A DNA stretch of 64,000 nt, from the NCBI GenBank assembly GCA_017429475.1, contig JAFROX010000006.1, forward strand, positions 126,008 to 190,007. The letters run 5' to 3'. The notes beneath the pieces were generated by a model. The model was not told the origin of the DNA. It saw nothing but the letters and a program-made list of their open reading frames with translations, and did not search any database. Below are positions 1-64,000 of the stretch, one piece after another. The position numbers and the translations under genes are program-made. Within the stretch, counting starts at the first letter, position 1. The number at the start of each line of letters is the position of its first letter. The stretch comes from Bacteroidales bacterium. Its GTDB lineage: Bacteria > Bacteroidota > Bacteroidia > Bacteroidales > UBA932.

Positions 1-177
1 CGGGAAGCTGTTGGGAACTATCATGCAAGCCTGCTTTCCGAGCTGTTTCAGGAAGTGGTACATTGCAGATACAGAGCCTATTGCGTCTCCGTCAGGGTTG
101 GCATGGCCAACCAGGACTATGCTTTTGCCTGAGCCGATCGTGCTCCACAGCTGTTCCGAGTTTTTAAGTGTTCTCAC
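1..177 (-). CDS. nrnA: 5' part of a DHH-family phosphoesterase (NrnA-like oligoribonuclease/pAp phosphatase); runs off the left edge
   Basis: Absent from the ORF track because it has no stop in the window. The reverse complement of 1-177 reads GTG-RTLKNSEQLWSTIGSGKSIVLVGHANPDGDAIGSVSAMYHFLKQLGKQACMIVPNSFP. GHANPDGDAIGS is the DHH-family metal-binding motif region. An in-frame TAG (178-180) lies immediately upstream of the GTG at 175-177. Confidence 0.7.
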   Translation of the reverse strand, partial: MRTLKNSEQLWSTIGSGKSIVLVGHANPDGDAIGSVSAMYHFLKQLGKQACMIVPNSFP

Positions 178-236
178 CTATGAAAAATTATTTTCTGCAA
201 AAATAAAAATATATTGCAAGGACTAAATATTATTTT

Positions 237-244
237 TACTTTTG
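237..244 (+). promoter_or_regulatory. Candidate Bacteroidota -7 promoter box (TACTTTTG = TAnnTTTG)
   Basis: Exact match to the TAnnTTTG -7 consensus of Bacteroides primary-sigma promoters, 62 nt upstream of the ATG at 306. No clear -33 TTTG was seen. Confidence 0.3.
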
Positions 245-305
245 TAAATCAGATTAGAATCTCTGTGTAAGCACTGATTGATAGAATAAAAAAATAATAA
301 ATAAC

Positions 306-914
306 ATGAGAAAACTTCTTACTTTCGTCATTTGCCCGCTGATCATCATTGGCCTCGCGTATCTGCTTGTGAAGAGCATCCAGCAACCCGTACAGTTCAA
401 CAAGGAGAAAGCCGCCAGAGAGGCTGACGCTATCACTATCCTGAAGGATATCCGTACCCTCCAGGTTGCCTACAAGAACGTGTACAACCATTATGCTCCT
501 TCAATGGACTCTCTCGTTGATTTCTACAATAACGGCGAGATGACCATCGTAAAGCAGATCGGTTCAATGGATGACTCGGTAGCAGTTGCCCAGAAACTCG
601 TAAGACGTGAGGTTATGAAACTTCCGGTTCGTGACACCCTTTTCAATGACAGGAGTGGTTTCAATCCCGACAATCTTCGCACCATCCCTTATTCAGGCGG
701 CGACCCGGTTATCTTGAAGTCAGATGTCAAAGTGGTTTCAGGTGTGAACGTTCCTCTGTTCGAGGCCGACATCCCTTACAACTCACTTCTCAAAGGTATG
801 GATCATCAGCTTCTCGTAAACCTCAATTTCGAGAGAGCCGACCAGGGCCGTTATCCCGGACTCCAGGTAGGTAGCATCGACAATCCTAACAACAACGCCG
901 GTAACTGGGAGTAG
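306..914 (+). CDS. Hypothetical membrane-anchored protein
   Basis: 202-aa ATG ORF with an N-terminal hydrophobic anchor (LLTFVICPLIIIGLAYLLV). No catalytic motif recognised. Its stop overlaps the next ORF. Confidence 0.6.
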   Translation: MRKLLTFVICPLIIIGLAYLLVKSIQQPVQFNKEKAAREADAITILKDIRTLQVAYKNVYNHYAPSMDSLVDFYNNGEMTIVKQIGSMDDSVAVAQKLVRREVMKLPVRDTLFNDRSGFNPDNLRTIPYSGGDPVILKSDVKVVSGVNVPLFEADIPYNSLLKGMDHQLLVNLNFERADQGRYPGLQVGSIDNPNNNAGNWE

Positions 915-1363
915 TGGAGAAATACACGCTCGTTCCGCGAGAGTTCTTCAACGGCGACGTACAGATTCTGTCACAAGTGGTTGGGGTCTCTCCTTCGGAG
1001 ACAATAGAATATGTAGAACTGCCCGATTTTGAGGCAGTTCTGCTTTTTGTACCCGGCCAGGACGGGGACAAGCCTGTTATTTATGACCTGCTTTGCAGGC
1101 TTGGCGGTATCGGCGATTACAACAAAGTGCTGTTCTGCATCAAGGACTCGGTGCTTCATCTTGCCATAGGAGCAGGGGAGAAACTGCTTCTCGCCAATTC
1201 ATACGAGGCGAAGGATTTCACCACTGCGATGTACTTCATCTTCGCGGCTATGCACGACCTTCAGATCAATCCTCAGATGACTACCCTGTACTACACCGGG
1301 ACGGTCGCCTATGACAACCAGGAGCTTTTGTTCTCCTACTTTAAAGGAGTGGAAGCCATATGA
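914..1363 (+). CDS. Hypothetical protein (possibly the DUF3822-type gene that usually precedes rsmD in Bacteroidales; not verifiable here)
   Basis: The GTG start overlaps the upstream stop (TAGTG). Its stop overlaps the rsmD start (ATGA at 1360-1363), so it is translationally coupled on both sides. Confidence 0.5.
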   Translation: MEKYTLVPREFFNGDVQILSQVVGVSPSETIEYVELPDFEAVLLFVPGQDGDKPVIYDLLCRLGGIGDYNKVLFCIKDSVLHLAIGAGEKLLLANSYEAKDFTTAMYFIFAAMHDLQINPQMTTLYYTGTVAYDNQELLFSYFKGVEAI

Positions 1364-1893
1364 GGATAATCGGAGGCAGACTTAAGGGAAAGTCCATCCT
1401 GCCGCCGGCCAATTATGCTGCGAGGCCTACGACGGATTTTGCCAAGGAAGGCCTGTTCAATACTCTGGTCAATGAGATGGATTTCGAGAGCATCTCTATG
1501 CTAGACCTGTTCTCCGGTACCGGCAGCATCTCTTTTGAAGCTGCATCCAGGGGTTGTGCAGACATTATATCCGTCGAGATGAATCCGGCAAATGCGCGTT
1601 TCATCAAGCAGACCGCCGCGGCTCTCGGGCTGAAAGGGATGCAGGTGGTCCACCACAATGTCTTCGACTTCCTGAACATCTGCACGAAGAAGTTCGATTT
1701 CGTATTTGCAGATCCCCCTTATGCCATTGACAATCTCGAAGGCATTCCCGACAAGGTTTTTGGAGCGGACATCCTCAATGAAGGAGCTCTGCTGGTTCTC
1801 GAGCATCCGGGAACTTTTGCATTCAAGGACCATCCTCGCTTCGTCAAGGAACGCAAGTACGGAAACGTGCATTTCAGTTATTTCAGGAAATAA
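1360..1893 (+). CDS. rsmD: 16S rRNA (guanine966-N2)-methyltransferase RsmD
   Basis: 177 aa starting MRIIGG.LKG..I, with a SAM-binding LDLFSGTGSISFEA segment and the FADPPY catalytic motif. Size is typical of RsmD. Confidence 0.85.
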   Translation: MRIIGGRLKGKSILPPANYAARPTTDFAKEGLFNTLVNEMDFESISMLDLFSGTGSISFEAASRGCADIISVEMNPANARFIKQTAAALGLKGMQVVHHNVFDFLNICTKKFDFVFADPPYAIDNLEGIPDKVFGADILNEGALLVLEHPGTFAFKDHPRFVKERKYGNVHFSYFRK

Positions 1894-1896
1894 AAA

Positions 1897-1925
1897 AACC
1901 AGTCGAATCGACTGGTTTTTCTTTT
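1897..1925. terminator. Bidirectional intrinsic terminator shared by rsmD (+) and tRNA-Asp (-)
   Basis: AACCAGTCG-AAT-CGACTGGTT hairpin, flanked by an A-run upstream (1892-1898) and TTTTTCTTTT downstream. It sits between the two convergent genes. Confidence 0.7.
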
Positions 1926-1926
1926 G

Positions 1927-2001
1927 CGGTGCGGACGAGGCTCGAACTCGCGACCCCCGGCGTGACAGGCCGGTATTCTAACCAAACTGAACTACCGCAC
2001 C
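1927..2001 (-). tRNA. tRNA-Asp (anticodon GTC)
   Basis: The reverse complement is GGTGCGGTAGTTCAGTTTGGTTAGAATACCGGCCTGTCACGCCGGGGGTCGCGAGTTCGAGCCTCGTCCGCACCG. It folds as a 75-nt cloverleaf with a 7-bp acceptor stem, anticodon stem CCGGC/GCCGG with loop CTGTCAC, and a GTTCGAG T-loop. CCA is not encoded. Confidence 0.93.
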
Positions 2002-2038
2002 ATTTTCCCGATTGGGACTGCAAATATAGACAATAATC

Positions 2039-2069
2039 AAAAAAGTGCAAATAACTCAGCACTTTTTTT
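2039..2069 (-). terminator. Intrinsic terminator downstream of the 2081-2524 gene
   Basis: On the minus strand an AAGTGC...GCACTT stem (10-nt loop) is followed by TTTTGATTATT, beginning 12 nt past the stop codon. Confidence 0.5.
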
Positions 2070-2080
2070 ATGCCTATATT

Positions 2081-2524
2081 TTATTTCTTGCGTCTTGCCT
2101 CGCGGGCAGCCTTTTTCGCGGCCTTGCTGGCCTCGGCTGCACGCTTTTCCTGCTCCACTGCACTTTTGGTTCGGAAAATGATTACTCCGTTCTGGCCCTG
2201 CATTCCGTAGATCGATGCGGTACCGTCCTTGATGACTTCTACTGAATAGATGTCCTCAGGAAGCAGATAGGTCACGTTGTCGGTGATGATGCCGTCAACG
2301 ACGAACAGCGGCTGGGTATTTTCCGTGTTGGTGCTGACTCCGCGGACATATATCTTCGGCATTACTCCATTTCCACCACCTGGAGCGACATATACGCCCG
2401 GCTCGTTGCGCAGCAACTCGAAGACATTGTTATATACGGTCTTGCCGGTCTTTACCTTCTCCTGTGCGCACACAGTGCCTCCAAGCATCAGAATGGCGGC
2501 AATAATCATCAGTATTCTTTTCAT
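2081..2524 (-). CDS. Small secreted protein consisting only of a TonB-dependent-receptor plug domain with a Lys/Ala-rich tail
   Basis: Signal peptide MKRILMIIAAILMLGGTVCAQ. Plug signatures are IYVRGVST....PLFVVDGI and IYSVEVIKDGTASIYGMQGQNGVIIFRTK. It ends in EQEKRAAEASKAAKKAAREARRKK and has no barrel. Confidence 0.7.
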   Translation of the reverse strand: MKRILMIIAAILMLGGTVCAQEKVKTGKTVYNNVFELLRNEPGVYVAPGGGNGVMPKIYVRGVSTNTENTQPLFVVDGIITDNVTYLLPEDIYSVEVIKDGTASIYGMQGQNGVIIFRTKSAVEQEKRAAEASKAAKKAAREARRKK

Positions 2525-2658
2525 AGCATCGCGTTGTTTGTGTCAAAGTTAGCGTTTTTTTCAATAATGCGACAAAAGCAATAAACTTGCCATCGTCTGT
2601 CCAGGCTTGCTCTTTTGGATTACTATGCGTAACTTTCTGAAAAGAAAAACCAACTGCT

Positions 2659-4155
2659 ATGAAAAAACTTCTGATACTTCTCTGCGCCCTTGCACTTGCC
2701 TCGTGCGCAAACACTCCGAACAATCCTGTCCTTACAATCGAAGGTGGCCAGATCCAGGGTGTCCAGTTGGATGACGCTCCCGGCGTTACCGTATACCGTG
2801 GCATCCCTTATGCCGCTCCGCCCATCGGTCAGAACCGCTGGCGCGCTCCGCAGCCGGTCGTTCCGTGGGATGGCGTCCGCATCTGCGACAAGTTCGGACA
2901 TCCTGCATTCCAGGCAGCCCATTATCCTGGTGGATATACCACTGAGTGGGGCTATGGCGATGAGGCTCCCTACAGCGAGGACTGCCTCTATCTGAATGTA
3001 TGGACCAAGGCACCCGGTCAGCCCGAGAAGAAACTGCCCGTGGCTGTGTGGATCTTTGGAGGTGGCCTTCGTGAAGGCTGGGGCAGCGAGCCTGAGTTCG
3101 ACGGCAAGAACTGGGCGACCAAGGACGTGGTGCTGGTATCATTCAACTATCGTGTCGGACCATTCGGCTTCTTCGCACATCCTGAATTGTCGGCAGAGAA
3201 TCCCGAGCATCCCACAGGCAACTGGGGAACCCTCGATCAGATCGAAGTGCTGAAGTGGGTGAAACGCAACATCGCACAGTTCGGCGGTGACCCTGATAAC
3301 GTGATGATCTTCGGACAGAGCGCCGGAGGCCGCAGCACAAAGTTCCTGAGCGCATCTCCGCTCACCAAGGGCCTGTTCAACAAGGCGGTCATAATGAGCG
3401 GCAGCGGCCTTGTCGATCCGCGTGTGCCGGTGGCGGCTCCGTCAATCCCCGGTATGCCGGCAATGCGTATGCCCGTGCAGTCCCAGCCCACTCTTGCAGA
3501 AGCCGAGGCTTCCACCAAGGAAGTTGCTGACTGGGCCGGATTCAAGGACCTCGCCTCGCTGCGCAGGGCTTCTACCGAGACTATTTTCGCAATGGCGACC
3601 CTGTATACTTCCTCAACCGGCAAACGCAGCGTCCTTTCAGCATCGCCTATCGCTCCTTATATTGACGGATATGTTCTGAACGAGACCTTTGACGAGGCCT
3701 GCATCGACGGAACGCTTGCACAGGTGCCTTATATGATAGGCTATACCCTTAACGACGCCGGAAGCATGGGTGAGCAGATCCGCGCTTTCTGCCTCAACAG
3801 GGAGGAGATGGGAGGCAAGGCCTACGCCTACCAGTTCGCACGTCCCCTGCCCACGGACGGAAGGCCTAACGTCCTGTCCGGTGCGTTCCACTCTTCCGAC
3901 CTCTGGTTCGTGTTCAAGTCTCTTGAACACTGCTGGAGACCCTGGACCCAGGGCGACTGGGACCTGTCGGAAAGAATGCTCACTGCGTGGTCGAACTTTG
4001 CGAAATATGCTGACCCGAACGGTCCTGACGGCGGCGAATGGACTCCCTATACCAAGGCTAAACCCGAGTTTATGGTATGGAAGCTCAACGACGCCGATGC
4101 CGAAGACTCAGCGATGGGAGAGCCTCTGGTTCCTCCGCGTCCGGCAGGCAGATAG
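2659..4155 (+). CDS. Type-B carboxylesterase/lipase family lipoprotein (para-nitrobenzyl-esterase-like)
   Basis: Lipobox LALASC. N-terminal IEGGQIQGV...YRGIPYAAPPIG.NRW, EDCLYLNVW, and the nucleophile elbow GQSAGG. Confidence 0.85.
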   Translation: MKKLLILLCALALASCANTPNNPVLTIEGGQIQGVQLDDAPGVTVYRGIPYAAPPIGQNRWRAPQPVVPWDGVRICDKFGHPAFQAAHYPGGYTTEWGYGDEAPYSEDCLYLNVWTKAPGQPEKKLPVAVWIFGGGLREGWGSEPEFDGKNWATKDVVLVSFNYRVGPFGFFAHPELSAENPEHPTGNWGTLDQIEVLKWVKRNIAQFGGDPDNVMIFGQSAGGRSTKFLSASPLTKGLFNKAVIMSGSGLVDPRVPVAAPSIPGMPAMRMPVQSQPTLAEAEASTKEVADWAGFKDLASLRRASTETIFAMATLYTSSTGKRSVLSASPIAPYIDGYVLNETFDEACIDGTLAQVPYMIGYTLNDAGSMGEQIRAFCLNREEMGGKAYAYQFARPLPTDGRPNVLSGAFHSSDLWFVFKSLEHCWRPWTQGDWDLSERMLTAWSNFAKYADPNGPDGGEWTPYTKAKPEFMVWKLNDADAEDSAMGEPLVPPRPAGR

Positions 4156-4158
4156 TCC

Positions 4159-6246
4159 CTACAGGTTTTCGAAACTGATCTTGTAGATTTTGGATGTGGT
4201 GTCGTCACCCATCCAGATGCAACTGTGTTCGTGATCGACGCAGATTGACTCCGGATTGTCGATGAACGGCACGTTCCAGGATGCCAGCACGTCACCGTCG
4301 ATGGTGCACAGGTTTAGTGTGCGCTGCTCGCTGTCGGCTATCCAGAGCACGTCGCGGACGGAATCATAGTACAGGTCAGCAATCTCTGTGGTGCCGGTCA
4401 GGTCATTATATCCGGTGACTTCTCCCTTCACGGAATAACGCATCAGCCTTATCGGTTTCCACTGGTTGCCGACCAGCAGGGTGCCGTCCTTGTAGAAGGT
4501 CACGGCTTCCAAGCCGTCGTTCGTGCCCAGCCCTACATCAGATATGACGCCGAGCAGTTCGGATGTCTTGTAGCCGGGAGCGGCAAGGCGGTGAACCTCC
4601 TGCTTGCGCTCAACTATATAATAGACATCCTTGGTTGTCGGGTCCATCGTGACGCCTTCGCAGTCCATCCTTTCTTCGGTATAGAATGCAGTGGTATTTC
4701 CGTCCCAGCTTATATGGTATACTCCGTTTTCGTCCGAAGCGGCCAGCAGACCGTTGCCGTCAGGAGCGAGGCACAGGCCGGAAACCTCCGGACAGGTTGT
4801 TTCCATTATGGTGTAAGCGCCCATCTTCGGCAGATAGCGTGACGGGCTTACGGTGATGATTACACGGCGGTAAGATGGAAGGGTGAAGGCTCCGTCATCG
4901 TGGACTTCGCATATGAGATGCAGCTGGCAGGGCGCTGAATCTTCGGGGATTTGGAAACGGATGCGGGCTGAGGTTGAATCTTCCAGAGCGGGGAACGCTC
5001 CTGCACTTGGAAATTCCTGGAACCACCAGTGGAAACTCAGTCTGTCTCCGTCCGGATCTTTCGAGCGTGATGCATCAAGCGTGACTGTCTGTCCAGGTTT
5101 TGCATTTATTTCGATGGGCTCCAGACCGCCTTTCCCGTTGATGACGACCACCGGGTTGCGGTTGCCCTTGCCTTCTGCAGCCCACTGCATACGGGCGGCA
5201 AAATCGTTGAATTCATCAGGATAGAAACGCTTTTCGTAGCGGTCAGACATATCTTTCTCGGGCTGGCGCCAGTTGGTCCAGGCCTTGGTCCGGAAGTCCG
5301 GACTGCGGCCAAGGAAATGCATTCCGCCCCATCCGACCTGAGTGGGGTCATCAGGATTGTTCAGGCCATTGGGCATCACGTGCAGGAAACTGGGAGTGTC
5401 GCCTTCCACGCCCCATAGGAAATGAGGATATACGTTGCCAAGAGCTCCGTGCCCCTGGATATGTTCGGCATAGGAATCCCAGTCGGCGCGTCCGAGGGCA
5501 TTCTGGTTGAGCCAGGCACTTTCGTCCCATACAAGCATAAGCTGGTCATAGAAGTCGCGGCGCAGCCACTGGTGTGAGCTGTATGCCCGGTCGGCACGCA
5601 TTGCATATACCATATCCTGGTCGGTGATGGTATAGAGACGGAATTTGCGCAGAAATGCGCTTAATTCTTCAGCAGAACGATCGTGCTGCACTCTCCACAC
5701 TGCCTGTGCGAAAGTGTTCGCTCCACCCCAGACACATACCCAGATGGGGCGGTCATCTTCTTCGTCGGCGAGGCGGATGATCAGTTCGCTGCCCGGAGTG
5801 TCGTTGTCTTCTCCAATCACACCTATACCGGCTTTCGGACTGCCATAAACCGTACGGCTGCGGAGATAGCCGGCACTGGGCCAGTATCCGAGTTCCTGGC
5901 TGCCCTGTTCCTGCTTCAATGGCAGGAATCCGTCCTGTGCGGAGCGTTTCATCAGATTGGGGACATCCTGCTCATAGGCGTCTACCACACGGTGGAGGTA
6001 CTCTGCCCACTCGGGAGGGTAGGGGTCGCAGTTCCAGCCGATGGTCGTTATCAGGGCTTCTATCTCGAAGCGGTCGGCATAGGCCATCAGGCGTACTGCC
6101 GACTCGTTGTCATCGGGCTCCACATCTGCAGGGCCGATGTCTGTCAGCACCACTATGCGAGGTTTGAGGGCTTCTTCGTCTTTCTGTACTCTTGTGCATC
6201 CGATGACGGCTGTCAGGAATATGGCTGCAAAGAAAAATCTATTCAT
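4159..6246 (-). CDS. Lipoprotein fusing a DUF1593 (nucleoside-hydrolase-like) domain, an Ig-like middle domain and a C-terminal SdiA-regulated/YjiK-type beta-propeller
   Basis: Lipobox AVIGC. N-terminal IVVLTDIGPADVEPDDNESAVRLMAYADRFEIEALITT is typical of DUF1593. The middle segment is NRNPVVVINGKGG...DASRSKDPDGDRLSFHWW. The C-terminus has PEVSGLCLAPDG...DCEGVTMD...NDGLEAVTF repeats, as in SdiA-regulated domains. Confidence 0.65.
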   Translation of the reverse strand: MNRFFFAAIFLTAVIGCTRVQKDEEALKPRIVVLTDIGPADVEPDDNESAVRLMAYADRFEIEALITTIGWNCDPYPPEWAEYLHRVVDAYEQDVPNLMKRSAQDGFLPLKQEQGSQELGYWPSAGYLRSRTVYGSPKAGIGVIGEDNDTPGSELIIRLADEEDDRPIWVCVWGGANTFAQAVWRVQHDRSAEELSAFLRKFRLYTITDQDMVYAMRADRAYSSHQWLRRDFYDQLMLVWDESAWLNQNALGRADWDSYAEHIQGHGALGNVYPHFLWGVEGDTPSFLHVMPNGLNNPDDPTQVGWGGMHFLGRSPDFRTKAWTNWRQPEKDMSDRYEKRFYPDEFNDFAARMQWAAEGKGNRNPVVVINGKGGLEPIEINAKPGQTVTLDASRSKDPDGDRLSFHWWFQEFPSAGAFPALEDSTSARIRFQIPEDSAPCQLHLICEVHDDGAFTLPSYRRVIITVSPSRYLPKMGAYTIMETTCPEVSGLCLAPDGNGLLAASDENGVYHISWDGNTTAFYTEERMDCEGVTMDPTTKDVYYIVERKQEVHRLAAPGYKTSELLGVISDVGLGTNDGLEAVTFYKDGTLLVGNQWKPIRLMRYSVKGEVTGYNDLTGTTEIADLYYDSVRDVLWIADSEQRTLNLCTIDGDVLASWNVPFIDNPESICVDHEHSCIWMGDDTTSKIYKISFENL

Positions 6247-7030
6247 TCTTCCAGGCTTTTTTAGCTATGAACAATGCGAAGCAGGCTACGACAAGTGCTT
6301 CGACGAAGCATATGGTTTCGAGTGCAAAAATGCTTACTGACTTCTGGAGAAAGACAAGCATACCGTCTACGAAAGCGTGGATGAGGATGGTTGCGGGCAG
6401 AAGCCACATCCATCCGCCGCCCTTTCGCACTGCGGTCCATACCAGTACGGACATGGATATCTGAAGTATGATGGCGGAAATCCTTTCCCACATTCCAAGC
6501 AGATATGATGTAGCGGGAGTGGAAGTTATCTGGTCCAACTGTGCCTGGAGCTGCTCGTGAGCACTTGCCGGGGTTTGGGCGAGAAGTGAGTCAGTCTGGC
6601 CGCTGTTGAGCATAATGGCCATTACCAGAGTCGAGATGGAGCCCAGGCCGAACAGCAGAAGCATCTCGGCTCCGCCGTGTCCGACTCCGTAGCCCACGCC
6701 GGTCATAATTCTGTCAGGTTCTTTCTTAAGCAGGAACTTCATCGCCAGAAAACGACCGAACTCCTCGAACAAGCCGGCCATCAGGCCGCCGTAGAGGGCG
6801 TAATAGATGGGAGTGTTCAGGATAGTGTCGCCGTTCGGGCCTTTCAGCACGATGTTGTGCACTAGTGACTCCAGCACTAGGGCGAACACGATGAATGTGG
6901 CGGCACCGATCAGAATGGTGGAGAACTTGACTTTATACTTCTTTACCATCCACCAGGCCAGCAGCACGGGGACTGCGATGCCAAAGATGATGTTTAAGAC
7001 CATCATCGCAATAGAACTGGCAGGAACCAT
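6239..7030 (-). CDS. YhfC-family intramembrane (glutamic-type) metalloprotease
   Basis: Polytopic 263-aa membrane protein with the GLFEEFGRFLAMKFLL motif (EExxR) and a downstream GVGHGGAEM segment, both typical of YhfC. The stop overlaps the downstream gene start by 8 nt. Confidence 0.7.
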   Translation of the reverse strand: MVPASSIAMMVLNIIFGIAVPVLLAWWMVKKYKVKFSTILIGAATFIVFALVLESLVHNIVLKGPNGDTILNTPIYYALYGGLMAGLFEEFGRFLAMKFLLKKEPDRIMTGVGYGVGHGGAEMLLLFGLGSISTLVMAIMLNSGQTDSLLAQTPASAHEQLQAQLDQITSTPATSYLLGMWERISAIILQISMSVLVWTAVRKGGGWMWLLPATILIHAFVDGMLVFLQKSVSIFALETICFVEALVVACFALFIAKKAWKNE

Positions 7031-7051
7031 ACAGAATAATTTTATAATTGT

Positions 7052-8542
7052 TTAGTCGTCGTCAGAATCACCCATTATTATCACCAGATTGTCACCTACC
7101 TGGAGCGGCATGCTGCCGTGGGGCACGAGGAACTTGCCGTCGCGGCGCACCATCATCACACGGATGCCGTGGGGAAGGTGCAGGTCGCGCAGGGTCGCAC
7201 CTCCGGTCAGGTCTTCTTCGGTAACGATATGGTCGCGAAGCATACCCATCTCGTCGGGTATCTCCATTCCGAAAGTCTCAACCTTGGGAGTGTCTTCGTA
7301 GCAGAGCCTGAGCATTTTCGCGAATGAGCCGAGCGTGGTGCCCTGGAAGGCCAGCGAGAAGAGAGTGATAATGAATACGATGTTGAATATGTCATCCGCA
7401 CCGTTTACCCCTTCGACAACGGGATACAGGGCGAAAAGAATGGGACCGGCACCCTTGAGGCCTACCCAGGAGGTAAGCAGCTTTGCACGGCCGGACAGTT
7501 TCCGGAAAGGCAGAAGGCTCAGGAATACGCTTGCCGGACGGGCCACGAACATCATGAACAAGCCTATGAGGATGGCAGGAAGCAGTACCGGGGGCATCTG
7601 TGAAGGCCTTGCCAGCAAACCGAGCACAAGGAACATCACCAACTGCATAAGCCAGGTGAGGCCGTCCATAAAGGTGATGATTTCTTTCCTTTGCTTGAGT
7701 TTGGCTTCGTTGCCGATTATTATGGCTGAGATGTACAGGGCCAGAAGTCCGTTTCCTTTGAGAAGCGACGCGATGCTGTTTGCGAAGAATGCGACGCTGA
7801 GGATAAGGATGGCGGTAAGAGCGAATCCAGGCAGCTTGACCTTGTTAAGCAGCCATTTCGCGGCAAAGCCTACGGCGAAACCTACGGCAACTCCGACTAC
7901 TATCTGAAGCAGGAGCACCAGAAGAGCCTGGCCCACGAGGCCTGCGCTGGTGGCAGACTGTATGCCTTCACCTGTGATCATCATTACGATAATGATGGTA
8001 AGGGTATAAGCCATCGGGTCATTACTTCCTGATTCCAGCTCCAGCATCGGGCCCAGATTCTCCCTCAAGTTCATTTTCTTTCCTCTCAGGATCGAGAAGA
8101 CGGAGGCTGAATCGGTAGACCCCATAACCGCAGCAAGAAGGAAGCAGACGAGCATCGACATCTCCATTGTCTTGCCCAGCACGAAGTAGATGAACAGTCC
8201 GGTGAGGATGACCGTCAGAAGCACGCCCAGGGTGGACAGGATCGAGCCTTGCCACAGCACAGGCTTGGTCTCCTTGAGGGAGGTCTCGAGACCTGCAGTG
8301 AGAAGGATGATGGTCATTGCAAAATGGCCGATGGCCTCCGCACCCTCATAATCTTCGAAATGGACTCCGAGTCCGTCAGAGCCTGCAAGCATTCCCAGAA
8401 GCAGGAACAACAGCAGGGAAGGCACTCCGAATCGGGTGCCAAGTTTGGTGACCATAATGGCCACGAACATCAGTATCGAGCATAACAGCAGCAGGACGTT
8501 GCCGTTAAGAAGGTCGATGGAGAAGATAGACAGCGGCATCAT
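7052..8542 (-). CDS. nhaP2: K+/H+ (CPA1, NhaP2/CvrA-type) antiporter with a C-terminal RCK_C/TrkA-C domain
   Basis: About 12 TM segments, GSNDPMAY and GSTDSASVF motifs, and a C-terminal soluble LRDLHLPHGIRVMMVRRDG...VGDNLVIIM segment. The start codon overlaps the STAS gene stop (ATGA, 8539-8542). Confidence 0.8.
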   Translation of the reverse strand: MMPLSIFSIDLLNGNVLLLLCSILMFVAIMVTKLGTRFGVPSLLLFLLLGMLAGSDGLGVHFEDYEGAEAIGHFAMTIILLTAGLETSLKETKPVLWQGSILSTLGVLLTVILTGLFIYFVLGKTMEMSMLVCFLLAAVMGSTDSASVFSILRGKKMNLRENLGPMLELESGSNDPMAYTLTIIIVMMITGEGIQSATSAGLVGQALLVLLLQIVVGVAVGFAVGFAAKWLLNKVKLPGFALTAILILSVAFFANSIASLLKGNGLLALYISAIIIGNEAKLKQRKEIITFMDGLTWLMQLVMFLVLGLLARPSQMPPVLLPAILIGLFMMFVARPASVFLSLLPFRKLSGRAKLLTSWVGLKGAGPILFALYPVVEGVNGADDIFNIVFIITLFSLAFQGTTLGSFAKMLRLCYEDTPKVETFGMEIPDEMGMLRDHIVTEEDLTGGATLRDLHLPHGIRVMMVRRDGKFLVPHGSMPLQVGDNLVIIMGDSDDD

Positions 8543-8841
8543 TCTATTTCGAAAAGATTAAGGAAACCGGTCATCATGAAAACGCTGCGGATCTCATCAT
8601 TAATGGAGCGCACGATGATCTTTCCTCCCTTTTCTGCTGCAGCTTTGCGAAGGGTGAGGAAAATGCGGAGCCCTGAACTTGAGATGTATGTCAGGTCTTT
8701 GCAGTCCAGCACGATTGTTCCGCGGGCATCTTCCTCAAGTGCCTCCAGCTGCGGTGCGAATTCCTGAGCGGCCGGAGTGTCCATACGGCCGATGAGGAAT
8801 GCTATTACTTCATTGCTTTGCTTGGTAATATTAACTTCCAT
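8539..8841 (-). CDS. STAS-domain protein (anti-sigma-factor-antagonist / RsbV-SpoIIAA type)
   Basis: 100 aa with GRMDTPAAQEF...LDCKDLTYISSSGLRIFL, which carries the conserved phosphorylatable Ser in the SSSGL context. Confidence 0.85.
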   Translation of the reverse strand: MEVNITKQSNEVIAFLIGRMDTPAAQEFAPQLEALEEDARGTIVLDCKDLTYISSSGLRIFLTLRKAAAEKGGKIIVRSINDEIRSVFMMTGFLNLFEIE

Positions 8842-8855
8842 TGTTGTATTGTTTA

Positions 8856-11042
8856 TTATATCATTTTAATCAATGTCAAAATATTTTTCCCGTCTTCCCG
8901 GCGGTATGATACGGAATCCATCAGCTGCCTTACAAGGTGAATGCCAAGGCCTCCGATAGGCCGTTCTTCCAGGCTGGCGTTGATGTCCACTTCTGGCCTT
9001 TGGGTGGGGTCGAAAGGCATTCCGCTGTCCGTTATGATAAAGTCCAGCTGTCCTTTGCGCATTATGGCCTCGATGTCCACGAGTCCGTCAGAGCCCTCAG
9101 GATATGCGTAGAGTATGACATTTGTTACGGCCTCTTCAAGGGCGAGATTAAGTCCCATGGCCATATTCTGCTCCAGTTTCATCTCGGAGGCAATGGTTTC
9201 CACAAAGCCTGCCAGCTGGGGAATCTGTTGGATATCGTTGTGAAGGACAAGATGTCGTTCACTGGCGTAGGGTTTTGTATCGTTCATATAGTGTATGAAT
9301 AGCATTGTCAGATCGTCGCTTTGCGGTGCCTTGCCGACGAAAGTGTCGACAGCCGCCTTCATAGTATCGAGATGTTCCTGCGCGCTGCAGTGCTTTTGGA
9401 AATTAGCCTCGACGCGTTGCATCGTGAACTCTTCGTCGTTAGCGTTGACGGCTTCGTTGAGTCCGTCGGTATAGAGCAGCAGGGTGTCATTGTAAGACAG
9501 GTCAGTTTCCTGCTCCTGGAATGACATTTTGGCAATGACGCCAAGCGGAAGGTTCGGAACCACGTCAAGGGTGCGCAACTGGTCGGAGAGGATCAGGGGC
9601 GGATTGTGTCCTGCGTTGCAATATCGCATATGACCCGTTTCCAGATCCAGGATACCAAGGAAGAATGTGACGAACATATTGTTCTCATTCATATCAGCCA
9701 TCGCATCATTCATTGTCGTCACGATTCGCTGCGGGCTCTTTTCGTGCACTGATACAGAACGGAACAGGCTGCGTGTGACGGCCATCACCAGTGAGGCCGG
9801 CACACCCTTGCCGCTGACGTCGCCGATGCAGAAGAACAGTTTGTTATCCCGGATGTAGAAGTCATAAAGATCTCCTCCGACTTCCTTCGCAGGAACCAGG
9901 CAGGCTGCCAGATCGATCTCGTCACGTTCGGGGAAAGGCGGGAACGTATTGGGAATCATCGCCATCTGGATGCCCCGTCCAATCTGGAGTTCGCTTTCCA
10001 TACGTTCCTTCTTCTCGTTCATCTTGTGGTATTTCATTTGGTTCTTGGCAGTGATGCGGAGAATCATAACCAGCATTCCGAGACCCAGCAGCTGGAGCAG
10101 CCTCTCTATGAGCCTTACGCGGCGCATCGAGCCGAATATTTCCTCGTCAGGCACGGCGATGGCCATAGCCCAGCCCGTCTGCTCTACCGGTGCGTAGAAA
10201 ACGTGGAAGAGCTCGCCGTCATTCTCGATCTGGATGGTTCCAGCCTTGTCGGCACGCATATCTGCAATCAGTCTGGCGAATGCCGGCGTGTCATCGACGA
10301 TAGCTGCGACTTCGTCGAGGGTCTTTATGGTGATGTCTCCATCGGGATTGCTGATGAGCACCCTGCCGTCACGGCTTATCACCACCTCCAGTGAGTTGGG
10401 ATATACCTGGGAACTTCCTATGAGCTGTGCCAGCCATTTCAAAGAAATGTCGGCAGTCAGTACCGCTGCCTGCTTGCCATTTACATCCCTTATAGGTATC
10501 GAGTATGTGGTCATTATGATATCTCCGCCACCCGTGTCGAGGTAAGGTTCTGACCAGAAGCCCCTGTCAAGTTCCAGAGGACGGGTGAACCAGGGCTGGC
10601 CGGGGTAGTTGTACTCCTCAGTGGCCAAAGACTTCGTCAGGATGCTTTCTCCCTCGCGGTAGGCATAAGGGGCGTAAAGAGGACGTCTTCTGCTGTAGTT
10701 GGGAACAAGTGCGACGGTAGATCCCATAACCGTAGGGTTGTCTTCGACTATGCGGCTTGCCACGAGGGGCATGCTGTCGAGATAATTGAGGCACCAGCGT
10801 GCTATCCAGATGCTGTTGCGCACTGCGGATTCTGCCTGGTGTGTTGCGTCCACGATCTGCAGTCTGGTGGTTTCCAGCTGGCTTTCAGCTCGCATCTGTG
10901 CTTCTTCCCTGAGGCCCTGCCGGGTGAAATAGTTCTGCAGAAGGGAGGTCGCTTCCAGCGTAAGGGCCGCTACCACGACCAGTAGTACACCTGTTCCTAT
11001 CGATTTTCGTATATTTTTCTGTAATGAATTGATAGACTTCAT
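8856..11042 (-). CDS. Membrane sensor fusing TM, extracytoplasmic double-Cache-like domain, TM, a PP2C (SpoIIE) phosphatase and a C-terminal RsbW/SpoIIAB-like HATPase kinase domain
   Basis: TM1 is GTGVLLVVVAALTL and TM2 is LLQLLGLGMLVMILRI. PP2C motifs are AKEVGGDLYDF, FCIGDVSGKGVPASLVM, YTDGLNEA and QSDDLTMLFI. The C-terminal 130 aa (LALEEAVTNVILYAY...IITDSGMPFD...GGLGIHLVRQLMDSVSY) carry the N, G1 and G2 boxes of anti-sigma serine kinases. Confidence 0.8.
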   Translation of the reverse strand: MKSINSLQKNIRKSIGTGVLLVVVAALTLEATSLLQNYFTRQGLREEAQMRAESQLETTRLQIVDATHQAESAVRNSIWIARWCLNYLDSMPLVASRIVEDNPTVMGSTVALVPNYSRRRPLYAPYAYREGESILTKSLATEEYNYPGQPWFTRPLELDRGFWSEPYLDTGGGDIIMTTYSIPIRDVNGKQAAVLTADISLKWLAQLIGSSQVYPNSLEVVISRDGRVLISNPDGDITIKTLDEVAAIVDDTPAFARLIADMRADKAGTIQIENDGELFHVFYAPVEQTGWAMAIAVPDEEIFGSMRRVRLIERLLQLLGLGMLVMILRITAKNQMKYHKMNEKKERMESELQIGRGIQMAMIPNTFPPFPERDEIDLAACLVPAKEVGGDLYDFYIRDNKLFFCIGDVSGKGVPASLVMAVTRSLFRSVSVHEKSPQRIVTTMNDAMADMNENNMFVTFFLGILDLETGHMRYCNAGHNPPLILSDQLRTLDVVPNLPLGVIAKMSFQEQETDLSYNDTLLLYTDGLNEAVNANDEEFTMQRVEANFQKHCSAQEHLDTMKAAVDTFVGKAPQSDDLTMLFIHYMNDTKPYASERHLVLHNDIQQIPQLAGFVETIASEMKLEQNMAMGLNLALEEAVTNVILYAYPEGSDGLVDIEAIMRKGQLDFIITDSGMPFDPTQRPEVDINASLEERPIGGLGIHLVRQLMDSVSYRREDGKNILTLIKMI

Positions 11043-11050
11043 ACTTCCTT

Positions 11051-11890
11051 CTATTTAAGGATTGGATTGAGTGCAACGCGGAGTTCCGGCTTGATTGCGT
11101 GGAGGTCCCGCTCTATGAGGAGATTCTTGAGCCCCGCATAGGGGAGCAGTTCTTCTTCAATGCTTTTAAGCGGGCGGTCCGAACCGAAATAAGCAGGGGC
11201 AAAAAGCTCCCAGAAACGGAATGCCAGGGCTTTGGGCATATGAAAAGTATCCATAATGAACGATTCTTCGCTTAATACGCAGCAAAGATATACCATTCCT
11301 ACGTCAAAAAGACGGTAACCGTAGCAGAAGTCGCCCAAGTCGATAAAAAACCGTTCGTTTCCGGAAATAATGGCGTTGCTGAACTGAAGGTCGCCGTGAA
11401 TTGCAGTGTCGGAGTCGGGAGCATCGGCGATGAAGCGGCAGAGCTTGTCCTTTTCGGAATTCGTGAAGAACGGGTTGTCTGCCAGAAGATGATAATATAC
11501 GTCTTTCACGCTTTCGAACTCAGCTGCATTCACGTGAACGCCGTGAAGATTGAGACACATTCCGGCGAATTCCGTGGCAAACTGCTCTACTTTTCCGGGT
11601 TCATCGGCAGTGGCTCTGGAATACGATTTCTTGTCACGGATTCGGTGGAACAGGATGCCGTAGCGACCGTCTTCGGTGACTACATAGTCGCCGGGTTCGG
11701 GAGTCGGAATGCCGAGGGCATACACTTTCCGGGCCTTCGTCAATTCCTGGACCGACTGGCTCTCCCTGCCAGGCAGGTATAGTTTCAGCATCACTTCCGG
11801 ATCGAGCTTGCTGCTGTAGCTTTCACCATTGAAGCCGCCGCCGGTCAGGACATAGTCGTCTATGGATATCTTAATGGCTTCCATTCCCAA
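11051..11890 (-). CDS. APH/choline-kinase-fold phosphotransferase family protein (substrate unknown)
   Basis: Catalytic loop HGDLQFSNAI (HxDxxxxN) and metal-binding IDLGDF. The start overlaps the upstream HD gene by 20 nt. Confidence 0.65.
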   Translation of the reverse strand: MGMEAIKISIDDYVLTGGGFNGESYSSKLDPEVMLKLYLPGRESQSVQELTKARKVYALGIPTPEPGDYVVTEDGRYGILFHRIRDKKSYSRATADEPGKVEQFATEFAGMCLNLHGVHVNAAEFESVKDVYYHLLADNPFFTNSEKDKLCRFIADAPDSDTAIHGDLQFSNAIISGNERFFIDLGDFCYGYRLFDVGMVYLCCVLSEESFIMDTFHMPKALAFRFWELFAPAYFGSDRPLKSIEEELLPYAGLKNLLIERDLHAIKPELRVALNPILK

Positions 11891-12458
11891 AAACCTGGTC
11901 GATCAGTTGTTCGAATTCCTTGAAGGCATATGTGTCTTTTAGTTCGCGAAGGGATTCCTCAAGCCCGCGATAATGCCATTCGTGGTCCTTGCGGTCCTTT
12001 GTATGGAATAGATTCCACAGATTATCCCCCTGCATTGCGTAGTCCCTGGCGATTGCACGCATATTGGACAGTTTGTCTCCCAAGGCTACGATCTTTGCTT
12101 CGAGCGGAGCGTCGGCGAGACGTTTTATTGCGTCGCGCTTGCGGCTGTGCCAGCTGTCTTCTTCGCTCACGCCTTCTTCGTAGGTGTCGCTCTCCCAGGC
12201 TACGATCGAGGCTACCCTCTCGCCGAATACGTCCTTGAGCTGCTCAAGCGTCACGTCAGTGTCTTCAACCGTGTCGTGAAGGACGGCAGCGGCGAGCAGC
12301 TCCTGGTCGGAGGTCATTGTGGCAACGATTTCCATCGCTTCCATAGGGTGGACTATATAGGGAAAGCCCTTTCCGCGACGTTCCGTTCCGGCGTGGGCTT
12401 TGACGGCAAAGATGATTGCACGGTCCAGAAGAGAAGTATCCATTTTCGTTTTTGCCAT
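11871..12458 (-). CDS. HD-domain small alarmone hydrolase (SpoT/Mesh1-type (p)ppGpp hydrolase domain only)
   Basis: 195 aa with AVKAHAGTERRGKGFPYIVHPMEAMEIV and AAVLHDTVEDT (HD...ED signature of RSH hydrolase domains). Confidence 0.75.
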   Translation of the reverse strand: MAKTKMDTSLLDRAIIFAVKAHAGTERRGKGFPYIVHPMEAMEIVATMTSDQELLAAAVLHDTVEDTDVTLEQLKDVFGERVASIVAWESDTYEEGVSEEDSWHSRKRDAIKRLADAPLEAKIVALGDKLSNMRAIARDYAMQGDNLWNLFHTKDRKDHEWHYRGLEESLRELKDTYAFKEFEQLIDQVFGNGSH

Positions 12459-12465
12459 ATCCGGG

Positions 12466-13533
12466 TTATTTCTGATTCATAAATGGCAGTCCGGCCGCCT
12501 GCTCGGCCATCATTTCGGCCATCATCTCGTTTCCTTGCGAAGGGCCGCTGAGCGCCTCGAGCATATGACGTATACCGGCCTTCCCGCCACCGTTCTTCAT
12601 TATGTATGCTATGCAAAGGTCCTGCGGGCCGAGCGAAGAAGAGATGATGTCGAGGTCGGTCAGCCCTATCTGGTGGCAGGCTATCTGGTATGCGGCGTCG
12701 AAATAATCCTGGACGAGGTGGGAGATGTCACCGAGAGTCTTCATTCCGAGCCACTTGAAGATTTCAAGATAAGGCAGAAGCGACACTTCCTGGATTTCAG
12801 CCTGGTTGACTGCTGCGATACGCTTGTTGAGGCTGTCGAACGGCCTCAGGTCAAGATAGCTGCGGTAAGAATCGCCGTCGAGGGGGACGTCGTCCAGATT
12901 GCCGCTGGCCACGAGAGCCTTCACCCGCCTCCTGTAGTCGGCGAGTTCGCTGCGTATTCTGCTGAACTGCTCGTCGGCCAGCTCAAGCATACCTGCAAGA
13001 CGGTTGAGGTTGCGCAGATAATTTTTCGGCACTTCGATTCCGCTCTTGTAGCCGGTGTCGTGGTTTATGTTGGCCCAGGCGTGCTGCAGGATTGTCCTTA
13101 TCTGGATTTCGAAACGGTAGGGGAAATCGCCCTGAGAACAGATATAGTGAAGCGACATATATCCGAAACTGTCGATTTCGTGAAGTTTGCGCTTGTCGAT
13201 GGTGTTCGTCCAGTCGATGTCGAAAAGACGGTCGATGGCCGAAGAAACCTTGTCCACGTCGTCGATGTAGAAAGTGATGACTCGGATTCCTATGATGTCC
13301 GTGATGTCAGCAAGGGTTTTGTACTTGTTCCCCTTCAGTTCCAGCTTGCCTGCGAGAGAATCTTCTGTCTTGACGCGGTATTCCAGTGCCGCCACGTGAA
13401 TGCCGGCCTCGTCAATGGTCCGCTTCAGCTTTTCAAAAGCTATGGCGGCCTCTTTTTCGAATTGAGGCAGCTTGTCGCGGTATTCCCTTAGAATCGCTTG
13501 GCAATGGGCATCCAGATGTCTCTCCATAAGCAA
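12466..13533 (-). CDS. RelA/SpoT-synthetase-domain protein (small alarmone synthetase) with a roughly 170-aa C-terminal extension of unknown function
   Basis: Nucleotidyltransferase core: RVKTEDSLAGKL, DIIGIRVITFY, GYMSLHYI, EIQIRTILQHAWANINHDTGYK. There is no HD, TGS or ACT domain. Confidence 0.8.
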   Translation of the reverse strand: MLMERHLDAHCQAILREYRDKLPQFEKEAAIAFEKLKRTIDEAGIHVAALEYRVKTEDSLAGKLELKGNKYKTLADITDIIGIRVITFYIDDVDKVSSAIDRLFDIDWTNTIDKRKLHEIDSFGYMSLHYICSQGDFPYRFEIQIRTILQHAWANINHDTGYKSGIEVPKNYLRNLNRLAGMLELADEQFSRIRSELADYRRRVKALVASGNLDDVPLDGDSYRSYLDLRPFDSLNKRIAAVNQAEIQEVSLLPYLEIFKWLGMKTLGDISHLVQDYFDAAYQIACHQIGLTDLDIISSSLGPQDLCIAYIMKNGGGKAGIRHMLEALSGPSQGNEMMAEMMAEQAAGLPFMNQK

Positions 13534-13543
13534 TCGTTATTAT

Positions 13544-14785
13544 TTATTTGCCGCTGTACCGGCCGGCAAAGAGTACTGCGCCGGTGCTTTGCTCAGTGAT
13601 GATATAGATGAACGGATGGTCGGCGTGGAAAATGGGCCTCATCGGTCCGACAGATGTCGCATTTTTTTCAATTGCAGCAACTGAAACGGCTGCTGCCTCA
13701 GAGCCTTCTTCATCGACTTTGATGACTGCATCCTGCTGCACGAAACTCAGCCTGGAGGCTGCCGGCGACATAGCGCTGAAATCTGCGGCAGTGAAGGCAA
13801 GGGGCATACCCATCGCAGAGAGGATGTCGTTGAGTTTGATCTTGAACTTCGTCTCGAATCTGGGAATCCAAAGGTCGATCTCTACTTCGGCAGGTTTCGT
13901 GCGGAGACGGTCCCAGTCAGTGTTTTTCAGTTCGGCGGTTATGTCCGATACCTTGTAGTCGCCCTTGGGCAGCAGTATTATCATTGAAAAAGCACCGTTG
14001 CCGTAAGGCAGGCGGACCATCTGGTATCTGTCATTCTCGTGGTAAGGCACTTCGCTGACCTGCTTCATCATCTTCACTGTGCCGAAGTTTCCGTCTTCAT
14101 CGAAGAAAAGATCGTCGGATGTGGCGTCCTTGGAGAACTGATATACCCACTGGCTCTTGAAATACACGGCGTTCATAAGGTAGGCGAGAATGCGTGGATC
14201 CACGTTGTCGATGACTTTTGGTATCAGTCCCTCTGTCTGCTTAGAGCACCAGCCGTTGATTGCCTGGAGGGCTTCTTCGTTGTTCGCGAAGTCCAGATTG
14301 GACACTTCGGCGTCGAAAAACTTGCTCACGTCTTTCCTGAAAGAGTCGTTGAGCGGCCAGCCGTCATCCAGGAAGATGGCATTGGCGATGTTCAGTTTGG
14401 TCTTGTTGTCGAGATTCGGAAGCTGCTGGAGCATCGAGAGGCAGAACTGGTTTACCTCGTCCACTTCGCCGGCGCCGTAGCCTAGGACTTTGGCTATCTG
14501 GGCGGCGGTTTCGCCATTGGCTCCGTCCAGAAGCATTCCAAGCAGGAACTGCATGCTCAGGGGTGAGACTACGAAGTCCTCTTTGGCTTCTTTATTTATG
14601 CGGTCGATGAAATCGAAAGTGAATGTGCCGCCCTTCTCGACGAAGCCGGCGGCTTTGGTAGAAAGCTCCAGGGGTCTGTAGGTGTTGTCTGCGTCATTTC
14701 CGCTGACTTCCGGAATCTCCCCGCAGGAAACTACTGTCATCAGCGTCAAGGCTGCGCCCGCAGCAAGGAATAACAAGTGTTTCAT
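13544..14785 (-). CDS. Serpin-family lipoprotein (paralog 1)
   Basis: Lipobox MTVVSC. Serpin core: SPLSMQFLLGMLLDGANGETA, NAVYFKSQW. Hinge and reactive-centre loop: VDEEGSEAAAVSVAAIEKNATSVGPMRPI, followed by FHADHPFIYII. Confidence 0.88.
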   Translation of the reverse strand: MKHLLFLAAGAALTLMTVVSCGEIPEVSGNDADNTYRPLELSTKAAGFVEKGGTFTFDFIDRINKEAKEDFVVSPLSMQFLLGMLLDGANGETAAQIAKVLGYGAGEVDEVNQFCLSMLQQLPNLDNKTKLNIANAIFLDDGWPLNDSFRKDVSKFFDAEVSNLDFANNEEALQAINGWCSKQTEGLIPKVIDNVDPRILAYLMNAVYFKSQWVYQFSKDATSDDLFFDEDGNFGTVKMMKQVSEVPYHENDRYQMVRLPYGNGAFSMIILLPKGDYKVSDITAELKNTDWDRLRTKPAEVEIDLWIPRFETKFKIKLNDILSAMGMPLAFTAADFSAMSPAASRLSFVQQDAVIKVDEEGSEAAAVSVAAIEKNATSVGPMRPIFHADHPFIYIITEQSTGAVLFAGRYSGK

Positions 14786-14831
14786 GGCTTTGTGATTTTA
14801 CTTTAACATGCTAAGTTACATAATTATTGTT

Positions 14832-14861
14832 AAAAAACATGAGGCCCTCTTGGGGCCCCAT
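14832..14861 (-). terminator. Strong intrinsic terminator after serpin 2
   Basis: The minus-strand RNA is AUGGGGCCC-CAAGA-GGGCCUCAU (9-bp GC-rich stem) followed by GUUUUUU, about 25 nt past the serpin-2 stop. It is the only obvious terminator inside the 18075-4159 minus-strand block. Confidence 0.8.
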
Positions 14862-14886
14862 AGATAATCAAATGTGTTGACCGTTC

Positions 14887-16131
14887 CTATTTGCCGCTGT
14901 ACTTTCCGGCAAAGATGATGGCTCCTGTGCTGTGTTCGGTGATGAGATAGAGGAATGGCCTGTCGGCGTGGAAGACCACGCGGCTTCCTGGACGGATGTC
15001 CATTGTTCCTTCAGGTTCGCCTTTGGATACCGAGGCGGCCTTCGTGCCTTCTTCATCGACCTTGATGACTGCATCCTGGGTGACAAGACTGAGATGCAGT
15101 GCAAATTCCGACATGGCCTTGAAGTCGGCGGCGTCCTTGTCGAATGCAGTGGGCATGCCCATAGCTGAGAGAATGTCATTCAGTTCGATCCTGAATTTTG
15201 TTTCGAACTTGGGAAGCCACAAGTCCACATCGCAACTGACCATATTGCGGAAGAAGTCCGACCAAGTCTCGCCGTTCAGCGATTCCAGAATATCCTCGAG
15301 TGTAAACCCTTCATCCGGAAGCACGACCACCATACTGTATGCTCTGTTCCCGTAAGGAAGGCGTACTGCCGTGAAGACATCGGTGCCCTGGCAAAGCAGG
15401 GTAGAATGATTCTTCATCATCGGTACGTTCTTTTTCGCGCCGTTTCCAAGATTGAACGGTTCATCCTTTGTCTGCCCCTTGTCGAACTTCAGGCTCTCTA
15501 CCCACTGGCTCTTGAAGTATATCGCATTCATCAGGATGGCCAGTTTCCCTTCATTCACGTCTTTTATGATTTCAGGAATGAGTCCGTCAGTATGGTCGGA
15601 ACACCATTTGTTGATTTTCTTGACGGTTCCGGCACGGTCGGAGAAGTCCATATTTTCCACCTCAGCCTCAAAGAATTTGCTGACAGTCGTCTTGTAGTTT
15701 TCTCTCAAAGGCAATCTCTGATTGACCACGATGGCATTTGCGATTTCGAGCGTTGTCTGCCTGTCGAGATACGGAAGCTGCCTCAGCATCTGAAGGCAGA
15801 AGTCATTGACGGCATCAACCTCGTCCGCGCCATATCCAAGGACCTTGCATATCTCGTCGGCGGTCTGACCCTGGGCACCGTTCAGAAGCATTCCAAGCAG
15901 GAACTGCATACTGAGAGGAGAAGTAATGAAATCTCCGTCAGTGACGGCGTTCACCTGGCCGATGAAGTTTATGGCGAAAGAGTTTCCTTCCTTGACATAG
16001 GTTGAAGCCTTGCTGTCGGCGGGCATATCGAGTGGCCGATAGGGATTGGCGCGCCCCGGATCACCGGTTGAGCACGAAATGCAACCAAGGGCAAAGATTG
16101 TGAGTGCTGTTATTATCAGTAAACGTTTCAT
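14887..16131 (-). CDS. Serpin-family lipoprotein (paralog 2)
   Basis: Lipobox LGCISC. It shares SPLSMQFLLGMLLNGAQGQTA, NAIYFKSQW and FHADRPFLYLI with paralog 1. Its reactive-centre loop differs: VDEEGTKAASVSKGEPEGTMDIRPGSRVV. Confidence 0.88.
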   Translation of the reverse strand: MKRLLIITALTIFALGCISCSTGDPGRANPYRPLDMPADSKASTYVKEGNSFAINFIGQVNAVTDGDFITSPLSMQFLLGMLLNGAQGQTADEICKVLGYGADEVDAVNDFCLQMLRQLPYLDRQTTLEIANAIVVNQRLPLRENYKTTVSKFFEAEVENMDFSDRAGTVKKINKWCSDHTDGLIPEIIKDVNEGKLAILMNAIYFKSQWVESLKFDKGQTKDEPFNLGNGAKKNVPMMKNHSTLLCQGTDVFTAVRLPYGNRAYSMVVVLPDEGFTLEDILESLNGETWSDFFRNMVSCDVDLWLPKFETKFRIELNDILSAMGMPTAFDKDAADFKAMSEFALHLSLVTQDAVIKVDEEGTKAASVSKGEPEGTMDIRPGSRVVFHADRPFLYLITEHSTGAIIFAGKYSGK

Positions 16132-16147
16132 AATAATGATAATGCTT

Positions 16148-17518
16148 CTATAAATTGATTCTGAGGCCTGTAGCCAGGGAGAACATCAAGGGGTTCTCGC
16201 TGCGGTATGTTGCCAGCACGCGATTCCTTGAAGGTGCGGTCCAGCTCAGTTCTGGCTCCAGATAAAGACCGACGCGCCGGTTGATGTTGAACTGGACTCC
16301 TCCTGCTCCCAGCAGAGAGAAGCTCAGTCCGTCTTTTGTTTCAATCAAGTCGTGGTTGAGTGTCGCCCCAAGGCAGTAATCTCCCTCGATTCCTCCGCCA
16401 AGGTATACATCCAGCCACCTGCCTGAGGCCAGCATCCAGTCCAGGCGCACAGGAATGCCAAGGTAATGCACATTCTGTGTCCTTTCATAATCGTAGCGGT
16501 AGTTGCTGTATTTGAGTGAGACTTTGGACAGATACTTTGAGTATTGAAGTCCGGTCACAACAGAAAGCCTGTCAGAAACCGGAATCCTTGCAGACAGTCC
16601 TAATTTCAGCGGGATGTTGTGCTCCGCGTCTGTTACGGAATAATCGAACTCCGGTGTGGGAGACTGGTGATTGCCTGAGGGCTGGCTGGGCGATGATGCC
16701 ATATAATAGTAGACAGATCCAGGAAGAGGCGTATTGCTTGATTTGACAGCGTAGTCAGCCAAGGGGCTTGCCGAGGCAAGTCTCAAGATAGCCATTTCCG
16801 GTGCAGACCCTAATTGGTCGGGGGCAAGCGAAGCCAGGATCGGAATGGCTGCCGCCAGAAGTCCGCCGCCGGCAACAACGCCGACCGCAGGCCCGACTTT
16901 AATGCCGATCGGTTTGGATACGGTGACTTCGGGGATTTGCGGAGTGTAAGGGGTTATTGAGTTGTTGCCGCCGGTCCTCGTGGTCTGGACTGCAGGGGTA
17001 TCCTGGCCGGGGTCGGAAGCTACAGTCGGTACGGCGGCTTCATCCTGAGTTTCGGGGCTGTTTGCAGCTTCTTCCGGTTCAGTTCCAGCAGTTGCATCTG
17101 TTTCGGTTCCGGCCGCGGCCGTCTGTGTTTCTGTCTCAGTATCTTGCCGGCCTACGGCTGGCTGCCGTGTCGTCTTCGGTGTCACGGCCTGTGCTATGAG
17201 TGGTTGAGCCGGTGCCGGTTCGACTGCTTCTACTGCGTCTGTGGAGTCTGTGGAGTCGGTGATGGCGGCGACGGGTGTGGTCGGCTGCTGGATAGTCCGG
17301 ATGCCTTCGTCAGTTGTCCCCGGCTTGCCGAGGAACAGGAATGCCGCAAGTCCTGCTGCGACGGCGGCGGGCACGATCCAGATCAGGGGAGAGCGTCTTG
17401 AAGGAGCTGGACTGCCTGCAGCTTCCCTGCGGGCACGGAACTCGGCAAGACTACCCTCCGGAAGGGGACTTTCATACCCTTCCAGCTTGTCTTTTATTAT
17501 GTCTTCCCAGTTTTTCAT
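16148..17518 (-). CDS. Putative anti-sigma factor fused through a low-complexity linker to a C-terminal outer-membrane beta-barrel (PorT/OmpA-barrel-like) domain
   Basis: The 4-nt start overlap with the ECF sigma stop is the usual anti-sigma position. It has a short cytoplasmic N-terminus, a TM (LIWIVPAAVAAGLAAFLFL) and a roughly 130-aa T/A/P/E/Q-rich linker that includes TDSTDSTD. The C-terminus has alternating-hydrophobic strands ending LATGLRINL. Confidence 0.55.
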   Translation of the reverse strand: MKNWEDIIKDKLEGYESPLPEGSLAEFRARREAAGSPAPSRRSPLIWIVPAAVAAGLAAFLFLGKPGTTDEGIRTIQQPTTPVAAITDSTDSTDAVEAVEPAPAQPLIAQAVTPKTTRQPAVGRQDTETETQTAAAGTETDATAGTEPEEAANSPETQDEAAVPTVASDPGQDTPAVQTTRTGGNNSITPYTPQIPEVTVSKPIGIKVGPAVGVVAGGGLLAAAIPILASLAPDQLGSAPEMAILRLASASPLADYAVKSSNTPLPGSVYYYMASSPSQPSGNHQSPTPEFDYSVTDAEHNIPLKLGLSARIPVSDRLSVVTGLQYSKYLSKVSLKYSNYRYDYERTQNVHYLGIPVRLDWMLASGRWLDVYLGGGIEGDYCLGATLNHDLIETKDGLSFSLLGAGGVQFNINRRVGLYLEPELSWTAPSRNRVLATYRSENPLMFSLATGLRINL

Positions 17519-18075
17519 CGTTCCTTTTCCTTCAAATATTGTCTTATGTTTTCTTTCAATTGTTTCCGGGCTTTTGTCAGCACTCCGGCCGAGCCCTTTT
17601 CGCTTATTCCCAGCATCTGTGCGATGTCCCTGTGTGAGTAGCCGTCGATGCAGTAGAGGTTGAAAACCGTCCTTCTCTCGTCACTGAGCCTCGATATCCA
17701 TTCGAGCAGCTTTTCCTGAGGTATGGCTTCCATATCATCTGGATCCGGCTCCGGGATCTTGTCCTGGAATCCTGCATCCAGCGGAACCGTCTTCCATTTC
17801 TGCCGTTTGATATGGTTGATCGTCTTGTTGATGGCAATCCGGCTTATCCAGCCTCCAAGGGACCCTTTCCCGGTGTATCTGTAAGTGGAAATCTTGTCGA
17901 TGGCCTGAATCAGCGACTCCTGCATCAGGTCTTTGGCTTCGTCACCATCTCCCAGATACCTTCTGCAGAGCGTATACACCCTGGCTGCATATCTTCTATA
18001 CAGCTCGTCCTCGGCCTTTATGTCGCTCCGTGAGCAGTGTCTGGCCAGTTCCTGCTCGTCAAGTTCCCTATACAC
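17515..18075 (-). CDS. ECF-type RNA polymerase sigma-70 factor
   Basis: 186 aa. Region 2 is DEAKDLMQESLIQAIDKISTY...WISRIAINKTINHIKRQK. Region 4 HTH is YSHRDIAQMLGISEKGSAGVLTKARKQLK. Confidence 0.88.
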   Translation of the reverse strand: MYRELDEQELARHCSRSDIKAEDELYRRYAARVYTLCRRYLGDGDEAKDLMQESLIQAIDKISTYRYTGKGSLGGWISRIAINKTINHIKRQKWKTVPLDAGFQDKIPEPDPDDMEAIPQEKLLEWISRLSDERRTVFNLYCIDGYSHRDIAQMLGISEKGSAGVLTKARKQLKENIRQYLKEKER

Positions 18076-18199
18076 TCAAATACTCAATTGTACCTCATAA
18101 AGGTACGATAATCCATCATACGAAATAGTGCGGTTCAGGTTGTTTCTGTCATATAAACACAAGGAAAATCAAAATACGTCTTTTAAATGAAATAAAAAT

Positions 18200-18207
18200 T
18201 AACTTTG
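18200..18207 (+). promoter_or_regulatory. Candidate -7 promoter box (TAACTTTG) for the response-regulator/kinase operon
   Basis: Exact TAnnTTTG match 31 nt upstream of the ATG at 18238. It overlaps the left arm of the 18205-18223 palindrome. Confidence 0.35.
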
Positions 18208-18223
18208 TAAAGTTTCTTTACAA
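18205..18223. promoter_or_regulatory. Perfect palindrome TTGTAAAG-TTT-CTTTACAA, candidate operator
   Basis: 8-3-8 inverted repeat 15 nt upstream of the response-regulator start. The same TGTAAAG core recurs four times plus one inverted copy at 20494-20547. Confidence 0.45.
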
Positions 18224-18237
18224 TTGACGAACAATCT

Positions 18238-19587
18238 ATGGCATCGAAAATCGGTAAGATACTGGTGGTGGACGACAACCTGGGAATACGCAGGACGCTT
18301 GAAATCCTGCTGCCGCTGCATTTCGAGCAGGTGAAGACGATTCCGTCGCCTGCGACTCTGGTGGCCTCTCTGGAGCAGTTCCGCCCGGACGTGGTGCTGC
18401 TCGATATGAATTTCAACACATCCATCAATACGGGCAACGAAGGCCTTTACTGGGCAGGTGAAATCAAGAAGATGGTGCCGGACGTCGAGGTGGTGCTGTT
18501 TACTGCATATGCTGACATAGCGCTTGCAGTGGAAGGAATGAAGCGCGGAGCCTTCGACTTCATCGTCAAGCCCTGGGACAACGAAAAGCTGATTGAAGTG
18601 CTGACGGCTGCACGGGACAAGGCCCGCAAGGCGATGAAGCGTGATGTCAGGACAAATCCGAGTCAGGCTGACAGCAATGCTATGTTCTGGGGCGGCTCAA
18701 AGTCTATGGCTGCCATACTGAGGACTGTCGAAAAGATCGCTCCCACGGATGCCACGGTCCTCATCACAGGTGAGAACGGTACGGGAAAGGACGTGCTTGC
18801 CCGCGAGATTCACTCCCGCAGCCTGCGCAGCAGGAAGCAGATGGTGGCGGTCGATGCCGGCGCCATCACCGAGACGCTTTTCGAGAGCGAGCTCTTCGGT
18901 CACGTGAAAGGAGCCTTCACCGATGCACACGCCGACCACGTGGGCAAGTTCGAGCAGGCCGACGGAGGTACGCTGTTCCTCGATGAGATCGGCAACATTC
19001 CGCTGCACCTACAGGCAAAGTTGCTGAGGGTTCTCCAGAACCGCAGCGTGGTGAGGGTAGGAGGCACTCAGGCCATTCCGGTGAACATCAGGCTGATCTG
19101 TGCCACCAATATGGATTTGGAGCAACTGGTGCGCGAAGGACGTTTCCGCGAGGACCTCTATTACCGCATCAATACAGTGCACATCGCCCTTCCTCCGTTA
19201 AGGGAAAGGAAGGAAGACATCGCTCCGCTTGCCCAGATGTTCCTGGAGAGGTTCGCCCTGAAATACCACCGCCCGCTGTCGGGACTTACCCCGGATGCGG
19301 CGGCGATGCTTACCGAGAACCGCTGGAGCGGCAACATCCGCGAACTGGGCAACTGCATAGAGAAGGCAGTGATCCTTTCGGAGGGCAACGTCCTTACTGC
19401 AAACGATATCCAGCTGGAGGCCGCCAAGCCTGCCGGCAAGACCATAAAGGCAGCCAGCGAAGCTGAGGAGGAACGGCTGGTCCGCGAGGCTATGGAGCGC
19501 ACGGACGGGAACATCTCCGCAGCGGCGAAGATGCTCGGAGTCAGCCGTCCGACCCTGTACGCAAAACTTAAAAAGTACGGTCTATGA
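18238..19587 (+). CDS. Sigma-54-dependent (NtrC/Fis-family) response regulator
   Basis: Receiver domain (ILVVDDN...VVLLDMNF...KP), AAA+ domain with Walker [24 protein letters not shown] (GAFTGA-type sigma-54 contact loop) and FLDEIG, plus a C-terminal Fis-type HTH ([22 protein letters not shown]). Confidence 0.9.
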
Positions 19588-20465
19588 CGTTCACAGTGTG
19601 GCATATCGTAGGTGCTTGCGTCATTGTGGCTGTCGTAGCTGCGGTGACAGCAACGCTCAGGACCAGACGCAAGGCCATCAAGAAGGTCTCCTATATGATG
19701 GATGCCCTGGAGGATGGGGAACTCAATTTCCGCTTCAAGGACAGCAACAAGTTCAACCGCACGCTGAACCGTATCCGCACCATTTTCGAGACCCAGAGGC
19801 AGGCCCACGAGCAGGATTCCTGGACCAAGCTTATACGCGTGCTGACCCACGAGATAATGAACACCGTGTCGCCTATTGCGTCTCTCTCCGATGCGATGGC
19901 AAAGTCGGTCGATGAGAACGGCCGCAGCGAGCTTGACCTCAAGGCCGGTCTGGAGACTATCTCCGATTCGTCCAAGAACCTGATCGATTTCGTGCAGACC
20001 TACCGGCAGCTCTCCGGAGTTGCTAAACCTGTCCGCAAGGCGCTGGACCTCCAGGAACTGATGGACAGCATCATCGGCCTGAACACCGAATTTGCGGCTG
20101 CCTGCGGTGCAGAGTGCCGCTATCATCCCGAGGAACCGGACCTTATGATCTATGCCGACGAGGGCCAGATCTCCCAGATTCTCATCAACCTTATCAAGAA
20201 CGCCCTGCAGGCCGGAGCGAAGCACGTCGACATCAGCGCCCGGATGGGCAAGGACGACGAGGTGATAGTGCTGGTGGCCAACGACGGCGAACCTATTCCT
20301 CCCGCCGCACAGGAACAGATCTTCATACCCTTCTATACTACAAAAAAGGAAGGCTCAGGCATAGGCCTGAGCATTTCCCGCCAGATAATGCGTAACCACA
20401 ACGGCAGCATAGAGCTCGACTCCAGCGACGCCGGCCGCACCGCCTTCCGTCTGGAGTTCAGGTAG
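19584..20465 (+). CDS. Histidine kinase with one N-terminal TM and no extracytoplasmic sensor domain
   Basis: The start overlaps the regulator stop (ATGA). Single TM WHIVGACVIVAVVAAVTATL beginning at residue 6. H-box LTHEIMNTVSPI, N-box LINLIKNALQA, G-boxes NDGEPIP and GSGIGLSISRQIM. Confidence 0.88.
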   Translation: MTFTVWHIVGACVIVAVVAAVTATLRTRRKAIKKVSYMMDALEDGELNFRFKDSNKFNRTLNRIRTIFETQRQAHEQDSWTKLIRVLTHEIMNTVSPIASLSDAMAKSVDENGRSELDLKAGLETISDSSKNLIDFVQTYRQLSGVAKPVRKALDLQELMDSIIGLNTEFAAACGAECRYHPEEPDLMIYADEGQISQILINLIKNALQAGAKHVDISARMGKDDEVIVLVANDGEPIPPAAQEQIFIPFYTTKKEGSGIGLSISRQIMRNHNGSIELDSSDAGRTAFRLEFR

Positions 20466-20493
20466 GCCCCAGACTTCAGTTCCGCCAGCATAG

Positions 20494-20547
20494 TGTAAAG
20501 CGGAATTGTAAAGAGAAAAGTGTAAAGAGTTGTAAAGACCTTTACAC
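20494..20547. promoter_or_regulatory. Array of four direct TGTAAAG heptamers plus one inverted copy (last pair forms TTGTAAAG-AC-CTTTACAC); candidate enhancer-binding sites and/or weak terminator
   Basis: TGTAAAG occurs at 20494, 20507, 20521 and 20531, and CTTTACA at 20540, in the 184-nt gap between the kinase stop and the TolC start. It is followed by TTTTTCGTTTTT. Confidence 0.45.
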
Positions 20548-20649
20548 TTTTTCGTTTTTGCGCATTAGGCTTACCTACTGACAATCAGTAATTTGGCTAT
20601 TTTGGTATAATGGATGTTCATTTTTGGCACAAGAAGATTCATTTCATAC

Positions 20650-21984
20650 ATGAACAAATTTATTTTCATTTGGTTTTTTGGTGTTGTCTTCGGTGCCTGC
20701 ATACCTTCTATGCAGGCCTGGGGACAGACTATGACGCTCCGTGACTGCATGGAGTACGCAATTTCCAACTCTACGAAGATCCGCATCCAGCAGGCTGCGA
20801 CTGGAGACGCACAGATAGACCGAAGGGATGCCGCATTGGCACTATTCACTCCCAATATCAGCGCTCAGACCTATGCCTACTACAACTTCGGCCGCAGCAT
20901 CGACCCGCAGACCAACACATATTTCAACACTACGTCGTTCCACAACAACTACGGGGTTTCGGCAGGCTACGACCTGTTCGACGGCTTCAAGGCTGTGAAC
21001 AACTTCAAGATATCCAGAACCGGAATGCTGATAGCCGATTCTCAGGAGAAACAGGTGGAGGCCGACATCTGCCTGGCGGTGATGGAAGCCTACTACAATG
21101 TGGTCTACTACAAGAGGCTCTGCGATGTATACGAAGAGCAGGTGGCTACAGCGGAGCAGGCGCTCACCAAGGCGCGCAGGCAGGAAGAACTGGGGCAGAA
21201 GGGCCACGCCGACGTCATCCAGATGGAGGCTGACCTTGCCGACCGCAGGTATGACCTCACCAATACCTACAATATGTATTGCGACCAGAAGATGACTCTT
21301 GCAGACCTGATGTTCTGGCCGGTGGATGAAGAACTGACGATAGACACTTCGATGCCGGAGTGGAGGCTCGATCCCGTGGCCTCGGAAGCCGTCGTGGACT
21401 TTGCCCTTGACAATAATCCTGCAGTGAGGATAGCGTCGCTTCAGGAACTGAATGCCCGCCGGGAGTTGAACACCGCCAGATGGCAGGTGCTGCCGTCGCT
21501 TGGTGTCTATGCCGGATGGAATACAAGTTACTACTCATATGAAGGTTCGGCGACGGCTTCCTTCCCCGACCAGTTCCGCAACAACAGCGGTGAGTATGTG
21601 GAGCTTTCTCTCTCCATTCCCATATGGAGCAGGCTGGGCAAGCACTCTGCCATTGCCCGTAAGAAACACGCGCTGACCAAGGCTTCTGCCACGCTCGACC
21701 AGAAACGCCGCGACGTGGAGAGCGAAGTGCGCCGTGCCATCCAGGACCGTGACGGCGCCGCGACTGCCTACCAGCAGGCTCAGCGCAAGGCCGAGGTGCA
21801 GCAGGAGGCCTACAGCCTCAACCTCAAGAAACTCGAGCAGGGCCTCATCTCTCCGCTGGAGTTCCAGACCGCGAACAACAACTACCTTAAATCACGCGCC
21901 GACGAAATGAACAGCCTCTTCAAATACCTCATCAAGCAGGCTGTGGTGAAATACTACAACGGCGTCGAATATGTAAATCAATAA
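20650..21984 (+). CDS. TolC-family outer-membrane efflux protein
   Basis: I prefer the ATG at 20650 (MNKFIFIWFFGVVFGACIPSMQAWGQ signal peptide) over the track start at 20614. The mature N-terminus MTLRDCMEYAISNS is typical of OMF proteins, and two coiled/barrel repeats are present. Confidence 0.85.
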   Translation: MNKFIFIWFFGVVFGACIPSMQAWGQTMTLRDCMEYAISNSTKIRIQQAATGDAQIDRRDAALALFTPNISAQTYAYYNFGRSIDPQTNTYFNTTSFHNNYGVSAGYDLFDGFKAVNNFKISRTGMLIADSQEKQVEADICLAVMEAYYNVVYYKRLCDVYEEQVATAEQALTKARRQEELGQKGHADVIQMEADLADRRYDLTNTYNMYCDQKMTLADLMFWPVDEELTIDTSMPEWRLDPVASEAVVDFALDNNPAVRIASLQELNARRELNTARWQVLPSLGVYAGWNTSYYSYEGSATASFPDQFRNNSGEYVELSLSIPIWSRLGKHSAIARKKHALTKASATLDQKRRDVESEVRRAIQDRDGAATAYQQAQRKAEVQQEAYSLNLKKLEQGLISPLEFQTANNNYLKSRADEMNSLFKYLIKQAVVKYYNGVEYVNQ

Positions 21985-21990
21985 GAAATT

Positions 21991-23247
21991 ATGGATAAGA
22001 TCATCGAAAAGAAAACAGGCTGGCGCGTGGCGTTTACCAAGAAGGCTCTGCCCTGGTGGCTCGGAGCACTGTTGCTGGCATTCATAGTATATCTGGTCGT
22101 ACGGCCCAACAACAAGACCTTGAGGGTGGATAAAGACACAGTCACCATCTCAAGCGCCGTGATGGGCGAGTTCAACGACTACATCCGCATCAGCGGCCGG
22201 GTGCAGCCGATGACCACCGTTCAGCTGAGCCCGCAGGAAGGCGGCATCGTGGAGAAGATCCTCATCGAAGAAGGTTCACCTGTTAAGGCCGGGGATGCGA
22301 TCCTCATCCTGAACAACGACAACCTGGACCTGCAGATACTGAACTCAGAGGCCGAACTGGCCGAGAAGGAGAACATCCTCCGCAACACCCAGATCCAGAT
22401 GGAGCAGCAGAAGTTGGACGTGCGCCAGAACGAGTTGGAATACGGCACGCAGGTCGACCGTATGCGCCGTGCCTACGAGCAGCAGAAAGCCCTCTACGAC
22501 GAGAAACTCATCGCAAAGGAAGATTACCTGAAGGCTGAGGAGGACTACAGGCTTGCCAGCCAGAAATATGAACTTATCCGCGAACGCTCAAGGCAGGACA
22601 GCCTCTACCGCGGCACGCAAATCGACCGTATGGAAGAGAGCCTCGACAATATGCTGCTCAATATGCAGATGATCCGCAAGCGCAAGGGCAACCTCATCGT
22701 GAAGGCCCCCATCGACGGCGAACTCGGCCTGCTTGACGTCGTACTCGGCCAGAGCATAGCCAGCGGCACCAAGATAGGCCAGGTCAACTCAGTCGGAACA
22801 TATAAGGTGGAAGCACAGATCGACGAGCATTACATCGACCGCGTCGTCGCAGGCCTCGAAGCCACTTTCGAGCGCCAGGGCGAGACCTATGCCACCAGCA
22901 TCCGCAAGGTCTATCCTGAGGTGCGCGACGGCAAGTTCCAGGCTGACTTCAAGTTCGAGGGCCAGCAGCCCGACAACATCCGCGCAGGCCAGACATACTA
23001 TCTGAACCTCCAGCTGGGCCAACCCGAGGAGGCTGTTATAATCCCCCGCGGCACTTTCTACCAGAAGACAGGCGGAAAATGGATATATGTGGTTAACAAG
23101 GAAGGCACCAAAGCCGTCAAGAGAGAGATACGCATCGGCCGCCAGAACCCGCAGTACTATGAGGTGCTGGAAGGCCTGGAGCCCGGCGAGAAGGTCATCA
23201 CTTCCGGATATGAGACGTATGGTGACAGTGATGTTTTGGTATTCTAA
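21991..23247 (+). CDS. HlyD/MacA-type periplasmic adaptor (membrane fusion protein)
   Basis: N-terminal TM, lipoyl-like segment GGIVEKILIEEGSPVKAGDAILILNN, a long coiled-coil, and a beta-barrel/MP-domain tail. Confidence 0.85.
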   Translation: MDKIIEKKTGWRVAFTKKALPWWLGALLLAFIVYLVVRPNNKTLRVDKDTVTISSAVMGEFNDYIRISGRVQPMTTVQLSPQEGGIVEKILIEEGSPVKAGDAILILNNDNLDLQILNSEAELAEKENILRNTQIQMEQQKLDVRQNELEYGTQVDRMRRAYEQQKALYDEKLIAKEDYLKAEEDYRLASQKYELIRERSRQDSLYRGTQIDRMEESLDNMLLNMQMIRKRKGNLIVKAPIDGELGLLDVVLGQSIASGTKIGQVNSVGTYKVEAQIDEHYIDRVVAGLEATFERQGETYATSIRKVYPEVRDGKFQADFKFEGQQPDNIRAGQTYYLNLQLGQPEEAVIIPRGTFYQKTGGKWIYVVNKEGTKAVKREIRIGRQNPQYYEVLEGLEPGEKVITSGYETYGDSDVLVF

Positions 23248-23250
23248 GCG

Positions 23251-25578
23251 ATGAAAAGTTTTTGGAATTTTCTTAAGAAGAACAAGCTCTATGGGGCCAT
23301 CAACATCATAGGCCTCACGGTCTCGATGGCGTTCGTGCTCCTGCTGGCAGTATATGTCCAGCGTCAGTTGTCCACGGATTCTTTCCAGGAGAATGCCGAC
23401 CGGATATTTGTCATTGCCAACGAGAACGACCTTACGATGGGATATTGGCTGGACAAGCATCTGAAAAACCAATTTCCGGAGATTGAGAAGGGATGCTGCG
23501 TCGCCAATATGTCTTCGGCCTCGCCATTCCATATTGACGGAGAAGGAGGAGTGGTTGTCCATGGCCGGATGATGTCGGCCGACAGCACTTTCTTCGACAT
23601 ATTCAGCTATGAACTGGCGGCCGGCAGCAAGGCCGACTGGCACGTTTCCTGGGACCGCTGTATGATCAGTGAGGAATTCGCAAACGCCCATTTCGGGGAC
23701 AAGGACCCTATAGGCAGACAGCTTTATTCCGAGGAAGGCGGCACCAACCTGACCGTCTGCGGCGTGATGAAGGACTTCGGCAACTCCGTCCTCAAGACTC
23801 CGGATGTGCTGGTCCGCGGAGAGATGATGCCGAAGACCAATCCTGCCCACGATGAGTATATGAGCAATGCCGCGGGCGGGATTTGTTTCGTGATGACATA
23901 TCCTGGTGCCGACCTTTCTGCAAAGAAGGGGGATCTGCTGAACTGGCTGGAAGAAAACTTCTGGGTATATAAGAGCAATCACGACCAAGTCCGCATCATC
24001 CCGCTGAGAGAATTGTATTTCCTCGATGAAGGCAATTTTGACTGGTCTGAAACGGTTCAAACCGGCAACCGTGACTTCGTGAACCTGCTGCTGGCGATGT
24101 GCCTGCTTCTGCTGGCCTTCGCAGTGCTCAACTATATAAATATGACAACGGCCCTGACGGGCTTCCGTGCCAAGGAGATGGCCACCCGCAGGCTTGTCGG
24201 AGCTGATAAAAGCGGCATTTTCCTGAAGGTCATTGCAGAGAGTACCATCATCTGCGGCATCTCGATGCTGCTGGCCATCCTGCTGGCAGAAGGGCTTGCG
24301 CCGCTGGCTTCCCGTCTTCTGGCATATCCGGTATCCATTTTCAAGGCAGTGAGTCCGGTTAATGTGTTGCTGGTGCTGGCATTCATCGCTGTGCTCGGCA
24401 TCTTGGCCGGCATCGTTCCCGCATTGCTTATCCAGCGCGCCCAGCCCATCGAGATCGTCCGGGGAACGCTCCGGCTCAAGACAAAAACCGTCTATAGCAA
24501 AGTCATCATCGTCCTGCAGAATGTGGTTTCTGTCGTGATGCTGGTGAGCGCCCTGACGATGGGCCTCCAGATCCGGCATCTGATTACGGCCGACCTGGGA
24601 TACAACACGAAAGACATCCTTGTCATCGAAAATGACTTCGGACAAAGCGGCCAGCTCCGCCCGCTGCTGGACCGGCTGAGAGAAGAAACCTGCGTGGAGG
24701 AAGTTGGGCAGGGCAACGGCATTCCGCTGGAAGGAACGAATAACGTCACTATGGAAGTTGGCACCGGCAACTGGGTGTCGTTCCAGCAGATTCAGGGCGA
24801 CGACAAGTATTTCCAGATTCTGGGACTGAAGGAAAAGCAGGACAATCACCAGCGAGCCTGGTGGCTGAACGAATACGCCTTCAAACTGATAGGTATTGAT
24901 GAGTCGGAAACGGAATATGTGACTTCTATGGACGGCAGTTTGCCCATCGGCGGCGTTTACTACGATTTCAAGGTGCGCCCGCTCGAATCGGCCCAAAGCG
25001 CGGCAATGGTCTACAACTGGAAGGAAAGTCCGGATGACAATTACCCCTGGGTGCTGGTGGTCAAGACCAACGGTGACCAGAATGCCGCCCGCAAGAAAGT
25101 TGAGGCAGTTGTGGAAGAAGTGTTCCCGGGCAGAGCGTTCGTGGGGGCATATATCGAGGAGATGATAGAAGACGGCTTCAAAGACGAAAGCCGCGTGCTG
25201 AACATCGTGCTCATCTTCACGCTGCTGTCCATTCTGGTAAGCGCGCTGGGTCTCTTCGCTATGAGTTCATACTATATGCAGCAGGAAATCCGCAGCGTGT
25301 CGGTCAAGAAGGTCTTCGGCGCCGAGTATTCAGGCGTGCTGAAGGATCTGGTGCTGGCGTTTATGAAGATGATGGGCATCGCCTTCGTCATCGGAGTGCC
25401 GATTGCCTGGTTCATTATGAACCGCTGGCTCTCGGGCTACGGCCACCGCATCAGTCTCCACTGGTGGATTTTCGTCCTGGCCGGCCTTGTAGTCGCCCTG
25501 ATTGCCATCATATCCGTTCTCTACCAGAGCGTCAAAACCGCCCGGACCAATCCGGCAGAAGCATTGAAGAAAGAATAG
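23251..25578 (+). CDS. ABC permease 1, MacB/FtsX type with two (periplasmic domain + FtsX) halves
   Basis: 775 aa. N-terminus is MKSFWNFLKKNKLYGAINIIGLTVSMAFVL. FtsX cores are at roughly aa 280-400 and 650-770. The C-terminus is KTARTNPAEALKKE. Confidence 0.85.
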   Translation: MKSFWNFLKKNKLYGAINIIGLTVSMAFVLLLAVYVQRQLSTDSFQENADRIFVIANENDLTMGYWLDKHLKNQFPEIEKGCCVANMSSASPFHIDGEGGVVVHGRMMSADSTFFDIFSYELAAGSKADWHVSWDRCMISEEFANAHFGDKDPIGRQLYSEEGGTNLTVCGVMKDFGNSVLKTPDVLVRGEMMPKTNPAHDEYMSNAAGGICFVMTYPGADLSAKKGDLLNWLEENFWVYKSNHDQVRIIPLRELYFLDEGNFDWSETVQTGNRDFVNLLLAMCLLLLAFAVLNYINMTTALTGFRAKEMATRRLVGADKSGIFLKVIAESTIICGISMLLAILLAEGLAPLASRLLAYPVSIFKAVSPVNVLLVLAFIAVLGILAGIVPALLIQRAQPIEIVRGTLRLKTKTVYSKVIIVLQNVVSVVMLVSALTMGLQIRHLITADLGYNTKDILVIENDFGQSGQLRPLLDRLREETCVEEVGQGNGIPLEGTNNVTMEVGTGNWVSFQQIQGDDKYFQILGLKEKQDNHQRAWWLNEYAFKLIGIDESETEYVTSMDGSLPIGGVYYDFKVRPLESAQSAAMVYNWKESPDDNYPWVLVVKTNGDQNAARKKVEAVVEEVFPGRAFVGAYIEEMIEDGFKDESRVLNIVLIFTLLSILVSALGLFAMSSYYMQQEIRSVSVKKVFGAEYSGVLKDLVLAFMKMMGIAFVIGVPIAWFIMNRWLSGYGHRISLHWWIFVLAGLVVALIAIISVLYQSVKTARTNPAEALKKE

Positions 25579-25600
25579 AAATACAATAAAACATATAACA

Positions 25601-26281
<681 letters not shown>

Positions 26282-26320
26282 GTGCGCCCGCCGTCCGGTA
26301 TTTACGGACGGTAGGAGCAC
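26282..26320 (+). repeat. Intergenic hairpin repeat, copy 1
   Basis: GTGCGCCCGCCGTCCGGTATTTACGGACGGTAGGAGCAC. It starts at the first base after the ATPase stop, and the CCGTCCG/CGGACGG stem is extended by flanking pairs. Confidence 0.8.
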
Positions 26321-26332
26321 TAAAGAACAGAA

Positions 26333-28669
26333 ATGAGATCAAAAAGCGATATTTGGATCAAGGTACTGTCCCTGGGTGTGGGGCTGGCGGTGGGCATCGT
26401 GCTCATTGCCAAGGTGTTCTTCGAACTCAGTTACGACAGCTTTTACAAGGACATCGACCGGGTGTACACGATTCGCACCTGGTACTCACAGCACGGGGAC
26501 GAACACGATTACGGGCAAGTTAGTGGAGCCGTATCTGTGGGCTTCATGGCGGAGGTCCCCGGTGTCGAAGTCGGTACACGTACGACTTATGTTTTCAACG
26601 GGGATACGTACCTGGATGAGAACGGAAATAAGCTGAAGGCCACCCTGGTCTGTGCCGATACCTGTTTCTTCAAGGTCTTTGACCGGCCGATCCTCGCCGG
26701 TGACCCGGTGAAGGTGTTGGGAAAATGGGGCTCCGTGATGGTGAGCCGGAGCTTTGCGGAGAAGATGGGTGGCATCCAGGAATGCATTGGCAAGCAGATT
26801 GTCAATGCTGATATGGATGGTCTGAAGCTGACCATCGAGGGCGTTTTTGAAGACTTCCCGAAGAACGGTAGCCTGGATTACGACATTCTTCTCTCGATGG
26901 ACACCTACGGCAAGCAGAGCACGGACAACTGGCTGGGCAATGACCGTTATAAAGGCTATGTCAAACTGGCCCCCGGTGTAAATCCGAATACGCTCACCGA
27001 TGCCATCCGCAAGATGCAGGAGGCGCATCAGCCGCTGGAGCAGATTGAGGCACAGGGAACCAGCCTGCGATACTTCCTGAAGCCGTTCAGCACGCTGCAC
27101 ACTTCCGACCCGGATGTGAAGTCCCAGGTAATCCTGCTCTCGATTGTGGCGGCGCTGCTGATTCTGATTTCCCTCCTGAACTACATCCTCATCGTAATCT
27201 CCTCCATGGTGAAGCGTTCCAAGGAAGTTGGCGTGCGGAAATGCTATGGAGCGGAGAGCAAACATATTTACGGGATGCTAAGTAAAGAAGCAGTGCTGCA
27301 TATTGCGCTCTCTTTGGTACTGGCGACTATCATCATATTCGCCGGCCGAAGCATCGTAGAGAACCTGCTTGGGGTTCCTTTCCAGACACTGCTGGTGCCG
27401 CAGAGTATCGTGGCCATCGCAGTTGTGATCCTCTTTGTGTTGGTGATTTCGATTGTGGTTCCGGCCGAGCTCTATCAGCGGATTCCGGTCTATGCCGCAT
27501 TAAAGAACTATACGGAGAATTCCCGCAACTGGAAATTGGGGTTGCTGGGTTTCCAGGTGCTCATCAACGTATTCCTGGTGGTGATGATGCTCATCATAGG
27601 CCGGCAATACCAGAAAGTGTCCCATGCCGATACAGGTTACGACTACAAGAATCTGTACTACTTTGACATGTTCGACGGAGACCGGCAGGCGTTGACGCGG
27701 GCACACCAGACACTGAAAAGTCTTCCGGAAGTAAGCGCTGTGGCAGCCGCCTACAATCTACCATTCCAAGGCTCCAACGGTGATAATGTTTATCTACCTG
27801 ATGACAACCGGGAACTATTTAACATTGCAGACCAGTATGAATGCTCTCCAGATTTCTATGACCTGATGGATATCCAGTTTCTGGAAGGCCGTGCACCCCG
27901 GGACTCCTCTGAAATCGTAGTGGACGAAAAGTTTGTGACCAAGATGGCGGAGTTTACAGACTGGAGCGACGGCGCCGTTGGCAAGCAGGTGTTCATTACG
28001 GGTCACGACAGTTCGAGCGATACGGAAAGGCGGTATTTCACCATTTCCGGCGTGTACAAGAGTTACCTCATCGGCAACCTGACCGGCGTGGATCCGCGCC
28101 CCAGCGCACTGTTCTATGGCGAAATTGGCTCAATGAGTTCCTGGATGCCGCATACCTTCTTCAAGGTAAGGCCGGAGGCGTTGCCGAAGGTTCGTCAGGC
28201 TCTGGAACTGGCCTTGGAGGGCCGGGAAATCAACATCCTATCCTATGAGGAGCAGATGCGAGCTGCCTATGCCGATAGCAAGAAGATGCGCAATACGATG
28301 GCTATCGGCGCCGTGTTCAGTCTCTTGATTGCACTCCTGGGCCTCATCGGCTTTATCCGCGATGAAAGCCTGCGCAGGAGCAAAGAAATGGCCGTCCGGA
28401 AAATCAATGGCGCTACGACCCGCGACATCCTGAGTGTCTTTGCTTTGGATATTCTGAAACTTTCGACCGTGATGGCCGTGATAGCCTGTATCGGAGCTTT
28501 CTTTGTTGCCCGCAAGTGGCTGGAGCAGTTTGCGGAGAAAGTGTCCCTGAATCCCCTCTATTTCATCGGCTGTGCTGTCCTTGTGCTGCTGATTGTGCTG
28601 GGCGTGGTGGTGATGAACTGCCTGAGGATCGCCCGGGCCAATCCGGTGGAATCGTTAAAGAACGAATAG
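26333..28669 (+). CDS. ABC permease 2, double-FtsX type (subtype B)
   Basis: 778 aa. It has two FtsX cores and a different N-terminus (MRSKSDIWIKVLSLGVGLAVGIVLIA). The C-terminus is IARANPVESLKNE. Confidence 0.82.
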   Translation: MRSKSDIWIKVLSLGVGLAVGIVLIAKVFFELSYDSFYKDIDRVYTIRTWYSQHGDEHDYGQVSGAVSVGFMAEVPGVEVGTRTTYVFNGDTYLDENGNKLKATLVCADTCFFKVFDRPILAGDPVKVLGKWGSVMVSRSFAEKMGGIQECIGKQIVNADMDGLKLTIEGVFEDFPKNGSLDYDILLSMDTYGKQSTDNWLGNDRYKGYVKLAPGVNPNTLTDAIRKMQEAHQPLEQIEAQGTSLRYFLKPFSTLHTSDPDVKSQVILLSIVAALLILISLLNYILIVISSMVKRSKEVGVRKCYGAESKHIYGMLSKEAVLHIALSLVLATIIIFAGRSIVENLLGVPFQTLLVPQSIVAIAVVILFVLVISIVVPAELYQRIPVYAALKNYTENSRNWKLGLLGFQVLINVFLVVMMLIIGRQYQKVSHADTGYDYKNLYYFDMFDGDRQALTRAHQTLKSLPEVSAVAAAYNLPFQGSNGDNVYLPDDNRELFNIADQYECSPDFYDLMDIQFLEGRAPRDSSEIVVDEKFVTKMAEFTDWSDGAVGKQVFITGHDSSSDTERRYFTISGVYKSYLIGNLTGVDPRPSALFYGEIGSMSSWMPHTFFKVRPEALPKVRQALELALEGREINILSYEEQMRAAYADSKKMRNTMAIGAVFSLLIALLGLIGFIRDESLRRSKEMAVRKINGATTRDILSVFALDILKLSTVMAVIACIGAFFVARKWLEQFAEKVSLNPLYFIGCAVLVLLIVLGVVVMNCLRIARANPVESLKNE

Positions 28670-28670
28670 T

Positions 28671-31043
28671 ATGAAAAGCTACCTGAAATTCCTGTCCCGA
28701 AACAAGCTTTACACTGCCATCGAGGCGGTGGGACTGGCCGTGAGCCTGGCGTTTGTCATCCTCATTGGCTCCTATGTTGTGCAGCAGTATGAGGTTGCGC
28801 ACGAGTCGCCGGACTGGAAACGCACCTTCGTGCTGGGAAATGGTGATTTCTTGGGCTTGACTTATTGGGACAAAGAGGAGCTTGAGATGAATGTTCCGGA
28901 AGTAGAGGCGGTCACGCATATGGCCCTCCTCTGGCAGCCGGTCATCCAAAATGATGAGCAGCCGATCCAGGCATCCGGAATCGAGACCGATGCCGACTTC
29001 TTCAAGGTATTCCCCGAATATCATCTTCTGGAAGGAGACCTTGAAGATTTCGTGAGCAAAGAGGACATTCTCATCAGTGTGTCGCTGGCCAGGAAGATGA
29101 GCGCTCAAATCGGACAAGTTCTCAAGGTGGACAAAGAGGACCGAACCATCAAAGGCATTTATGCCGACTTCGACGGAACCTTCTTTATGCCTGCGGACAT
29201 CATTACGAATATCACTGCCACCTGGGCTGCCGGGCAGAGCAAGCAGTTCAACAGCATCGGCAACTACACCACCTGGTTTCGCGTACGGGAAGATGCAGAC
29301 CTCGAGGAAGTGCGAACCAAAGCAAAAACCCTTCTCCACAAAAACTACGATTCTTCCTGGGGTGCAGAACAGGTGGATGCCTGGCGGGCTTACCGTATGG
29401 ATGAAGCCTTCTTTTTCACTGGTGGCAGCGATGGGCTCACCCGTACGGGCAATGCCCAGATGCTGCGCCTGCTCACCGTAGTTGTGTTACTGCTGCTTTT
29501 GTCGGCCATCTTCAACTATGTAAACCTTAGTCTGGCACTTACGGGCAAGAGGTCCAAAGAAATGGCTACCCGCCGCCTTCTCGGTGCCGACAAGTCCGGC
29601 ATCCTCTGGAAATACATCGGCGAATCCGTGGCCTTTACCGCCGTCTGCTTTGCCTTTGCGCTTCTGCTGGCCAATCTGTTGGTACCTATGATGAACAACC
29701 TGGTTTCTACCAGTGATCCGGACGAACTGATGCTGGGCATCGGAGACACCAGTGTAAGACTCTCCTTTATGCTCACGCCCGGTTATATTCTGGCATATAT
29801 AGCCGGTATTCTGGTTCTGGGCGTCGTCAACGGCCTTCTTCCAGCCTTTGCTGCCTCGCGGTATCAGCCTATAGATGTAATCAAAGGCACGCTCAGGCGC
29901 CGGAACAAAATGGTCTTGAGCAAAGTGTTCATCGTGGTGCAGAACGTCCTGTCGGTATTCCTGATTGCCCTGGCCTTGGTGATGGAGGTTCAGATGCAGC
30001 ATATGCTCACAAGGCCGATGCACGCTGCCACGGATAACCTTTTCTATATTGAGTACTCCGCCCAGAATTATGATGAGATGAAGCTTTTCAAGGACAAGGT
30101 TGAGCAGTTGTCATTTGTGACAAAGGCAGGTGTGGGGCGCGGTATTCCTGGAAACATAAATATGACGGTGAGCATCAAGGTTGATGAAGAACATCACTTG
30201 GATATGCCTGTCATTCTCTGCGACAGCACTTATTTCCAGTTGCTTGGGTTGGAGATGGAGGAAGATTTCGGACATCCGCTGGTACATTCGCTCTGGATGA
30301 GCCGAAGCGCTTTCAACGCAGCTGCAGTGTCAGATACATCTACTGTCTTTCCCCGGAGAATCAATATGAACGGTGCCCAGCCGGAATTCATTGGTGGCAT
30401 AGTGGCCGATTATCCTACCAGGCCGGCGTCTGAAAGCAATCAAAACTCCAATGGCGGCGTCATCGTGACCCGGGCGGAAGAGCTCAGGTATGCCAATTGT
30501 CTCCTCATCGGCACCAACGGGGAAGACAAGTCCTATGAGGAACAGATTCTTCAGGCCTACCGGGAATTCCGTCAGGAAACCTCCGGCGTCGAAGAACCCG
30601 CCTGGCGGTATGGCTTTGTGCGTGACATTAACAAGAAGATGCTGGCTCCTGTTCAGAGAACCCTGCGCCTGGTGGAACTCTTTGCAGTCCTTGCGGTATT
30701 GATATCCCTGCTCGGCCTGCTGGCTATGAGCACCTATTTCGCTGATGAGAATACGAAGCAGATCGCAGTGCGGAAGGTGTTTGGCTCTGATGTGTCGCAG
30801 GAAACCCGGCGGGCGGTCCGCAGTTATATGGATCTGACGGGGATTGCCTGCGTGATCGGCATCCCGCTGGCCATCTGGGCCTCAAGAGTTTACCTGGAGC
30901 GCTTTGCCTATCGCATAGAGGGCTATGGATGGGTGTTCGTGGTGGCCGTTGTTATTTCGCTGGCCATCGCCTTTGGAACGGTCCTCTGGCAGACCCTCAA
31001 GGCCGCCCGGACCAATCCCGCCATTGAACTGAAGAAAGAATAA
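28671..31043 (+). CDS. ABC permease 3, double-FtsX type (subtype A)
   Basis: 790 aa. N-terminus MKSYLKFLSRNKLYTAIEAVGLAVSLAFVI. C-terminus LKAARTNPAIELKKE. It starts 1 nt after the permease-2 stop. Confidence 0.85.
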   Translation: MKSYLKFLSRNKLYTAIEAVGLAVSLAFVILIGSYVVQQYEVAHESPDWKRTFVLGNGDFLGLTYWDKEELEMNVPEVEAVTHMALLWQPVIQNDEQPIQASGIETDADFFKVFPEYHLLEGDLEDFVSKEDILISVSLARKMSAQIGQVLKVDKEDRTIKGIYADFDGTFFMPADIITNITATWAAGQSKQFNSIGNYTTWFRVREDADLEEVRTKAKTLLHKNYDSSWGAEQVDAWRAYRMDEAFFFTGGSDGLTRTGNAQMLRLLTVVVLLLLLSAIFNYVNLSLALTGKRSKEMATRRLLGADKSGILWKYIGESVAFTAVCFAFALLLANLLVPMMNNLVSTSDPDELMLGIGDTSVRLSFMLTPGYILAYIAGILVLGVVNGLLPAFAASRYQPIDVIKGTLRRRNKMVLSKVFIVVQNVLSVFLIALALVMEVQMQHMLTRPMHAATDNLFYIEYSAQNYDEMKLFKDKVEQLSFVTKAGVGRGIPGNINMTVSIKVDEEHHLDMPVILCDSTYFQLLGLEMEEDFGHPLVHSLWMSRSAFNAAAVSDTSTVFPRRINMNGAQPEFIGGIVADYPTRPASESNQNSNGGVIVTRAEELRYANCLLIGTNGEDKSYEEQILQAYREFRQETSGVEEPAWRYGFVRDINKKMLAPVQRTLRLVELFAVLAVLISLLGLLAMSTYFADENTKQIAVRKVFGSDVSQETRRAVRSYMDLTGIACVIGIPLAIWASRVYLERFAYRIEGYGWVFVVAVVISLAIAFGTVLWQTLKAARTNPAIELKKE

Positions 31044-31045
31044 AA

Positions 31046-31083
31046 GTGCACCCGCCGTCCGGAGATTACGGACGGCAGGAGCG
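31046..31083 (+). repeat. Intergenic hairpin repeat, copy 2
   Basis: GTGCACCCGCCGTCCGGAGATTACGGACGGCAGGAGCG, followed by the conserved leader AAAAAGAGATAAAAATG. Confidence 0.8.
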
Positions 31084-31097
31084 AAAAAGAGATAAAA

Positions 31098-33488
31098 ATG
31101 AAGAGCTACCTGAAATTCCTGTCCCGAAACAAGCTGTACACCGCCATCGAGGCAGTGGGGCTGGCGGTGAGCCTTGCGTTTGTGATCATGATAGGCTCAT
31201 CCATCCGGGATCAGTTGGGAATTGTTTACAACGTGCCTGACCATGATAATTTGTATCTAGTCGGTCCGGCATCCGGTGGCAGTATTGTCGGAGAATATCG
31301 TGTGAAAGAGGAACTTGCATCCATTCCGGAAATCCGGGAAACAGCTGCTTTCACTATTGAACAGGCTATGGTCCAGATTGCTGGAGAGAATCGATTAACT
31401 GCAATCGGAATGATGGATCCCAATCTTCTGGAGATGATTCCGTTGAGAGTAATATCGGGCAGTAACGATCCCTTTGAAAGCGGGGAAGGAGTTGCTATTA
31501 CGGTTTCGGCTGCCAGACGTTTCTTTCCTGATCGGAATCCGGTCGGAGAAGCTCTGGGCTGGCTGGAAACCCCAACCTCCCAGCCTGTCCCGACCCGGAT
31601 TACCGCCGTTGTCGATGACCCTTCCTATTCCATCCTGGGTGATTTTGATTTCGTCGTGAATCTGCAGTCGCGGCTCTGCCCCCTGGCAACGGAAATACGG
31701 GAATCCGATCTTGGAAATAACGGGCGTGGATATACCGCCTATATTTTCTCCCGCCTTCAAGAAGGCATTCAGGTGGATTCCGTATTGAACGCTCGTATCA
31801 GGAATCTGCACGGTTGGTTCTTGAGCCGGGATGAAAGAGACGCCCGGATGCTGACGGCATACGACGACATTTACTTGTCGAATCAAACACAATACGCCCT
31901 TCGTCAGGGTAAACGGATGTATCTGTCCGTATTGATTGCACTGGTCATACTTTTGCTTGTCTCCGCCATACTGAGTTATGTAAATCTGTCTATGGCCGTC
32001 ACCGGAGACCGCGCCCGTGAGATGGCAACGCGACGCTTGGTCGGAGAAGACCAGCATCACGTTTTCCAGCGTGTGATTGGCGAGTCTCTGCTTTTCGTCT
32101 CTGTCTGCTATCTGTTTGCAATCCTTTTGGCCTGGTGGATTGCTCCGGGACTGGACAGCATCCGTCCAACAGGGCTCAATGTGCCCTTCCGCATCCGTTT
32201 GGACGGAGTTTTCTGGATAATTTCAGTCGTACTGGTGCTTTTGGTTGGAGCGCTCGCCGGTATCGTCCCTGCGGTCGCCTGTGCCTCCTTTCGGCCTCTG
32301 GATGTGGTTTCGGGCAAGATACGCCGTAAACGCAAGATGTACTTCGGTAGAATCTGCATTATCCTGCAAAGTGTGCTGGCCGTTGTTCTGATTGTGATGA
32401 CCATCACACTCGAACGGCAGTTGAACTATTTGAAGAATGCCGATCTGGGGGTGGATATGCAAGAGGACTTGTTCTTCTACATTCCGGGATTTGTCGAGAA
32501 AGGACAAGATTTGAATGCACTGGGTGACTTGTTCAAGTCTTGCCCGCTCGTTCTGGAAATCGGCGGGGCGACAGGATATCCGACGTATATTCAATATATG
32601 ACCTCCGGGACACAGGGGATGTTGAAGACCATCAGGTGCGACTCCACGGCTTTTTCAATGCTTGGATTCCGTCTGGAAGAAAGCTTTGCTCAAACGGTAG
32701 GATCAGTTTTTCTCACCCGTTCGGCGGCGAACAAGTATGGTGTGACCCGTGATAATGCCAATCCGGCGAGTCTGTATTGGGGGTACGAGCGTTATCCTGA
32801 CGCTTATCCCTCCATTGTCGGAGGAATCATTCAGGATTTCCGAACCATACCGGTCAATGGAACGGACAGGTATAACGATGCGGATGCTGTACCTATCGTG
32901 GAGGTGGGAGCTGCAACTGAGTATCCGGGAGCTTTTCTGATTCGGACGACCCCCGACCACCGGGCTTTTGAGAAGTGGTTCAGGGAGACCATCGGGGCGT
33001 ATTGCAAAGAGAAGTATGGTTTCTCGAACGTATTCGATATGGAATATTCGAAAAACGATTATATAGAAGATTTGATTGCCGCGGACCATGACGATATGCG
33101 TCGTTATGTACGGCTGGTCGAGATATTCTGCCTGATTTCCATCCTGTTGTCATTGCTGGACCTTGTGGCGATGAGTTCCCATTATGCAGGTGTCAATGCC
33201 AAGAACATCGCTATCCGCAAAGTCTTCGGTGGCACTGTAGCATCCGAGACCAACAGAGGAGTGCAGACTTATATGTTATGGATCGGGATTTCGCTGCTGA
33301 TTGCCATTCCGATTTCGGTTGTGGTCAGTGAACGTTTCCTGCAGAACTATGCTGAACATATAACTGGTTATTGGTGGATATTCGTTGCGGCCGCCTTGTT
33401 GACCGTGCTGCTTTCGCTCGCCTCCGTCCTCTGGCAAACCCTCAAGGCTGCCCGGACCAATCCGGCTATTGAACTGAAGAAAGAATAA
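31098..33488 (+). CDS. ABC permease 4, double-FtsX type (subtype A)
   Basis: 796 aa, with the same first 30 aa and the same C-terminal LKAARTNPAIELKKE as permease 3. Confidence 0.85.
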   Translation: MKSYLKFLSRNKLYTAIEAVGLAVSLAFVIMIGSSIRDQLGIVYNVPDHDNLYLVGPASGGSIVGEYRVKEELASIPEIRETAAFTIEQAMVQIAGENRLTAIGMMDPNLLEMIPLRVISGSNDPFESGEGVAITVSAARRFFPDRNPVGEALGWLETPTSQPVPTRITAVVDDPSYSILGDFDFVVNLQSRLCPLATEIRESDLGNNGRGYTAYIFSRLQEGIQVDSVLNARIRNLHGWFLSRDERDARMLTAYDDIYLSNQTQYALRQGKRMYLSVLIALVILLLVSAILSYVNLSMAVTGDRAREMATRRLVGEDQHHVFQRVIGESLLFVSVCYLFAILLAWWIAPGLDSIRPTGLNVPFRIRLDGVFWIISVVLVLLVGALAGIVPAVACASFRPLDVVSGKIRRKRKMYFGRICIILQSVLAVVLIVMTITLERQLNYLKNADLGVDMQEDLFFYIPGFVEKGQDLNALGDLFKSCPLVLEIGGATGYPTYIQYMTSGTQGMLKTIRCDSTAFSMLGFRLEESFAQTVGSVFLTRSAANKYGVTRDNANPASLYWGYERYPDAYPSIVGGIIQDFRTIPVNGTDRYNDADAVPIVEVGAATEYPGAFLIRTTPDHRAFEKWFRETIGAYCKEKYGFSNVFDMEYSKNDYIEDLIAADHDDMRRYVRLVEIFCLISILLSLLDLVAMSSHYAGVNAKNIAIRKVFGGTVASETNRGVQTYMLWIGISLLIAIPISVVVSERFLQNYAEHITGYWWIFVAAALLTVLLSLASVLWQTLKAARTNPAIELKKE

Positions 33489-33490
33489 AA

Positions 33491-33528
33491 GTGCGCCCGC
33501 CGTCCGGAATTTTCGGACGGCAGGAGCG
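33491..33528 (+). repeat. Intergenic hairpin repeat, copy 3
   Basis: GTGCGCCCGCCGTCCGGAATTTTCGGACGGCAGGAGCG, followed by the same leader AAAAAGAGATAAAAATG. Confidence 0.8.
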
Positions 33529-33542
33529 AAAAAGAGATAAAA

Positions 33543-35837
33543 ATGAAGAGCTACCTGAAATTCCTGTCCCGAAACAAGCTTTACACCGCCATCGAGGCGG
33601 TGGGGCTGGCGGTGAGCCTGGCGTTTGTGATTATCATCGGTTCGTATGTGTGGCAGCAATATGCTGTGACGAGGGAGAACCCGGATCGGGAGAGGATATA
33701 TGTGCCCGGTATGCCGGATTTCCCGGCGTTGACATACGGTTTCCCGGATGTCATTGCGGATATACCCGAAATAGAGGCTGTGTCCAGACTTTGTGCCGTC
33801 CGGGTATATCCTGTCATTCGGGGAGAGTCGGTAGAAGCTGAAAGCGCCGGCGTGGAACCGGCTTTCTTCGAGATTTGTCCCCAGTTCCGTTTTGTGGAAG
33901 GTTCCGCTGATGTGCTGTCTGCTCCCTCCAACGTCATCATTACAGCTTCATTCGCCAACAGGCATAACCTTTCGGTGGGCGATGCTCTGGAGATTAGTGA
34001 AGCCAACTATGTGGTAGGCGCCATTCTGGAGGACCTGAAGGGGACGGTAATAAAGCCTTATGAAATCTTCCGGAATGCCGCAGTTTACAAGAACAACTGG
34101 CAGTTGTTCGACAATTTCGGCAGCACAACCGTTTTCATCAAAGTCCGTCCCGGAACGGAAAGGCAAGATTTGTATGACAAACTGGAGGCCGTATGCAAAA
34201 AGGTCTATCCCGGCATATATGGTCAAAGTTTCTTCGAGACCCTGGTGCTGTCGCGCTACGATGAACTGTTCTTCGCGGAAACTGATGGTATATTCCGGCA
34301 CGGGGACAAAGGGACGCTGAGGGTTCTGTCGCTGGTAGGACTGCTCCTGCTTCTGTCGGCAATCCTCAACTACGTCAACCTTTCCGTTGCACTCACCGGG
34401 AAGCGGGCTAAGGAGATGGCTGTAAGGCAATTGTCCGGGGCATCGAGAAGAGGAATTATCTGGAAATACGTGGCTGAGTCCATCGCGTTCACCGCTGTAT
34501 GCTTTGCAGCCGGCCTCTTGCTGGCGGAAGCCTTCTGCCCGGCTATGAATGCACTGCTCAACAATCCGGATGTTCCGATCCGTGTCATCTGGGCTCCGGG
34601 GTATTTGCTCGCGTACGTCGCCATCATTCTGACGGTCGGGGCGTTCTGCGGCATCTTCCCGGCGATGATGGCCGGCCGCTACAAGCCTGTCGATGTGATG
34701 AAGGGAGGATACCGGCGCCGGAGCAAGATGGTGTTCAGCAAGGTTTTCATCGTGCTGCAGAATGCTCTGGCAGTCATCCTGATAGCGCTCGCCATCACTA
34801 TGGAAGCCCAGATGCGCAAGACGCAGTCACGGCCGATGCATTGCGATATCGCGGACAAATACTATCTGGTCAGTTATTCCTATGACTATGACGACTCCTT
34901 CAAGAATGTACTAGAAACGCTTCCGGCTGTAAAGCGGGTGGGGAAGAGCAATGGTGTGCCCGGAAGCATCCGGGGAGGGCAGTACAGTACCACACGGGAC
35001 GGACAGGATATTCTGTATAGGCTTATCCGGATGGACAGCACTGCTTTTGCGATGTTCCGGTTCGAGATACTTGAAGACTACCGCACCCCGCTGTTCAACA
35101 GCGTATGGTTCTCCGACGAAAGTTTTGCAGCAAGCGGCTTCGACAGCGAATACCACGAAATAGGGACGCTCTCCCAGCGTACGCAAGGCTGTAACCAGAT
35201 GGCCGGCGTTTTCAAAGCGTTCCCGACCAATTCGGCCAATATTGGAGAGGATGATTATGCCATCATCTCCGTGATGAGGACTGAGGACATCTCGTCCAAC
35301 AGCTGGGTGATTGAGACGACCGGGGACAGGAAAGAGGCTGCAAGACAGATTAATGATGCTTATGAAGCATATGCGAAAGAACATAATGTTATTGAGACGG
35401 AAGCGTTCTGGGTCGATGAGCACATAGCCGAGGCCTGGAAGCCCGCCCGCAACAATATGCGCCTTGTGGAAATCTTTATGTTTCTCTCCATCCTCATCGC
35501 ATTGCTCGGCCTGGTAGCTATGAGTACATATTACGCCGATGAGAAATCCCGTGACATTGCCGTCCGGAAGGTTTTCGGCGGAACTGTTGACTCCGAGGCG
35601 AGGAGAACGATCCGGGACTATATGGTGCTTGTCGGCATCGCCTGCGTCATCGGCATTCCGGTAGCCGTCTATGCCGCCCAGGAATACCTCAAAGACTTCA
35701 TTTACCGGCTCGAAGGTTACTGGTGGATATTCGTCGTGGCTGTGCTGCTCACCGGCATCATCGCTTTTGTCTCTGTCATCTGGCAGGTGCTCAAAGCTGC
35801 CCAGACCAATCCCGCTATTGAACTGAAGAAAGAATAA
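33543..35837 (+). CDS. ABC permease 5, double-FtsX type (subtype A)
   Basis: 764 aa, with the same first 30 aa as permeases 3 and 4. The C-terminus is LKAAQTNPAIELKKE. Confidence 0.85.
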   Translation: MKSYLKFLSRNKLYTAIEAVGLAVSLAFVIIIGSYVWQQYAVTRENPDRERIYVPGMPDFPALTYGFPDVIADIPEIEAVSRLCAVRVYPVIRGESVEAESAGVEPAFFEICPQFRFVEGSADVLSAPSNVIITASFANRHNLSVGDALEISEANYVVGAILEDLKGTVIKPYEIFRNAAVYKNNWQLFDNFGSTTVFIKVRPGTERQDLYDKLEAVCKKVYPGIYGQSFFETLVLSRYDELFFAETDGIFRHGDKGTLRVLSLVGLLLLLSAILNYVNLSVALTGKRAKEMAVRQLSGASRRGIIWKYVAESIAFTAVCFAAGLLLAEAFCPAMNALLNNPDVPIRVIWAPGYLLAYVAIILTVGAFCGIFPAMMAGRYKPVDVMKGGYRRRSKMVFSKVFIVLQNALAVILIALAITMEAQMRKTQSRPMHCDIADKYYLVSYSYDYDDSFKNVLETLPAVKRVGKSNGVPGSIRGGQYSTTRDGQDILYRLIRMDSTAFAMFRFEILEDYRTPLFNSVWFSDESFAASGFDSEYHEIGTLSQRTQGCNQMAGVFKAFPTNSANIGEDDYAIISVMRTEDISSNSWVIETTGDRKEAARQINDAYEAYAKEHNVIETEAFWVDEHIAEAWKPARNNMRLVEIFMFLSILIALLGLVAMSTYYADEKSRDIAVRKVFGGTVDSEARRTIRDYMVLVGIACVIGIPVAVYAAQEYLKDFIYRLEGYWWIFVVAVLLTGIIAFVSVIWQVLKAAQTNPAIELKKE

Positions 35838-35844
35838 TGATATA

Positions 35845-38175
35845 ATGATACTACGAAACCTGAAGAGCCTTATCCGCCGCTATCCGGTGGCGGTTGTCCT
35901 GAACTTCACTGGACTGGTGGCGGCGCTGCTTGCCTTTGCCCTGATATTCCTGCAAGCCGATTATGAGCTGTCTTTTGACAAGTGCCATCCGACGGCCAAC
36001 CGGGTTTTCCGGGCCGATAAGAAAGGCGATGAGACGCTGTTCAGGAATATCCTGCCGAGAGGCTTTGCCGACGATATCATCGGCTCGTCGGCCCACATCG
36101 AGGCGGGATGTACGTATATGCCGTTCCTGGGTGAGATCTATTTCTCAGTGGCAGAAGACGGAAAGGATCCCATCGGTTACAAGCGTGATCTGAAGTTCGT
36201 GTCGGAGCGTTTCATCGACGTGTTCGGCATCAAGATGATCGAGGGCGATTCACACGCGCTGGAAGGTCCCAATTCGGTGATTATTCCCCAGTCGCTGGCG
36301 GAAAACCTGTTCCCGGGAGAACGGGCGATTGGCAAGTTGCTGAAGACGGACGCCAAGTATATGGAGGTCCCCCGCGAGATAACTGTGACCGGCGTGTATG
36401 AGGACTTCCCGACGAACACACAACTTGGGAATGACCTGTACCTGACCGTCGGCGATGTCCAGAAAGGGAGTTATGGGGGAGCCAATTTCGTCTGCTATCT
36501 GCTGCTGGATGATGCCGGCAACTCTCAGGCTGTAGCCGATGAGTTCAACGACCATTTCGACTTTCCTCCGCAAGGAGACTGGCTTACGCCCATCGAGCTG
36601 GTGCCGCTTACCAGCATATACTTCCGGAACGAGGGTAATGTCTATAAGAGCGGCAGCCGTTCGCAGCTGCTTCTGCTCATTGCCATCGCTATCTTGATCC
36701 TGGGCATCGGCCTGATCAACTTTACCAATTTCTATGTGGCGCTGACGCCGCTGCGCATCCGGAGCGTGAACCTGCAGAAGATCCTGGGGTCTTCGACTCG
36801 GAGGCTGCGTGCCCTGGTGGTGGCGGAGGCGGTGATATGGTGCATCTGCGCCTTTGGGGTGTCCGCCCTGCTGCTGGGACCGGTTTCCGATGCGCTGCTG
36901 ACCCGGGGCGTGCTGATGCAGTCCTTCTCCTTCGGCAAGCATTGGGGCCTGCTGCTGTTCGTCGGGACGGTCGCGGTGGCCACCGGTTTCATTGCCGGTA
37001 TCTGGCCGGGCATCTATTCCACATCGGGCCAGCCGGCGATGATCCTGCGGGGCAACTATGGCCTGTCGGCCTCCGGAAAGAACCTCAGGACCATTTTGGT
37101 GGGCGTGCAGTTCGTTATTTCAACTGCGCTGCTCATCTTTGTTCTGTTCGTCCAGCGTCAGAGCAAGTTCATGCAGGAGTATCCCTGCGGCTACGACAAG
37201 AATAACCTGGCGGTGGTGAATATCGGTGGCGAGAACGGCCGGGAGAAGGCCGATTGGCTGCGGGAGAGGCTGTGCGCACTTCCGGAGGTGAAGGACGTGG
37301 CCTATGCGAACGATCTCATCGGCAGCTCGGATACTTATAGCACGCAGGGTGCGGATTTCGGTGAAGGAGAGGTTCTGATGAGTATGATATACTGCAGCTG
37401 GAACCTGCCGCAGGTGCTGGGGCTGGAGGTGCTTGAAGGCCGGGATTTCAACGAAGGCGAGTTCGGCCCATACCTTTTGACATCGGATATGCAGTCATAT
37501 GGTGCTGATATGGACACAGGGGGAATGGATGGCGAGACTCCAATCGTGGGCTTCGTCAATAATGTGAATATCACTTCTATGCGCAAGGCTGATTCTCCTG
37601 TGGCGTTCCAGGTGCATACCAGCAAGGGACACTCGATGCCGTTCGCATATATCCGGCTTACGGAGGGGGCGGACCGTCTGGCAGCCACCGATAAAATCGG
37701 GAACATCCTCCGGGAGATGGACCTTACGATGCCGTACGAGGTGCAGTTCTACGATGCCATCGGCAAGAACCTTTACAGCGGCGAGGAGCGCCTGCGGCTG
37801 GCCGTATGGCTGTTCTCCCTGCTGGCAGTGCTGCTCTCGTTGGTGGGCATCTGGGGCCAGGTGCTGATGGATGTGCAGTACAAGCGGATGGAGATTTCGG
37901 TGAAGCGGGTGTTCGGGGCCGATATGGGCCAGATTACTTCGGAGGGCTTGATGCTGTATCTTAGGACGGTGGCCATCTGTTATGTGATTGCGGCGCCCAT
38001 CGGCTGGCTGGTGGTGAAGTATTACCTGCAGCAGTTCGCGCACAGGGTGGGCTTTATGCCGGGGGTGTTCCTGCTGGCGCTGGTGATTGTGGGGCTGCTA
38101 TGCGCCGCCGTGGTGCTGTATCACTACCTTAAGACCGCCAGGATGAATCCGGCGGAGGCGCTGAAGAATGAGTAA
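35845..38175 (+). CDS. ABC permease 6, double-FtsX type (subtype B)
   Basis: 776 aa. N-terminus MILRNLKSLIRRYPVAVVLNFTGLVAALLAF. C-terminus LKTARMNPAEALKNE. Two FtsX cores. Confidence 0.85.
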   Translation: MILRNLKSLIRRYPVAVVLNFTGLVAALLAFALIFLQADYELSFDKCHPTANRVFRADKKGDETLFRNILPRGFADDIIGSSAHIEAGCTYMPFLGEIYFSVAEDGKDPIGYKRDLKFVSERFIDVFGIKMIEGDSHALEGPNSVIIPQSLAENLFPGERAIGKLLKTDAKYMEVPREITVTGVYEDFPTNTQLGNDLYLTVGDVQKGSYGGANFVCYLLLDDAGNSQAVADEFNDHFDFPPQGDWLTPIELVPLTSIYFRNEGNVYKSGSRSQLLLLIAIAILILGIGLINFTNFYVALTPLRIRSVNLQKILGSSTRRLRALVVAEAVIWCICAFGVSALLLGPVSDALLTRGVLMQSFSFGKHWGLLLFVGTVAVATGFIAGIWPGIYSTSGQPAMILRGNYGLSASGKNLRTILVGVQFVISTALLIFVLFVQRQSKFMQEYPCGYDKNNLAVVNIGGENGREKADWLRERLCALPEVKDVAYANDLIGSSDTYSTQGADFGEGEVLMSMIYCSWNLPQVLGLEVLEGRDFNEGEFGPYLLTSDMQSYGADMDTGGMDGETPIVGFVNNVNITSMRKADSPVAFQVHTSKGHSMPFAYIRLTEGADRLAATDKIGNILREMDLTMPYEVQFYDAIGKNLYSGEERLRLAVWLFSLLAVLLSLVGIWGQVLMDVQYKRMEISVKRVFGADMGQITSEGLMLYLRTVAICYVIAAPIGWLVVKYYLQQFAHRVGFMPGVFLLALVIVGLLCAAVVLYHYLKTARMNPAEALKNE

Positions 38176-38213
38176 TTGCTCCCGCCGTCCCAAAATCGCG
38201 GACGGCAGGAGCG
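38176..38213 (+). repeat. Intergenic hairpin repeat, copy 4a
   Basis: TTGCTCCCGCCGTCCCAAAATCGCGGACGGCAGGAGCG, immediately after the permease-6 stop. Confidence 0.75.
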
Positions 38214-38227
38214 AAAAAGGGGGTAAA

Positions 38228-38266
38228 ACGCGCCCGCCGTCCGGAATTTATGGATGGCAGGAGCAC
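38228..38266 (+). repeat. Intergenic hairpin repeat, copy 4b (degenerate, with a leader remnant but no following permease)
   Basis: ACGCGCCCGCCGTCCGGAATTTATGGATGGCAGGAGCAC. The right arm reads TGGATGG instead of CGGACGG, so the stem survives only through G-U pairs on the plus-strand RNA. It is followed by AAAAGAATAAAA, which resembles the AAAAAGAGATAAAA leader. Confidence 0.7.
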
Positions 38267-38343
38267 AAAAGAATAAAACCACTGGAGACGTATTTCTGCT
38301 TTTTGTGTGTTTTATAGACAAACGAAAACAAAACAAAAACGCA

Positions 38344-38769
38344 ATGAAGATATTGAAGACAGTGATTTGCGCAGCGATGCTGGTGGCAGGGCTGAGCGGT
38401 TGTGAGAAACTCGACCAGGAACGTACAATCGATTATAGCAAGCTGGAAGGCACCTGGACCGAGCAGTATGACCCGACGGTATTTGCAATGGACGGCTCGG
38501 TGACATATACTTTTGACGGAAACAACAGTTACCAGCTTCATCTATATAACGCCCTTGGCGGCGGATCGTACGACTACAGCGGCCATTACTCCCTCGAACT
38601 GACGGACAAGAACACAATAACCATCAATCCGGAAATGTCCGACATGACGAGCGTCACATATAAGATCGTGAAATTGACAGGAAAGGAGATGGAGTGGCAG
38701 AAGGAAGGCACCACTTACTCCAAAGGCACCTGGGGAAGCGACTACAGGCACTTTGTCAGAGTCAGGTGA
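38344..38769 (+). CDS. Lipocalin-like-domain lipoprotein
   Basis: I prefer the ATG at 38344 (MKILKTVICAAMLVAGLSGC lipobox) over the track start at 38254, which begins inside hairpin copy 4b. The LEGTWTEQYD...YKIVKLTGKEMEWQ pattern is typical of small Bacteroidales lipocalin-like proteins. Confidence 0.6.
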   Translation: MKILKTVICAAMLVAGLSGCEKLDQERTIDYSKLEGTWTEQYDPTVFAMDGSVTYTFDGNNSYQLHLYNALGGGSYDYSGHYSLELTDKNTITINPEMSDMTSVTYKIVKLTGKEMEWQKEGTTYSKGTWGSDYRHFVRVR

Positions 38770-38953
38770 CAGCTGGTTTCATCAACCAGAAAATCGGAGA
38801 GCAGATCATACCATTCCCCAGAACCCGTATGCTTTTTATTCCTGCGGTGTGAGTCGTTTTTGGCGCAGAGAGCAAACAATATCACGTTTTAGCGCATTCT
38901 TGAGCATTTGATCCTGCTCTCTGATTTTTGGGTTGCTCAGCGGGCAGAAGGAT

Positions 38954-39988
38954 TTACGTGAAGTAGTCCTTTACTTCATCATACACAAGGCCGCACAACC
39001 GAATAATCTGCTTCAACGAACTGTTGTACCTGCTGCGCAATGTCCGGGCAAGTTTGAGCCTTTGTTGCATATTCAGCGTCTTGACATTGCTGACACCATA
39101 CAATTCCTGGCATACTTCGCTCTTGTGCTGCCTCATCTCTTGCATGGGTACTGTAAGGTGTGAGATAGTCCCTCCACGGGAATCTACATCATCTTCCTTG
39201 GATACGCACATGAAGTAATTAAAACTCTTGCAAGACTTGAATAGCTTCTCGACAATTTTAAATGCGGTATAAAACCCAGGGAATACAATGGATCCTGCCA
39301 TTGGAACATTCTCATCGGGAAGTATCCTGGTTTTAAGAATCTGCCTTAACTGACCGACTCCGATGCCATCGGTGCCAGCAAGATTTCCGAGGTTATCCGA
39401 CCAATGAGGGCTGCTCCACAGTCCCGGACGTCTGAAATAAAGCGGACCACTTGACCACGGATAGTCAAGTGCATTATAAGATATGCCACCCACGGGTGCA
39501 TTCTTGATCACGTAACAGATGACAACTTTAAGGTAATAATCGTCGCTGACCGTCTGACAATTGATGGGTACATTGTCAAACTTATGTTTCTCACTGCGAC
39601 GGACAGACATATACCAGGATGTCCTGCGAACATAGTCGTGAATGAATCTGTTGCAATCGTCAAACTTCCCATACAAAACAAAATGAATGTGGGTATCCAT
39701 CAGTGAGAATGCGAGAATGATGACATTGTAGCATCTCACGGTCGTGTAGATCCTGTTCATTCCGACGATGAAGTCATCTTCATCATAAAACATTGCATCG
39801 ACAGCGTTACCGTCGGTGCTGAAATGCCAGCAATCTCTGATAATGATTTTCTGTCCCTTGACAAAGGGTCTGTCAAGTCCCAGATCAGATGTGATCTGCC
39901 CGAGCAGTTCTTGATTAATCTTCATCTTCATACCCAGCGCCTCTAGTGGCTGCTCGATGACAAATGTACAACAAAAACTTGTCATCAA
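38954..39988 (-). CDS. HUH/Y1 (IS200-RayT-like, COG1943-type) transposase-domain protein with a C-terminal extension; probably domesticated. The true start may be 39931
   Basis: HUH motif in SLMDTHIHFVLYG. Tyr motif CYVIKNAPVGGISYNALDYPWSS matches the Y-x-x-x-N-P-V...Y.WSS pattern of REP-associated tyrosine transposases. Sampled 60-nt lines in the gene are about 40-47 percent GC, against about 67 percent in a sampled line at 37021. An 8-bp hairpin (39956-39986) inside the N-terminal extension favours the ATG at 39931. Confidence 0.55.
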   Translation of the reverse strand: MMTSFCCTFVIEQPLEALGMKMKINQELLGQITSDLGLDRPFVKGQKIIIRDCWHFSTDGNAVDAMFYDEDDFIVGMNRIYTTVRCYNVIILAFSLMDTHIHFVLYGKFDDCNRFIHDYVRRTSWYMSVRRSEKHKFDNVPINCQTVSDDYYLKVVICYVIKNAPVGGISYNALDYPWSSGPLYFRRPGLWSSPHWSDNLGNLAGTDGIGVGQLRQILKTRILPDENVPMAGSIVFPGFYTAFKIVEKLFKSCKSFNYFMCVSKEDDVDSRGGTISHLTVPMQEMRQHKSEVCQELYGVSNVKTLNMQQRLKLARTLRSRYNSSLKQIIRLCGLVYDEVKDYFT

Positions 39989-40043
39989 ACTGAAAAATGC
40001 AGCGCATATAAACGTCCTCCAAAGCCCGTAAAACGCTTAATCT

Positions 40044-40124
40044 CTTGCGCTCTGAGCCGAAATCGCCGCGGAGCGCAAGTGGATTGCCACATAAGCGAGT
40101 TGTAAGACACTCGCCTTGCGCTCC
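40044..40124. other. Three-segment mutually exclusive pairing element (CTTGCGCTC / GAGCGCAAG / CTTGCGCTC) in the divergent intergenic region
   Basis: Segment 2 (40070-40079, GGAGCGCAAG) can pair with segment 1 (40044-40052) or with segment 3 (40115-40124, CTTGCGCTCC). An inner GCGAGT/ACTCGC stem lies between segments 2 and 3. Confidence 0.4.
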
Positions 40125-40204
40125 GATTTTCAAATAGGACAATTAAGAAAAATATTTGTATGGCTAAAAAAATTAGCTATATTCGCAAAAAGTTTAGTTG
40201 CGTT

Positions 40205-40564
40205 ATGAAGAAACTGACAAAGAAAGAGGAGATCATTATGAACTACTTCTGGGATAAGGGTCCGTTGTTCGTGAGGGAACTGCGTGAGTTGTACCCGGAA
40301 CCGAAGCCCCATTTCAGCACGCTGAGCACCCAGGTCCGCACGCTTCAGGACGAGGGCTTCATCGACCACAAAGCCTATGGTCCCACATATCAGTATTTTG
40401 CCAGGGTGACTCGCGAGGAGTATAAGCAGCATACCCTGACAGGCCTCATAGACAAGTACTTCGACAATTCCTACATCAATGCTGTTTCTGCGCTTGTAAA
40501 GGAAGAGAAGATTTCGGTCGAGGAACTGAAGGAACTCATCAGCCTCATTGAAAAGGAGAAATAG
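40205..40564 (+). CDS. BlaI/MecI/CopY-family transcriptional repressor
   Basis: I prefer the ATG at 40205. MKKLTKKEEIIMNYFWDKGPLFVRELRELYPEPKPHFSTLSTQVRTLQDEGFI is the winged-helix N-terminus of BlaI-type repressors. The protein is about 119 aa. Confidence 0.85.
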   Translation: MKKLTKKEEIIMNYFWDKGPLFVRELRELYPEPKPHFSTLSTQVRTLQDEGFIDHKAYGPTYQYFARVTREEYKQHTLTGLIDKYFDNSYINAVSALVKEEKISVEELKELISLIEKEK

Positions 40565-40566
40565 CT

Positions 40567-42081
40567 ATGATGGACTTCATTGTCTATGAAGGCAAGGTGG
40601 CGGCTGCACTGCTGGTCTTCTATCTTTTCTACCGTTTCCTTCTCAAGAAAGAAACCTTCCACCGCTTCAATAGGATTGTCCTTGTCGGGACAGCGGTGCT
40701 CAGTTGCGTCCTTCCACTCTGCATCATTACCATACGCAAGCCGATGGAAGCATCTGCTGCGGCAGGGAATGTCTTCACAGGGGTGGCTGTGTTCAATGAA
40801 ACCAGTGCCGCGACTTCCCAGCCCTGGTGGCACATCGCACTTTTCACGCTTTTCTGGGGTGGGACCGCAATCGTTCTCATACGCCTCGCCGTGTCGGTCG
40901 CATCCATTTTGCACATTGTACGCACCGGAAAACCCGTGAAGGAAGATGATGGTACAGAAATCATCGTGACCGGGCGCGACATCGACCCCTTCAGCTGGAT
41001 GCGGTATATCGTCCTGTCTCAACGGGATTGGGAAGCACCTCACGACACTGTCGTAGCCCACGAGAAGGCCCATGTCCGCAACGGCCATTCAGTCGAACTG
41101 CTGCTGGTGGATATTCTCTCTGCCCTGCAGTGGTTCAACCCTGCCATCTGGATGCTCCGCAGCGACCTGCAGGAGCTTCACGAATATGAAGCAGACGATG
41201 CCGTGCTCCGCAGTGGCGCCGACATCAAAGACTACCAGTATCTGCTGATAAGAAAAGCTGTCTGCAAGAGCGGCTACTCAGTTGCAAACAGCTTTAATCA
41301 CAGTACCCTCAAGGATCGTATCACTATGATGTCGAAATCAAAATCTCCTCTCGCAAGAGGATGGAGGGCTCTCTATATGCTCCCGCTTGTGTGCCTGGCC
41401 CTCGGACTGCAGGCTCGAACCGTCTATGTGCCTACGGTCAAGGGTAGTGTGAATTATGGAGATAAGGTGCAATTGGCAGCTGATACCGTAAAGATTGTGT
41501 TGAAGGGAAACGCCGTTCAGGAAGAAAACATGCCATTGGTGATAATCCATATGGCAAACGGCAGCGAACGAGAGCTTACGCAGGAAGAATTCAGGCAGAT
41601 CGATCCCGACCGGATCGAGTCAATGACGGTTTTGAAAGATACTTCCTCCAGAGAAAAGTATGGCGACAAGGCAAGCAACGGTGTCATCATCATTGAACTC
41701 AAGCAGCAGCAGGAACTGGATGGAATCGTAGTAGTCAGCTACGGAAAGAAGAAAGAAGAGCCGGAAAAGTCATATCTGGTGGAGCCGGACACAATGCCGG
41801 AATTCCGCGACGGCGAGATGAGCAGTTTCGTCAAGTGGATGAACAGGCAGATCAGATATCCCGAGGGATGTACGCATACAGGTACCATGAAAGTCGGCTT
41901 CGTTGTCGACACTGATGGTAACGTGAAAGATGTCCAGATACTTGAGAATGTCTGCGAAGAGCTGGATGCTATGGTACTCTCCATCGTTTCCAGTTCTCCC
42001 AGATGGGACAAGCCGGCAATGTCAGACGGCAAACCCGTTCCTCAGTTCCTTTCCATTCCGATAGAGTTCCAAGTAAGATAA
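40567..42081 (+). CDS. M56 (BlaR1-type) metalloprotease sensor fused to a plug-like segment and a C-terminal TonB_C domain
   Basis: N-terminal TMs and the zinc motif VVAHEKAHVRNGH (HExxH). A plug-like segment IESMTVLKDTSSREKYGDKASNGVIIIELK follows. The C-terminal TonB-type fold is MPEFRDGEMSSFVKWMNRQIRYPE...GTMKVGFVVDTDGNVKDVQILE...PRWDKPAMSDGKPV. Confidence 0.8.
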   Translation: MMDFIVYEGKVAAALLVFYLFYRFLLKKETFHRFNRIVLVGTAVLSCVLPLCIITIRKPMEASAAAGNVFTGVAVFNETSAATSQPWWHIALFTLFWGGTAIVLIRLAVSVASILHIVRTGKPVKEDDGTEIIVTGRDIDPFSWMRYIVLSQRDWEAPHDTVVAHEKAHVRNGHSVELLLVDILSALQWFNPAIWMLRSDLQELHEYEADDAVLRSGADIKDYQYLLIRKAVCKSGYSVANSFNHSTLKDRITMMSKSKSPLARGWRALYMLPLVCLALGLQARTVYVPTVKGSVNYGDKVQLAADTVKIVLKGNAVQEENMPLVIIHMANGSERELTQEEFRQIDPDRIESMTVLKDTSSREKYGDKASNGVIIIELKQQQELDGIVVVSYGKKKEEPEKSYLVEPDTMPEFRDGEMSSFVKWMNRQIRYPEGCTHTGTMKVGFVVDTDGNVKDVQILENVCEELDAMVLSIVSSSPRWDKPAMSDGKPVPQFLSIPIEFQVR

Positions 42082-42090
42082 ACAAGTCCG

Positions 42091-44976
42091 ATGAAACGAT
42101 TCTTTGCCTCAATGCTTTTTCTGTCTCTGTCCTGCATCGCAGCGAGAGCACAGGTGGTCATAATCAACGAGAGCCTGTTTCAGGGGAGGATGTCCGAAAT
42201 CAAGACTACGGTGCTGGACTCACTTACAAGCGAGCCGATACCCTTTGCCTCTGTCTATGTGATACCATCCAGGGATACAACAATTACCAATTTCACAATT
42301 ACCGACGCAAAAGGCGAAGCGACGCTCGACGAGGTTCCCTATGGCAGCTATGTCTTCCACGTGGAGATGATGGGTTACAAGCCCTTCGTTGCCGAGCGCT
42401 ACTTCCGCGACAGCGAGGTTGACCTCGGAACGATCCGCCTGCAGCAGGATGAACTGTTCCTGCAGGCAGCCACAATCTCGGATGTAGGCAATCCCATCAT
42501 CGTGAAGCAGGATACGGTGGAATTCAATGCATCTTCTTTCAGGGTTGGGGCCAATGCTATGCTGAAAGACCTGCTGCAGCGAATGCCGGGTATGGAGATA
42601 ACAGAAGATGGCAAGGTGAAGTTCAATGGCGAGGAAATTGACAAACTCACGGTAGGGGGAAGGACCTTCTTCTTCAACGACCAGTCTACGGCCCTCAACA
42701 ACCTTCCGGCAGCTGTCGTGGATAAGATTCGCGTGATTGACCGAGAGTCGGAGGCTACCAGGGCTACCGGCCTTGAGGATGGCTCCCGTGAGAAGGTGCT
42801 GGATGTGGCGCTGAAAAAAGAATATGAGAAAGGCTGGTTCGGCAATTTGGGATTGAAAGCAGGTACTACACTTGGTGACAAGGACGATGACAATCCCCTC
42901 CGCGATGACCGCGGCCTGCTCTGGAACGGAAACGCACTGCTGTCAGCGTACGGCGAAAAAGATCAGCTTACCGTCATAGCGAACGGGCAGAATATCGATG
43001 ATTCCAATGTGGTCGTAATGATTTCGGGCGATGATGGAGAAATGACACAGTTGAACCAGGGTCTATCTTCGGCTGCCCAGGCAGGCGTGAATGTCAACAC
43101 TTCCCGCATCAAGGGGGTTGAAACTACGGCAGGTGTAAACTATAAGTATACAGACACCGATTCCGGTTCCAAGACTGACAGGACGACTTATCAGGATGAC
43201 GGTAATCTGAAGTCTTCAACTGAGAACTCCGGCAAACAGTACGCAAACGCCGTGAGCGCCAATATGGAGTTTGAAAAAGAAGAAGGAAAGGTCTGGTTCC
43301 ACTTCAGGCCTTCGTTCAATTTCAGCAGGACTGAGAGCTCAGCGAACTCTTCCTCTGAAACATTCCGTGAGGGGACTTTTGTCAACAGTTCAGAAAATGC
43401 CTCTCACAGCCTTTCGGAAAGTGCCTACACCGGGTATGATGCCGATATGACTATCCGGGATCTGGGAGGAAAGAAGAGCCGCAACCTGCAATTGGGTTCG
43501 TATGCTACTTATGATTTCAATAATGGCAGCAGTGACGAGACTTCCCTGCTGACGATGGCGGGCGGGAAAGACATCCGGGCTATGAGGTATGATTCCGACG
43601 GTTATAATTCCTGGTTCCAGGGTTCTGTTACATACACTGAGCCACTCGGCGATAAATGGACTATTTCTCCTATGGCAATGATAGAAGTCTCGAAGCGCGA
43701 TAACGTCAGGGACGCTTTTGATGCTGCCGGGAGGAACGACTATTACAGTTCGGTGAGCCGGAACAATTCAATTGAACAGCAATATGGAATGACAGTCCAG
43801 TACAAGTTTGGAGGGCAAAGCTGGATAACCCTTGGTGGCCGCGTCCTGGGCCTTCTGAACGAGACATACTCCAAGAGTCACGGTATAGAAGAAACGACCG
43901 GAAAGGATGAATGGAACTGGCACATTGTTCCCAATATCCGCTTCCAGCACAGCAAAGGGATGGACAGACTGTACTTGACTGTCACCGGCTATAGCGATCG
44001 CCCCTCATCATCCCGGATGCTGCCGGTGCTGAACATCACCGATCCGTCGAGGCTCAGTCTGGGCAATGTTTACCTGAGACCATATACCCAGACCTATTTC
44101 AGCAGCGACTGGACCCGGAACAACACAAAGAAATTCTCCACTCTGATGGTGTATTTCTATGGACAGCTTTACGAATCCCCCATCAGTTATGCCCGCTGGT
44201 ACGACACTGACGGCATACTTTATTCTATCCCCGTTAATTCGCAGAAGCCCAGTCTATCTATGACCGTCAATGTGAATTATACAACACCGCTCGATACCAA
44301 GAAGAACTGGTCTCTGACGCTCAGCGGATACGCGAATTATGTCTCATCAGTGAGCTATCAGGCCAGGAAAACGCTACCGGGGCTGGACAAGGACAACTTC
44401 GACTACTCTTCATTTATGGCAGGATTCTGGGGCGATGCGGCGGGTACCCGTTTCTACAGTGGGAAGAGCGGTTTCTCGGAAAGTTCCACACGCACTTTCA
44501 GCCCGGATGCAAGCATATATGTCAGATACAACAAGGATCGCTTTTCCTTCAATGTGGGAGTCAACACCAATGGCTACATAGCCCGCTACTCCCTGGACCC
44601 GAGTGTCAATATGAATACGCTGGACACACGCCTGACAGCGGGCAGTTCCTACATTACCAAGCACGAATTCGAATTTGGGACAGACATTGCATACGCCTTC
44701 TACAAGGGCTATTCGAATGGATACGGCCAGCCGGAGTGGCGATGGAACGCAGAGATCTCCAAGAACATCGGGGCTTTCAACCTGAGTTTCAAAGTCCACG
44801 ACATCCTGAACCAGACCAGGAATCTTACCCATACTGTCACAGCCAACTATGTGGAAGACAGCTACCGCCTCATTATGGGCAGATACGTCCTATTCGGTGT
44901 CAAGTGGAATTTCGGTAAGATGAATGCGGCTCACAGCCAACGTGCTCAGGACGCAATGTGGAATATGCTGTTCTAG
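42091..44976 (+). CDS. Outer-membrane beta-barrel protein (CarboxypepD_reg + plug-like + large barrel; TonB-dependent-receptor-like, not SusC type)
   Basis: Signal peptide ending CIAARAQ. Carboxypeptidase-regulatory-like segment ASVYVIPSRDTTITNFTITDAKGEATLDEVPYGSYVFHVEMMGYKP. Plug-like segment DLLQRMPGMEITEDGKVKFNGEEIDKLTVGGRTFF. It has a long aromatic-terminated barrel (...WNMLF). No SusD gene follows. Confidence 0.7.
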   Translation: MKRFFASMLFLSLSCIAARAQVVIINESLFQGRMSEIKTTVLDSLTSEPIPFASVYVIPSRDTTITNFTITDAKGEATLDEVPYGSYVFHVEMMGYKPFVAERYFRDSEVDLGTIRLQQDELFLQAATISDVGNPIIVKQDTVEFNASSFRVGANAMLKDLLQRMPGMEITEDGKVKFNGEEIDKLTVGGRTFFFNDQSTALNNLPAAVVDKIRVIDRESEATRATGLEDGSREKVLDVALKKEYEKGWFGNLGLKAGTTLGDKDDDNPLRDDRGLLWNGNALLSAYGEKDQLTVIANGQNIDDSNVVVMISGDDGEMTQLNQGLSSAAQAGVNVNTSRIKGVETTAGVNYKYTDTDSGSKTDRTTYQDDGNLKSSTENSGKQYANAVSANMEFEKEEGKVWFHFRPSFNFSRTESSANSSSETFREGTFVNSSENASHSLSESAYTGYDADMTIRDLGGKKSRNLQLGSYATYDFNNGSSDETSLLTMAGGKDIRAMRYDSDGYNSWFQGSVTYTEPLGDKWTISPMAMIEVSKRDNVRDAFDAAGRNDYYSSVSRNNSIEQQYGMTVQYKFGGQSWITLGGRVLGLLNETYSKSHGIEETTGKDEWNWHIVPNIRFQHSKGMDRLYLTVTGYSDRPSSSRMLPVLNITDPSRLSLGNVYLRPYTQTYFSSDWTRNNTKKFSTLMVYFYGQLYESPISYARWYDTDGILYSIPVNSQKPSLSMTVNVNYTTPLDTKKNWSLTLSGYANYVSSVSYQARKTLPGLDKDNFDYSSFMAGFWGDAAGTRFYSGKSGFSESSTRTFSPDASIYVRYNKDRFSFNVGVNTNGYIARYSLDPSVNMNTLDTRLTAGSSYITKHEFEFGTDIAYAFYKGYSNGYGQPEWRWNAEISKNIGAFNLSFKVHDILNQTRNLTHTVTANYVEDSYRLIMGRYVLFGVKWNFGKMNAAHSQRAQDAMWNMLF

Positions 44977-44977
44977 A

Positions 44978-46930
44978 TTAGCGTCTGATGACCAGCATCG
45001 TGAGGTCGTCGCTCTGCTCGGCGCCGGCTACGAAGGTGTGGACGGCGGCGGATATCTCGTCGATGATGGCAGTGGCCGACTGGCAGTCTGAGGCTCCCTC
45101 GGCAGCCTTCAGCAACCTTTCGATTCCGAACAGTTCGTGCGACTGGTTCTCAGCCTCGGTGAGGCCGTCGGTGTAGAGCAGCAGCGACGAGCCGGGCTTG
45201 AGAGTAGCTTCCTGCTGAACGTATTTCCAGCCCTGGTTTATGCCGATTGCAATATTGGGCTTCACTGCAAGTGCTTTGGCGGCAGCGCCGATGATGACGG
45301 GAGCGTTGTGGCCGGCGTTGCAATAAACCAGCTTGCCATCGGCTAGGTTAAGGATTCCGATGAAGAAAGTGACGAACATCATCGACTGATTGCGCTTGCA
45401 CATATTGTCATTAAGCTCCTTCATTATTTCAGCCGGACTGTCATTGCTGTTGGCAAGCGTGCGGAACATCGCTCCGGTGATGGACATTACCAGAGATGCG
45501 GGCACGCCCTTTCCGGATACGTCTCCAATGCAGAAGAACAACTTGTCATCCTTGATGAAATAGTCATAGATGTCGCCACCCACAGCCTTGGCAGGGGTAA
45601 GTCGTCCGGATAGGTCGATGTCATCCCTTCCTTGCTCGGGTGTAATCTCAGCCGGCAGCATCGCCATCTGAATCTTGCGGGCGATGTCAAGTTCCTGCTC
45701 TATCGAGGCCTGCTGGGCAGTGGCGTCCTTAAGCTCATCGATATAATTGGCAAGGGCGTGCTGCATATGTTCGAACGAATCGCGCAGCTGGTGGATTTCG
45801 TCATAATCGTGAAGTTTGGGAAGCGGCGTGTCGAAATGCCCCTCGGCCACCTGTTCCGCCGAACGGGCCAGATATTTCAAAGGTTTTGTCGTATGCTGGA
45901 TAGCCCTGCGGATGAGGAAAAATGCGGCAAGAAGGCCTAGCGCCAGGAGGAGCAGGATGATTATGGCCAATACCTTTCCGGGCTCCCAGATGGTCTTGAA
46001 CGGCACCACAACTCCCATCGACCATCCGCTGTCGTGCAGCGGAGCATAGAAGACATACGACCGGATGCCGTCAATATCAGCAATCCTGACATTGCTCTTT
46101 CCTTCCATCATTTCCTGGCCGATCTGGATGTACCTGTCATTGTTTTTGCCGCCGATATGATTGAAATAGTTGTCTTTCAAGATGCGTGCTGGATCCGGAT
46201 GGGAGATGTAATCGCCTCTGCGGCTAAGAATGAAACTGTAAATGCGCTGGTCAAATTGCTGCGACCCTTTTTTGACACCGATCCCTTCAGATTTGTAAGT
46301 GACTTCCTGAAGGCGTTCGGTGAGCCAGGAGAGCGACATGTCAGAGCCAAAGGCTCCGACAGCTTTGCCTTCTTTATCCCGTACGGGCAATACATATGAG
46401 CAAATCATATTGCCGGCCCCGGATTCATCAAAATAGGGCTCGGACCAGTAGCCGTCTTCATCACTGCTGGCCAGGCCTTTCAGGTACCACTCCTGTGAAA
46501 AATAGTCGTGGCTCCCTGAGCCAATCTGCTTTACATCTATGCTGCCGTCATCATAACGTCTTGCGTATGGCTCGAACCAGTGCCCTTTGGAAGGGTAATA
46601 ATCAGGGATGAATCCTATCCCGCAGCCGGTGATATGGGGGTTGAGCCGCAATTCACTCACCAATGCTGATGCTACCTGATCAGGGTCGGAAAGATGCTTG
46701 TAAATTTCATCGATATTGTTGGCGGATGATATTTCCACAACCCTGAACATTCCGGCTGTCCTCTCGCTGGCCATATTGAGGATGTCACGATAATGGTCTT
46801 TCAACACCGATACCGTTCCACTTGCAGAAAAAATGACAATCAGGAAAGAAGTGATGGCCATCGTGAAGAGCATCACCAGGATTATACGCCGCATCAGGCG
46901 CCCGGAGAATGAGTGGAACTTCTGTTTCAT
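44978..46930 (-). CDS. Membrane sensor phosphatase: TM, Cache-like domain, TM, HAMP, PP2C (SpoIIE); no kinase domain
   Basis: HAMP: IQHTTKPLKYLARSAEQVAEGHFDTPLP...DEIHQLRDSF. PP2C motifs: AKAVGGDIYDYF, FCIGDVSGKGVPASLVMS, YTDGLTEA, QSDDLTMLVI. It is a paralog of the 8856-11042 protein without the RsbW-like tail. Confidence 0.82.
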   Translation of the reverse strand: MKQKFHSFSGRLMRRIILVMLFTMAITSFLIVIFSASGTVSVLKDHYRDILNMASERTAGMFRVVEISSANNIDEIYKHLSDPDQVASALVSELRLNPHITGCGIGFIPDYYPSKGHWFEPYARRYDDGSIDVKQIGSGSHDYFSQEWYLKGLASSDEDGYWSEPYFDESGAGNMICSYVLPVRDKEGKAVGAFGSDMSLSWLTERLQEVTYKSEGIGVKKGSQQFDQRIYSFILSRRGDYISHPDPARILKDNYFNHIGGKNNDRYIQIGQEMMEGKSNVRIADIDGIRSYVFYAPLHDSGWSMGVVVPFKTIWEPGKVLAIIILLLLALGLLAAFFLIRRAIQHTTKPLKYLARSAEQVAEGHFDTPLPKLHDYDEIHQLRDSFEHMQHALANYIDELKDATAQQASIEQELDIARKIQMAMLPAEITPEQGRDDIDLSGRLTPAKAVGGDIYDYFIKDDKLFFCIGDVSGKGVPASLVMSITGAMFRTLANSNDSPAEIMKELNDNMCKRNQSMMFVTFFIGILNLADGKLVYCNAGHNAPVIIGAAAKALAVKPNIAIGINQGWKYVQQEATLKPGSSLLLYTDGLTEAENQSHELFGIERLLKAAEGASDCQSATAIIDEISAAVHTFVAGAEQSDDLTMLVIRR

Positions 46931-46973
46931 AGGGCCAAAGATACATATTTCAAATCAATCGAAAAGGCTGAAA

Positions 46974-47759
46974 ATGATTATCTTTGCACGGATGACTGCA
47001 CTGATAACAGGCGGAAGCTCCGGAATGGGGCTGGAATATGCGAGGCAGCTGGCGGAGCGCGGGTATGACCTGATACTCGTGAGCAACCGTCAGGACGAAC
47101 TCGATACAGCCGCTGCGGCACTCCGCAGGCAGTATCCTGTTGAGGTTACGGTCCGTTTCCAGGACCTGGCGCAGGCAGACTCCGCGGACCAGCTCTACAC
47201 CTGGTGCGTGGAAGAAAAGAATATCCTTCCCGACATTGTGGTCAACAATGCCGGGATGTTCTTTTTCAAGGAACTGGAAATGAAAGACCTAGGCCGCGTG
47301 CAGGCAATGCTGAATCTTCACGTGGCGACAGTGACACGCACCTGCATCCTGTTCGGCAATGCGATGAAGAAGCGCGGCAGCGGTCATATCCTGATAATGT
47401 CGTCGATGGCAGCCCGCATTCCGGCACCCGGCATCACGGTCTATTCTGCCACAAAAGCATATCTCAGGAGTTTCGGACGTTCGCTGTCTTTCGAAATGAA
47501 GCCCTATGGCGTGGGCGTGACTACGGTCTGTCCTGCCGCTATCGCTACTCCTCTCTACCGTCTGAGCGAGAAATGGATGCGCCTCGGAGTTCGCACTGGC
47601 GTCATCCGGACGCCGAAATGGCTGGTGGCACGCGCTTTGCGCGGTATGTTCCGCGGCCGCCGTCTCATCAGTCCGTCTTTTATGAACATTTACCTGCCGG
47701 CATTGATAGCCCTTCTGCCGGCTCCAATCGAAGCTGCCTTATGGAAAAAATTCAAATAG
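46974..47759 (+). CDS. Classical short-chain dehydrogenase/reductase (candidate hydroxysteroid dehydrogenase)
   Basis: The start is ATG 46974 or 46992; the track start at 46833 overlaps the divergent PP2C gene. Motifs are TGGSSGMG (TGxxxGxG), NNAG and SS...YSATK (S-YxxxK). Confidence 0.8.
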   Translation: MIIFARMTALITGGSSGMGLEYARQLAERGYDLILVSNRQDELDTAAAALRRQYPVEVTVRFQDLAQADSADQLYTWCVEEKNILPDIVVNNAGMFFFKELEMKDLGRVQAMLNLHVATVTRTCILFGNAMKKRGSGHILIMSSMAARIPAPGITVYSATKAYLRSFGRSLSFEMKPYGVGVTTVCPAAIATPLYRLSEKWMRLGVRTGVIRTPKWLVARALRGMFRGRRLISPSFMNIYLPALIALLPAPIEAALWKKFK

Positions 47760-48697
47760 CCGTCATCCTGCTGCTCTGCAGTCTGCTGCAGGCAAATGCC
47801 CAGAGGGTGGAGACCGTGCCTTTCGGCGACTTCGAGCACTGGACCGTACGGCATATCCAGGAATCATCCATCCTTGGCGGTGAAGTCAAGACCATATATG
47901 TCGTCGGCCCCGACGAAACGATAAATAAAACTGCCCCTTACGACTATTCAAGAACCATCTGGGCTTCATCGAACGCCTATGCAAAGGTTTCGGGAATCAC
48001 GAAGACCAGCCTTACGGTGGAGCCTGACAACGGCCCGAGCGGCAAATGCGCAAGGCTTACCACCCGCTTCGCTTCCTGCAAGGTCGCAGGTCTGGTGGAG
48101 ATCAACGTGCTGGCTACCGGAGCGCTCTACTGGGGCAAGATGCTTGAGCCTGTGACAGGCGTGCGCAACCCTTATGCATTTATGGACTGGGGGATCCCGT
48201 TCTCCAAGCGGCCTTCGGCTCTTCTGCTCGACTATAAGGCAGAGCTGCCCGCATCGGGCACCCTTACCAAAGGAACGACGTTCAAGCAGCAGACCTTCCC
48301 GGGTAAGGACCCCTGCCAGGTGGTGCTCCTGCTGCAGCATCGCTGGGAGGATGCCGACGGAACTATCCACGTAAAGCGTGTAGGAACGGCAGTGCTTCGC
48401 ATAGATGCGACGACCGGCGGCTGGAGGACGGCAGTGAGTGTTCCCGTAATATATGGCGACGCCAGCAAGCAGGCCGGTTACAAGTCATATATGGGACTGT
48501 TCCAGGGCGACAGCAGGCTGTATGCCGTCAACAGCCGCGGACAGAAAAAGCCTATTCCCGAAGAAGGCTGGGACGAGGCTGACGCTCCCGTAACCCACGC
48601 CGTGCTGCAGATTATGGCAGGCTCCCACGGTGCTTTCATAGGTGAACTCGGCAACACTCTCTGGGTGGACAATATCCGGCTGGAATATCCCCGATAA
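47741..48697 (+). CDS. Secreted protein, PCMD-like (putative carbohydrate-metabolism-domain family); function unknown
   Basis: I prefer the ATG at 47741 (MEKIQIAVILLLCSLLQANAQ signal peptide), which overlaps the SDR stop by 19 nt. The VETVPFGDFEHWTV...WASSNAYAKVSG pattern resembles Bacteroides PCMD-domain proteins, recalled from memory only. Confidence 0.5.
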   Translation: MEKIQIAVILLLCSLLQANAQRVETVPFGDFEHWTVRHIQESSILGGEVKTIYVVGPDETINKTAPYDYSRTIWASSNAYAKVSGITKTSLTVEPDNGPSGKCARLTTRFASCKVAGLVEINVLATGALYWGKMLEPVTGVRNPYAFMDWGIPFSKRPSALLLDYKAELPASGTLTKGTTFKQQTFPGKDPCQVVLLLQHRWEDADGTIHVKRVGTAVLRIDATTGGWRTAVSVPVIYGDASKQAGYKSYMGLFQGDSRLYAVNSRGQKKPIPEEGWDEADAPVTHAVLQIMAGSHGAFIGELGNTLWVDNIRLEYPR

Positions 48698-48708
48698 CTG
48701 ATCAGATT

Positions 48709-49479
48709 ATGTTCGATCCACATACATTTAACCTCTTTCTGATAGGAATGGCCATCGTGGCCGTGATAGTCTTCGTAGCGCTCTACTTCGTGGATGCCGG
48801 TTACGGCAAGTTCTACACTCCGAAGTGGGGACCGTCGCTCGACAACCATCTGGGCTGGTTCCTGATGGAAGTGCCGGTGTTCATCGCAATGCTGGCTCTC
48901 TGGTGGTTTTCCGACCGCAGGGCAGACGGTGTCCGGCTGGTGTTCCTGCTTCTTTTCGAGGCCCACTACTTCCACCGTTCGTTCATCTTCCCGCATCAGC
49001 TGCGCGGCCACAGCCGTATGCCGCTGTCCATCGTGCTGATGGGTGCTGTTTTCAACACCCTCAACGCCTTTATGCAGGGAGGATGGATCTTCTATGTGTC
49101 GCCTGCCGAGTTCTATCCTGCCAGTTGGCTGAGAAGCCTGCCGTTCATAGCCGGAACCATAATCTTCCTTGTCGGAATGTACGTCAACATACAGTCGGAC
49201 GGCATTATCCGCAACCTTCGGGAACCTGGCGACACCGCCCACTATCTTCCCAAGGACGGTATGTTCCGCTATGTGACGAGTGCCAACTATTTCGGCGAGT
49301 TTATGGAGTGGGTGGGATTCGCCTTCCTTACCTGGTCTTGGGCCGGAGCGGTATTTGCGCTCTGGACCTTCGCCAACCTGGCTCCGAGGGCGGCGCGGAT
49401 CTATGAACTGTACAGCCGTGAATTCCCGGACGAACTCGATACGAGCCGTGTGAAACGCATACTGCCATTTATCTATTGA
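48709..49479 (+). CDS. 3-oxo-5-alpha-steroid 4-dehydrogenase (SRD5A-type steroid 5-alpha-reductase) membrane protein
   Basis: The C-terminal third, IIRNLREPGDTAHYLPKDGMFRYVTSANYFGEFMEWVGFAFLTWSWAGAVFALWTFANLAPRA...ILPFIY, aligns almost motif-for-motif with my recollection of human SRD5A1 ([38 protein letters not shown]...IIPFLF). Confidence 0.88.
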   Translation: MFDPHTFNLFLIGMAIVAVIVFVALYFVDAGYGKFYTPKWGPSLDNHLGWFLMEVPVFIAMLALWWFSDRRADGVRLVFLLLFEAHYFHRSFIFPHQLRGHSRMPLSIVLMGAVFNTLNAFMQGGWIFYVSPAEFYPASWLRSLPFIAGTIIFLVGMYVNIQSDGIIRNLREPGDTAHYLPKDGMFRYVTSANYFGEFMEWVGFAFLTWSWAGAVFALWTFANLAPRAARIYELYSREFPDELDTSRVKRILPFIY

Positions 49480-49480
49480 T

Positions 49481-50728
49481 ATGACTACTGAGCCTCAGAA
49501 TTCTCCGATTTTTACGCCGGTTACGATAGGACCTGTGACGCTGCTCAACCGCGTCATCCGATCTGCCGCTTTTGAGAATATGGCCTATGGCAACAGCCCG
49601 ACCAAGGACCTGCACGATTACCACGTGGCAGTGGCCCGCGGAGGGGTGGGAATGACCACTCTGGCCTATGCTTCCGTTAACCGCAGCGGCCTTTCGTTCG
49701 ACGGCCAGCTCTGGATGCGCGAAGAGATCGTACCCGGCCTGAAGAAGATCACCGACGATGTGCACGCTGCCGGAGCGAAGTGCTCCATCCAGCTCGGCCA
49801 CTGCGGCAATATGACCCACCGCGCCACCTGCGGGTGTATGCCGGTAGGAGCTTCAAGCGGGTTCAACCTCTATTCACCGACCTTTGTGCGGGGTCTGAAG
49901 GTGGCTGAGATAGATTCTCTGGTGGAGGATTTCGGCAAGGCCGTGAACCTGGCCCGTGATGCCGGGTTCGACTGTGTGGAAATCCACGCAGGCCATGGCT
50001 ATCTGATAAGCCAGTTCCTGTCGCCCTACACCAACCACCGTCACGACGAGTACGGCGGCTCGCTGGAGAACCGGATGCGCTTTATGCGCCGCGTCATCGC
50101 ACGTGTGATGGAGGCCGCCGGAGACGATATGGGCGTGATAGTGAAGATGAATATGCACGACGGTTTCCGCCGCGGAATGCAGGAGAAGGAATGCCTGGAA
50201 GTGGCGCGCGAGCTGGAGCGTCTGGGTGTCCACGCCATCGTGCTTTCGGCTGGTTTCGTGAGCAAGGCGCCGATGGAGGTGATGCGCGGAGCGATGCCTC
50301 TCAAGACGCTGGCCCATTATATGGACCTGCGCAAATTTTGGTGGCTGAAGGCTCTTGTCCGCTGTTTCGGCCGCATAATGATTCCGACCGTGCCCTATAA
50401 AGAAGGTTATTTCCTCGATGATGCCAGGAAGTTCCGGGCAGCCGTGAAACTGCCGTTGATATATGTAGGCGGACTTGTGTCCCGTGCAAAGATGGAGGAG
50501 GTGCTCGAAGCCGGCTTTCAGGGCCTGCAGGTGGCACGTGCTTTGGTGCGCGACACCGACTTCGTCAGGAAACTTCAGCGTGGCGAGATTGACTGCAGCC
50601 CCTGCGGCCATTCAAACTATTGCATCGGCCGTATGTACACCCTCGAAATGAAATGCAATACCTGTGTGGCCAACCTGCCGGAGAAACTCCGCAAAGAGGT
50701 TGAGGCTGCAGAGAAAAGGTGGAAATGA
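49481..50728 (+). CDS. Old-Yellow-Enzyme-family NADH:flavin oxidoreductase with a C-terminal Cys cluster (candidate 3-oxo-delta4-steroid 5-beta-reductase)
   Basis: OYE TIM-barrel motifs: RSAAFENMA, GFDCVEIHAGHGYLISQFLSPYTNHRHDEYGGSLENRMRF, LIYVGG. The C-terminus has CSPCGHSNYCIGR...KCNTC, like the Fe-S motif of the 2,4-dienoyl-CoA reductase/BaiCD clade. It starts 1 nt after the 5-alpha-reductase stop. Confidence 0.8.
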   Translation: MTTEPQNSPIFTPVTIGPVTLLNRVIRSAAFENMAYGNSPTKDLHDYHVAVARGGVGMTTLAYASVNRSGLSFDGQLWMREEIVPGLKKITDDVHAAGAKCSIQLGHCGNMTHRATCGCMPVGASSGFNLYSPTFVRGLKVAEIDSLVEDFGKAVNLARDAGFDCVEIHAGHGYLISQFLSPYTNHRHDEYGGSLENRMRFMRRVIARVMEAAGDDMGVIVKMNMHDGFRRGMQEKECLEVARELERLGVHAIVLSAGFVSKAPMEVMRGAMPLKTLAHYMDLRKFWWLKALVRCFGRIMIPTVPYKEGYFLDDARKFRAAVKLPLIYVGGLVSRAKMEEVLEAGFQGLQVARALVRDTDFVRKLQRGEIDCSPCGHSNYCIGRMYTLEMKCNTCVANLPEKLRKEVEAAEKRWK

Positions 50729-51531
50729 ACCCCAAAACCATAATTACAGGTGCCACGGGCAGTATGGGAGCGGCAGCCGCAGAGGCTCTCGCCCTTCAGG
50801 GAATACCTGTCATTATGGCCTGCCGCAACCTCGCGAAGGCCGAAGCGGTCAAGGCTGACATCCTTTCCCGCGTTCCTTCAGCTGAACTGGACATCAGGAA
50901 GCTTGATCTCGCTTCCCTGGCATCGGTTCGGGAATTTGCCGACGGCATTGAGGCTGGAGAGGTCTCGGCTCTCTTCAACAATGCCGGCGTCATCTCGAAG
51001 GGCTATTCAATTACTGAAGACGGCTTGGAGAACACATTTGCCGTCAACTATTTCGGACCCTGGCTGCTGACGCGGCTGTTGCTGCCGAAAATGCCGGAGG
51101 ATGCACGGATCGTCAATATGGTGTCGCTTACAACGCGTTTCGTGCCACTGGACGAACAGACGCTCCATCCGGCTGAGAAGGATTTCCGTCAGCTGAAGAC
51201 TTATGCCAGCGCCAAAAGGGCTCTGATATCGTTTTCGATGGAACTCGCCCGCCGGTATCCGGCGCTGAGGGTGAATCTGGCAGACCCGGGCATCGTGGCT
51301 TCAGATATGATTGACCTGGGACATTGGTACGACCCTCTGGCTGATGCCCTGTTCAAACCTTTCTGCAGGAAACCTGAGTCTGGAGTTCAGCCTGCCCTGC
51401 GTGCTCTTGCATCCGACAAGTGCAGCCGCTGCTTCATCGGGAAGTCGGACCGTGAGATTCCGGACCGATATGAAGATCCGGACCTGGACGTTCGCATCTG
51501 GGTTGAGACGGAACGTACGCTCAGTTTTTAG
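50719..51531 (+). CDS. Short-chain dehydrogenase/reductase (retinol-dehydrogenase-like; candidate hydroxysteroid dehydrogenase)
   Basis: TGATGSMG, NNAG and YASAK motifs. The start overlaps the OYE stop by 10 nt. Confidence 0.8.
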   Translation: MEMNPKTIITGATGSMGAAAAEALALQGIPVIMACRNLAKAEAVKADILSRVPSAELDIRKLDLASLASVREFADGIEAGEVSALFNNAGVISKGYSITEDGLENTFAVNYFGPWLLTRLLLPKMPEDARIVNMVSLTTRFVPLDEQTLHPAEKDFRQLKTYASAKRALISFSMELARRYPALRVNLADPGIVASDMIDLGHWYDPLADALFKPFCRKPESGVQPALRALASDKCSRCFIGKSDREIPDRYEDPDLDVRIWVETERTLSF

Positions 51532-52714
51532 TTTTCTTCCTGAACATATACTTCCGTGCAACCGCTACTCCTACCCGGTAGGGAAGAGGCCTCAGCGCAC
51601 GGTCGGCTTCCTTCAGCTTCTTGCGGATGTCGATGCCCTGCGGGCAGAGTTTCTCGCATTTGCCGCACTCGATGCACTGGCTTGGGAATGCCGGCTTCTC
51701 CCGCATCGATATGGTCTGGGCATATTGCCAGCGGCCTGAATGCTTCGACTCGGAATACATTGTGTTGTAGCACAGGAACGCTCCGGGGATGTCTACACCC
51801 TGAGGGCAGGGCATACAGTAGCGGCAGCCAGTGCAGCGCACTTTCTCGGTCTTGCGGATTTCCTTGCGGATGGCCTCGATAAGTGCATTGTCATCTGCGG
51901 TGAAGCTTCCAACCGCGGCTTCCGAGGCAGTGCGGACATTCTCCGCAACCATCTCGTCGGAGTTCATACCGGACAGGACCACGGTCACCTCGGGCTGGTT
52001 CCAGAGCCAGCGCAGTCCCCACTCGGCTGGGCTCCATCCCCTGGGATTGGATTCGATGGCTTTCCTTGCGCCGGACGGCAGCGACTTTACGAGTTTTCCG
52101 CCCCTGAGCGGCTCCATTATGATGACGGGAATGCCTTTCGCGGCGGCTGCCTTGAGACCCGTGATGCCTGCCTGGTTGTTCTCATCCATATAGTTGTACT
52201 GGATCTGGCAGAAATCCCAGTCATAGTCGTCCAGTATCTTCAGGAACTGGTCGGTGTTGCCGTGGTATGAGAACCCGATGTTGCGGATGGCTCCCGACTC
52301 TTTCTTGCCGGCAATCCACTTGACGATGCCGAGCTTCTTCAGTTTTTCCCACTGGGCGTAGTCGGTGATCATATGCATCAGATAGTAGTCGATATAGTCG
52401 GTGCGCAGGCGCTTGAGCTGCTCCTTGAAGTAGTTCTCAATCGCAGGGGTGCGGTGAATCATATACTGCGGCAGCTTGGTGGCGATGTGGACTTTGTCGC
52501 GCAAAGCGTTACGCTCCAGGATTTCTCCCAGCGCCACTTCGCTTCCGGGGTAAATGTAGGCGGTGTCGTAATAGTTGACGCCGGCTTCGTATGCGGCGAG
52601 GATCTGCTTCTCGGCCTTGGCCATATCGATCGAGCCCGCCGAGCGGCTGAAGCGCATGCAGCCGAATCCGAGGGCCGAGAGCTGCACTCCGTTTCTGTCT
52701 TTTCTGTATTGCAT
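51521..52714 (-). CDS. Aldo/keto reductase with a C-terminal 4Fe-4S ferredoxin-type domain
   Basis: I prefer the ATG at 52714 (MQYRKDRNGVQLSALGFGCMRF, the canonical AKR N-terminus). The 187-codon upstream extension in the track is antisense to pgeF and motif-free. Two Cys clusters are present: CTGCRYCMPCPQGVDIP and CIECGKCEKLCPQGIDI. Confidence 0.82.
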   Translation of the reverse strand: MQYRKDRNGVQLSALGFGCMRFSRSAGSIDMAKAEKQILAAYEAGVNYYDTAYIYPGSEVALGEILERNALRDKVHIATKLPQYMIHRTPAIENYFKEQLKRLRTDYIDYYLMHMITDYAQWEKLKKLGIVKWIAGKKESGAIRNIGFSYHGNTDQFLKILDDYDWDFCQIQYNYMDENNQAGITGLKAAAAKGIPVIIMEPLRGGKLVKSLPSGARKAIESNPRGWSPAEWGLRWLWNQPEVTVVLSGMNSDEMVAENVRTASEAAVGSFTADDNALIEAIRKEIRKTEKVRCTGCRYCMPCPQGVDIPGAFLCYNTMYSESKHSGRWQYAQTISMREKPAFPSQCIECGKCEKLCPQGIDIRKKLKEADRALRPLPYRVGVAVARKYMFRKKTKN

Positions 52715-52765
52715 GATGATGGTTCTAGCAGATGTAAAGATACGGATATTTCTTATCTTTGTTAT

Positions 52766-53440
52766 ATGCCTGATGGATTGTTGAAATACGACTTGGGGGC
52801 CGGCGTAGAGGCTTTCACTGCAAGGCGGGATTCCGTGCTGCCGTATCCTGTCGTCCAGGGACATCAGGTGCACGACATACGGGTCGCCGTGGTGGAAAGG
52901 TGGATGACCAGGGAAGAACTGGAAGGCTTCGATGCGTTCGTGACGAATGTGCCCGGGCTGGCCATAGGAGTTCGTACTGCCGACTGTGTGCCGGTGTTGC
53001 TCTACGATTCCGTGCACCGGGCTGTCGCAGCGGTACACGCAGGGTGGAAAGGCACCGTGAAGCATATTTCCCACAGGGCCATTGAGCTTATGACCGACCG
53101 GTATGGCTGCGAGCCTTCGGGAATGCGGGCTGTGATAGGCCCGGCCATAGGTCCGGACAGTTTCCAGGTAGGGGAGGAAGTGGTTGCCAAGTTCCGTGAG
53201 GCCGGATTTCCCGTCGATGAGATCTGGTCGTTCCGGGGGCAGGGCGACGGAAGTCCGATGTCGGGAGGCCATCACATCGACCTTTTCAAGGCCAACCGGT
53301 GGCTGCTGGAAGAGGCGGGAATCCCCCCTGCGAACATAGCTGTCTGCGATGTCGATACCTACACGGAGGCATCACTCTTTTCGGCCCGTCGCGAAGGAGC
53401 CGCCTGCGGCCGCAACATCAATTCGATAAAACTAATTTGA
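52766..53440 (+). CDS. pgeF: Peptidoglycan editing factor PgeF (YfiH/DUF152, laccase-domain protein)
   Basis: I prefer the ATG at 52766. Motifs: GHQVHD, TADCVPVLLYD, AAVHAGWKGT, and the C-terminal SARR...GRN. Confidence 0.8.
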   Translation: MPDGLLKYDLGAGVEAFTARRDSVLPYPVVQGHQVHDIRVAVVERWMTREELEGFDAFVTNVPGLAIGVRTADCVPVLLYDSVHRAVAAVHAGWKGTVKHISHRAIELMTDRYGCEPSGMRAVIGPAIGPDSFQVGEEVVAKFREAGFPVDEIWSFRGQGDGSPMSGGHHIDLFKANRWLLEEAGIPPANIAVCDVDTYTEASLFSARREGAACGRNINSIKLI

Positions 53441-53450
53441 CGTACGATGC

Positions 53451-53819
53451 TCACTGGATAGACTTTCCGAAAGGCAGCAGGGTAGGGATTATCATCTTCA
53501 AGTGCTGAAGGCCGAAGGGGATGCCGACGATGGTGATGCACAGTACAACCCCGAAAATGAGGTGTATCACGGCAATCTCCCACCATCCGAGCACTATCCA
53601 CAGGACGTTCATTGCTACCGACACGCAGCCAGGCTCGTCGGGCCGGTCCACTATCTGGTGCCCGAAGGGCCAGAGGGAATAAGTTCCGAATTTGAAAAGC
53701 TGTGCTCCGAAGGGAATTCCGATGAAGGTAAGGCACAGCAAAAATCCTACTATGTAGTAGAGGATGGCTACTATCAGGCCGCCGCAGATCAGCCAGAGAA
53801 GATTTCCAAGGGTTTTCAT
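53451..53819 (-). CDS. yccF: YccF-domain inner-membrane protein
   Basis: I prefer the ATG at 53819. MKTLGNLLWLICGGLIVAILYYIVGFLLCLTFIGIPFGAQLFKF and the repeat ITIVGIPFGLQHLKM are the duplicated YccF signature. Confidence 0.8.
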   Translation of the reverse strand: MKTLGNLLWLICGGLIVAILYYIVGFLLCLTFIGIPFGAQLFKFGTYSLWPFGHQIVDRPDEPGCVSVAMNVLWIVLGWWEIAVIHLIFGVVLCITIVGIPFGLQHLKMIIPTLLPFGKSIQ

Positions 53820-53863
53820 TGCCGGTTCGGTATAATGACTACGCAATTTAGTGATTATTGTGC

Positions 53864-53871
53864 TAAATTTG
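53864..53871 (+). promoter_or_regulatory. Candidate -7 promoter box (TAAATTTG) for the GH109-nahK-GH43-GH78 block
   Basis: Exact TAnnTTTG match 24 nt upstream of ATG 53895. The implied transcription start near 53877 argues against the TTG start used by the ORF track. Confidence 0.35.
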
Positions 53872-53894
53872 AATGATTGTTAGCATATACCGCA

Positions 53895-55313
53895 ATGAGC
53901 AAAGGATCTTTTGTCACTTGGATGATAATTTTATTCCTCGTCGTGCGCTGCTCATACCGCCACACTGACGACGGTTACAAGATCAATTCCGACGGGACCA
54001 TAGTCACTTCCGTGCCGCACAGGGCGAAAGGACAGACCGATGTCCTCGGCCTGGCCGTCCCTGCGATGGACACCGTCCGCGTGGGTTTCGTGGGGCTCGG
54101 GATGAGGGGCAGCGATGCGGTAGTACGCTATACCTACGTCCCAGGCGTGAAAATCACTGCCATCTGCGATGTCGAGCCTGACCGTGTCAAGGCATCCCAG
54201 AAAGACCTTGCCGAGCTTGGCTTTCCAGCCGCTGCTGAGTATGCAGGCGACCTGGAGGCCTACAAGAAACTCTGCGAGGACCCGAACGTGGACCTGGTGT
54301 ATATATGCACGGACTGGGAGCATCACGTGCCGGTGGCTCTCTATGCTATGGAGCACGGAAAGCATGCAGCCATAGAAGTGCCTTCTGCCTACTCGCTGAA
54401 GGACTGCTGGGCATTGGTCAATATGGCTGAGAAGACCCGCCTTCATTGTATGATCCTCGAGAACTGCTGCTACGATTTCTTCGAGCTGTCCACCCTTCAG
54501 ATGGCCCGCGAAGGCTTGTTCGGCGAAGTGGTTCACGCCGAGGGAGCATACTGCCACAATCTCGACCCTTACTGGGACGAATACTGGAACAGCTGGCGAC
54601 TGACCTTCAACAAGGAGCACAGGGGTGACGCATATCCCACGCACGGCTTCGGTCCTGTATGCCAGGTGCTCAACATCCACCGCGGCGACAGGCTCAAGAC
54701 TCTGGTGGCGATGGACACCCGGGCTTTCAACGGTCCGAAGCACGTGGCCGCACGCGGCGGTGATAATCCCGGCGACTTCGAGAACGGCGATGTCTCAACC
54801 ACCGTCATCCGCACCGAAAAGGGCAAGACGGTCCTCATTGAGCACGATGTGATGAATCCCCGGCCCTACAGCCGTATGTATCAGGTCGTGGGAACGGAAG
54901 GCTATGCGGGTAAATATCCTGTCCAGCAGCTCTGCTTCAGGAAGGAGGCCCTGGCCGGAGAGGCCGTGGACTATGCGCACCTGAAAGGTGAGACCGTACT
55001 CACCGACGAGAAACTAGATGAATTTATGGAGCAGCACCGCAGCCCCATACTGACTCCCGAACTGGAGGCTCTGGCAAAGGAAGTCGGAGGTCACGGCGGT
55101 ATGGACTTCATAATGGACTACCGGCTCATCTACTGCCTGCGCAACGGGCTTCCTCTGGATATGGATGTCTACGACCTTGCCGAATGGTGCTGCGTGAGCG
55201 AGCTCTCGGCCATTTCTATGAAGCACGGCGGAAGACCGGTAGAAGTGCCGGACTTCACACGCGGAGCCTGGGACAGGATAGATGGTTTCTCATATGCATT
55301 CGCGGAGGAATAG
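53895..55313 (+). CDS. Gfo/Idh/MocA-fold NAD-dependent glycosidase, GH109-like (alpha-N-acetylgalactosaminidase family)
   Basis: Rossmann N-terminus RVGFVGLGMRG, then VDLVYICTDWEHH, EVPSA, MILENCCYDFFEL, GEVVHAEGAYCHNL and AYPTHGFGPVCQVLNIHRGDR. The YPTHG.GP...NI.RGD block is what I associate with GH109. Confidence 0.72.
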   Translation: MSKGSFVTWMIILFLVVRCSYRHTDDGYKINSDGTIVTSVPHRAKGQTDVLGLAVPAMDTVRVGFVGLGMRGSDAVVRYTYVPGVKITAICDVEPDRVKASQKDLAELGFPAAAEYAGDLEAYKKLCEDPNVDLVYICTDWEHHVPVALYAMEHGKHAAIEVPSAYSLKDCWALVNMAEKTRLHCMILENCCYDFFELSTLQMAREGLFGEVVHAEGAYCHNLDPYWDEYWNSWRLTFNKEHRGDAYPTHGFGPVCQVLNIHRGDRLKTLVAMDTRAFNGPKHVAARGGDNPGDFENGDVSTTVIRTEKGKTVLIEHDVMNPRPYSRMYQVVGTEGYAGKYPVQQLCFRKEALAGEAVDYAHLKGETVLTDEKLDEFMEQHRSPILTPELEALAKEVGGHGGMDFIMDYRLIYCLRNGLPLDMDVYDLAEWCCVSELSAISMKHGGRPVEVPDFTRGAWDRIDGFSYAFAEE

Positions 55314-55314
55314 G

Positions 55315-56400
55315 ATGGCTGACCTGATAGAAATAGCGCGCCGTTTCGCACTGGACGGCAACCCTGTTGAGGTAAAACCTCTTGGGGAGGGGTTCATCAA
55401 CGACACCTATGTCGTGAAGACCGACGGTCCGCTGCGCTACATACTCCAGCGCAAGAACAAGGCAGTGTTCCCCGATGTGCCGGCGATGATGGACAATATC
55501 GCCGCCGTCACCGCACACATCAAGCAGAAGGTTGCCGAACCTATGCGCGAGACTCTTACCGTCATACCCGCCAGGGACGGAAAGTTATATCATCTGGACT
55601 CCGACGGGGAGTACTGGGCAGTCTGCGTCTTCATTGAGGACACTGTCACTTACGATGTGGCATCTACTCCCGAAATGGCGCGGCAGGGAGGCGTCGGCAT
55701 CGGACGCTTCCAGGCATTGCTTGCCGATTTCGACAAGCCGCTGGCTGAAGTGATAAAAGGCTTCCACAACATCCGCTGGCGTTTCACCCAGTGGGACGGC
55801 AGCCTGAAGGCCGACAAGGCCGGCCGGTCGGCAGAAGTGGCGGACGAGATAGCTTTCGTAGAGGAAAGACGCTCCCGGATGCTCTCTTTCTGGAGATTGG
55901 TGGAGGACGGAGTGCTGCCGCTTCGCGTGACGCACAACGACACGAAGCTCAGCAACATCCTCTTCGACAGACGCAGCGGAGAGGTCCTCTGCGCCATCGA
56001 CCTCGACACCGTGATGAGCAGCACATCCCTGAACGATGTGGGAGACGCCATCCGTTCTTACGCCAACGCCACCGTTGAGGACGATCCCGATTACGGGAAG
56101 GTGGCCCTCAGGCTGGATATGTACGAAGCATATATGGACGGTTATCTGTCCCAGCGCCGGGATACCCTCACAGCCTCCGAGAAGGAATGGCTGGCCTTTG
56201 CCCCGCTGTATATCACCTATGAACAGGTACTGCGCTTCTTGATGGACTACATCGACGGCGACACCTACTACAAGATCAGATATCCCGGGCACAACCTTGT
56301 CCGGACCCGCTCCCAGATGGCCCTGCTCCGAAGTATGGAGGCGAACTATGGCGCGATGCAGGACATTGTAAAGAAACTATTGACTAAATTTAAACGATAA
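55315..56400 (+). CDS. nahK: N-acetylhexosamine 1-kinase (NahK/MdsC family, APH fold)
   Basis: I prefer the ATG at 55315. FALDGNPVEVKPLGEGFINDTYVV...RYILQRKN..VFPD, LRVTHNDTKLSNILFD, IDLDTVM and YPGHNLVRTRSQ closely match my recollection of Bifidobacterium longum NahK (RVTHNDTKLNNIL, IDLDTIM, YPEHNLVRTRTQ). Confidence 0.82.
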   Translation: MADLIEIARRFALDGNPVEVKPLGEGFINDTYVVKTDGPLRYILQRKNKAVFPDVPAMMDNIAAVTAHIKQKVAEPMRETLTVIPARDGKLYHLDSDGEYWAVCVFIEDTVTYDVASTPEMARQGGVGIGRFQALLADFDKPLAEVIKGFHNIRWRFTQWDGSLKADKAGRSAEVADEIAFVEERRSRMLSFWRLVEDGVLPLRVTHNDTKLSNILFDRRSGEVLCAIDLDTVMSSTSLNDVGDAIRSYANATVEDDPDYGKVALRLDMYEAYMDGYLSQRRDTLTASEKEWLAFAPLYITYEQVLRFLMDYIDGDTYYKIRYPGHNLVRTRSQMALLRSMEANYGAMQDIVKKLLTKFKR

Positions 56401-56414
56401 TTAACCTGAAAACT

Positions 56415-57587
56415 ATGAAACTTCTGAGAATTGCCGCAATGACACTGCTGCTTGCAGTCGTTGCTGTCTCCTGCAAGGAGAAACCCGTAGACTGTACCCC
56501 AGTAAAGAAAGAAATACAGCCCGTGGAGCAGGCGCCCCGTGCCGATCCCGGCCAGCGCAACTTCGGCGGCGGAATGACGGCCCCCGCGAACCGTGACACC
56601 ACCGGAATGGCCGAACGTATGCGCCGTATGCGCGAGGAGCAGAACCGCATCCGCACCGTCCATTTCAACGACCTGTCGATGAGCGATCCCTACATCCTTG
56701 CCGACGAGGCCACCAAGACTTACTACCTCACCAGCTCCGGCGGACGCCAGTACCGCAGCAAGGACCTCGTGATGTGGGAAGGCCCCTACAACGTGATCGA
56801 CCTCAGCGGCACCTGGTGCGAGAAAGCCGGTTTCGCCGCAGCGGCGGAGATACACAAGATCGGCGACTATTACTACTATGCCGGTACCTGGAGCGACCAC
56901 AGTGAGATCATCCAGGCAATCCCCAGGCGCTACAACGTGCCTCACAACCAGACCTATCTGCTCCGTTCCGAGAGCCCCGAGGGACCGTTCGTTCCCTTCT
57001 CTGTCACTCCCGGCTACGACTACCAGCCCTATGAATGGGACTGCATCGACGGTACTCTCTATGAAGAGGACGGCCATATCTATATGATCTTCGTACACGA
57101 GTGGACACAGCTGATCGACGGTACTATGGACTACATCGAGCTCTCCAAGGATCTCACCAAGACCATCTCCGAGTGGCCCGTCACTATGTTCCGCGCTACC
57201 GAGTGCCCTCCTTGCGGTGAGATGAACAGCCTCGGCGAAGCCACCTTCGGCCTCAAGATGCCCGGCTGGGTGACCGACGGTCCGCAGATGTTCCGCACAC
57301 AGACAGGCAAGCTCGGAATGCTCTGGTCTACCTGGGGCAAGGAGCGCTACCTGCAGGTCGTATGCTACTCTGAGTCAGGCACCATCGCAGGTCCCTGGGT
57401 TCAGGAGCCGGAACCGTTCCTGGCCAACAACTCCGGTCACGGAATGCTCTTCCGTACCTTCGACGGCGAACTTCGCTATGTCGTACACCATTCTGAGGGC
57501 AACGGTCCCCGCAAGCCTCAGTACTGGACTGTCGACGATTCAGGCGACAAGCTCGTGCTCGGCAAGCAGATCATTTTGAAACAATAA
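56415..57587 (+). CDS. Glycoside hydrolase family 43 lipoprotein
   Basis: Lipobox VAVSC. Five-bladed-propeller signatures: MSDPYILADEATKTYYLTSS (catalytic Asp), AAEIHKIGDYYYY, CIDGTLYEEDGHIYMIF, VTDGPQMF. Confidence 0.78.
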   Translation: MKLLRIAAMTLLLAVVAVSCKEKPVDCTPVKKEIQPVEQAPRADPGQRNFGGGMTAPANRDTTGMAERMRRMREEQNRIRTVHFNDLSMSDPYILADEATKTYYLTSSGGRQYRSKDLVMWEGPYNVIDLSGTWCEKAGFAAAAEIHKIGDYYYYAGTWSDHSEIIQAIPRRYNVPHNQTYLLRSESPEGPFVPFSVTPGYDYQPYEWDCIDGTLYEEDGHIYMIFVHEWTQLIDGTMDYIELSKDLTKTISEWPVTMFRATECPPCGEMNSLGEATFGLKMPGWVTDGPQMFRTQTGKLGMLWSTWGKERYLQVVCYSESGTIAGPWVQEPEPFLANNSGHGMLFRTFDGELRYVVHHSEGNGPRKPQYWTVDDSGDKLVLGKQIILKQ

Positions 57588-57593
57588 GCAAAT

Positions 57594-60500
57594 ATGAAAC
57601 GGATATCATTCGGCATAGCGCTGCTAGTCCTTATATGCCAGACAGCCTTCGCAGCCACAACCATCAAGGATTTCAGGGTCCAGCACAGCGACCGCCCGCT
57701 TTCGGTGGAAGACAGGCATCCCGTCTTCAGCTGGAGGATGGAGTCCGACGTGAGAGGACAGAAACAGACCGCATATCAACTCTCCGTGGTCCGCGACGTG
57801 GACGGCAGTGAACTCTGGAATACCGGCAGGGTCGAGAGCGCCAGTTCAGTGGACATTCCCTATCAGGGTGTCGCACTGCAGGCCGAGAAATCCTACAGCG
57901 TCAAGCTCACTGTCTGGGACAGGGACGGGAAGTCCTATGATGTATCAACCAGTTTCGAGACAGGCATTATGAACCCCCGCATCAGCGCGTGGAACGGTGC
58001 TGATTGGGTCGGAGTGCGTCAGCTTAAGCTGGATGCCGCTTCCCAGGCTCTCTTCGAGATCGAGTCTGATTTCAGACTGGTCAAGGGCGACGTGGCCTCG
58101 TTCATACTCGGTGCCGATGACATCCGTTTGAAGAACAGTTTCCTGAATGACTTCGGAGTCCAGTCTGCCGAGAGCTACATCAAGGTCGACGTCGACTTCG
58201 CAAAACAGGAAATCCGCCTTTTCCGCGTTGGATACTACAAGGAAGACAAGGCTGACGTCCCGTTCGTCACCATTAGCAAGACGGCGTACCCCCAAGGCAA
58301 TCTGGAAGAAGTCTTCTCTGCCAGGGGCAAGTCTGATGTACACCATCTGAAGATAACCGTGGAAGCGAGCAACATAAACTTCTCGCTTGACGGCAAGGAT
58401 GTGATGAGCAACCCTCCCCGTAACCGCGGTTTCGGCGGTGGTGGAGGCGGGTTCTCCGTCGGAATGACGGGTGGCGCCCGCAGCTCTGCATCCAACTTCA
58501 CCATCGGCAAGCTGGGAAGCGGAGGCAACTATCCTTCATTCCCCAATCTCAATTCTGTCGGGTTTGCCGCTGCTCCGGGCTCTGAGGTAGTCTATTCGGA
58601 CTACCGGATACTGAATACCGGCCAGAGCGATGACAGAGTGGTTTTTGACGCAACCCACGGTCCTGGATATGCTCTGTTTGAAGGGAAACCAGGCGTGACC
58701 GTGCGCGGCGGAAACATTACCGTGGTTAACTCCGGCACACGAGAACTGCGCTTCTGGGCAGATCCGAGCTACGGGGCTGAAACTATGCTCCGCACCGAAT
58801 TCACCCTCGGCGACAAACCCGTGAAGCAGGCAAGGCTTTATGCCTCTGCGATGGGAGTATATACACTGTTCCTCAATGGGCAGAGGGTGGGGGAAGACTG
58901 GTTCGCTCCCGGGGACAGCCAGTACCGCGAAACCATCACCTACCAGACCTACGACGTGACCGGTCTTCTCAAGAGCGGCCGCAATGCGATGGGAGCCGAA
59001 CTGGCTTCGGGCTGGTATACCGGCTATATGACCTTCACTCCCGGCAATTTCAATTTCTTCGGGGACTACGAAGCCCTGCTTTCGCGACTTGTGGTGACCT
59101 ATGAAGACGGCACCAAGGATATTTTCGTATCTAATCCTGATGACTGGAAAGCCTTCAAGGACGGCCCCGTGCGCAACGGCAGCTTCTTCCAGGGAGAACG
59201 CTACGACGCGTCGAAGGCTGTGGAAGGATGGACGCTCGCCGGTTTCGACGACAGTACCTGGCTCGATGCCGAGCGTATCGAGAAGCGCGACTGGATCGAC
59301 TTCGACATCGTGGCCCGCTATGATGAAGTCGTGCGCCTGCGCGAAGTGCTTACTGCCGGCGCGGTAATGCCTGTCCACAGCGCTGACGGCCACACCTACA
59401 TCTACAATATGGGTGTGAATATGGTGGGCGTCCCGTCCATCACCATCCCCGAGGGCTGGCTCAAGGCTGGAGACAAGGTGACCATCGCCTACGGCGAACA
59501 AGTCTATCCCGGTCTGAAGGGTGACAAGAAGGAATATGTAGCCCGTTTCGGCAAGAAAGGCCGCGATGTGGCAGGCCATATCCTGTTCGAAACCAACCGC
59601 GCCGCTATGGATATGGATATGTATATCGCCGACGGTTCTTCGGCAGTGACAATACAGCCTTCTGCCACCTACCGCGGCTACCAGTATGTCCAGGTGACCC
59701 TTCCTTCGCACGTGGGTCCGCTGCCGCTTGAGAATGTCAAGGGCCTCGTGCTGTCTTCATCGGAGATACCGACCGGACGATACTTCGCAACTACCTCTGA
59801 CGGCAGGACAGGGAACCTCGTGAATCAGCTGTTCAAGAACATCCAGCGCAGTCAGCTCGGCAACTTCTTCACCATCCCGACCGACTGCCCCCAGCGCAAC
59901 GAACGTATGGGCTGGACCGGCGACGCGCAGGCCTACACCCGCACCGGCATCTACAATGCCAACACCCAGAACTTCTACCGTCAGTGGATGGTTGCTCTCA
60001 GGGCTGACCAGGGTGTCGGCAACGACAGGGAGGTTCCAGGCGGAATTGGCTCCACCGTGCCTACCTACAACCGCACTGACGATCCGAGCTTCGCCACCGG
60101 AACCACCTGGAGTGCCGCTGTATGCCAGGTTCCCTGGCAGATGTACATCCAGTACGGCGACAAGCAGATCATACGCGAGAACCTCGAGACGATGATGGAC
60201 TGGCTCAACGGAATGGCTTTCTACAAGACCAGCGACGAGTATCCTTACCTGTCTTCTAAGGCTGCCGGCCTTGCGGATTGGCTGGCCCTCGACAACCGCA
60301 CTCCGTCTGACCTGGTCAACAACGCCATCTACATCTATATGATGGAAGTTACGGCCATAATGGCTGACGCGATCGGCAGGGACGATTATGCCGCCATCCT
60401 GAGAGACAGGCACGACAAGGCCAAGGCCGACTGGAACAGGGCCTATGTCAATCCCGTCACTGGCAAGACCCGTGGTCTCAACGGTCACACCGTCCATACC

Positions 60501-61322
60501 CAGGCATCTTATGCGACCCCTCTGAACTTCAACTGCTTCTCAGACGAGAACAAGGCCAAGGCCGAAGCCTGGCTTGCGCAGCTAGCTGCCGATCCCAATG
60601 CCAGCGGCCCGACTCCTGCTGAAGTCGAAGCTGAGAGAAACCTCACTGGTCCGGCATCGCAGAATATGAATCCCGGCGGAACATCAGTAAGCTCTTACAA
60701 GCCCTGGACTATCACTACCGGCTTCTCAGGTACTCCCAACATACTGCCTGCGCTTACACGCGGTGGCTATGTGGAAGAAGCCTTCAGGATGATAACCTGC
60801 ACCGACTTCGCGTCGTGGCTCTATCCCGTGACTGAAGGTGCCACCTCGGTGTGGGAACGCTGGAACTCCTATGACAACGCTTTCTCCGACCCTTCATCCA
60901 ACTCGATGAACTCGTTCAACCATTTCGCACTGGGTGCAGTGGGGCAGTGGATGTATGAGTACCAGCTCGGAATAACTTCGGATCACGGCCGAGGAGAGGC
61001 AGGTTATCAGCACTTCGTGCTCCAGCCGAATGCCGCCGGCATCTATACTTCCCTGGAAGGAAGTTACGAATCTAACTACGGCACGATCAAGAGTGCCTGG
61101 AAGGCTGACAAAGGGCGGATGACCTCATACCGCTGCACGGTGCCTGCGAACACAGCTGCCACTGTTTATCTGCCGGTCGGCGATTCAGTCACTTCCGCGA
61201 CCGGTTGCGAGGGTGTTGTTTTCAAAGGCTTCACCACCCGCAACGGCCAGCGTGCCGCAAGTTTCGAAGTGGTTTCCGGCAGCTATGAATTTACAATCGG
61301 CAGCGCGGTGACCGTGAAATAA
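57594..61322 (+). CDS. Alpha-L-rhamnosidase (GH78) with additional N-terminal/inserted domains
   Basis: 1242 aa. The N-terminal rhamnosidase domain has ITDFRV-type start IKDFRVQH...PVFSWRM. The six-hairpin catalytic domain has FFTIPTDCPQRNERMGWTGDAQ, TSVWERWNSY and HFALGAVGQWMYE. Confidence 0.85.
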   Translation: MKRISFGIALLVLICQTAFAATTIKDFRVQHSDRPLSVEDRHPVFSWRMESDVRGQKQTAYQLSVVRDVDGSELWNTGRVESASSVDIPYQGVALQAEKSYSVKLTVWDRDGKSYDVSTSFETGIMNPRISAWNGADWVGVRQLKLDAASQALFEIESDFRLVKGDVASFILGADDIRLKNSFLNDFGVQSAESYIKVDVDFAKQEIRLFRVGYYKEDKADVPFVTISKTAYPQGNLEEVFSARGKSDVHHLKITVEASNINFSLDGKDVMSNPPRNRGFGGGGGGFSVGMTGGARSSASNFTIGKLGSGGNYPSFPNLNSVGFAAAPGSEVVYSDYRILNTGQSDDRVVFDATHGPGYALFEGKPGVTVRGGNITVVNSGTRELRFWADPSYGAETMLRTEFTLGDKPVKQARLYASAMGVYTLFLNGQRVGEDWFAPGDSQYRETITYQTYDVTGLLKSGRNAMGAELASGWYTGYMTFTPGNFNFFGDYEALLSRLVVTYEDGTKDIFVSNPDDWKAFKDGPVRNGSFFQGERYDASKAVEGWTLAGFDDSTWLDAERIEKRDWIDFDIVARYDEVVRLREVLTAGAVMPVHSADGHTYIYNMGVNMVGVPSITIPEGWLKAGDKVTIAYGEQVYPGLKGDKKEYVARFGKKGRDVAGHILFETNRAAMDMDMYIADGSSAVTIQPSATYRGYQYVQVTLPSHVGPLPLENVKGLVLSSSEIPTGRYFATTSDGRTGNLVNQLFKNIQRSQLGNFFTIPTDCPQRNERMGWTGDAQAYTRTGIYNANTQNFYRQWMVALRADQGVGNDREVPGGIGSTVPTYNRTDDPSFATGTTWSAAVCQVPWQMYIQYGDKQIIRENLETMMDWLNGMAFYKTSDEYPYLSSKAAGLADWLALDNRTPSDLVNNAIYIYMMEVTAIMADAIGRDDYAAILRDRHDKAKADWNRAYVNPVTGKTRGLNGHTVHTQASYATPLNFNCFSDENKAKAEAWLAQLAADPNASGPTPAEVEAERNLTGPASQNMNPGGTSVSSYKPWTITTGFSGTPNILPALTRGGYVEEAFRMITCTDFASWLYPVTEGATSVWERWNSYDNAFSDPSSNSMNSFNHFALGAVGQWMYEYQLGITSDHGRGEAGYQHFVLQPNAAGIYTSLEGSYESNYGTIKSAWKADKGRMTSYRCTVPANTAATVYLPVGDSVTSATGCEGVVFKGFTTRNGQRAASFEVVSGSYEFTIGSAVTVK

Positions 61323-61337
61323 ATCCGATGTTGAAAT

Positions 61338-61372
61338 AAAAAAGGGAGCCTTCCGGGCTCCCTTTTTTTTTT
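61338..61372. terminator. Bidirectional intrinsic terminator between the convergent GH78 and CoA-transferase genes
   Basis: AAAAAA-GGGAGCC-TTCCG-GGCTCCC-TTTTTTTTTT: a GC-rich 7-bp stem with an A-run on one side and a 10-T run on the other. Confidence 0.88.
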
Positions 61373-61389
61373 GTCTGCGCTCAATCTGA

Positions 61390-62697
61390 TTATTCAGCGG
61401 GAACGAAGTGGTAGTGAGGGCCGAAGCGCTCGAAAGCGGCGCGGTCGAGCTCCTCGCGGTGGTCGGGATGCGCGATGCTGATGATGGCTTTCGCACGCTC
61501 CTGGAGGCTCTTACCGTAGAGGTCAACTGCACCGAATTCGGTAACCAGCCAGTGCATATGGTTGCGGGTGGTCACAACGCCTGCGCCTGTGGTGAGAACG
61601 GGAGCGATCTTGCTGATGCCCTTGTTGGTCACTGAAGGCATAGCGATAATGGCCTTGCCGCCTTCGCTGAGGCTTGCGCCGTAGGTGAAGTCGATCTGGC
61701 CGCCGACACCGCTGTAGAACTTGGTGCCGAGGCTGTCAGCGCACACCTGGCCGGTGATGTCCACCTGGAGTGCAGAGTTGATGGCGGTCACCTTCGGGTT
61801 CTTTGCGATGATGTAAGGATCGTTGGTGTATCCCACGTCCATCATTGCAACCATCGGGTTGTCGTCGATGAAGTCATAGACTTCCTGGCTACCCATAAGG
61901 AAGGTGGAAACCATCTTGCCTTTGTCAATCTTCTTGGCAGCACCGTTGATGACGCCTTTCTCCACGAGAGGAAGCACGCCGTCGGCGAACATCTCGGTGT
62001 GGATACCGAGGTTCTTGTGGTTGCCGAGCTGTGCGAGCACTGCGTTCGGAATGGCACCGATACCCATCTGCAGGCAGGCACCGTCCTCGATGAGGTTGGC
62101 GCAGTTGATGCCGATCTTGGTCTCGGTCTCGTTCGGAGCAGTGAAGGTGGCGGGCTCCAGGGGAGTGTTGTCCTCCACGAAGAGGTCGATCTTGTCAAGA
62201 GGGATGATGGCCTCGCCCCAGCTGCGCGGAACGTGCTTGTTGATGACTGCGATGACGGTCTTCGCGCACTCGATGGCTGCAAGGGTTGCGTCGACTGATG
62301 TTCCCAGTGATACGAAACCGTGCTTGTCTGGAGGGCAGACCTGGATCATTGCCACGTCGCAGGGGAGGACGCCGGCCCTGTAGAGCTTCTGGGTTTCGCT
62401 GAGGAAGATGGGAATGTAGTCGGCATATCCGGCCTGGACGTTCTTGCGGACGTTGCCGCCTACGAAGAAGGCTTGGTGGAAGAAGATGCCTTCATACTTC
62501 GCGTCAGTGTAGGGAGCGGGTCCCTCAGTGTGAAGGTGGTGGATGAAGACGTTCTTCAGTTCTCCTGCGTCGCCGCGGCGGCAAAGGGCCTGGATGAGCA
62601 CCTGGGGTGCGCTTGCTACGCTGCTGAAATGGATGTGGTCGCCACTCTTGACAACCTTCACGGCTTCATCAGCGCTTATGAATTTGATATTTTTCAT
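61390..62697 (-). CDS. Acetyl-CoA hydrolase/transferase family protein (4-hydroxybutyrate/butyryl-CoA:acetate CoA-transferase-like)
   Basis: I prefer the ATG at 62697 (MKNIKFISADEAVKVVKSGDHIHFSS). Motifs: MGIGAIPNAVL, HTEMF, and GQVCADSLGTKFYSGVGGQIDF, where SGVGGQ.DF is the family catalytic-Glu region. About 435 aa. Confidence 0.8.
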   Translation of the reverse strand: MKNIKFISADEAVKVVKSGDHIHFSSVASAPQVLIQALCRRGDAGELKNVFIHHLHTEGPAPYTDAKYEGIFFHQAFFVGGNVRKNVQAGYADYIPIFLSETQKLYRAGVLPCDVAMIQVCPPDKHGFVSLGTSVDATLAAIECAKTVIAVINKHVPRSWGEAIIPLDKIDLFVEDNTPLEPATFTAPNETETKIGINCANLIEDGACLQMGIGAIPNAVLAQLGNHKNLGIHTEMFADGVLPLVEKGVINGAAKKIDKGKMVSTFLMGSQEVYDFIDDNPMVAMMDVGYTNDPYIIAKNPKVTAINSALQVDITGQVCADSLGTKFYSGVGGQIDFTYGASLSEGGKAIIAMPSVTNKGISKIAPVLTTGAGVVTTRNHMHWLVTEFGAVDLYGKSLQERAKAIISIAHPDHREELDRAAFERFGPHYHFVPAE

Positions 62698-62758
62698 TAT
62701 TGTTTTGTTGTTGATAATATGCGTATAACAATCGAACAAAGATATGAAATATAATTGA

Positions 62759-62766
62759 TAACTTTG
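62759..62766 (+). promoter_or_regulatory. Candidate -7 promoter box (TAACTTTG) for mazG
   Basis: Exact TAnnTTTG match 21 nt upstream of the ATG at 62787. Confidence 0.3.
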
Positions 62767-62786
62767 CCGCAAATAATAATACTGAT

Positions 62787-63590
62787 ATGAACAGCCGCGA
62801 AGAACAACTTAAAGCCTTCAACCGCCTTCTGGACGTAATGGACGACCTGAGGGAAAAATGCCCCTGGGACCGCAAGCAGACCAACGAGAGCCTGCGCCCC
62901 AACACCATCGAAGAAGTCTATGAACTCAGCGATACAATCCTTCGCGGCGACACTCACAATATGGCCAAGGAACTGGGTGACGTGCTTCTGCACGTGGTGT
63001 TCTACGCCAAGATCGGCTCTGAGACCGGCGACTTCGACATCGCAGACGTGTGCAACAAGCTTTGCGACAAACTCATCTACCGCCATCCCCACGTTTATGG
63101 CGACGTCGCAGCCGAGACCGCAGGCCAGGTGGTGAAGAACTGGGAACAGCTCAAACAGACCGAGAAGGACGGCAACAAGACCGTGCTCGGCGGCGTCCCC
63201 GAGACTCTTCCTCCGCTACTGAAAGCCTACCGTATGCAGGACAAGGCCCGCGCCGTGGGCTTCGACTGGGAGAACAAGGAAGACGTATGGGACAAGGTGA
63301 CGGAAGAGATCGCCGAGTTCCGCACCGAACTGATGTTTATGGACGAGGAAGGTGGTGACAAGGCAAAAGCCCAGAACGAGCTCGGAGACCTGCTGTTCTC
63401 AATGGTGAACGCTTCACGTCTCTATGACCTAAATCCTGACACCGCGCTTGAGACCACCTGCCGCAAATTCCGCAACCGTTTCAACTATGTCGAAGCAGAG
63501 GCGGCAAAGCAGGGCAAGAAACTCAAGGATATGACCCTCGGCGAAATGGACGAGCTCTGGGAAGAAGCAAAGGCAAAAGGCATCAAATGA
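62787..63590 (+). CDS. mazG: Nucleoside triphosphate pyrophosphohydrolase MazG
   Basis: Tandem MazG domains: LREKCPWDRKQT..SL....IEE.YE, ELGDVLLHVVFYA, HPHVYGD, and a second EELGDLLF repeat. Confidence 0.88.
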   Translation: MNSREEQLKAFNRLLDVMDDLREKCPWDRKQTNESLRPNTIEEVYELSDTILRGDTHNMAKELGDVLLHVVFYAKIGSETGDFDIADVCNKLCDKLIYRHPHVYGDVAAETAGQVVKNWEQLKQTEKDGNKTVLGGVPETLPPLLKAYRMQDKARAVGFDWENKEDVWDKVTEEIAEFRTELMFMDEEGGDKAKAQNELGDLLFSMVNASRLYDLNPDTALETTCRKFRNRFNYVEAEAAKQGKKLKDMTLGEMDELWEEAKAKGIK

Positions 63591-64000
63591 GTTTTCCCTG
63601 GCAGGAACGGACCCTCCTTCTGATGGGAGAGGAAAAGCTTGGCAAGCTTGCCTCGTCCGTCGTGGCCGTGATAGGTCTCGGCGGGGTGGGAGCCTATGCA
63701 GCCGAGATGCTGGCAAGGGCCGGAGTAGGGCGGATGATCCTGCTCGACAGCGACAGCGTGAGCGAAAGCAACAAGAACCGCCAGCTGCTCGCACTCGACA
63801 GCAATATTGGCCGCAAGAAGGTCGAGGTGATGGCAGAACGCCTGAAGGACATCAACCCTTCGCTGGAGCTGACCCTGATCGACGAGTACCTCACGTCCGA
63901 CAATGTGGCGGACCTGCTGGGCCCTTTCAAGCTGGACTATCTGGTGGATGCCATCGACACCCTTTCTCCGAAACTCTCGTTGATACAGTACTGCGTGAAT
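63587..64000 (+). CDS. tcdA: 5' part of tRNA threonylcarbamoyladenosine dehydratase TcdA (ThiF/MoeB/HesA family); runs off the right edge
   Basis: The ATG overlaps the mazG stop (ATGA, 63587-63590). The frame is open to the window end. RTLLLMGEEKLGKLASSVVAVIGLGGVGAYAAEMLARAGVGRMILLDSDSVSESNKNRQ is the E1-like Rossmann motif in the CsdL/TcdA context. Confidence 0.75.
   Translation, partial: MSFPWQERTLLLMGEEKLGKLASSVVAVIGLGGVGAYAAEMLARAGVGRMILLDSDSVSESNKNRQLLALDSNIGRKKVEVMAERLKDINPSLELTLIDEYLTSDNVADLLGPFKLDYLVDAIDTLSPKLSLIQYCVN

Follow-up and report, generated by a model that had tools for sequence, protein, structure and literature searches.

In a Bacteroidales bacterium of the gut or rumen we describe a signalling cassette that unites a membrane-anchored sensor, carrying both a PP2C phosphatase and an RsbW-like serine kinase, with a separate STAS protein and, in this lineage, with a K+/H+ antiporter. 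This list of parts is practically certain: the domains, the conserved catalytic and acceptor residues, the tight gene coupling and a linkage that has survived the shuffling of gene order are all observed. On balance, we favour the reading that this is a partner switch of the HsbR/CrsR/SypE type without a sigma factor, in which a periplasmic dCache domain would provide the input and STAS or the kinase would act on effectors encoded by neighbouring genes. If so, it points to an undescribed signalling route in this bacterium and many relatives, directed at ion balance and stress nucleotides and not at a sigma factor.

Organization of the locus

The window (the whole stretch of DNA analysed, 64,000 nucleotides) carries the following features.

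7052-8542, minus strand: NhaP2/CvrA-type K+/H+ antiporter (CPA1), 496 aa, with C-terminal TrkA_C (RCK_C); PF00999 Na_H_Exchanger and PF02080
7064-7201, minus strand: antiporter TrkA_C/RCK_C (aa 448-493), candidate site for docking or ligand binding; PF02080, E=6.1e-09
8539-8841, minus strand: single-domain STAS protein, 100 aa, anti-sigma-antagonist family, presumed substrate of the kinase and phosphatase; PF01740, E=2.1e-16
8677-8679, minus strand: codon of Ser55, predicted phospho-acceptor, aligned with the SpoIIAA phospho-serine
8856-11042, minus strand: bifunctional membrane sensor (the fusion, FUS), 728 aa, TM1-periplasmic dCache-TM2-PP2C (SpoIIE-type)-RsbW/SpoIIAB-type serine kinase; Pfam, hydropathy and PDB matches
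8865-9239, minus strand: RsbW-like GHKL serine-kinase domain, aa 602-726; PF13581 HATPase_c_2, E=1.2e-25
9291-9848, minus strand: PP2C/SpoIIE phosphatase domain, aa 399-584; PF07228, E=1.5e-48
10125-10886, minus strand: periplasmic dCache domain, aa 53-306; PDB 3lic_A, E=3.1e-21; PF22673, PF02743
11051-11890, minus strand: APH-fold phosphotransferase, TIGR02172-like; PF01636; TIGR02172 with 211 bits, just below the cut-off of 228.2
11871-12458, minus strand: small alarmone hydrolase-like HD_4 protein; PF13328, E=3.9e-19
12466-13533, minus strand: small alarmone synthetase (SAS), RelQ/RelP-like N-terminal half; PF04607; PDB 3l9d, E=7.4e-13
14838-14862, minus strand: terminator-like hairpin plus T-run, upstream bound of the co-directional string, by consensus match only

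The ORFs of the fusion, STAS and antiporter have the positions given in an earlier note on this DNA, and its domain reading agrees with Pfam and NCBIfam. The junction sequence likewise displays the two features reported there, a 14-nt gap between the fusion and STAS genes and an ATGA at 8539-8542 shared by the STAS stop and the antiporter start. However, the unit is larger than the sensor-STAS-antiporter trio. Whereas the note let it begin at the fusion gene (11042), it is directly preceded by the genes of the APH-fold kinase, which ends only 8 nt away, of the HD hydrolase and of SAS, and a tight co-directional string spans 14785 to 4159. That the unit lacks a sigma factor was borne out: there is none in the conserved unit, and the nearest such gene, of an ECF sigma (17515-18075), lies beyond the hairpin. 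Serpin, YhfC and Sde182-like genes, which are not conserved partners of the module, are packed equally tightly in the window.

The sensor and the STAS protein

According to hydropathy, the fusion has transmembrane segments at aa 11-29 and 312-330, on either side of the Cache domain. Over aa 97-295 the latter matched MCP-like_PDC_1 (93 bits) and dCache_1 (49.2 bits, cut-off 45) in Pfam, and it is the most divergent part of the protein among relatives (22-53% identity); the ectodomain of Chlamydia RsbU is Cache-like as well. The PP2C motifs GDVSGKG (407), TDG (525) and SDD (575), and the N-box EEAVTN (636), G1 DSGMPF (672) and G2 GGLG (697) of the kinase, were invariant among 10 relatives of 58-100% identity. 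The kinase domain, which weakly matched the RsbW and SpoIIAB equivalogs of NCBIfam, is a stand-alone gene of 135-151 aa in some relatives. Among solved structures, the fusion matched the dCache ectodomain 3lic, RsbW (6m36), SpoIIAB (1th8) and the PP2C-kinase fusion Rv1364c (3ke6), the last giving the best contiguous alignment (aa 377-674, E=7.7e-14). A partial NCBIfam match to the REC-PP2C regulator RssB was accompanied by no Response_reg match in Pfam, and at least 7994 matches to the full-length family were obtained among the 8000 candidates scored.

The STAS protein scored 66.9 bits against the anti-sigma-factor antagonist model TIGR00377 (cut-off 53.45) and aligned to the SpoIIAA and RsbV structures, with Ser55 opposite the SpoIIAA phospho-serine. 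Within the family, Ser55 and R59 were conserved in 75/75 sequences and G57 in 74/75. Similarity to MlaB was only weak (NF033618 21 bits, cut-off 90; PDB E of about 5e-3).

Comparison with known partner switches

Like the present protein, Rv1364c of Mycobacterium tuberculosis fuses PP2C and kinase. It is cytoplasmic and tied to SigF, has PAS as its input domain and carries STAS fused at the C-terminus, whereas here STAS is encoded separately, a periplasmic Cache provides the input and there is no linked sigma factor. SypE of Vibrio fischeri is also cytoplasmic, with the order kinase-REC-PP2C and biofilm polysaccharide as its output. It works as a dual serine kinase/phosphatase on the STAS protein SypA, which when unphosphorylated drives a non-sigma output (PMC8256260). 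HsbR-HsbA of Pseudomonas aeruginosa and CrsR-CrsA of Shewanella oneidensis consist, as here, of a PP2C followed by an RsbW-like kinase/anti-sigma domain in one chain and of an adjacent single-domain STAS, whose phosphorylation state picks the binding partner (PMC6482189). In those two systems, however, the input is a cytoplasmic receiver domain instead of a membrane-anchored TM-dCache-TM, and the conserved neighbours are not the alarmone enzymes and RCK_C transporters seen here. The Chlamydia RsbU/RsbW/RsbV system shares the membrane-anchored PP2C sensor phosphatase and has no SigB/SigF-type sigma (PMC4552016), but its RsbW is a separate protein targeting the primary sigma-66, and no link to transporters or alarmone enzymes has been reported for it. 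Thus, the combination of kinase and phosphatase in one chain, which the earlier note had singled out, is present according to Pfam but is an architecture already known from HsbR/CrsR (PMC6482189), SypE (PMC8256260) and Rv1364c.

Conservation of the cassette

The fusion-STAS pair (the module) is a widespread Bacteroidales cassette. We compared 81 species-level loci; most stem from metagenomes of rumen and gut, and they are phylogenetically related, so that the counts overstate independent events. STAS was present in 71 of them and in the co-directional run of the fusion in 66. The commonest partners had been overlooked before: SAS accompanied the module in 31/81 loci and in several gene orders, the APH-fold kinase in 23-24 and the HD hydrolase in 20-21. 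In the closest relatives of the window's locus, the slot after STAS can be filled by an OPT transporter (L008, L017) or by no same-strand gene, and other copies of the cassette have an ABC-2 transporter, a VgrG-like gene or an NRPS cluster beside them. Given such promiscuity, the contact partner of the cassette cannot be read from adjacency alone.

No sigma gene was a conserved neighbour of the module across the 81 loci. This bears on the possibility that the RsbW-like domain sequesters a remote primary or ECF sigma, as in a classical anti-sigma switch, the neighbours being only a co-transcribed regulon. We consider this improbable. Bacteroidales carry many ECF sigma genes, and we know of no SigB/SigF-type or RpoS-type target, nor of the HsbR/CrsR targets RpoS and FlgM, in Bacteroidota. 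An ECF sigma gene cluster (c41) did occur in 5/81 loci, including three where it shared the co-directional run, and the window has one such gene at 17515-18075, but the frequency of 5/81 may be near chance. There are precedents, since RsbW of Chlamydia has the primary sigma as its binding partner, and the gene of that sigma has not been described as belonging to the rsb genes (PMC4552016), and since CrsR and HsbR bind RpoS (PMC6482189). Nevertheless, a remote sigma would leave unexplained why transporter genes stand between the kinase and STAS genes, and why linkage persists through five or six rearrangements.

Linkage to RCK_C-bearing transporters

With 518.7 bits, the antiporter passed the equivalog cut-off (355) of the potassium/proton antiporter model NF003716; it displays the motifs STD (142) and SND (173) and shares the C-terminal TrkA_C/RCK_C with NhaP2/CvrA antiporters. 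In the literature searched, antiporters of this type had no reported connection with partner switches or alarmone synthetases, and the subfamily in the window has no known ligand or protein partner. When the subfamily of at least 56% identity was collapsed at 90% and usable flanks were required, 17/17 informative lineages had the antiporter inside the cluster, while homologs of 50% identity or less were not linked to it. The linkage was kept through five or six gene orders, as follows (ANTI, antiporter).

SAS-HD-APH-FUS-STAS-ANTI
SAS-HD-APH-kinase-only gene-STAS-ANTI, the kinase replacing FUS
SAS-FUS-ANTI-STAS-HD-APH
FUS-ANTI-STAS-x-SAS-HD-APH
SAS-(CMP-kinase-like)-HD-APH-ANTI-kinase-STAS
SAS-HD-APH-ANTI-FUS-STAS plus a second, convergent antiporter

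The adjacency described in the earlier note is thus conserved outside this genome. Neighbourhood statistics sustain it from the antiporter side; from the module side, by contrast, it is clade-limited, with an antiporter in only 7/81 loci.

In other lineages, an SLC13/CitMHS permease with TrkA_C, unrelated to the antiporter, fills the same slot, either directly behind STAS or separating it from FUS or from a stand-alone kinase (L022, L043, L044 and L052; 4/6 sampled homologs). TrkA_C genes occupied 11/177 module-adjacent slots against 1/780 far-flank slots, as scored with an HMM built only from these two transporter families. A comparison of linked and unlinked SLC13 permeases disclosed no TrkA_C-specific divergence. 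The frequent insertion of the transporter gene between those of the kinase and its presumed substrate is compatible with co-assembly. Because of the antiporter linkage and the second TrkA_C family in the same slot, functional coupling of the module to an RCK_C-bearing transporter is well supported, and we believe that a real functional link between module and antiporter is likely.

These data also make it very improbable that switch, alarmone enzymes and antiporter merely share an operon for the same stress and never contact one another. Such co-expression would suit the variable slot after STAS, filled by an antiporter, an OPT transporter or nothing even in close relatives, and the tight packing of non-partner genes (serpin, YhfC, Sde182-like) in the window. 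However, a dedicated antiporter subfamily stays linked over these rearrangements in 17 lineages and a second, unrelated family has been recruited to its slot, which points to selection beyond shared transcription.

The alarmone-enzyme neighbours

The RelQ/RelP-like catalytic core of SAS is intact, the AF2 model of the protein gave Foldseek matches to SAS1/SAS2, and its C-terminal part (aa ~210-355) is a conserved, family-specific helical domain. In the RelA/SpoT family model, it is the hydrolase part that the HD protein matches. These neighbours suggest an indirect route, in which the partner switch would control SAS, much as phosphorylated HsbA acts on the cyclase HsbD, and the SAS product would be the ligand of RCK_C, with no contact between STAS and antiporter. 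Candidates for that product are (p)ppGpp, (p)ppApp and derivatives that the APH-fold or CMP-kinase-like enzymes would help to make. Binding of c-di-AMP by the RCK_C domains of K+ transporters is well established, and in the c-di-AMP-regulated KtrA, CpaA and KhtT RCK_C is a nucleotide-sensing regulatory domain; yet to our knowledge no RCK_C domain binds (p)ppGpp. The rank of SAS as commonest partner agrees with this route, as do its translational coupling to STAS in many loci (overlaps of -1 or -4 nt; L051, L053, L055, L057, L072), the co-occurrence of SAS and HD with both TrkA_C transporter families, and the extra domain, which could take regulatory input. A K+-alarmone link is also known in B. 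subtilis from the Rel-DarB complex (PDB 8acu). In contrast, a TrkA_C permease accompanies the module with no SAS within the sequence covered in L022, L043, L044, L078, L120 and L125, and we regard the indirect route as rather unlikely.

Proposed mechanism

In the reading that we prefer, in which the sigma-less switch acts on its neighbours, occupancy of the Cache domain by a ligand would tilt the balance between phosphatase and kinase on the same membrane-anchored chain, and this balance would fix the phosphorylation state of Ser55. The cassette is part of a conserved cluster in Bacteroidales, together with the APH-fold kinase, the HD hydrolase and SAS with its additional C-terminal domain and, in the window's lineage, with a dedicated NhaP2-type K+/H+ antiporter that has RCK_C. 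Most likely, STAS, or the kinase domain that binds it, would directly contact the antiporter, plausibly at RCK_C, and/or SAS, so that K+/pH homeostasis and the alarmone level would be adjusted to an extracytoplasmic signal. The phosphorylation and binding steps and the direction of control are what we infer from these data. Docking of STAS itself onto RCK_C seems doubtful, and its direct gating of the antiporter through that domain we purely infer.

We know of no dedicated kinase/phosphatase pair that switches the STAS domains of MlaB or SLC26. There is nonetheless precedent for STAS acting on both kinds of effector: phosphorylated HsbA binds the diguanylate cyclase HsbD, a nucleotide second-messenger synthase (PMC6482189), and membrane transporters are regulated by STAS, accessory in the case of MlaB and the ABC ATPase MlaF (PMC7367683) and fused in SLC26/SulP (PMC8256260, which also reviews partner switches with non-sigma outputs). 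Unlike those transporters, the partners found here are CPA1 or SLC13 proteins with RCK_C.

Results

The genes encoding the sensor-phosphatase-kinase fusion (FUS), the STAS protein and the NhaP2-type K+/H+ antiporter (ANTI) were confirmed on the minus strand at exactly the positions of the earlier note, as were the 14-nt gap between FUS and STAS and the ATGA overlap between STAS and ANTI. The boundary of that three-gene unit was drawn too small, since a trio of alarmone-related genes upstream also belongs to it, with FUS starting 8 nt past the last of them.

Genes of the co-directional string, in order of transcription
13544-14785 (-), serpin gene
12466-13533 (-), RelA_SpoT-domain gene (Pfam), small alarmone synthetase (SAS), preceding the HD gene
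11871-12458 (-), HD_4 alarmone-hydrolase-like gene (HD), overlapped by the APH gene
11051-11890 (-), APH-fold phosphotransferase gene (APH), ending 8 nt before FUS
8856-11042 (-), FUS, 728 aa
8539-8841 (-), STAS protein, 100 aa
7052-8542 (-), ANTI, 496 aa
4159-6246 (-), Sde182-like gene

The string, with gaps of at most 21 nt, runs from the serpin gene through the Sde182-like gene, and has a terminator-like hairpin (14862-14838) as its upstream limit and a convergent gene as its downstream one. The genes for serpin, YhfC and the Sde182-like protein are not conserved partners of the cluster; they stand beside it only where a contig has a copy of the cluster with 99-100% identity (L081, L113 and L114). 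Two serpin genes stand in tandem (13544-14785 and 14887-16131, both on the minus strand) with the terminator-like hairpin between them; their products of 413 and 414 aa match Pfam Serpin at E about 1e-97, and the copy farther downstream ends 10 nt short of the SAS gene. No internal promoter was callable, the Bacteroidota -7 motif TAnnTTTG giving 19 matches in the window vs 18.9 expected; a sigma-70-type promoter scan is not applicable to Bacteroidota. One such motif, TATCTTTG (11283-11290, minus strand), falls inside the APH-like gene, some 240 nt ahead of the FUS start, and could act as an internal promoter, with the motif at chance frequency in the window.

Domains of FUS
aa 97-295 (-), MCP-like_PDC_1 and dCache_1 (Pfam)
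aa 399-584 (-), SpoIIE/PP2C phosphatase domain, PF07228 (Pfam E=1.5e-48)
aa 602-726 (-), HATPase_c_2 kinase domain, PF13581 (Pfam E=1.2e-25)

By hydropathy, a hydrophobic segment stands on either side of the Cache domain (aa 11-29 and 312-330), which places the sensor outside the cytoplasm and both catalytic domains inside. Comparison with solved structures matched aa 53-306 to the dCache ectodomain 3lic (E=3e-21) and the C-terminus to RsbW (6m36) and SpoIIAB (1th8), while Rv1364c, also a PP2C-kinase fusion, aligned contiguously with aa 377-674. The PP2C motifs GDVSGKG, TDG and SDD did not vary in 10 relatives with identity down to 58%, and the N, G1 and G2 boxes of the kinase (EEAVTN, DSGMPF and GGLG) were likewise unchanged in relatives down to that identity. 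The kinase domain missed the RsbW/SpoIIAB equivalog cut-offs (52.7 vs 145) and is thus a member of the family and not an ortholog. The 100-aa STAS ORF passed the anti-sigma-antagonist model TIGR00377 (66.9 bits vs a cut-off of 53.45); its Ser55, the predicted phospho-acceptor, aligned to the SpoIIAA phospho-serine and is kept in all family members (75 of 75). Judged by these matches, three parts of an RsbU/RsbW/RsbV-type module (PP2C, GHKL serine kinase and STAS with its acceptor Ser) are present. ANTI, which carries a Na_H_Exchanger core (PF00999), a C-terminal TrkA_C (RCK_C) domain (PF02080) and the motifs STD and SND, has a predicted potassium/proton antiport activity, with 518.7 bits vs a cut-off of 355 for NF003716, the CPA1 equivalog of NhaP2/CvrA.

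Proteins of about 730 aa with the Cache-PP2C-kinase architecture form a very large Bacteroidales family, with 7994 matches among 8000 candidates scored; nearly all of those listed were full length, and their annotations go no further than "SpoIIE family protein phosphatase" or "RsbU". We surveyed 80 species-representative loci with FUS identities of 32-60%, which together with the window make 81.

Neighbours of FUS in the 81 loci
STAS gene anywhere in the locus, 71/81
STAS gene in the same tight co-directional run as FUS, 66/81
SAS gene, 31/81
APH-fold kinase, 23-24/81
HD hydrolase, 20-21/81
NMT1-type periplasmic binding protein directly upstream of FUS, 20/81
NRPS cluster, 14/81
ABC-2 transporter, mostly between FUS and STAS, 7/81
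K+/H+ antiporter, 7/81
SLC13/CitMHS permease with two TrkA_C domains, 6/81

Counted from the module, therefore, alarmone genes are the main partners of FUS-STAS, in orders that include SAS-HD-APH-FUS-STAS, FUS-STAS-SAS-APH-HD and FUS-STAS-SAS. In close relatives of the window, the position after STAS can hold an OPT transporter replacing ANTI or no same-strand gene; with ANTI in few loci and this slot variable, the antiporter is, from the module's side, a clade-limited addition. ORFs in these loci were ranked by cluster recurrence and not by greedy longest-ORF calling, which chose a 363-aa antisense ORF (12400-13491, plus strand) over the real SAS gene. This ORF is conserved in 20 related loci because the SAS gene beneath it is conserved, and such a shadow is a caution for annotation by ORF length here.

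The N-terminal half of SAS is RelQ/RelP-like (PF04607, E=3.1e-21; PDB 3l9d, 5ded and 6ewz, E down to 7e-13), its model matched SAS1/SAS2 in Foldseek with probability 1.00, and the synthetase fold and conserved catalytic motifs are intact. Since it missed the YjbM equivalog cut-off (59.7 vs 320), it belongs to a subfamily of its own, which has an additional domain at the C-terminus. This domain (aa ~210-355; 12466-12906, minus strand) was predicted as a conserved helical domain with pLDDT 80-95, and gave no Pfam match and no Foldseek match of its own, all Foldseek matches being N-terminal; going by the model, it could plausibly serve as a regulatory surface. The HD protein matched the hydrolase portion of RelA/SpoT. 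As the SAS and HD genes are adjacent, they might be taken for a toxSAS-SAH pair, in which the SAH encoded next to a toxic SAS neutralises it, in a mobile or defence-island context (bioRxiv 10.1101/575399). We consider such a toxin-antitoxin or defence role unlikely, given that across families the pair keeps a stable place in the core genome next to signalling genes. A PADLOC scan assigned no defence system, the only match among the cluster genes being a weak candidate one for SAS (PDC-S33, 50.7 bits).

Three other families recur beside the SAS/HD/APH trio or an SLC13 permease, namely Cytidylate_kin2 (L007, L013, L041, L056, L072 and L099), Y_phosphatase3 (L029, L037, L051, L053 and L072) and the amino-acid-kinase family AA_kinase (L055, L057, L115 and L116). 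Their recurrence suggests nucleotide chemistry past plain (p)ppGpp, and the signalling molecule may be a different one.

The earlier note had proposed a sigma-less partner switch that possibly regulates ANTI, and its adjacency to the antiporter was supported beyond this genome by a reverse test that started from ANTI. In this metagenome scan, loci were labelled, independent precomputed gene calls were added and the set was collapsed at 90% identity. All 17 lineages of the ANTI subfamily (at least 56% identity) with usable flanks were inside the cluster, while homologs of at most 50% identity were unlinked to it. The linked lineages showed five or six gene orders, as follows.

Gene orders around linked antiporters
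SAS-HD-APH-FUS-STAS-ANTI
SAS-HD-APH-kinase-only gene-STAS-ANTI (FUS replaced)
SAS-FUS-ANTI-STAS-HD-APH
FUS-ANTI-STAS-x-SAS-HD-APH
SAS-(Cytidylate_kin2)-HD-APH-ANTI-kinase-STAS
SAS-HD-APH-ANTI-FUS-STAS, then a second, convergent antiporter gene

The product of the kinase-only gene is a clean HATPase_c_2 protein of 138 aa. That the linkage persists through so much gene shuffling points to selection and not accident, and a functional link between the module and ANTI is well supported.

An SLC13/CitMHS permease with TrkA_C, unrelated to the CPA1 antiporters, was found in the same positions, either between FUS and STAS or overlapping the STAS stop (L022, L043, L044 and L052). Four of the six permease homologs sampled were linked to the module and two were unlinked.

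Gene orders around linked SLC13 permeases
NMT1-FUS-permease-STAS
NMT1-FUS-permease-STAS-SAS-HD
NMT1-FUS-permease-STAS-SAS-HD with a second permease copy
kinase-permease-STAS-SAS

Over the 81 loci, which are interrelated, TrkA_C genes occupied 11 of 177 slots adjoining the module vs 1 of 780 farther off (Fisher p=7e-8), as detected with an HMM built solely from the ANTI and SLC13 families and biased towards both; an earlier HMM from ANTI alone was too narrow and missed the permease. A domain-by-domain comparison of linked and unlinked SLC13 permeases disclosed no TrkA_C-specific divergence and was uninformative on a docking site.

Discussion

No conserved sigma-gene neighbour, the classical target of a partner switch, was found among the compared loci, and the sole nearby sigma gene in the window is an ECF sigma (17515-18075, minus strand) beyond the hairpin. 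The phylum is not known to have the sigma factors classically controlled by partner switches. A remote sigma factor encoded elsewhere in the genome may still be the target, the scope of the analysis being the 64-kb window, and this would parallel Chlamydia, where RsbW targets sigma-66 (PMC4552016). The ECF sigma gene overlaps by 4 nt a 456-aa gene (16148-17518, minus strand) with weak outer-membrane beta-barrel matches, and in four other loci (L013, L039, L055 and L057) FUS-STAS has an ECF sigma gene from the same cluster close by.

In a sigma-free mechanism, occupancy of the Cache domain would set the kinase/phosphatase balance and hence the phosphorylation state of STAS Ser55, and STAS, or the kinase domain that it binds, would then act on proteins encoded alongside. 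Outputs other than sigma factors have been reviewed (PMC8256260), and precedents exist both for a nucleotide enzyme, as HsbA in its phosphorylated form binds the cyclase HsbD (PMC6482189), and for a transporter, as MlaB regulates the ABC ATPase MlaF (PMC7367683). STAS did not reach the MlaB equivalog NF033618 (21.1 bits vs a cut-off of 90), and no Mla genes (MlaFED operon) were seen near it in the window neighbourhood by ORFs and Pfam. The carrier itself (CPA1) has no STAS domain and STAS is a separate ORF, unlike the fusion that defines SLC26/SulP. Junctions among the cluster genes are of the translational-coupling type, and the placing of transporter genes between those for kinase and STAS favours a physical complex. 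STAS may dock directly on RCK_C; alternatively, the link may be a relay in which the switch controls SAS and the SAS product binds RCK_C. RCK_C domains of other K+ transporters are c-di-AMP receptors, which speaks for such a relay, while some loci with permease and module are without SAS in the sequence covered, which mildly favours direct control. That the Cache-controlled STAS and kinase domain directly gate RCK_C transporters (NhaP2 and SLC13) and control the dedicated SAS, with no sigma factor involved, is a tentative reading and, taken as a whole, a somewhat doubtful one.

The closest known systems are Rv1364c, SypE and HsbR/CrsR, the last of which shares the PP2C-then-kinase order on one chain and the adjacent STAS gene (PMC6482189). 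These precedents mean that kinase and phosphatase on one chain are not new. FUS is not a member of the HsbR/CrsR family because the defining N-terminal REC input is absent; Pfam gave no Response_reg match in FUS, the input being TM-dCache-TM. New here are a membrane-anchored form with Cache input that makes up an abundant cassette in Bacteroidales, the conserved grouping of this cassette with a SAS/SAH/APH trio of a distinct kind, and the fact that it has recruited two RCK_C-bearing transporter families unrelated to each other; the literature searched described none of the three. Bacteroidales are the dominant group in gut and rumen communities, and in the literature searched we found no description of a partner switch in them or in other Bacteroidota, nor of a STAS link to RCK or SAS. 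Comparative genomics provides candidate outputs in a dedicated K+/H+ antiporter subfamily, SLC13 permeases and the alarmone synthetase/hydrolase/kinase trio. If the sigma-free reading is true, a single extracytoplasmic ligand would be wired post-translationally to K+ and pH homeostasis and to alarmone (stress nucleotide) signalling, a new output class for Bacteroidales partner switching; if the coupling is real, a STAS protein or an alarmone would join the regulators of RCK_C domains as a new kind.

Several further associations were observed. An NMT1/THI5-like gene adjoins a longer FUS paralog (about 780-800 aa) upstream, often with a 4-nt overlap, in the 20 survey loci already counted (L020-L024, L031, L038, L040-L047, L056, L060, L063, L065 and L076) and in L120-L125; all five longer copies with precomputed Pfam labels have a HAMP domain. 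The NMT1/THI5-like protein may be a co-sensor that hands a ligand to the Cache domain. In loci of Muribaculaceae and Prevotellaceae, the genes after FUS-STAS encode an Alginate_exp-like outer-membrane protein and a protein of ~2400 aa named NRPS-like by sequence motifs and not by a Pfam scan (L018, L030, L034-L036, L050, L054, L059, L061, L062, L066, L073 and L080), often with a putative efflux protein and a Pfam-confirmed phosphopantetheinyl transferase, and the cassette may also control secondary-metabolite production. FUS-type sensors of L068, L071 and L077 are without a kinase domain and still have the STAS gene adjacent; for the kinase-less genes of L010, L048 and L058, STAS was not found nearby. 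A VgrG-like protein (1000-1450 aa, Phage_base_V domain) adjoins FUS in L038, L068, L071 and L077.

Elsewhere in the window, the plus-strand region 18238-38175 opens with genes for a response regulator of the sigma-54-dependent type (18238-19587) and for a histidine kinase (19584-20465). OEP and HlyD genes come next, and after them stand six ORFs, each 764-796 aa long; two of the six were scanned, and both are MacB/FtsX-type permeases. The same region contains an ABC ATPase (25601-26281, plus strand).

Follow-up and report, generated by a model that had tools for sequence, protein, structure and literature searches.

Six fused type VII ABC permeases encoded with a single ATPase, adaptor and TolC-family channel in a rumen Bacteroidales: a plausible shared-engine exporter

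An uncultured Bacteroidales from the ruminant gut (rumen), whose closest loci carry the label Candidatus Cryptobacteroides, encodes six large paralogous permeases beside a single ABC ATPase, and the question raised by this locus is how a single set of ATPase, adaptor and outer-membrane duct might serve them all. The genes form a plus-strand block at positions 18238-38175 of the window (the whole 64-kb stretch of DNA analyzed), in the order regulator, kinase, TolC, adaptor, permease 1, ATPase and permeases 2-6. We consider it moderately probable, from the sequence, that the block encodes a MacAB-TolC-like (type VII ABC) tripartite exporter whose six permeases would serve as alternative specificity modules on one engine.

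Organization and predicted control of the block

The block begins with an NtrC-type response regulator (RR; 18238-19587; 449 aa; Pfam Sigma54_activat E = 2.8e-69, Response_reg, HTH_8) and a histidine kinase (HK; 19584-20465; 293 aa; HATPase_c E = 1.6e-21), the start of the latter overlapping the stop of the former by 4 nt (ATGA), as the first-pass annotation of this DNA had it. These are followed by a TolC-family outer-membrane factor (20650-21984, longest ORF 20614-21984; 444 aa from 20650; OEP E = 2.3e-47; TIGR01844), a HlyD/MacA-type periplasmic adaptor (MFP; 21991-23247; HlyD_3, HlyD_D23) with an N-terminal TM anchor at residues 19-37, permease 1 (P1; 23251-25578; 775 aa) and an ABC ATPase of the LolD/MacB/DarD type (25601-26281; 226 aa; ABC_tran E = 7.2e-37). 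The remaining permeases are P2 (26333-28669; 778 aa), P3 (28671-31043; 790 aa), P4 (31098-33488; 796 aa), P5 (33543-35837; 764 aa) and P6 (35845-38175; 776 aa). The gene order, strand and sizes given in the first-pass annotation, including six permeases of 764-796 aa and a sole 226-aa ATPase, match the ORFs and their Pfam assignments. A tblastn search of the remaining 44 kb found no further ABC ATPase or FtsX permease, and the neighboring genes in the window give no clue to the substrate.

From TolC onward the intergenic gaps measure 6, 3, 22, 51, 1, 54, 54 and 7 nt, in agreement with the earlier range of 1-54 nt; the 1-nt and 7-nt spacings separate P2 from P3 and P5 from P6. The gap between HK and TolC, earlier put at 184 nt, has that length for the ATG at 20650 and shrinks to 148 nt with the longest TolC ORF. 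The former start is probably correct because gene callers chose the 444-aa form and a promoter-like element overlaps 20614. Terminator-like sites within the block do not exceed chance frequency, and from this and the tight gaps we infer that the block would be co-transcribed.

The regulator consists of REC, AAA+ and HTH_8 domains with a GAFTDA loop at residue 225. The kinase has one N-terminal TM anchor (residues 3-21) and no periplasmic sensor domain, and a single N-terminal TM is also found in all of its orthologues. A perfect palindrome, TTGTAAAG-N3-CTTTACAA (18205..18223), lies 15 nt upstream of the regulator ATG and is a candidate site at which the NtrC-type regulator would bind to control its own gene, while five TGTAAAG/CTTTACA heptamers (four direct, one inverted) at 20494..20546 form a candidate enhancer (UAS). 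These two sites hold 7 of the 15 such heptamers in the 64-kb window, and 12 aligned loci have the cluster in the orthologous place. The aligned HK-TolC intergenic regions also reveal a degenerate sigma-54-type -24/-12 element, TGGTAT-N5-ATGT (20603..20617, plus strand), where relatives have TGGCAC-N5-NTG[CT]; the window thus departs from its relatives in the -24 (TGGTAT for TGGCAC) and has TGT as its -12. Another TGGCAC, at 20625-20630, has no -12 match. Across about 40 related loci the motif TGGCAC-N5-NTG[CT], counted where at least three TGTAAA/TTTACA half-sites lie 40-230 nt upstream of it, occurs 42 times, nearly always directly before tolC or the first transporter gene. The sigma-54-type two-component control proposed earlier from the GAFTDA loop is therefore supported by a -24/-12 motif and enhancer-like repeats conserved in about 40 loci; because the window element is degenerate, sigma-54 dependence in this particular strain is predicted from its relatives.

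Architecture and divergence of the permeases

Each of the six permeases matches MacB_PCD plus two FtsX stretches in Pfam, the MacB_PCD match lying in the first periplasmic domain (ECD1) of all six, and hydropathy predicts 8 TM helices arranged as TM1-ECD1-TM2-4-TM5-ECD2-TM6-8, that is, (PCD + FtsX) twice. The two halves align with each other at an HHalign probability of 99.8% (E = 2.7e-30), and the ECD1 and ECD2 profiles at 99.2%. An AF2 model of P3 (pLDDT 77.3, pTM 0.69) has 8 TM helices and two alpha/beta periplasmic domains; its best full-length Foldseek match is YbbP (9ge6_A, E = 4e-19), followed by MacB, Spr0695 and LolC/E, and also by 3is6, the periplasmic domain of a P. gingivalis permease. 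Thus, HHalign, AF2 and Foldseek agree in supporting the first-pass view that each chain is an internally duplicated 8-TM type VII ABC unit, a fused pseudo-dimer comparable to a MacB dimer or a LolC/LolE pair.

Pairwise identity among the six is 18-44% over the whole protein and 11-28% over the periplasmic domains. The latter had been described as essentially unrelated, which goes too far: the MacB_PCD matches and the ECD1/ECD2 alignment mark them as homologous. Of the two subtypes recognized earlier, the first (P1, P3, P4, P5) is a true clade, A, but the second falls into two separate deep clades, B (P2) and C (P6); the three deep clades occur together in 12 of 29 loci. Conserved N-termini had been noted for permeases 3-5, and the first 36 aa of these are 92-97% identical. 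A common C-terminal motif was likewise correctly seen, although its literal ARTNP is not present in all six and the shared form is A[RQ]xNPxxxLKxE. Among 176 permeases, conservation (the mean sum of squared residue frequencies per column) is highest in the C-terminal cytoplasmic tail (0.51), intermediate in the coupling loops (0.34-0.35) and lowest in the periplasmic domains (0.21-0.22), with R294, R301, G305, R701, G705, N782, P783 and E790 among the invariant or near-invariant residues. The motifs for cytoplasmic contact are kept in all six window permeases.

Purifying selection acts on the six permeases (dN/dS about 0.05-0.15), with values of about 0.10 for P1 against its orthologues, 0.045-0.096 for P2, 0.15 for P4 against strain L093 and about 0.09 for P5; across all genes the range is 0.04-0.16, periplasmic domains included. 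The second periplasmic domain of P6 varies between strains that are near-identical elsewhere, 42 of 55 residue differences from L001 falling within residues 450-650. The ATPase (dN/dS 0.07-0.085) is not more constrained than the adaptor (0.04-0.05) and so bears no special signature of multi-partner constraint.

Junctions between permease modules

Five copies of a REP-like hairpin were found in the window, and all five belong to the transporter array. Copy 1, CCGCCGTCCG-N7-CGGACGGTAGG (26280..26334; -27.5 kcal/mol, z = -6.1), lies at the ATPase/P2 junction, where strain L006 has unrelated sequence in its place. Copies 2 and 3 lie at the P3/P4 (31044..31098) and P4/P5 (33489..33543) junctions, so that P4 is a single-gene module with hairpins on both sides, and copies 4 and 5 stand in tandem at the array end (38174..38280); the last two are missing in L004-L006, in which homology ends at the P6 stop codon. 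Downstream, a minus-strand gene at 38954..39988 resembles HUH (Y1) transposases. Its protein has no Pfam match of its own but is 25% identical (E = 5e-29), with aligned HIH and YVxxN motifs, to the product of a RAYT-like gene in a related strain (L095:4520-5380) that does match Y1_Tnp, and in related strains these same hairpins, in tandem with a spacing of 52 nt, flank the RAYT-like gene. The gene modules are bounded by these REP-like hairpins, which are linked to an HUH transposase. As in REP/RAYT systems, the palindromes are short, GC-rich, intergenic, often tandem and strain-polymorphic and flank an HUH Y1-transposase-like gene; they differ in that all five window copies sit inside the transporter array.

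Two plus-strand junction repeats, one comprising the P3 3' end, hairpin spacer and P4 5' end (30981..31198) and the other the corresponding parts of P4 and P5 (33426..33643), are 93% identical. At the ends of P3, P4 and P5, 70-89% of identical residues are encoded by identical codons, compared with 40-46% elsewhere, and the P3-P5 junctions are accordingly homogenized by gene conversion. Cassette content varies between strains: P4 is rare among relatives and lies downstream of P6 in L093, whereas the P2-P3 pair stays together in several related species and the P5-P6 pair in L043, L059 and L091. A crossover in L091 maps inside the shared coding 5' repeat, away from the hairpin.

The tandem paralogues and their near-identical junctions might be read as redundancy or decay, the array consisting of recent tandem duplicates kept for dosage or of incipient pseudogenes. 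However, paralogue identity is just 18-44%, every ORF is intact (764-796 aa), orthologues of each paralogue in other species or strains are 75-98% identical with dN/dS of 0.05-0.15, and three deep clades are represented; this reading is very remote, and dosage amplification and decay are refuted at the level of sequence. Near-identical periplasmic domains and decaying copies were also the outcomes that the first-pass annotation had set against its own proposal; identity in those domains is 11-28% and the ORFs are intact. It is similarly far-fetched that the hairpins are attC-type sites of integron-like cassettes moved by site-specific recombination. Co-oriented promoterless genes that have imperfect, bulged-base palindromes between them, and strain differences in cassette content, would fit such a picture, but the window holds no tyrosine-recombinase integrase, the hairpins lack attC core sites, the 52-nt tandem spacing beside a Y1-transposase-like gene in related strains is a REP/RAYT pattern, and the L091 crossover lies in the coding repeat rather than in a hairpin.

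Sharing of one ATPase among permeases

In 29 of 30 full-length related loci, chosen for the similarity of their ATPase and covering just +-10 kb, a single LolD-type ATPase accompanies 0-5 permeases (usually 2-5), and one ATPase per multi-permease array is thus supported as the rule among these relatives. A second ATPase gene is present in a few loci (L059, L071, L072, L086). The ATPase varies in its position and adjoins any of the three permease clades, none of which is fixed beside it; adaptor and TolC are single-copy.

Under the shared-engine proposal, the kinase would respond to the transporter itself or to a signal in the cytoplasm or membrane and phosphorylate the regulator, which on the TGTAAAG repeats would activate the sigma-54 promoter before tolC and yield a single long transcript reaching permease 6. 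Each permease chain would hold a dimer of the sole ATPase through two coupling helices and the conserved C-terminal helix, a permease:ATPase ratio of 1:2 for which the 2:1 YbbA:YbbP complex is a precedent (PMC12646458). ATP-driven mechanotransmission would then shift the two periplasmic domains and move periplasmic or outer-leaflet substrates out through an adaptor hexamer and TolC. Because it is chiefly the periplasmic domains that set the six permeases apart, the permeases are proposed to act as alternative specificity modules drawing on a common pool of ATPase, adaptor and duct. Stoichiometry is awkward for this proposal: each of the six permeases would need 2 ATPase and 6 adaptor subunits, all drawn from one gene copy of either kind.

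The permeases might instead have mixed functions, only the adaptor-adjacent one or ones forming a TolC-linked pump and the others using the same ATPase without adaptor or duct, as extractors or mechanotransducers like LolCDE, YbbAP-TesA, BceAB and FtsEX. Such permeases might extract lipoproteins or lipids, protect a target or control a partner in the periplasm. Efflux pumps are a minority among the characterized type VII ABC systems (PMC5985334; PMC12646458), the top structural match of P3, YbbP, is a non-pump, relatives keep a single adaptor and TolC while their permeases range from 0 to 5, and the joint occurrence of three deep clades in 12 of 29 loci would fit different jobs. This alternative is a serious but unlikely one: all six genes follow tolC and the adaptor gene in a single compact, co-oriented block, no LolA-like, TesA-like or EnvC-like partner genes are interleaved in it, and the closest models for adaptor and ATPase are those of the DarC/DarD exporter. 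Some permeases could also pair with LolD-type ATPases encoded elsewhere, the one-engine picture then being a single-locus artefact. With 64 kb of the genome seen, other such ATPases may exist, and second ATPase genes do occur in the four related loci named above. The 'orphan' of the ADOP family definition, meaning permeases without an adjacent ATPase, also implies trans-encoded ATPases. Yet the window has no second ATPase, exactly one LolD-type ATPase accompanies up to five permeases in 29 of 30 full-length related loci, and all six permeases keep their cytoplasmic contact motifs, so that pairing in trans appears distinctly improbable.

Several known systems resemble the block in part. As in MacAB-TolC, a LolD/MacB-type ATPase, a TM-anchored HlyD/MacA adaptor and a TolC-family duct are encoded together, and the FtsX-type 4-TM unit carries a Porter/Sabre-like periplasmic domain between TM1 and TM2; MacB, however, is a homodimer with its ATPase fused at the N-terminus, whereas here the ATPase is separate, the permease halves are fused into an 8-TM chain, and six such chains accompany one ATPase, adaptor and duct. 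The best PDB sequence matches of the ATPase are Spr0694 (5xu1_A), MJ0796 and MacB. The closest named system is DarBCD, the darobactin exporter of Photorhabdus (NF038008/NF038010/NF038007; PMC8442675), which follows the same three-gene logic: its permease has about 777 aa and its separate ATPase about 220 aa, and an adaptor completes the set. The best NCBIfam matches of adaptor and ATPase are DarC (199.5 bits, cutoff 450) and DarD (284.6 bits, cutoff 375), and the permeases score 24-62 bits against DarB (cutoff 700), all below the family cutoffs; moreover, DarBCD has one permease rather than six, the window genes are predicted to be under sigma-54 two-component control, and no RiPP precursor or radical-SAM gene was found near the block.

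Against TIGR03434 ('ADOP family duplicated permease', NCBIfam) the permeases score 147-183 bits, far under the 622-bit cutoff. In both groups FtsX permeases of about 800 aa are internally duplicated, form large paralogous families and are clustered with other transporter genes in a Bacteroidota genome, but the window array embeds ATPase, adaptor and TolC, whereas ADOP permeases are named 'orphan' for the absence of an adjacent ATPase. The novelty implied by the first-pass annotation is lower than it seemed, duplicated-permease arrays having already been described in this family and in a 42-kb cluster of Psychroflexus torquis (Bacteroidota) with ten ADOP paralogs and other transporter genes (PMC3914696). 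Escherichia coli YbbAP(-TesA) shares the single-chain pseudo-dimeric permease with two periplasmic domains, a separate ATPase serving YbbP as a dimer (2:1; PMC12646458); YbbP, however, has 10 TM helices with a TM5-6 linker, against 8 and no linker helices here, and YbbAP has one permease per ATPase and a TesA hydrolase partner without adaptor or TolC. Firmicutes BceAB-BceRS likewise combines a single-chain type VII permease, a separate ATPase and an adjacent two-component kinase without extracellular sensor domain, but BceB has 10 TM helices and one extracellular domain, the regulator is of the OmpR type and there is no adaptor or TolC; that the kinase here might contact a permease in BceAB-BceRS fashion is pure conjecture by analogy. 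Shared components have precedents in the multitask ATPases MsiK and FhuC and in the ECF module with its many S-components. To our knowledge and in the literature searched, none of these shared-component systems is of type VII with ATPase, adaptor and duct each serving several fused permeases. The duct HgdD/TolC is common to at least seven DevBCA paralogues (PMC8277102).

Thus, as read from gene content, the layout of one engine and several permeases is real, it is common within this clade, and sharing of the engine among the permeases is plausible. The gene conversion at junctions, the REP-like hairpins at module borders and the strain-variable cassette content are new findings of this analysis. 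The array appears to evolve by gain, loss and reordering of permease modules, with breakpoints at conserved junctions made up of homogenized gene ends and REP-like hairpins.

Gene content and permease fold

The ORF map of positions 14-42 kb of the window, together with translations and Pfam assignments, reproduces every gene of the first-pass annotation in the same order on the plus strand. A regulator (18238-19587, 449 aa; Response_reg, Sigma54_activat and HTH_8), the stop of which overlaps the start of a kinase by 4 nt (19584-20465, 293 aa; HATPase_c), precedes a TolC-family channel (20614 or 20650-21984, 456 or 444 aa; OEP), an adaptor (21991-23247, 418 aa; HlyD_3/HlyD_D23), permease 1 (23251-25578, 775 aa) and an ABC ATPase (25601-26281, 226 aa; ABC_tran). 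Inside the array thus begun, the ATPase gene is followed by permeases 2 (26333-28669, 778 aa), 3 (28671-31043, 790 aa), 4 (31098-33488, 796 aa), 5 (33543-35837, 764 aa) and 6 (35845-38175, 776 aa), each of the six carrying MacB_PCD and two FtsX stretches. The TolC start at ATG 20650, which gene callers choose on identical metagenome contigs, gives the 184-nt gap after the kinase reported previously; the longest ORF gives 148 nt. From tolC onward the intergenic gaps are 6, 3, 22, 51, 1, 54, 54 and 7 nt, the first two of which (tolC-adaptor and adaptor-permease 1) place the OEP and HlyD domains beside the transporter, an arrangement kept in relatives. No further ABC ATPase or FtsX permease was found in the other 44 kb of the window by tblastn with all eleven block proteins. 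The initial observation of one ATPase, one adaptor and one TolC accompanying six double-FtsX permeases is correct, and far beyond chance.

Both FtsX stretches (PF02687) are detected in all six permeases at E = 1e-15 to 3e-24, and hydropathy gives eight hydrophobic segments in a single pattern (TM1, about 240 aa, TM2-4, TM5, about 220 aa, TM6-8). Hydropathy, MacB_PCD, AlphaFold2 and Foldseek all point to a four-TM unit with a large Porter/Sabre-type periplasmic domain between TM1 and TM2. HHalign comparison of profiles for 176 family members shows homology between the two periplasmic domains (probability 99.2%, E = 3.5e-19) and between the complete halves (99.8%, E = 2.7e-30). The AlphaFold2 model of permease 3 (mean pLDDT 77.3, pTM 0.69) has eight long TM helices, two alpha/beta periplasmic domains, short helices following TM2 and TM6, and a C-terminal helix; it is only moderately confident because its alignment was shallow (28 sequences), a profile search with the six paralogues having returned almost only permease-3 orthologues again. 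Against the PDB, Foldseek gives E. coli YbbP as the sole full-length match to this model (9ge6_A, E = 4e-19), followed by MacB, S. pneumoniae Spr0695, LolE/LolC, BceB and HrtB, and it also matches isolated periplasmic domains, namely that of a Porphyromonas gingivalis permease (3is6, TM-score 0.75 on target), 3ftj and 5lj8. Thus, homology of the halves, the predicted structure and its matches together indicate that each permease chain has the type VII ABC fold in the form of a fused pseudo-dimer, in agreement with the earlier proposal that one chain is equivalent to a MacB dimer or a LolC/LolE pair. YbbP and BceB differ in having ten TM helices with a linker pair (PMC5985334, PMC12646458), whereas the halves here, with eight TM helices in all, are joined directly. 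The partner ATPase belongs to the LolD/MacB/FtsE subfamily, its best PDB sequence matches being Spr0694 (5xu1_A, E = 9e-70), MJ0796, MacB and LolD, and its NCBIfam matches DarD, MacB and LolD.

The NCBIfam models nearest the permeases are those of the ADOP family duplicated permeases (TIGR03434) and of DarB, a component of the darobactin exporter DarBCD. The likeness to ADOP lies in the internally duplicated FtsX unit within one chain of about 800 aa; however, the five permeases scanned score 146.6-182.8 bits, below the curated cutoff of 622.3, and ADOP permeases are 'orphans' in having no adjacent ABC ATPase gene, whereas an ATPase gene lies within this array. DarBCD is nearest for two other parts, the adaptor (DarC) and the ATPase (DarD), yet all scores fall under the equivalog cutoffs (DarB 23.8-61.6 against 700, DarC 199.5 against 450, DarD 284.6 against 375 bits), and the RiPP precursor and radical-SAM domains of the DarBCD setting are absent from the window ORFs scanned. 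Because no score reaches a family cutoff, the locus is, as judged by these models, a member of neither family. DarBCD itself is a tripartite ABC exporter, the loss of which lowers darobactin titres two- to four-fold (PMC8442675). A 42-kb cluster of Psychroflexus torquis (Bacteroidota) holds ten ADOP paralogues with other transporter genes and is highly represented in the proteome, its function being unknown (PMC3914696). In Anabaena, at least seven DevBCA paralogues share one TolC-like duct (PMC8277102). No functional work on a type VII system with several permeases and a single ATPase, or on such Bacteroidota arrays, was found in the searched literature, which also establishes no substrate, stoichiometry or signal for duplicated-permease arrays; a salt-tolerance paper on 'ABCTPP' was set aside, as it concerns a gene fragment.

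Neighbouring genes in the window give no clue to the substrate. The region immediately before the block contains two full-length serpin genes in tandem (13544-14785 and 14887-16131, both minus strand; Pfam Serpin, E about 1e-97 each), beside which lie genes for a 456-aa beta-barrel-like protein and an ECF sigma factor (16148-18075, minus strand). On the other side, 40160-44976 (plus strand) encodes a BlaI-type repressor (Penicillinase_R), a BlaR1 peptidase_M56 protein with a C-terminal TonB_C domain and a 961-aa protein with a CarboxypepD_reg domain. A possible cluster for steroid or bile-acid modification lies at 48709-51531 (plus strand), where three adjacent genes encode a 3-oxo-5-alpha-steroid 4-dehydrogenase-like protein, an Old Yellow Enzyme-type flavin oxidoreductase and a short-chain dehydrogenase. 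The window also encodes, at 8856-11042 and 44978-46930 (both minus strand), two paralogous membrane sensors that combine MCP-like PDC/dCache domains with a SpoIIE (PP2C) phosphatase domain, the former also having a HATPase_c_2 anti-sigma-kinase-like domain.

Divergence, selection and distribution of the permeases

Pairwise identity among the six permeases is 18-44% over whole proteins and 19-64% over the TM bundles, and residues 1-36 of permeases 3, 4 and 5 are 92-97% identical. Near-identical periplasmic domains, which had been named as a case against the first-pass reading, are not what alignment split by region reveals, identity there being 11-28%. Across 176 complete permeases from related loci, conservation is highest in the cytoplasmic C-terminal tail (0.51), intermediate in the TM2-3 and TM6-7 loops with their coupling helices (0.34-0.35), with TM1 and TM2 alike, and lowest in the periplasmic domains (0.21-0.22). 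Near-invariant residues include R294, R301, G305, R701, G705, N782, P783 and E790 (permease 3 numbering). A shared C-terminal motif is conserved, as had been noted by eye, but is better written A[RQ]xNPxxxLKxE than in the proposed ARTNP form. This pattern, the contrast of which is moderate, fits a common cytoplasmic partner combined with diversified periplasmic parts. The dN/dS of the ATPase, for its part, gives no support to a multi-partner constraint on that protein.

Clustering of the 176 proteins yields three deep clades: clade A contains permeases 1, 3, 4 and 5 (80 members), clade B permease 2 (38 members) and clade C permease 6 (58 members). Permeases 2 and 6 had been placed together as a second subtype; they are only 21-23% identical and no closer to each other than either is to clade A, and therefore do not form a group.

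All six permease ORFs are intact and share 75-98% identity with their orthologues from other species or strains. Against these, Nei-Gojobori dN/dS is 0.045-0.15 for whole proteins and 0.03-0.25 for periplasmic domains, and diversifying selection between orthologues is not seen. The differences between the periplasmic domains are old paralogy. Dosage amplification and pseudogene decay were rejected as accounts of the array on the intact ORFs, the orthologue identities and the low dN/dS.

Ruminant-gut metagenome contigs carry the locus in identical or near-identical form. When 185,579 species genomes were scanned with the ATPase, 80 loci were returned, nearly all from gut or rumen Bacteroidales MAGs and many labelled Candidatus Cryptobacteroides, with ATPases 86-100% identical to the query, identities that are high because of how the loci were selected. 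A single LolD-type ATPase is present in 29 of the 30 loci for which the full +-10 kb is available. Complete duplicated permeases in this set number five, four, three, two, one and none in 5, 9, 7, 5, 2 and 1 loci, respectively, counts that are lower bounds because the flanks end at +-10 kb. The adaptor and TolC are single-copy in relatives, and the ATPase varies in position within the arrays and adjoins any clade. Permease content and order vary even among close relatives; permeases 2 and 3 and permeases 5 and 6 tend to stay adjacent, and permease 4 is rare. The wider family is large, a permease 3 query returning 5,058 representatives (50% identity clusters) at E <= 1e-30, mostly of 770-800 aa.

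Hairpins and rearrangement at gene junctions

A 55-nt element is present in five intergenic copies within the array, one each after the ATPase (26280-26334), permease 3 (31044-31098) and permease 4 (33489-33543) and two after permease 6 (38174-38280); none was found in the other 44 kb of the window. Its centre is a stable palindrome, CCGCCGTCCG-N7-CGGACGGCAGG (-23 to -27.5 kcal/mol, z about -5 to -6). These REP-like hairpins delimit four modules: tolC-adaptor-permease 1-ATPase, permeases 2-3, permease 4, and permeases 5-6. The permease 3/4 and 4/5 junctions are 93% identical over 218 nt (30981-31198 and 33426-33643), and identical residues share identical codons at 70-89% in the ends of permeases 3, 4 and 5 compared with 40-46% in the gene bodies. 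Because synonymous sites agree more at the gene ends than in the bodies, the junction similarity indicates recent gene conversion and not protein-level constraint alone.

Several other roles for the hairpins were considered. Intrinsic terminators are rejected, as no U-tract follows the hairpins and terminator-like sites are at chance level. A conserved operon-specific or regulatory RNA is likewise rejected, since none of the 80 related loci has the sequence and near-identical strains are polymorphic for it; in strains 98-99% identical over the operon, the hairpins after permease 6 and after the ATPase are missing or replaced. The stem sequence itself is conserved, which leaves little covariation for a test. 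An Rfam scan of the block found no family; sub-threshold matches to the plant microRNA family MIR1862 on the two strands of 38176-38266 score 36.4 and 27.9 bits, below the gathering score of 84, and are an artefact of two tandem palindromes folding as one long hairpin. Other species carry their own repeated palindromes at similar junctions (loci L011, L012, L015, L038, L043 and others), for example GATTCCGGGTCAAGCCCGGAATG and GTCATTCTGAGCGAAGCGAAGAATC, so that modules bounded by hairpins recur although the hairpins themselves are unrelated in sequence.

A metagenome scan for the hairpin gave 11 stretches, mostly of this operon in related strains, in which the hairpins are often tandem and 52 nt apart. 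In two related loci, L095 (4328-5480) and L099 (2669-2750), the same hairpins flank a gene with a Pfam Y1_Tnp match (24.7 bits, cutoff 23), Y1_Tnp being the IS200-like HUH transposase family. A 344-aa ORF in the window (38954-39988, minus strand) has no Pfam match and is a homologue of the L095 gene at 25% identity, with HIH and YVxxN motifs aligning. On this sequence evidence the intergenic palindromes of the array behave as REP elements, in the pattern of REPs with a REP-associated transposase (RAYT). Just upstream of the 38954-39988 gene, at 40044-40125, lie different inverted repeats, CGGAGCGCAAG / CTTGCGCTCCG, which may be the REPs of that gene. In L095 (4137-6660) and L099 (1044-3180), an insertion bounded by REP hairpins separates tolC from the adaptor gene and encodes an ECF sigma factor, a 161-aa protein, a Plug-domain protein and the RAYT-like gene.

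Two metagenome contigs reveal rearranged modules. In L091 (600-820), permease 2 runs straight into permeases 5-6, with the crossover within a shared 5' repeat; in L093 (380-700), permease 4 follows permease 6 and its two hairpins. The breakpoints of both lie within shared junction repeats. Misassembly is an unlikely source of these arrangements, because exact matches between the junction copies of the window reach only 32-67 nt. As no integrase was found among the window ORFs scanned, homologous recombination at the junction repeats would be the simplest cause. An integron cassette array was rejected on the same absence and on hairpins that lack attC features and follow the REP/RAYT pattern instead. 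On a finer scale, permease 6 is only 93-94% identical to its counterparts in strains L001, L004, L005 and L006, the operons of which are otherwise about 100% identical to this one; 42 of the 55 residue differences fall within the second periplasmic domain (residues 450-650), where dS is 0.58 compared with 0.21 in the first. The pattern resembles a tract of local recombination by which one periplasmic domain is swapped.

Regulation and a proposed shared-ATPase pump

The regulator combines a REC domain, an AAA+ sigma-54 interaction domain and a Fis-type HTH; its assignment to the sigma-54 type is borne out by the Pfam domains and by the GAFTDA loop (GAFTGA-type) at residue 225. The kinase has one N-terminal TM helix directly followed by cytoplasmic sequence, as in all orthologues, and so has no domain with which it could itself bind a ligand in the periplasm. 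Kinase-tolC spacers of 12 aligned loci contain two conserved blocks: repeated GTGTAAAG / CTTTACAC motifs and, about 60-100 nt downstream of these, TTTGGCAC-N5-(A/T)TG(C/T). In a census of all loci, 66 instances of the -24/-12-type element were counted on the transporter strand; 42 of these (about 40 related loci) have three or more TGTAAA/TTTACA half-sites 40-230 nt upstream, nearly all 42 directly preceding tolC or the first transporter gene. The window has five copies of the enhancer-like repeats at 20494-20546 and a perfect palindrome, TTGTAAAG-N3-CTTTACAA, just before the regulator gene (18205-18223), the two sites together holding 7 of the 15 heptamers in the 64 kb. At the orthologous promoter position the window has TGGTAT-N5-ATGT (20603-20617), weaker than the element of its relatives, and a separate TGGCAC at 20625 is without a -12 partner. 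A window-wide search for TGGCAC-N5-TTGC with two mismatches was uninformative (54 found, 67 expected), and the promoter is visible by phylogenetic footprinting only. Thus, sigma-54 control is well supported for the locus family, and in this strain it is probable but not certain. Because terminator-like signals inside the array are not above chance (21 found, 16.4 +- 4.4 expected), a single transcript through it is plausible.

These elements can be assembled into a model in which one engine serves six permeases. The regulator would bind the TGTAAAG repeats and activate the sigma-54 promoter before tolC; each permease would associate with two molecules of the single ATPase, on the model of YbbP with its two YbbA subunits (PMC12646458); and the resulting complexes would dock on an adaptor hexamer and TolC, expelling periplasmic or outer-leaflet substrates by mechanotransmission in the manner of MacAB-TolC, with the six permeases as alternative specificity modules. 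What the analysis shows is the parts list, the fused-dimer fold, purifying selection, the single ATPase in the locus and its relatives, and the conservation of promoter and enhancer in relatives. That the kinase reads pump activity via the permeases, as BceS does, is speculative. Overall, a pump with a shared engine is the probable arrangement. It is rather unlikely, by comparison, that only some of the permeases use the adaptor and duct and that the others act as LolCDE-, YbbAP- or BceAB-like extractors. Service of some permeases by ATPases encoded elsewhere is decidedly unlikely, nearly every full-length related locus having a single such gene. Decay or dosage as the origin of the array is highly improbable given six intact and constrained permeases, and an integron-like system deserves hardly any credence with REP/RAYT features in place of integrase and attC.

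A broader reading joins the shared engine to the junction variation. According to this, the permease 2-3, permease 4 and permease 5-6 modules would be swapped, lost and reordered between strains at homogenised junctions made up of REP hairpins and conserved 5' and 3' gene ends, the ATPase-adaptor-TolC engine would remain constant, and the sensor-less kinase would contact whichever permeases are present, relaying BceS-like flux sensing to the sigma-54 promoter. As a joint proposition this strain-variable 'specificity magazine' is unlikely. If true, it would represent a novel principle of organisation among type VII ABC systems and would offer a handle on the role of the very large duplicated 'orphan' permease family.

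Well organised but ordinary in appearance, the locus belongs to a class that is widespread, has been noted before and lacks functional characterisation, and its architecture in itself would not surprise a specialist. What is added here is the regulatory footprint, the three-clade composition, gene conversion with REP-bounded modules, and strain-level cassette variation, the junctions and hairpins having been absent from the first-pass annotation. Duplicated FtsX/MacB-type permeases form a very large family, arrays of which are common in Bacteroidota and Acidobacteria, and this is a compact case with regulator, kinase, enhancer, promoter, duct, adaptor, one ATPase and six permeases from three clades. 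Because all parts lie in one operon, both the role of such permease arrays and the question of a shared ATPase are directly testable here. Without such sharing, the locus would simply be another efflux operon with several paralogues; with it, the shared-module logic of ECF transporters would extend to envelope-spanning type VII pumps and would explain how gut and rumen Bacteroidales cheaply widen their efflux or export range.

What the first reader, a model, noticed from the sequence alone, without database searches (positions are those of the whole stretch)
26282..38266. Five-copy conserved hairpin (CCCGCCGTCCGG-loop-CGGACGGCAGGAGCG) marking permease cassette junctions
The same roughly 38-nt imperfect palindrome starts within 0-2 nt of a stop codon at four junctions. 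These are after the ATPase (26282), after permease 3 (31046), after permease 4 (33491), and twice after permease 6 (38176, 38228). It is absent where genes abut (P2/P3, P5/P6).

Loop sequences vary (GTATTTA, AGATTA, AATTTT, CAAAATCG, AATTTA) while the stem is kept.

In copy 4b the right arm has mutated CGGACGG to TGGATGG. This preserves pairing only as G-U on the plus-strand RNA, which suggests selection at the RNA level.

No U-tract follows. Instead there is an A-rich leader, AAAAAGAGATAAAA-ATG, so these are not classical terminators.

Possible roles:
- RNase processing or 3'-stabiliser elements that set differential permease dosage from one polycistron;
- translational coupling or insulation signals;
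- REP-like elements.

Copy 4b carries a leader remnant but no permease behind it. That looks like the scar of a lost or never-completed cassette.
Basis: seen in the sequence. Interest (0 to 1): 0.62.

Follow-up and report, generated by a model that had tools for sequence, protein, structure and literature searches.

The report
Mobile REP-like hairpins between permease genes
The five hairpins between the transporter genes are copies of a small repeated palindromic DNA element that comes and goes between sister species of an uncultured rumen Bacteroidales genus and is tied to a family of hairpin-cutting transposase-like genes, so they are not a signal specific to permease gene junctions.

Summary
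Five copies of a 39-nt GC-rich palindrome lie at 26282, 31046, 33491, 38176 and 38228, each 0-2 nt after a stop codon.

They are not specific to the FtsX array:
- The same genome has two more copies between unrelated genes.
- Eight sister species carry about 25 further arrays in varied intergenic sites.
- None was found in 300 other genomes of the order.

The real unit is 51-52 nt: a hairpin plus an A/G-rich linker. It occurs as singlets, doublets, triplets and 4-mers at a fixed period. The "4b scar" is therefore just the normal doublet form.

Stems are kept by compensatory changes. Both strands fold equally well and both orientations occur, so the plus-strand G-U argument fails.

Orthologous sites in sister species are empty. 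In G019 the ATPase stop and the P2 start overlap (TAGTG) where G000 has exactly one unit.

A clade of Y1 HUH proteins is flanked by such doublets in 13 of 17 loci. Their fold best matches E. coli RAYT bound to a REP hairpin, and the stem type tracks the protein clade.

Best reading: a REP/BIME-like family of a REP-RAYT-type system. Any mRNA role is possible but untested.

The parts
26282..26320 (+). Hairpin unit a, a 39-nt palindrome directly after the ATPase stop codon. The A-rich tail 26321-26332 runs up to the P2 ATG.
   Evidence: 60.1 bits; -28.7 kcal/mol. The orthologous site is empty in G019 and G009.
31046..31097 (+). Hairpin unit b (31046-31084) plus linker-like tail GAAAAAGAGATAAAA, ending at the P4 ATG.
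   Evidence: (58.1 bits).
33491..33542 (+). Hairpin unit c (33491-33529) plus an identical tail, ending at the P5 ATG.
   Evidence: (61.5 bits).
38176..38280 (+). Doublet after P6: unit d1 38176-38214, linker GAAAAAGGGGGTAAAAC 38213-38229, unit d2 38228-38266, tail AAAAGAATAAAACC. The period is 52 nt.
   Evidence: The same doublet is present in G024. The MFE fold is one long REPIN-like hairpin.
30984..31187 (+). Homogenised junction block P3->P4: the last ~60 nt of P3, unit b, and the first ~90 nt of P4.
   Evidence: 93-100% identity to the P4->P5 block, while gene interiors are 20-60% identical. Permease amino-acid identities are 23-44%.
33429..33632 (+). Homogenised junction block P4->P5, the counterpart of the block above.
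25601..38175 (+). Host operon: ABC ATPase (25601-26281) and five MacB/FtsX permease paralogues P2-P6 (26333-28669, 28671-31043, 31098-33488, 33543-35837, 35845-38175). HlyD (21991-23247) and P1 (23251-25578) lie upstream.
   Evidence: Pfam hits; ORFs.
38954..39988 (-). Neighbouring Y1 HUH (RAYT/IS200-like) gene P0001, 690 nt from the doublet. It belongs to a different clade (28% identity) from the one flanked by 52-nt units. A link to these hairpins is unproven.
   Evidence: HUH and Tyr motifs. No Pfam or NCBIfam hit. Orthologues lack this hairpin family in their flanks, except in G024, and carry other flanking repeats.

Best explanation
The hairpins are members of a lineage-restricted family of repetitive extragenic palindromes (REP/BIME-like).

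**The unit.** It is about 52 nt: a 39-nt GC-rich palindrome (consensus GTGCTCCCGCCGTCC-N9-GGACGGCGGGAGCAC) followed by an A/G-rich linker (GAAAAAGGGGGTAAAAT).

**Shown:**
- Units are inserted and lost in intergenic DNA, usually just after stop codons.
- They amplify locally as tandem copies.
- Related unit families flank a clade of Y1 HUH transposase-like genes.

**Inferred:**
- By analogy with E. coli TnpA-REP and IS200/IS605 TnpA, that protein recognises the single-stranded DNA hairpin and cuts or joins next to it. This would explain both the dispersal of units and why palindromy is preserved by compensatory change.
- In this window, one unit landed between the formerly overlapping ATPase stop and P2 start.
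- The P3/P4 and P4/P5 copies were then spread by gene conversion or duplication of a ~200-nt junction block.
- The doublet after P6 is the ordinary dimer form.

Any effect on the polycistronic mRNA (3' protection, uncoupling of translation, an A-rich leader for the next gene) would be a by-product or a later co-option. It is untested.
For: **1. Not locus-specific.** There are 7 units in G000: 5 here and 2 on C13, between unrelated genes. I catalogued 32 arrays and 60 units across 9 of 31 genus genomes, all intergenic. None was found in 300 genomes of 209 other genera of the order. A public scan finds the family only in ruminant Bacteroidales MAGs.

**2. Fixed architecture.** Units occur as singlets to 4-mers at a 51-53-nt period with a conserved linker. 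Identical triplets (G007:C38, G019:C151) show recent tandem amplification.

**3. Palindromy is maintained.**
- 86% of cells are paired, against 35-48% for slid controls.
- 11 of 16 pairs show double-sided changes.
- The covariation score is 0.281, against 0.185 when shuffled (0 of 500 shuffles higher).

**4. Insertion/absence polymorphism at orthologous sites.**
- The ATPase->P2 junction has 1 unit in G000 and G014, and 2 units in G007.
- It has none in G019 (stop/start overlap TAGTG) or G009, although the ATPases are 95-96% identical.
- The C13 site is empty in G042, where the flanking gene is 90% identical.
- Metagenome contigs of related strains lack the hairpin at two junctions.

**5. Transposase link.**
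- P0002-clade genes are flanked by doublets of 51-52-nt period in 13 of 17 loci, on both sides in 6.
- The G042 copy is flanked by the very family of this finding.
- G000's own copy (C11:122402-123256) is flanked by doublets with a different stem but the same period and linker.
- Stem type follows protein clade, with 96-100% support.

**6. The protein is a Y1 HUH enzyme.**
- Pfam Y1_Tnp scores 28.7 bits, above the cut-off of 23, and 12 of 17 members hit it.
- The two HUH histidines (H50, H52) and two tyrosines (Y110, Y127) are invariant.
- The AF2 model has pLDDT 87.8.
- Its best PDB fold match is 4ER8, E. coli RAYT bound to a REP hairpin (E 2e-4), followed by IS608 and ISDra2 TnpA.
Against: - Copy number is low (7 units of this family in an 80%-complete MAG), far below the >100 typical of classical REPs.
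- There is no unpaired GTAG or CGTC tag.
- Units in arrays are direct repeats, not alternating or inverted.
- No RAYT-like gene flanked by this exact stem family was found in G000. The only one seen is in G042, and G000's P0002-clade gene carries a different stem.
- Transposition or cleavage has not been shown.
- Two of the five window copies clearly spread with flanking coding sequence, not by transposition.
- Placement 0-2 nt after stop codons, and retention at three junctions in G014, could reflect host selection.
- ORF calls in sister MAGs are heuristic, and orientation counts are small (about 8 A-sense against 4 T-sense loci).
Confidence: 0.8

Rival explanations
1. The hairpins are primarily host-selected RNA elements in the polycistronic FtsX mRNA. 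They would act as 3' stabilisers, RNase processing sites, or devices that uncouple translation of neighbouring genes to set permease dosage. Their similarity to dispersed repeats would be secondary.
For: - Strong folds as RNA: -23 to -29 kcal/mol, z -4.6 to -6.0.
- They start 0-2 nt after stop codons and are followed by an A-rich, unstructured leader up to the next ATG.
- They are retained at the same three junctions in G014.
- A different hairpin (ATTCCCGG..CCGGGAAT) occupies permease junctions in related strains.
- From my own knowledge, not tested here: E. coli REPs stabilise upstream mRNA (Newbury 1987) and lower translation when within ~15 nt of a stop codon (Liang, Rudd and Deutscher 2015).
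Against: - The same family sits in unrelated contexts, in both orientations relative to genes.
- The - strand folds as well or better, and the C.A mismatches on + are G.U on -.
- Close relatives have no hairpin at the same junction and instead an overlapping stop/start.
- Two junctions of the same operon lack it.
- The available RNA data are too fragmentary to show 3' ends.
Confidence: 0.13
2. The copies are simply co-duplicated with the permease genes, as a passive by-product of tandem gene duplication, with no mobility of their own.
For: The P3/P4 and P4/P5 junctions share a ~200-nt block at 93-100% identity that includes the hairpin.
Against: - The copies after the ATPase and after P6 share no coding flank with the others.
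- Copies exist on another contig and in about 25 unrelated loci of sister species.
- The permeases are old paralogues at 23-44% amino-acid identity.
- Empty orthologous sites exist.
Confidence: 0.03
3. They are intrinsic transcription terminators or attenuators between the genes.
For: A GC-rich 15-bp stem. On the opposite strand each unit is followed by ATTTTACCCCCTTTTT or ACTTTTATT.
Against: - No T-tract follows on the sense strand here.
- The genome's evident terminators are A-tract/hairpin/T-tract.
- The consensus scan flags none of the five on either strand.
- They lie inside an operon whose downstream genes need expression.
Confidence: 0.03
4. They are attC-like recombination sites of an integron-like cassette array.
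For: Imperfect palindromes at the 3' end of successive genes.
Against: - The 'cassettes' are paralogues of one family.
- The hairpins have no R''/R' (RYYYAAC / GTTRRRY) cores in the sequence.
- The family occurs as tandem doublets without genes between them and in ordinary operons.
- Integrase was not specifically searched for.
Confidence: 0.01

Closest known systems
E. coli REP/BIME elements with RAYT (TnpA-REP, PDB 4ER8); REPtron arrangement
   Same: - Short, imperfect, GC-rich extragenic palindromes lying after genes and inside operons.
- Clustered at regular spacing.
- Related units flank a Y1 HUH gene whose predicted fold best matches 4ER8.
- Stem and protein co-diverge.
   Different: - Copy number is in the tens at most, not hundreds.
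- There is no unpaired GTAG tag.
- Units in a cluster are direct repeats with one conserved linker, not alternating Y/Z orientations.
- The protein is about 290-345 aa with a ~150-aa helical C-terminal tail.
- The host is a rumen Bacteroidales genus.
REPIN-RAYT systems of Pseudomonas (Bertels and Rainey; PMC3116915, PMC3337134)
   Same: - The doublet is the common form and can fold into one long hairpin.
- Each RAYT lineage has its own repeat family.
- Inheritance is mostly vertical, with a patchy distribution.
   Different: - REPINs are two inverted REPs. Here two near-perfect palindromes stand in tandem at a fixed 52-nt period, and arrays reach 3-6 units.
- Populations are far smaller.
TnpA-Y1 subclasses 2.1 and 2.6 of Quentin et al. 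2018 (PMC6006769)
   Same: - The NHVH-type HUH motif, the Y[IV]HxN-type Tyr motif and a C-terminal helix-turn-helix-like tail resemble subclass 2.1.
- Subclass 2.6 is the Bacteroidetes group flanked by 'atypical secondary structures'.
   Different: - Subclass 2.1 was reported without REPs nearby, and subclass 2.6 proteins are about 179 aa. Here a long-tailed protein is flanked by regular hairpin doublets.
- Subclass assignment was not tested phylogenetically here.
IS200/IS605 transposases (IS608, ISDra2 TnpA)
   Same: Same Y1 HUH fold. Recognition of subterminal DNA hairpins and no target duplication are expected. The filled and empty sites compared here show no duplication.
   Different: The hairpin units are dispersed without the gene, and the gene is not multicopy with identical ends.
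CGTC-/GTAG-tagged REP superfamilies (Di Nocera et al. 2013, PMC3733652)
   Same: Palindromic repeats forming dimers. The paper reports a CGTC REP group in Bacteroidetes.
   Different: Those have 8-9-bp stems, 4-5-nt loops, a terminal unpaired tag and no dedicated transposase. Here the stem is 15 bp, the loop is 7-9 nt, and CGTC occurs only inside the stem.

Membership tests
REP / BIME (repetitive extragenic palindromes) | Short (20-40 nt) imperfect palindrome able to form a stable stem-loop | tested here: met
   39 nt with a 15-bp stem. Folds are -23 to -29 kcal/mol, z -4.6 to -6.7 on both strands. 86% of cells are paired across 58 units.
REP / BIME (repetitive extragenic palindromes) | Extragenic and dispersed at many unrelated loci of one genome | tested here: met
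   All 32 catalogued arrays are intergenic. G000 has the family at 2 loci, plus at least 5 further arrays of the same architecture.
REP / BIME (repetitive extragenic palindromes) | High copy number (typically >100 per genome) | tested here: not met
   7 units in G000 (80% complete). There are 3-12 sites per sister genome.
REP / BIME (repetitive extragenic palindromes) | Clusters of regularly spaced units in alternating orientation | tested here: not met
   The spacing is regular (51-53 nt), but the linkers all point the same way within an array, so the repeats are direct.
REP / BIME (repetitive extragenic palindromes) | Conserved unpaired GTAG (or CGTC) tetranucleotide at one end | tested here: not met
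   The 5' end GTGC is paired. Flanks show no constant tetranucleotide. Definition taken from PMC3733652.
REP-RAYT system (REPtron) | Repeat units flank a Y1 HUH tyrosine transposase gene | tested here: met
   13 of 17 P0002-clade loci, on both sides in 6. G042:C35 is flanked by this exact family. No gene flanked by this exact stem family was found in G000.
REP-RAYT system (REPtron) | Protein has the HUH motif, a catalytic Tyr and the RAYT/IS200 fold | tested here: met
   Invariant H50, H52, Y110 and Y127. Pfam Y1_Tnp scores above the cut-off. The top Foldseek hit is 4ER8.
REP-RAYT system (REPtron) | Repeat family co-diverges with its RAYT lineage | tested here: met
   Four protein clades with 96-100% support each carry their own stem type.
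REP-RAYT system (REPtron) | The protein binds and cleaves its cognate hairpin as single-stranded DNA | not testable with these tools
   This needs biochemistry.
Intrinsic (Rho-independent) terminator | GC-rich hairpin immediately followed by a U-tract on the transcribed strand | tested here: not met
   An A-rich tract follows on the + strand. Not flagged by the scan. Genuine terminators of this genome look different.
Known structured RNA families (Rfam 15) | Match to a curated covariance model at its gathering score | tested here: not met
   Only a sub-threshold MIR1862 match to the doublet (36 bits against a gathering score of 84), which is a chance palindrome match.
Integron attC sites | R''/L''...L'/R' core sites (RYYYAAC...GTTRRRY), next to an IntI integrase and unrelated cassettes | tested here: not met
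   No such cores in the five copies. The genes between them are paralogues. Integrase was not specifically searched for.

The most novel reading that the evidence does not exclude
Two claims combined.

**A new REP-RAYT class.** Long, helix-tailed Y1 HUH proteins are annotated only as 'hypothetical' in rumen Bacteroidales. Each co-evolves with its own 52-nt hairpin-plus-linker unit, arranged as direct tandem doublets.

**Host co-option.** Units land exactly between overlapping stop and start codons. That breaks translational coupling and supplies a stem at the stop codon plus a Bacteroidetes-type A-rich leader. The host would use this to set the relative dosage of paralogous FtsX permeases.
Probability: 0.15. 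Interest if true: 0.65.

Novelty: new variant of a known kind. Interest (0 to 1): 0.4.

Why it matters
- It removes a tempting but wrong reading, that of a cassette-junction RNA signal.
- It gives a concrete annotation for several hundred unnamed 'hypothetical' Y1 HUH proteins in rumen Bacteroidales MAGs. For the clade present in this window, one search finds 868 clusters.
- REP-RAYT systems have been studied almost entirely in Proteobacteria. A Bacteroidales system with a fixed 52-nt tandem unit, a conserved linker and clade-specific stems gives a compact test case for how a HUH enzyme reads hairpin plus linker.
- The repeats break MAG assemblies, since several copies lie at contig ends. They could also serve as strain markers in rumen metagenomics.

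Tried and rejected
- **Rfam scan of 20-42 kb:** only a chance miRNA-precursor match.
- **RNA runs:** only short Logan contigs from mixed relatives. No read-level 3' ends, and the depth is dominated by conserved ABC ATPase sequence from other organisms, so the data are uninformative.
- **First PF01797 genome search:** only sub-threshold hits in G000, none next to the hairpins. The link emerged later through the P0002 clade.
- **P0001 (window 38954-39988) as the cognate transposase:** rejected as unproven. Its orthologues in G019, G001, G007 and G042 have no unit of this family within 1.5 kb and carry other long flanking repeats.
- **tRNA-fragment idea for the flank of the G004/G007 doublet:** ARAGORN finds nothing.
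- **My first three doublet detectors:** they missed known cases because of strict mismatch or register rules. The centre-aligned version works. The reversed-sequence control is invalid, because reversal keeps palindromes.
- **Target-site duplication:** none is consistent across flanks.
- **Orientation bias:** about 8 A-sense against 4 T-sense loci, not significant.
- **Earlier-findings look-up by sequence:** nothing.
Full report
**Observation.** The pattern CCGCCGTCCGG-N-CGGACGG has three exact matches in the window, against none in 100 shuffles. Reading the junctions shows all five reported copies on the + strand at 26282, 31046, 33491, 38176 and 38228. Each begins 0-2 nt after a TAA.

No hairpin is present at the P1/ATPase, P2/P3 and P5/P6 junctions. 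The genes are HlyD, one MacB/FtsX permease, an ABC ATPase and five more MacB/FtsX permeases. The permeases are old paralogues, 23-44% identical.

The stem is best described as 15 bp with two mismatches. Sister-species copies read GTGCTCCCGCCGTCC-N9-GGACGGCGGGAGCAC, a perfect palindrome.

**Not specific to the permease array.**
- The window's genome is a 2.0-Mb, 80%-complete MAG. It holds two more copies, again as a tandem pair, at C13:62131-62221. They lie between a 391-aa cytidylyltransferase/kinase-like ORF and a 107-aa mutarotase-like ORF, on the sense strand of those genes.
- A covariance model built from 16 copies finds the family in 9 of 31 genomes of the genus. It finds it in none of 300 other genomes of the order, covering 209 genera.
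- A scan of one genome per prokaryotic species finds it only in ruminant 'Bacteroidales bacterium' MAGs (yak, sheep, buffalo). The other matches are isolated chance hits in high-GC actinomycetes.
- DNA runs that hold the window are ruminant gut metagenomes.

**Anatomy of the repeat.**
- I catalogued 32 arrays with 60 units.
- Units occur as singlets, doublets, triplets and 4-mers at a period of 51-53 nt.
- They are joined by a conserved linker, GAAAAAGGGGGTAAAAT. A shortened A-rich tail follows the last unit.
- The 'leader' AAAAAGAGATAAAA before the P4 and P5 start codons is this linker.
- The 38176/38228 pair is the ordinary doublet. It also occurs in G024, G007, G009, G004, G042 and on C13 of this genome, so it is not the scar of a lost cassette.
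- Identical triplets (G007:C38, G019:C151) show recent tandem amplification.
- All arrays are intergenic, usually 0-25 nt after a stop codon. Some lie between convergent genes.
- Both orientations relative to the upstream gene occur, roughly 8 against 4 independent loci.

**Is the structure selected, and on which strand?** On 58 distinct units, 86% of cells pair, against 35-48% when partners are slid. Eleven of 16 pairs show double-sided changes. Examples are GCC/GGC to ATC/GAT, CCC/GGG to GTC/GAC, and a compensated one-base insertion CCGGTCC/GGACCGG. The covariation score exceeds all 500 shuffles.

So palindromy is maintained, but nothing points to the + strand RNA:
- All five window copies carry a C.A mismatch on the + strand that is G.U on the - strand.
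- The - strand folds are equal or better: -26.2 against -22.9, -26.6 against -24.8, and for the doublet -58.7 against -51.3 kcal/mol.
- Both wobble directions occur across the family.

The two C-to-T changes in copy 4b are what transitions in a decaying copy would give.

The genome's real terminators are A-tract/hairpin/T-tract, and the scan flags none of the five copies. Rfam has nothing.

**Mobility.**
- The orthologous ATPase->P2 junction carries one unit in G000 and G014. That is exactly 51 nt between TAA and ATG.
- It carries two units in G007.
- It carries none in G019 and G009, whose ATPases are 95-96% identical. In G019 the stop and start overlap as TAGTG.
- The C13 site is hairpin-free in G042, where the flanking gene is 90% identical and the same downstream gene follows.
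- Contigs from related strains in other ruminant metagenomes lack the hairpin at the ATPase/P2 and P4/P5 junctions. Others carry a doublet, or an unrelated hairpin.
- No target duplication is evident.

Within the window, the P3/P4 and P4/P5 copies sit in a ~200-nt block that is 93-100% identical, while gene interiors are 20-60% identical. The same coding-end blocks occur at the hairpin-less P2/P3 and P5/P6 junctions. These two copies therefore probably spread by gene conversion or duplication rather than by separate insertions.

**Link to a transposase-like gene.** It does have the HUH and Tyr motifs, although Pfam and NCBIfam give nothing.

Its orthologues elsewhere are not flanked by this hairpin family and carry other long repeats. 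I therefore do not take it as the cognate enzyme.

A second clade, 28% identical, is the relevant one:
- In G042:C35 a 287-aa member (P0002) is flanked on both sides by doublets of exactly this family.
- In G000 itself the 54%-identical member at C11:122402-123256 is flanked on both sides by doublets with a different stem (GCTATGGGTCC/GGACCCATAGC). They have the same 52-nt period and the same linker.
- Across the genus, 13 of 17 loci of this clade have such doublets next to the gene, and 6 have them on both sides. This compares with about one array per 290 kb genome-wide in G000.
- A maximum-likelihood tree puts proteins with the same flanking stem into the same well-supported clades.

P0002 passes the Pfam Y1_Tnp cut-off, and 12 of 17 family members hit that model. 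The two HUH histidines and two tyrosines are invariant. The AlphaFold model has pLDDT 87.8. Its best PDB match is 4ER8, the E. coli REP-associated tyrosine transposase bound to a REP hairpin, followed by IS608 and ISDra2 TnpA. A sequence profile weakly hits the same IS200-family chains.

**Interpretation.**

Shown:
- a dispersed, lineage-restricted palindromic repeat;
- a fixed 52-nt unit;
- compensatory maintenance of the stem;
- presence/absence at orthologous sites;
- tandem amplification;
- a Y1 HUH gene clade flanked by clade-specific versions of the unit.

Inferred, by analogy with TnpA-REP and IS200/IS605: the protein recognises the hairpin as single-stranded DNA and mobilises or maintains the units.

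Not shown: any activity, or any effect on the FtsX mRNA.

E. coli REPs are known, from my own knowledge, to stabilise upstream mRNA and to depress translation when close to a stop codon. A secondary role here is therefore plausible, but the data argue against it being the reason the element exists.

**Comparison with known systems.** The closest are REP/BIME-RAYT of enterobacteria and REPIN-RAYT of Pseudomonas (PMC2817692, PMC3116915, PMC3479197).

Differences:
- low copy number;
- no GTAG tag;
- direct rather than alternating or inverted units, with one conserved linker;
- a long helical C-terminal tail on the protein.

In the classification of Quentin et al. (PMC6006769), long-tailed subclass 2.1 proteins were reported without nearby REPs. 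The Bacteroidetes subclass 2.6 proteins are short and have 'atypical' flanking structures. The present system seems to sit between these, but I did not place it phylogenetically.

Public homologues of the window's own HUH gene are all 'hypothetical protein' of Bacteroidales MAGs.

**Caveats.**
- G000 is 80% complete, so counts are lower bounds.
- The model R1 sees only one stem family.
- Gene calls in sister MAGs are longest-ORF heuristics.
- The only gene seen flanked by this exact stem family is in G042.

Noticed in passing
G000:C1:180342-180464, C2:566-664, C2:23434-23470, C9:428-550, C14:218442-218564, C14:232680-232802 (all outside the window): A second palindromic repeat family, GTGTACAAGGTCTGC-loop-GCAGACCTTGTACAC. 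It usually occurs as two copies 85-110 nt apart, and several lie within 600 nt of contig ends. It looks like the ends of another repeated element.
   Followed up: no
window 38954-39988 (-) and flanks 38770-38953, 39989-40140; L054:1290-1450 and 2590-2750: The P0001-type HUH gene sits next to the end of an FtsX array in G000, G024, G007, G001 and G042. In G007 it is bracketed by ~160-nt direct repeats that contain long inverted repeats. Pieces of these (GCTCTGWGCCRAAATCGCCGC, GCTCTSTGAWTTTTGGGTT) recur in the window flanks. It may be its own IS-like or REPtron unit.
   Followed up: partly
G000:C14:232940-233079, C1:124328-124418, C13:157658-157741 (outside the window): Further arrays of 51-52-nt period with other stems (GTGGACGG/CCGTCCAC with 18-nt loops; GTAGTCTGC/GCAGACTA). 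The hairpin-plus-linker architecture is therefore a superfamily in this genome.
   Followed up: partly
L002? no: L072:1263-1579 (G002:C5): A six-unit array of 51-nt period (CCGTGCCC...GGGCACGG) lies 50 nt downstream of the only HUH-like gene of G002, a genome that lacks the family studied here.
   Followed up: no
L025 (G019:C31) ~90-110; L040 (G004:C59) ~1410-1440; L080 (G019:C73) ~3500-3520; compare window 20494-20531: Direct repeats of AGTGTAAAG follow hairpin arrays in three loci. It may be a regulator binding site that tends to lie next to array insertion sites.
   Followed up: no
L089 (G009:C45), just after the ATPase stop: The hairpin-free junction in G009 carries a 13-nt tandem duplication, GCTGTAGTGAAAA x2, spanning the stop/start overlap. 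It could be a slippage product or an excision footprint.
   Followed up: no
window 31043/33488 -> 35844 in metagenome contigs of run X6: Related strains have an unrelated hairpin (ATTCCCGGACAAGCCGGGAAT) between a P3/P4-type permease end and a P6-type start. Other contigs join permease ends differently, which indicates strain-level reshuffling of the permease array.
   Followed up: no
window 38344-38769 (+): A 141-aa ORF with a lipoprotein-like signal peptide and no Pfam hit lies between the doublet and the HUH gene. The arrangement is conserved in G024.
   Followed up: no
window 28671-28760, 31098-31187, 33543-33632: P3, P4 and P5 share their first 30 codons at 87-100% nucleotide identity, although the proteins are 35-44% identical overall. 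This suggests gene conversion, or a nucleotide-level constraint at the 5' ends that is independent of the hairpin.
   Followed up: partly
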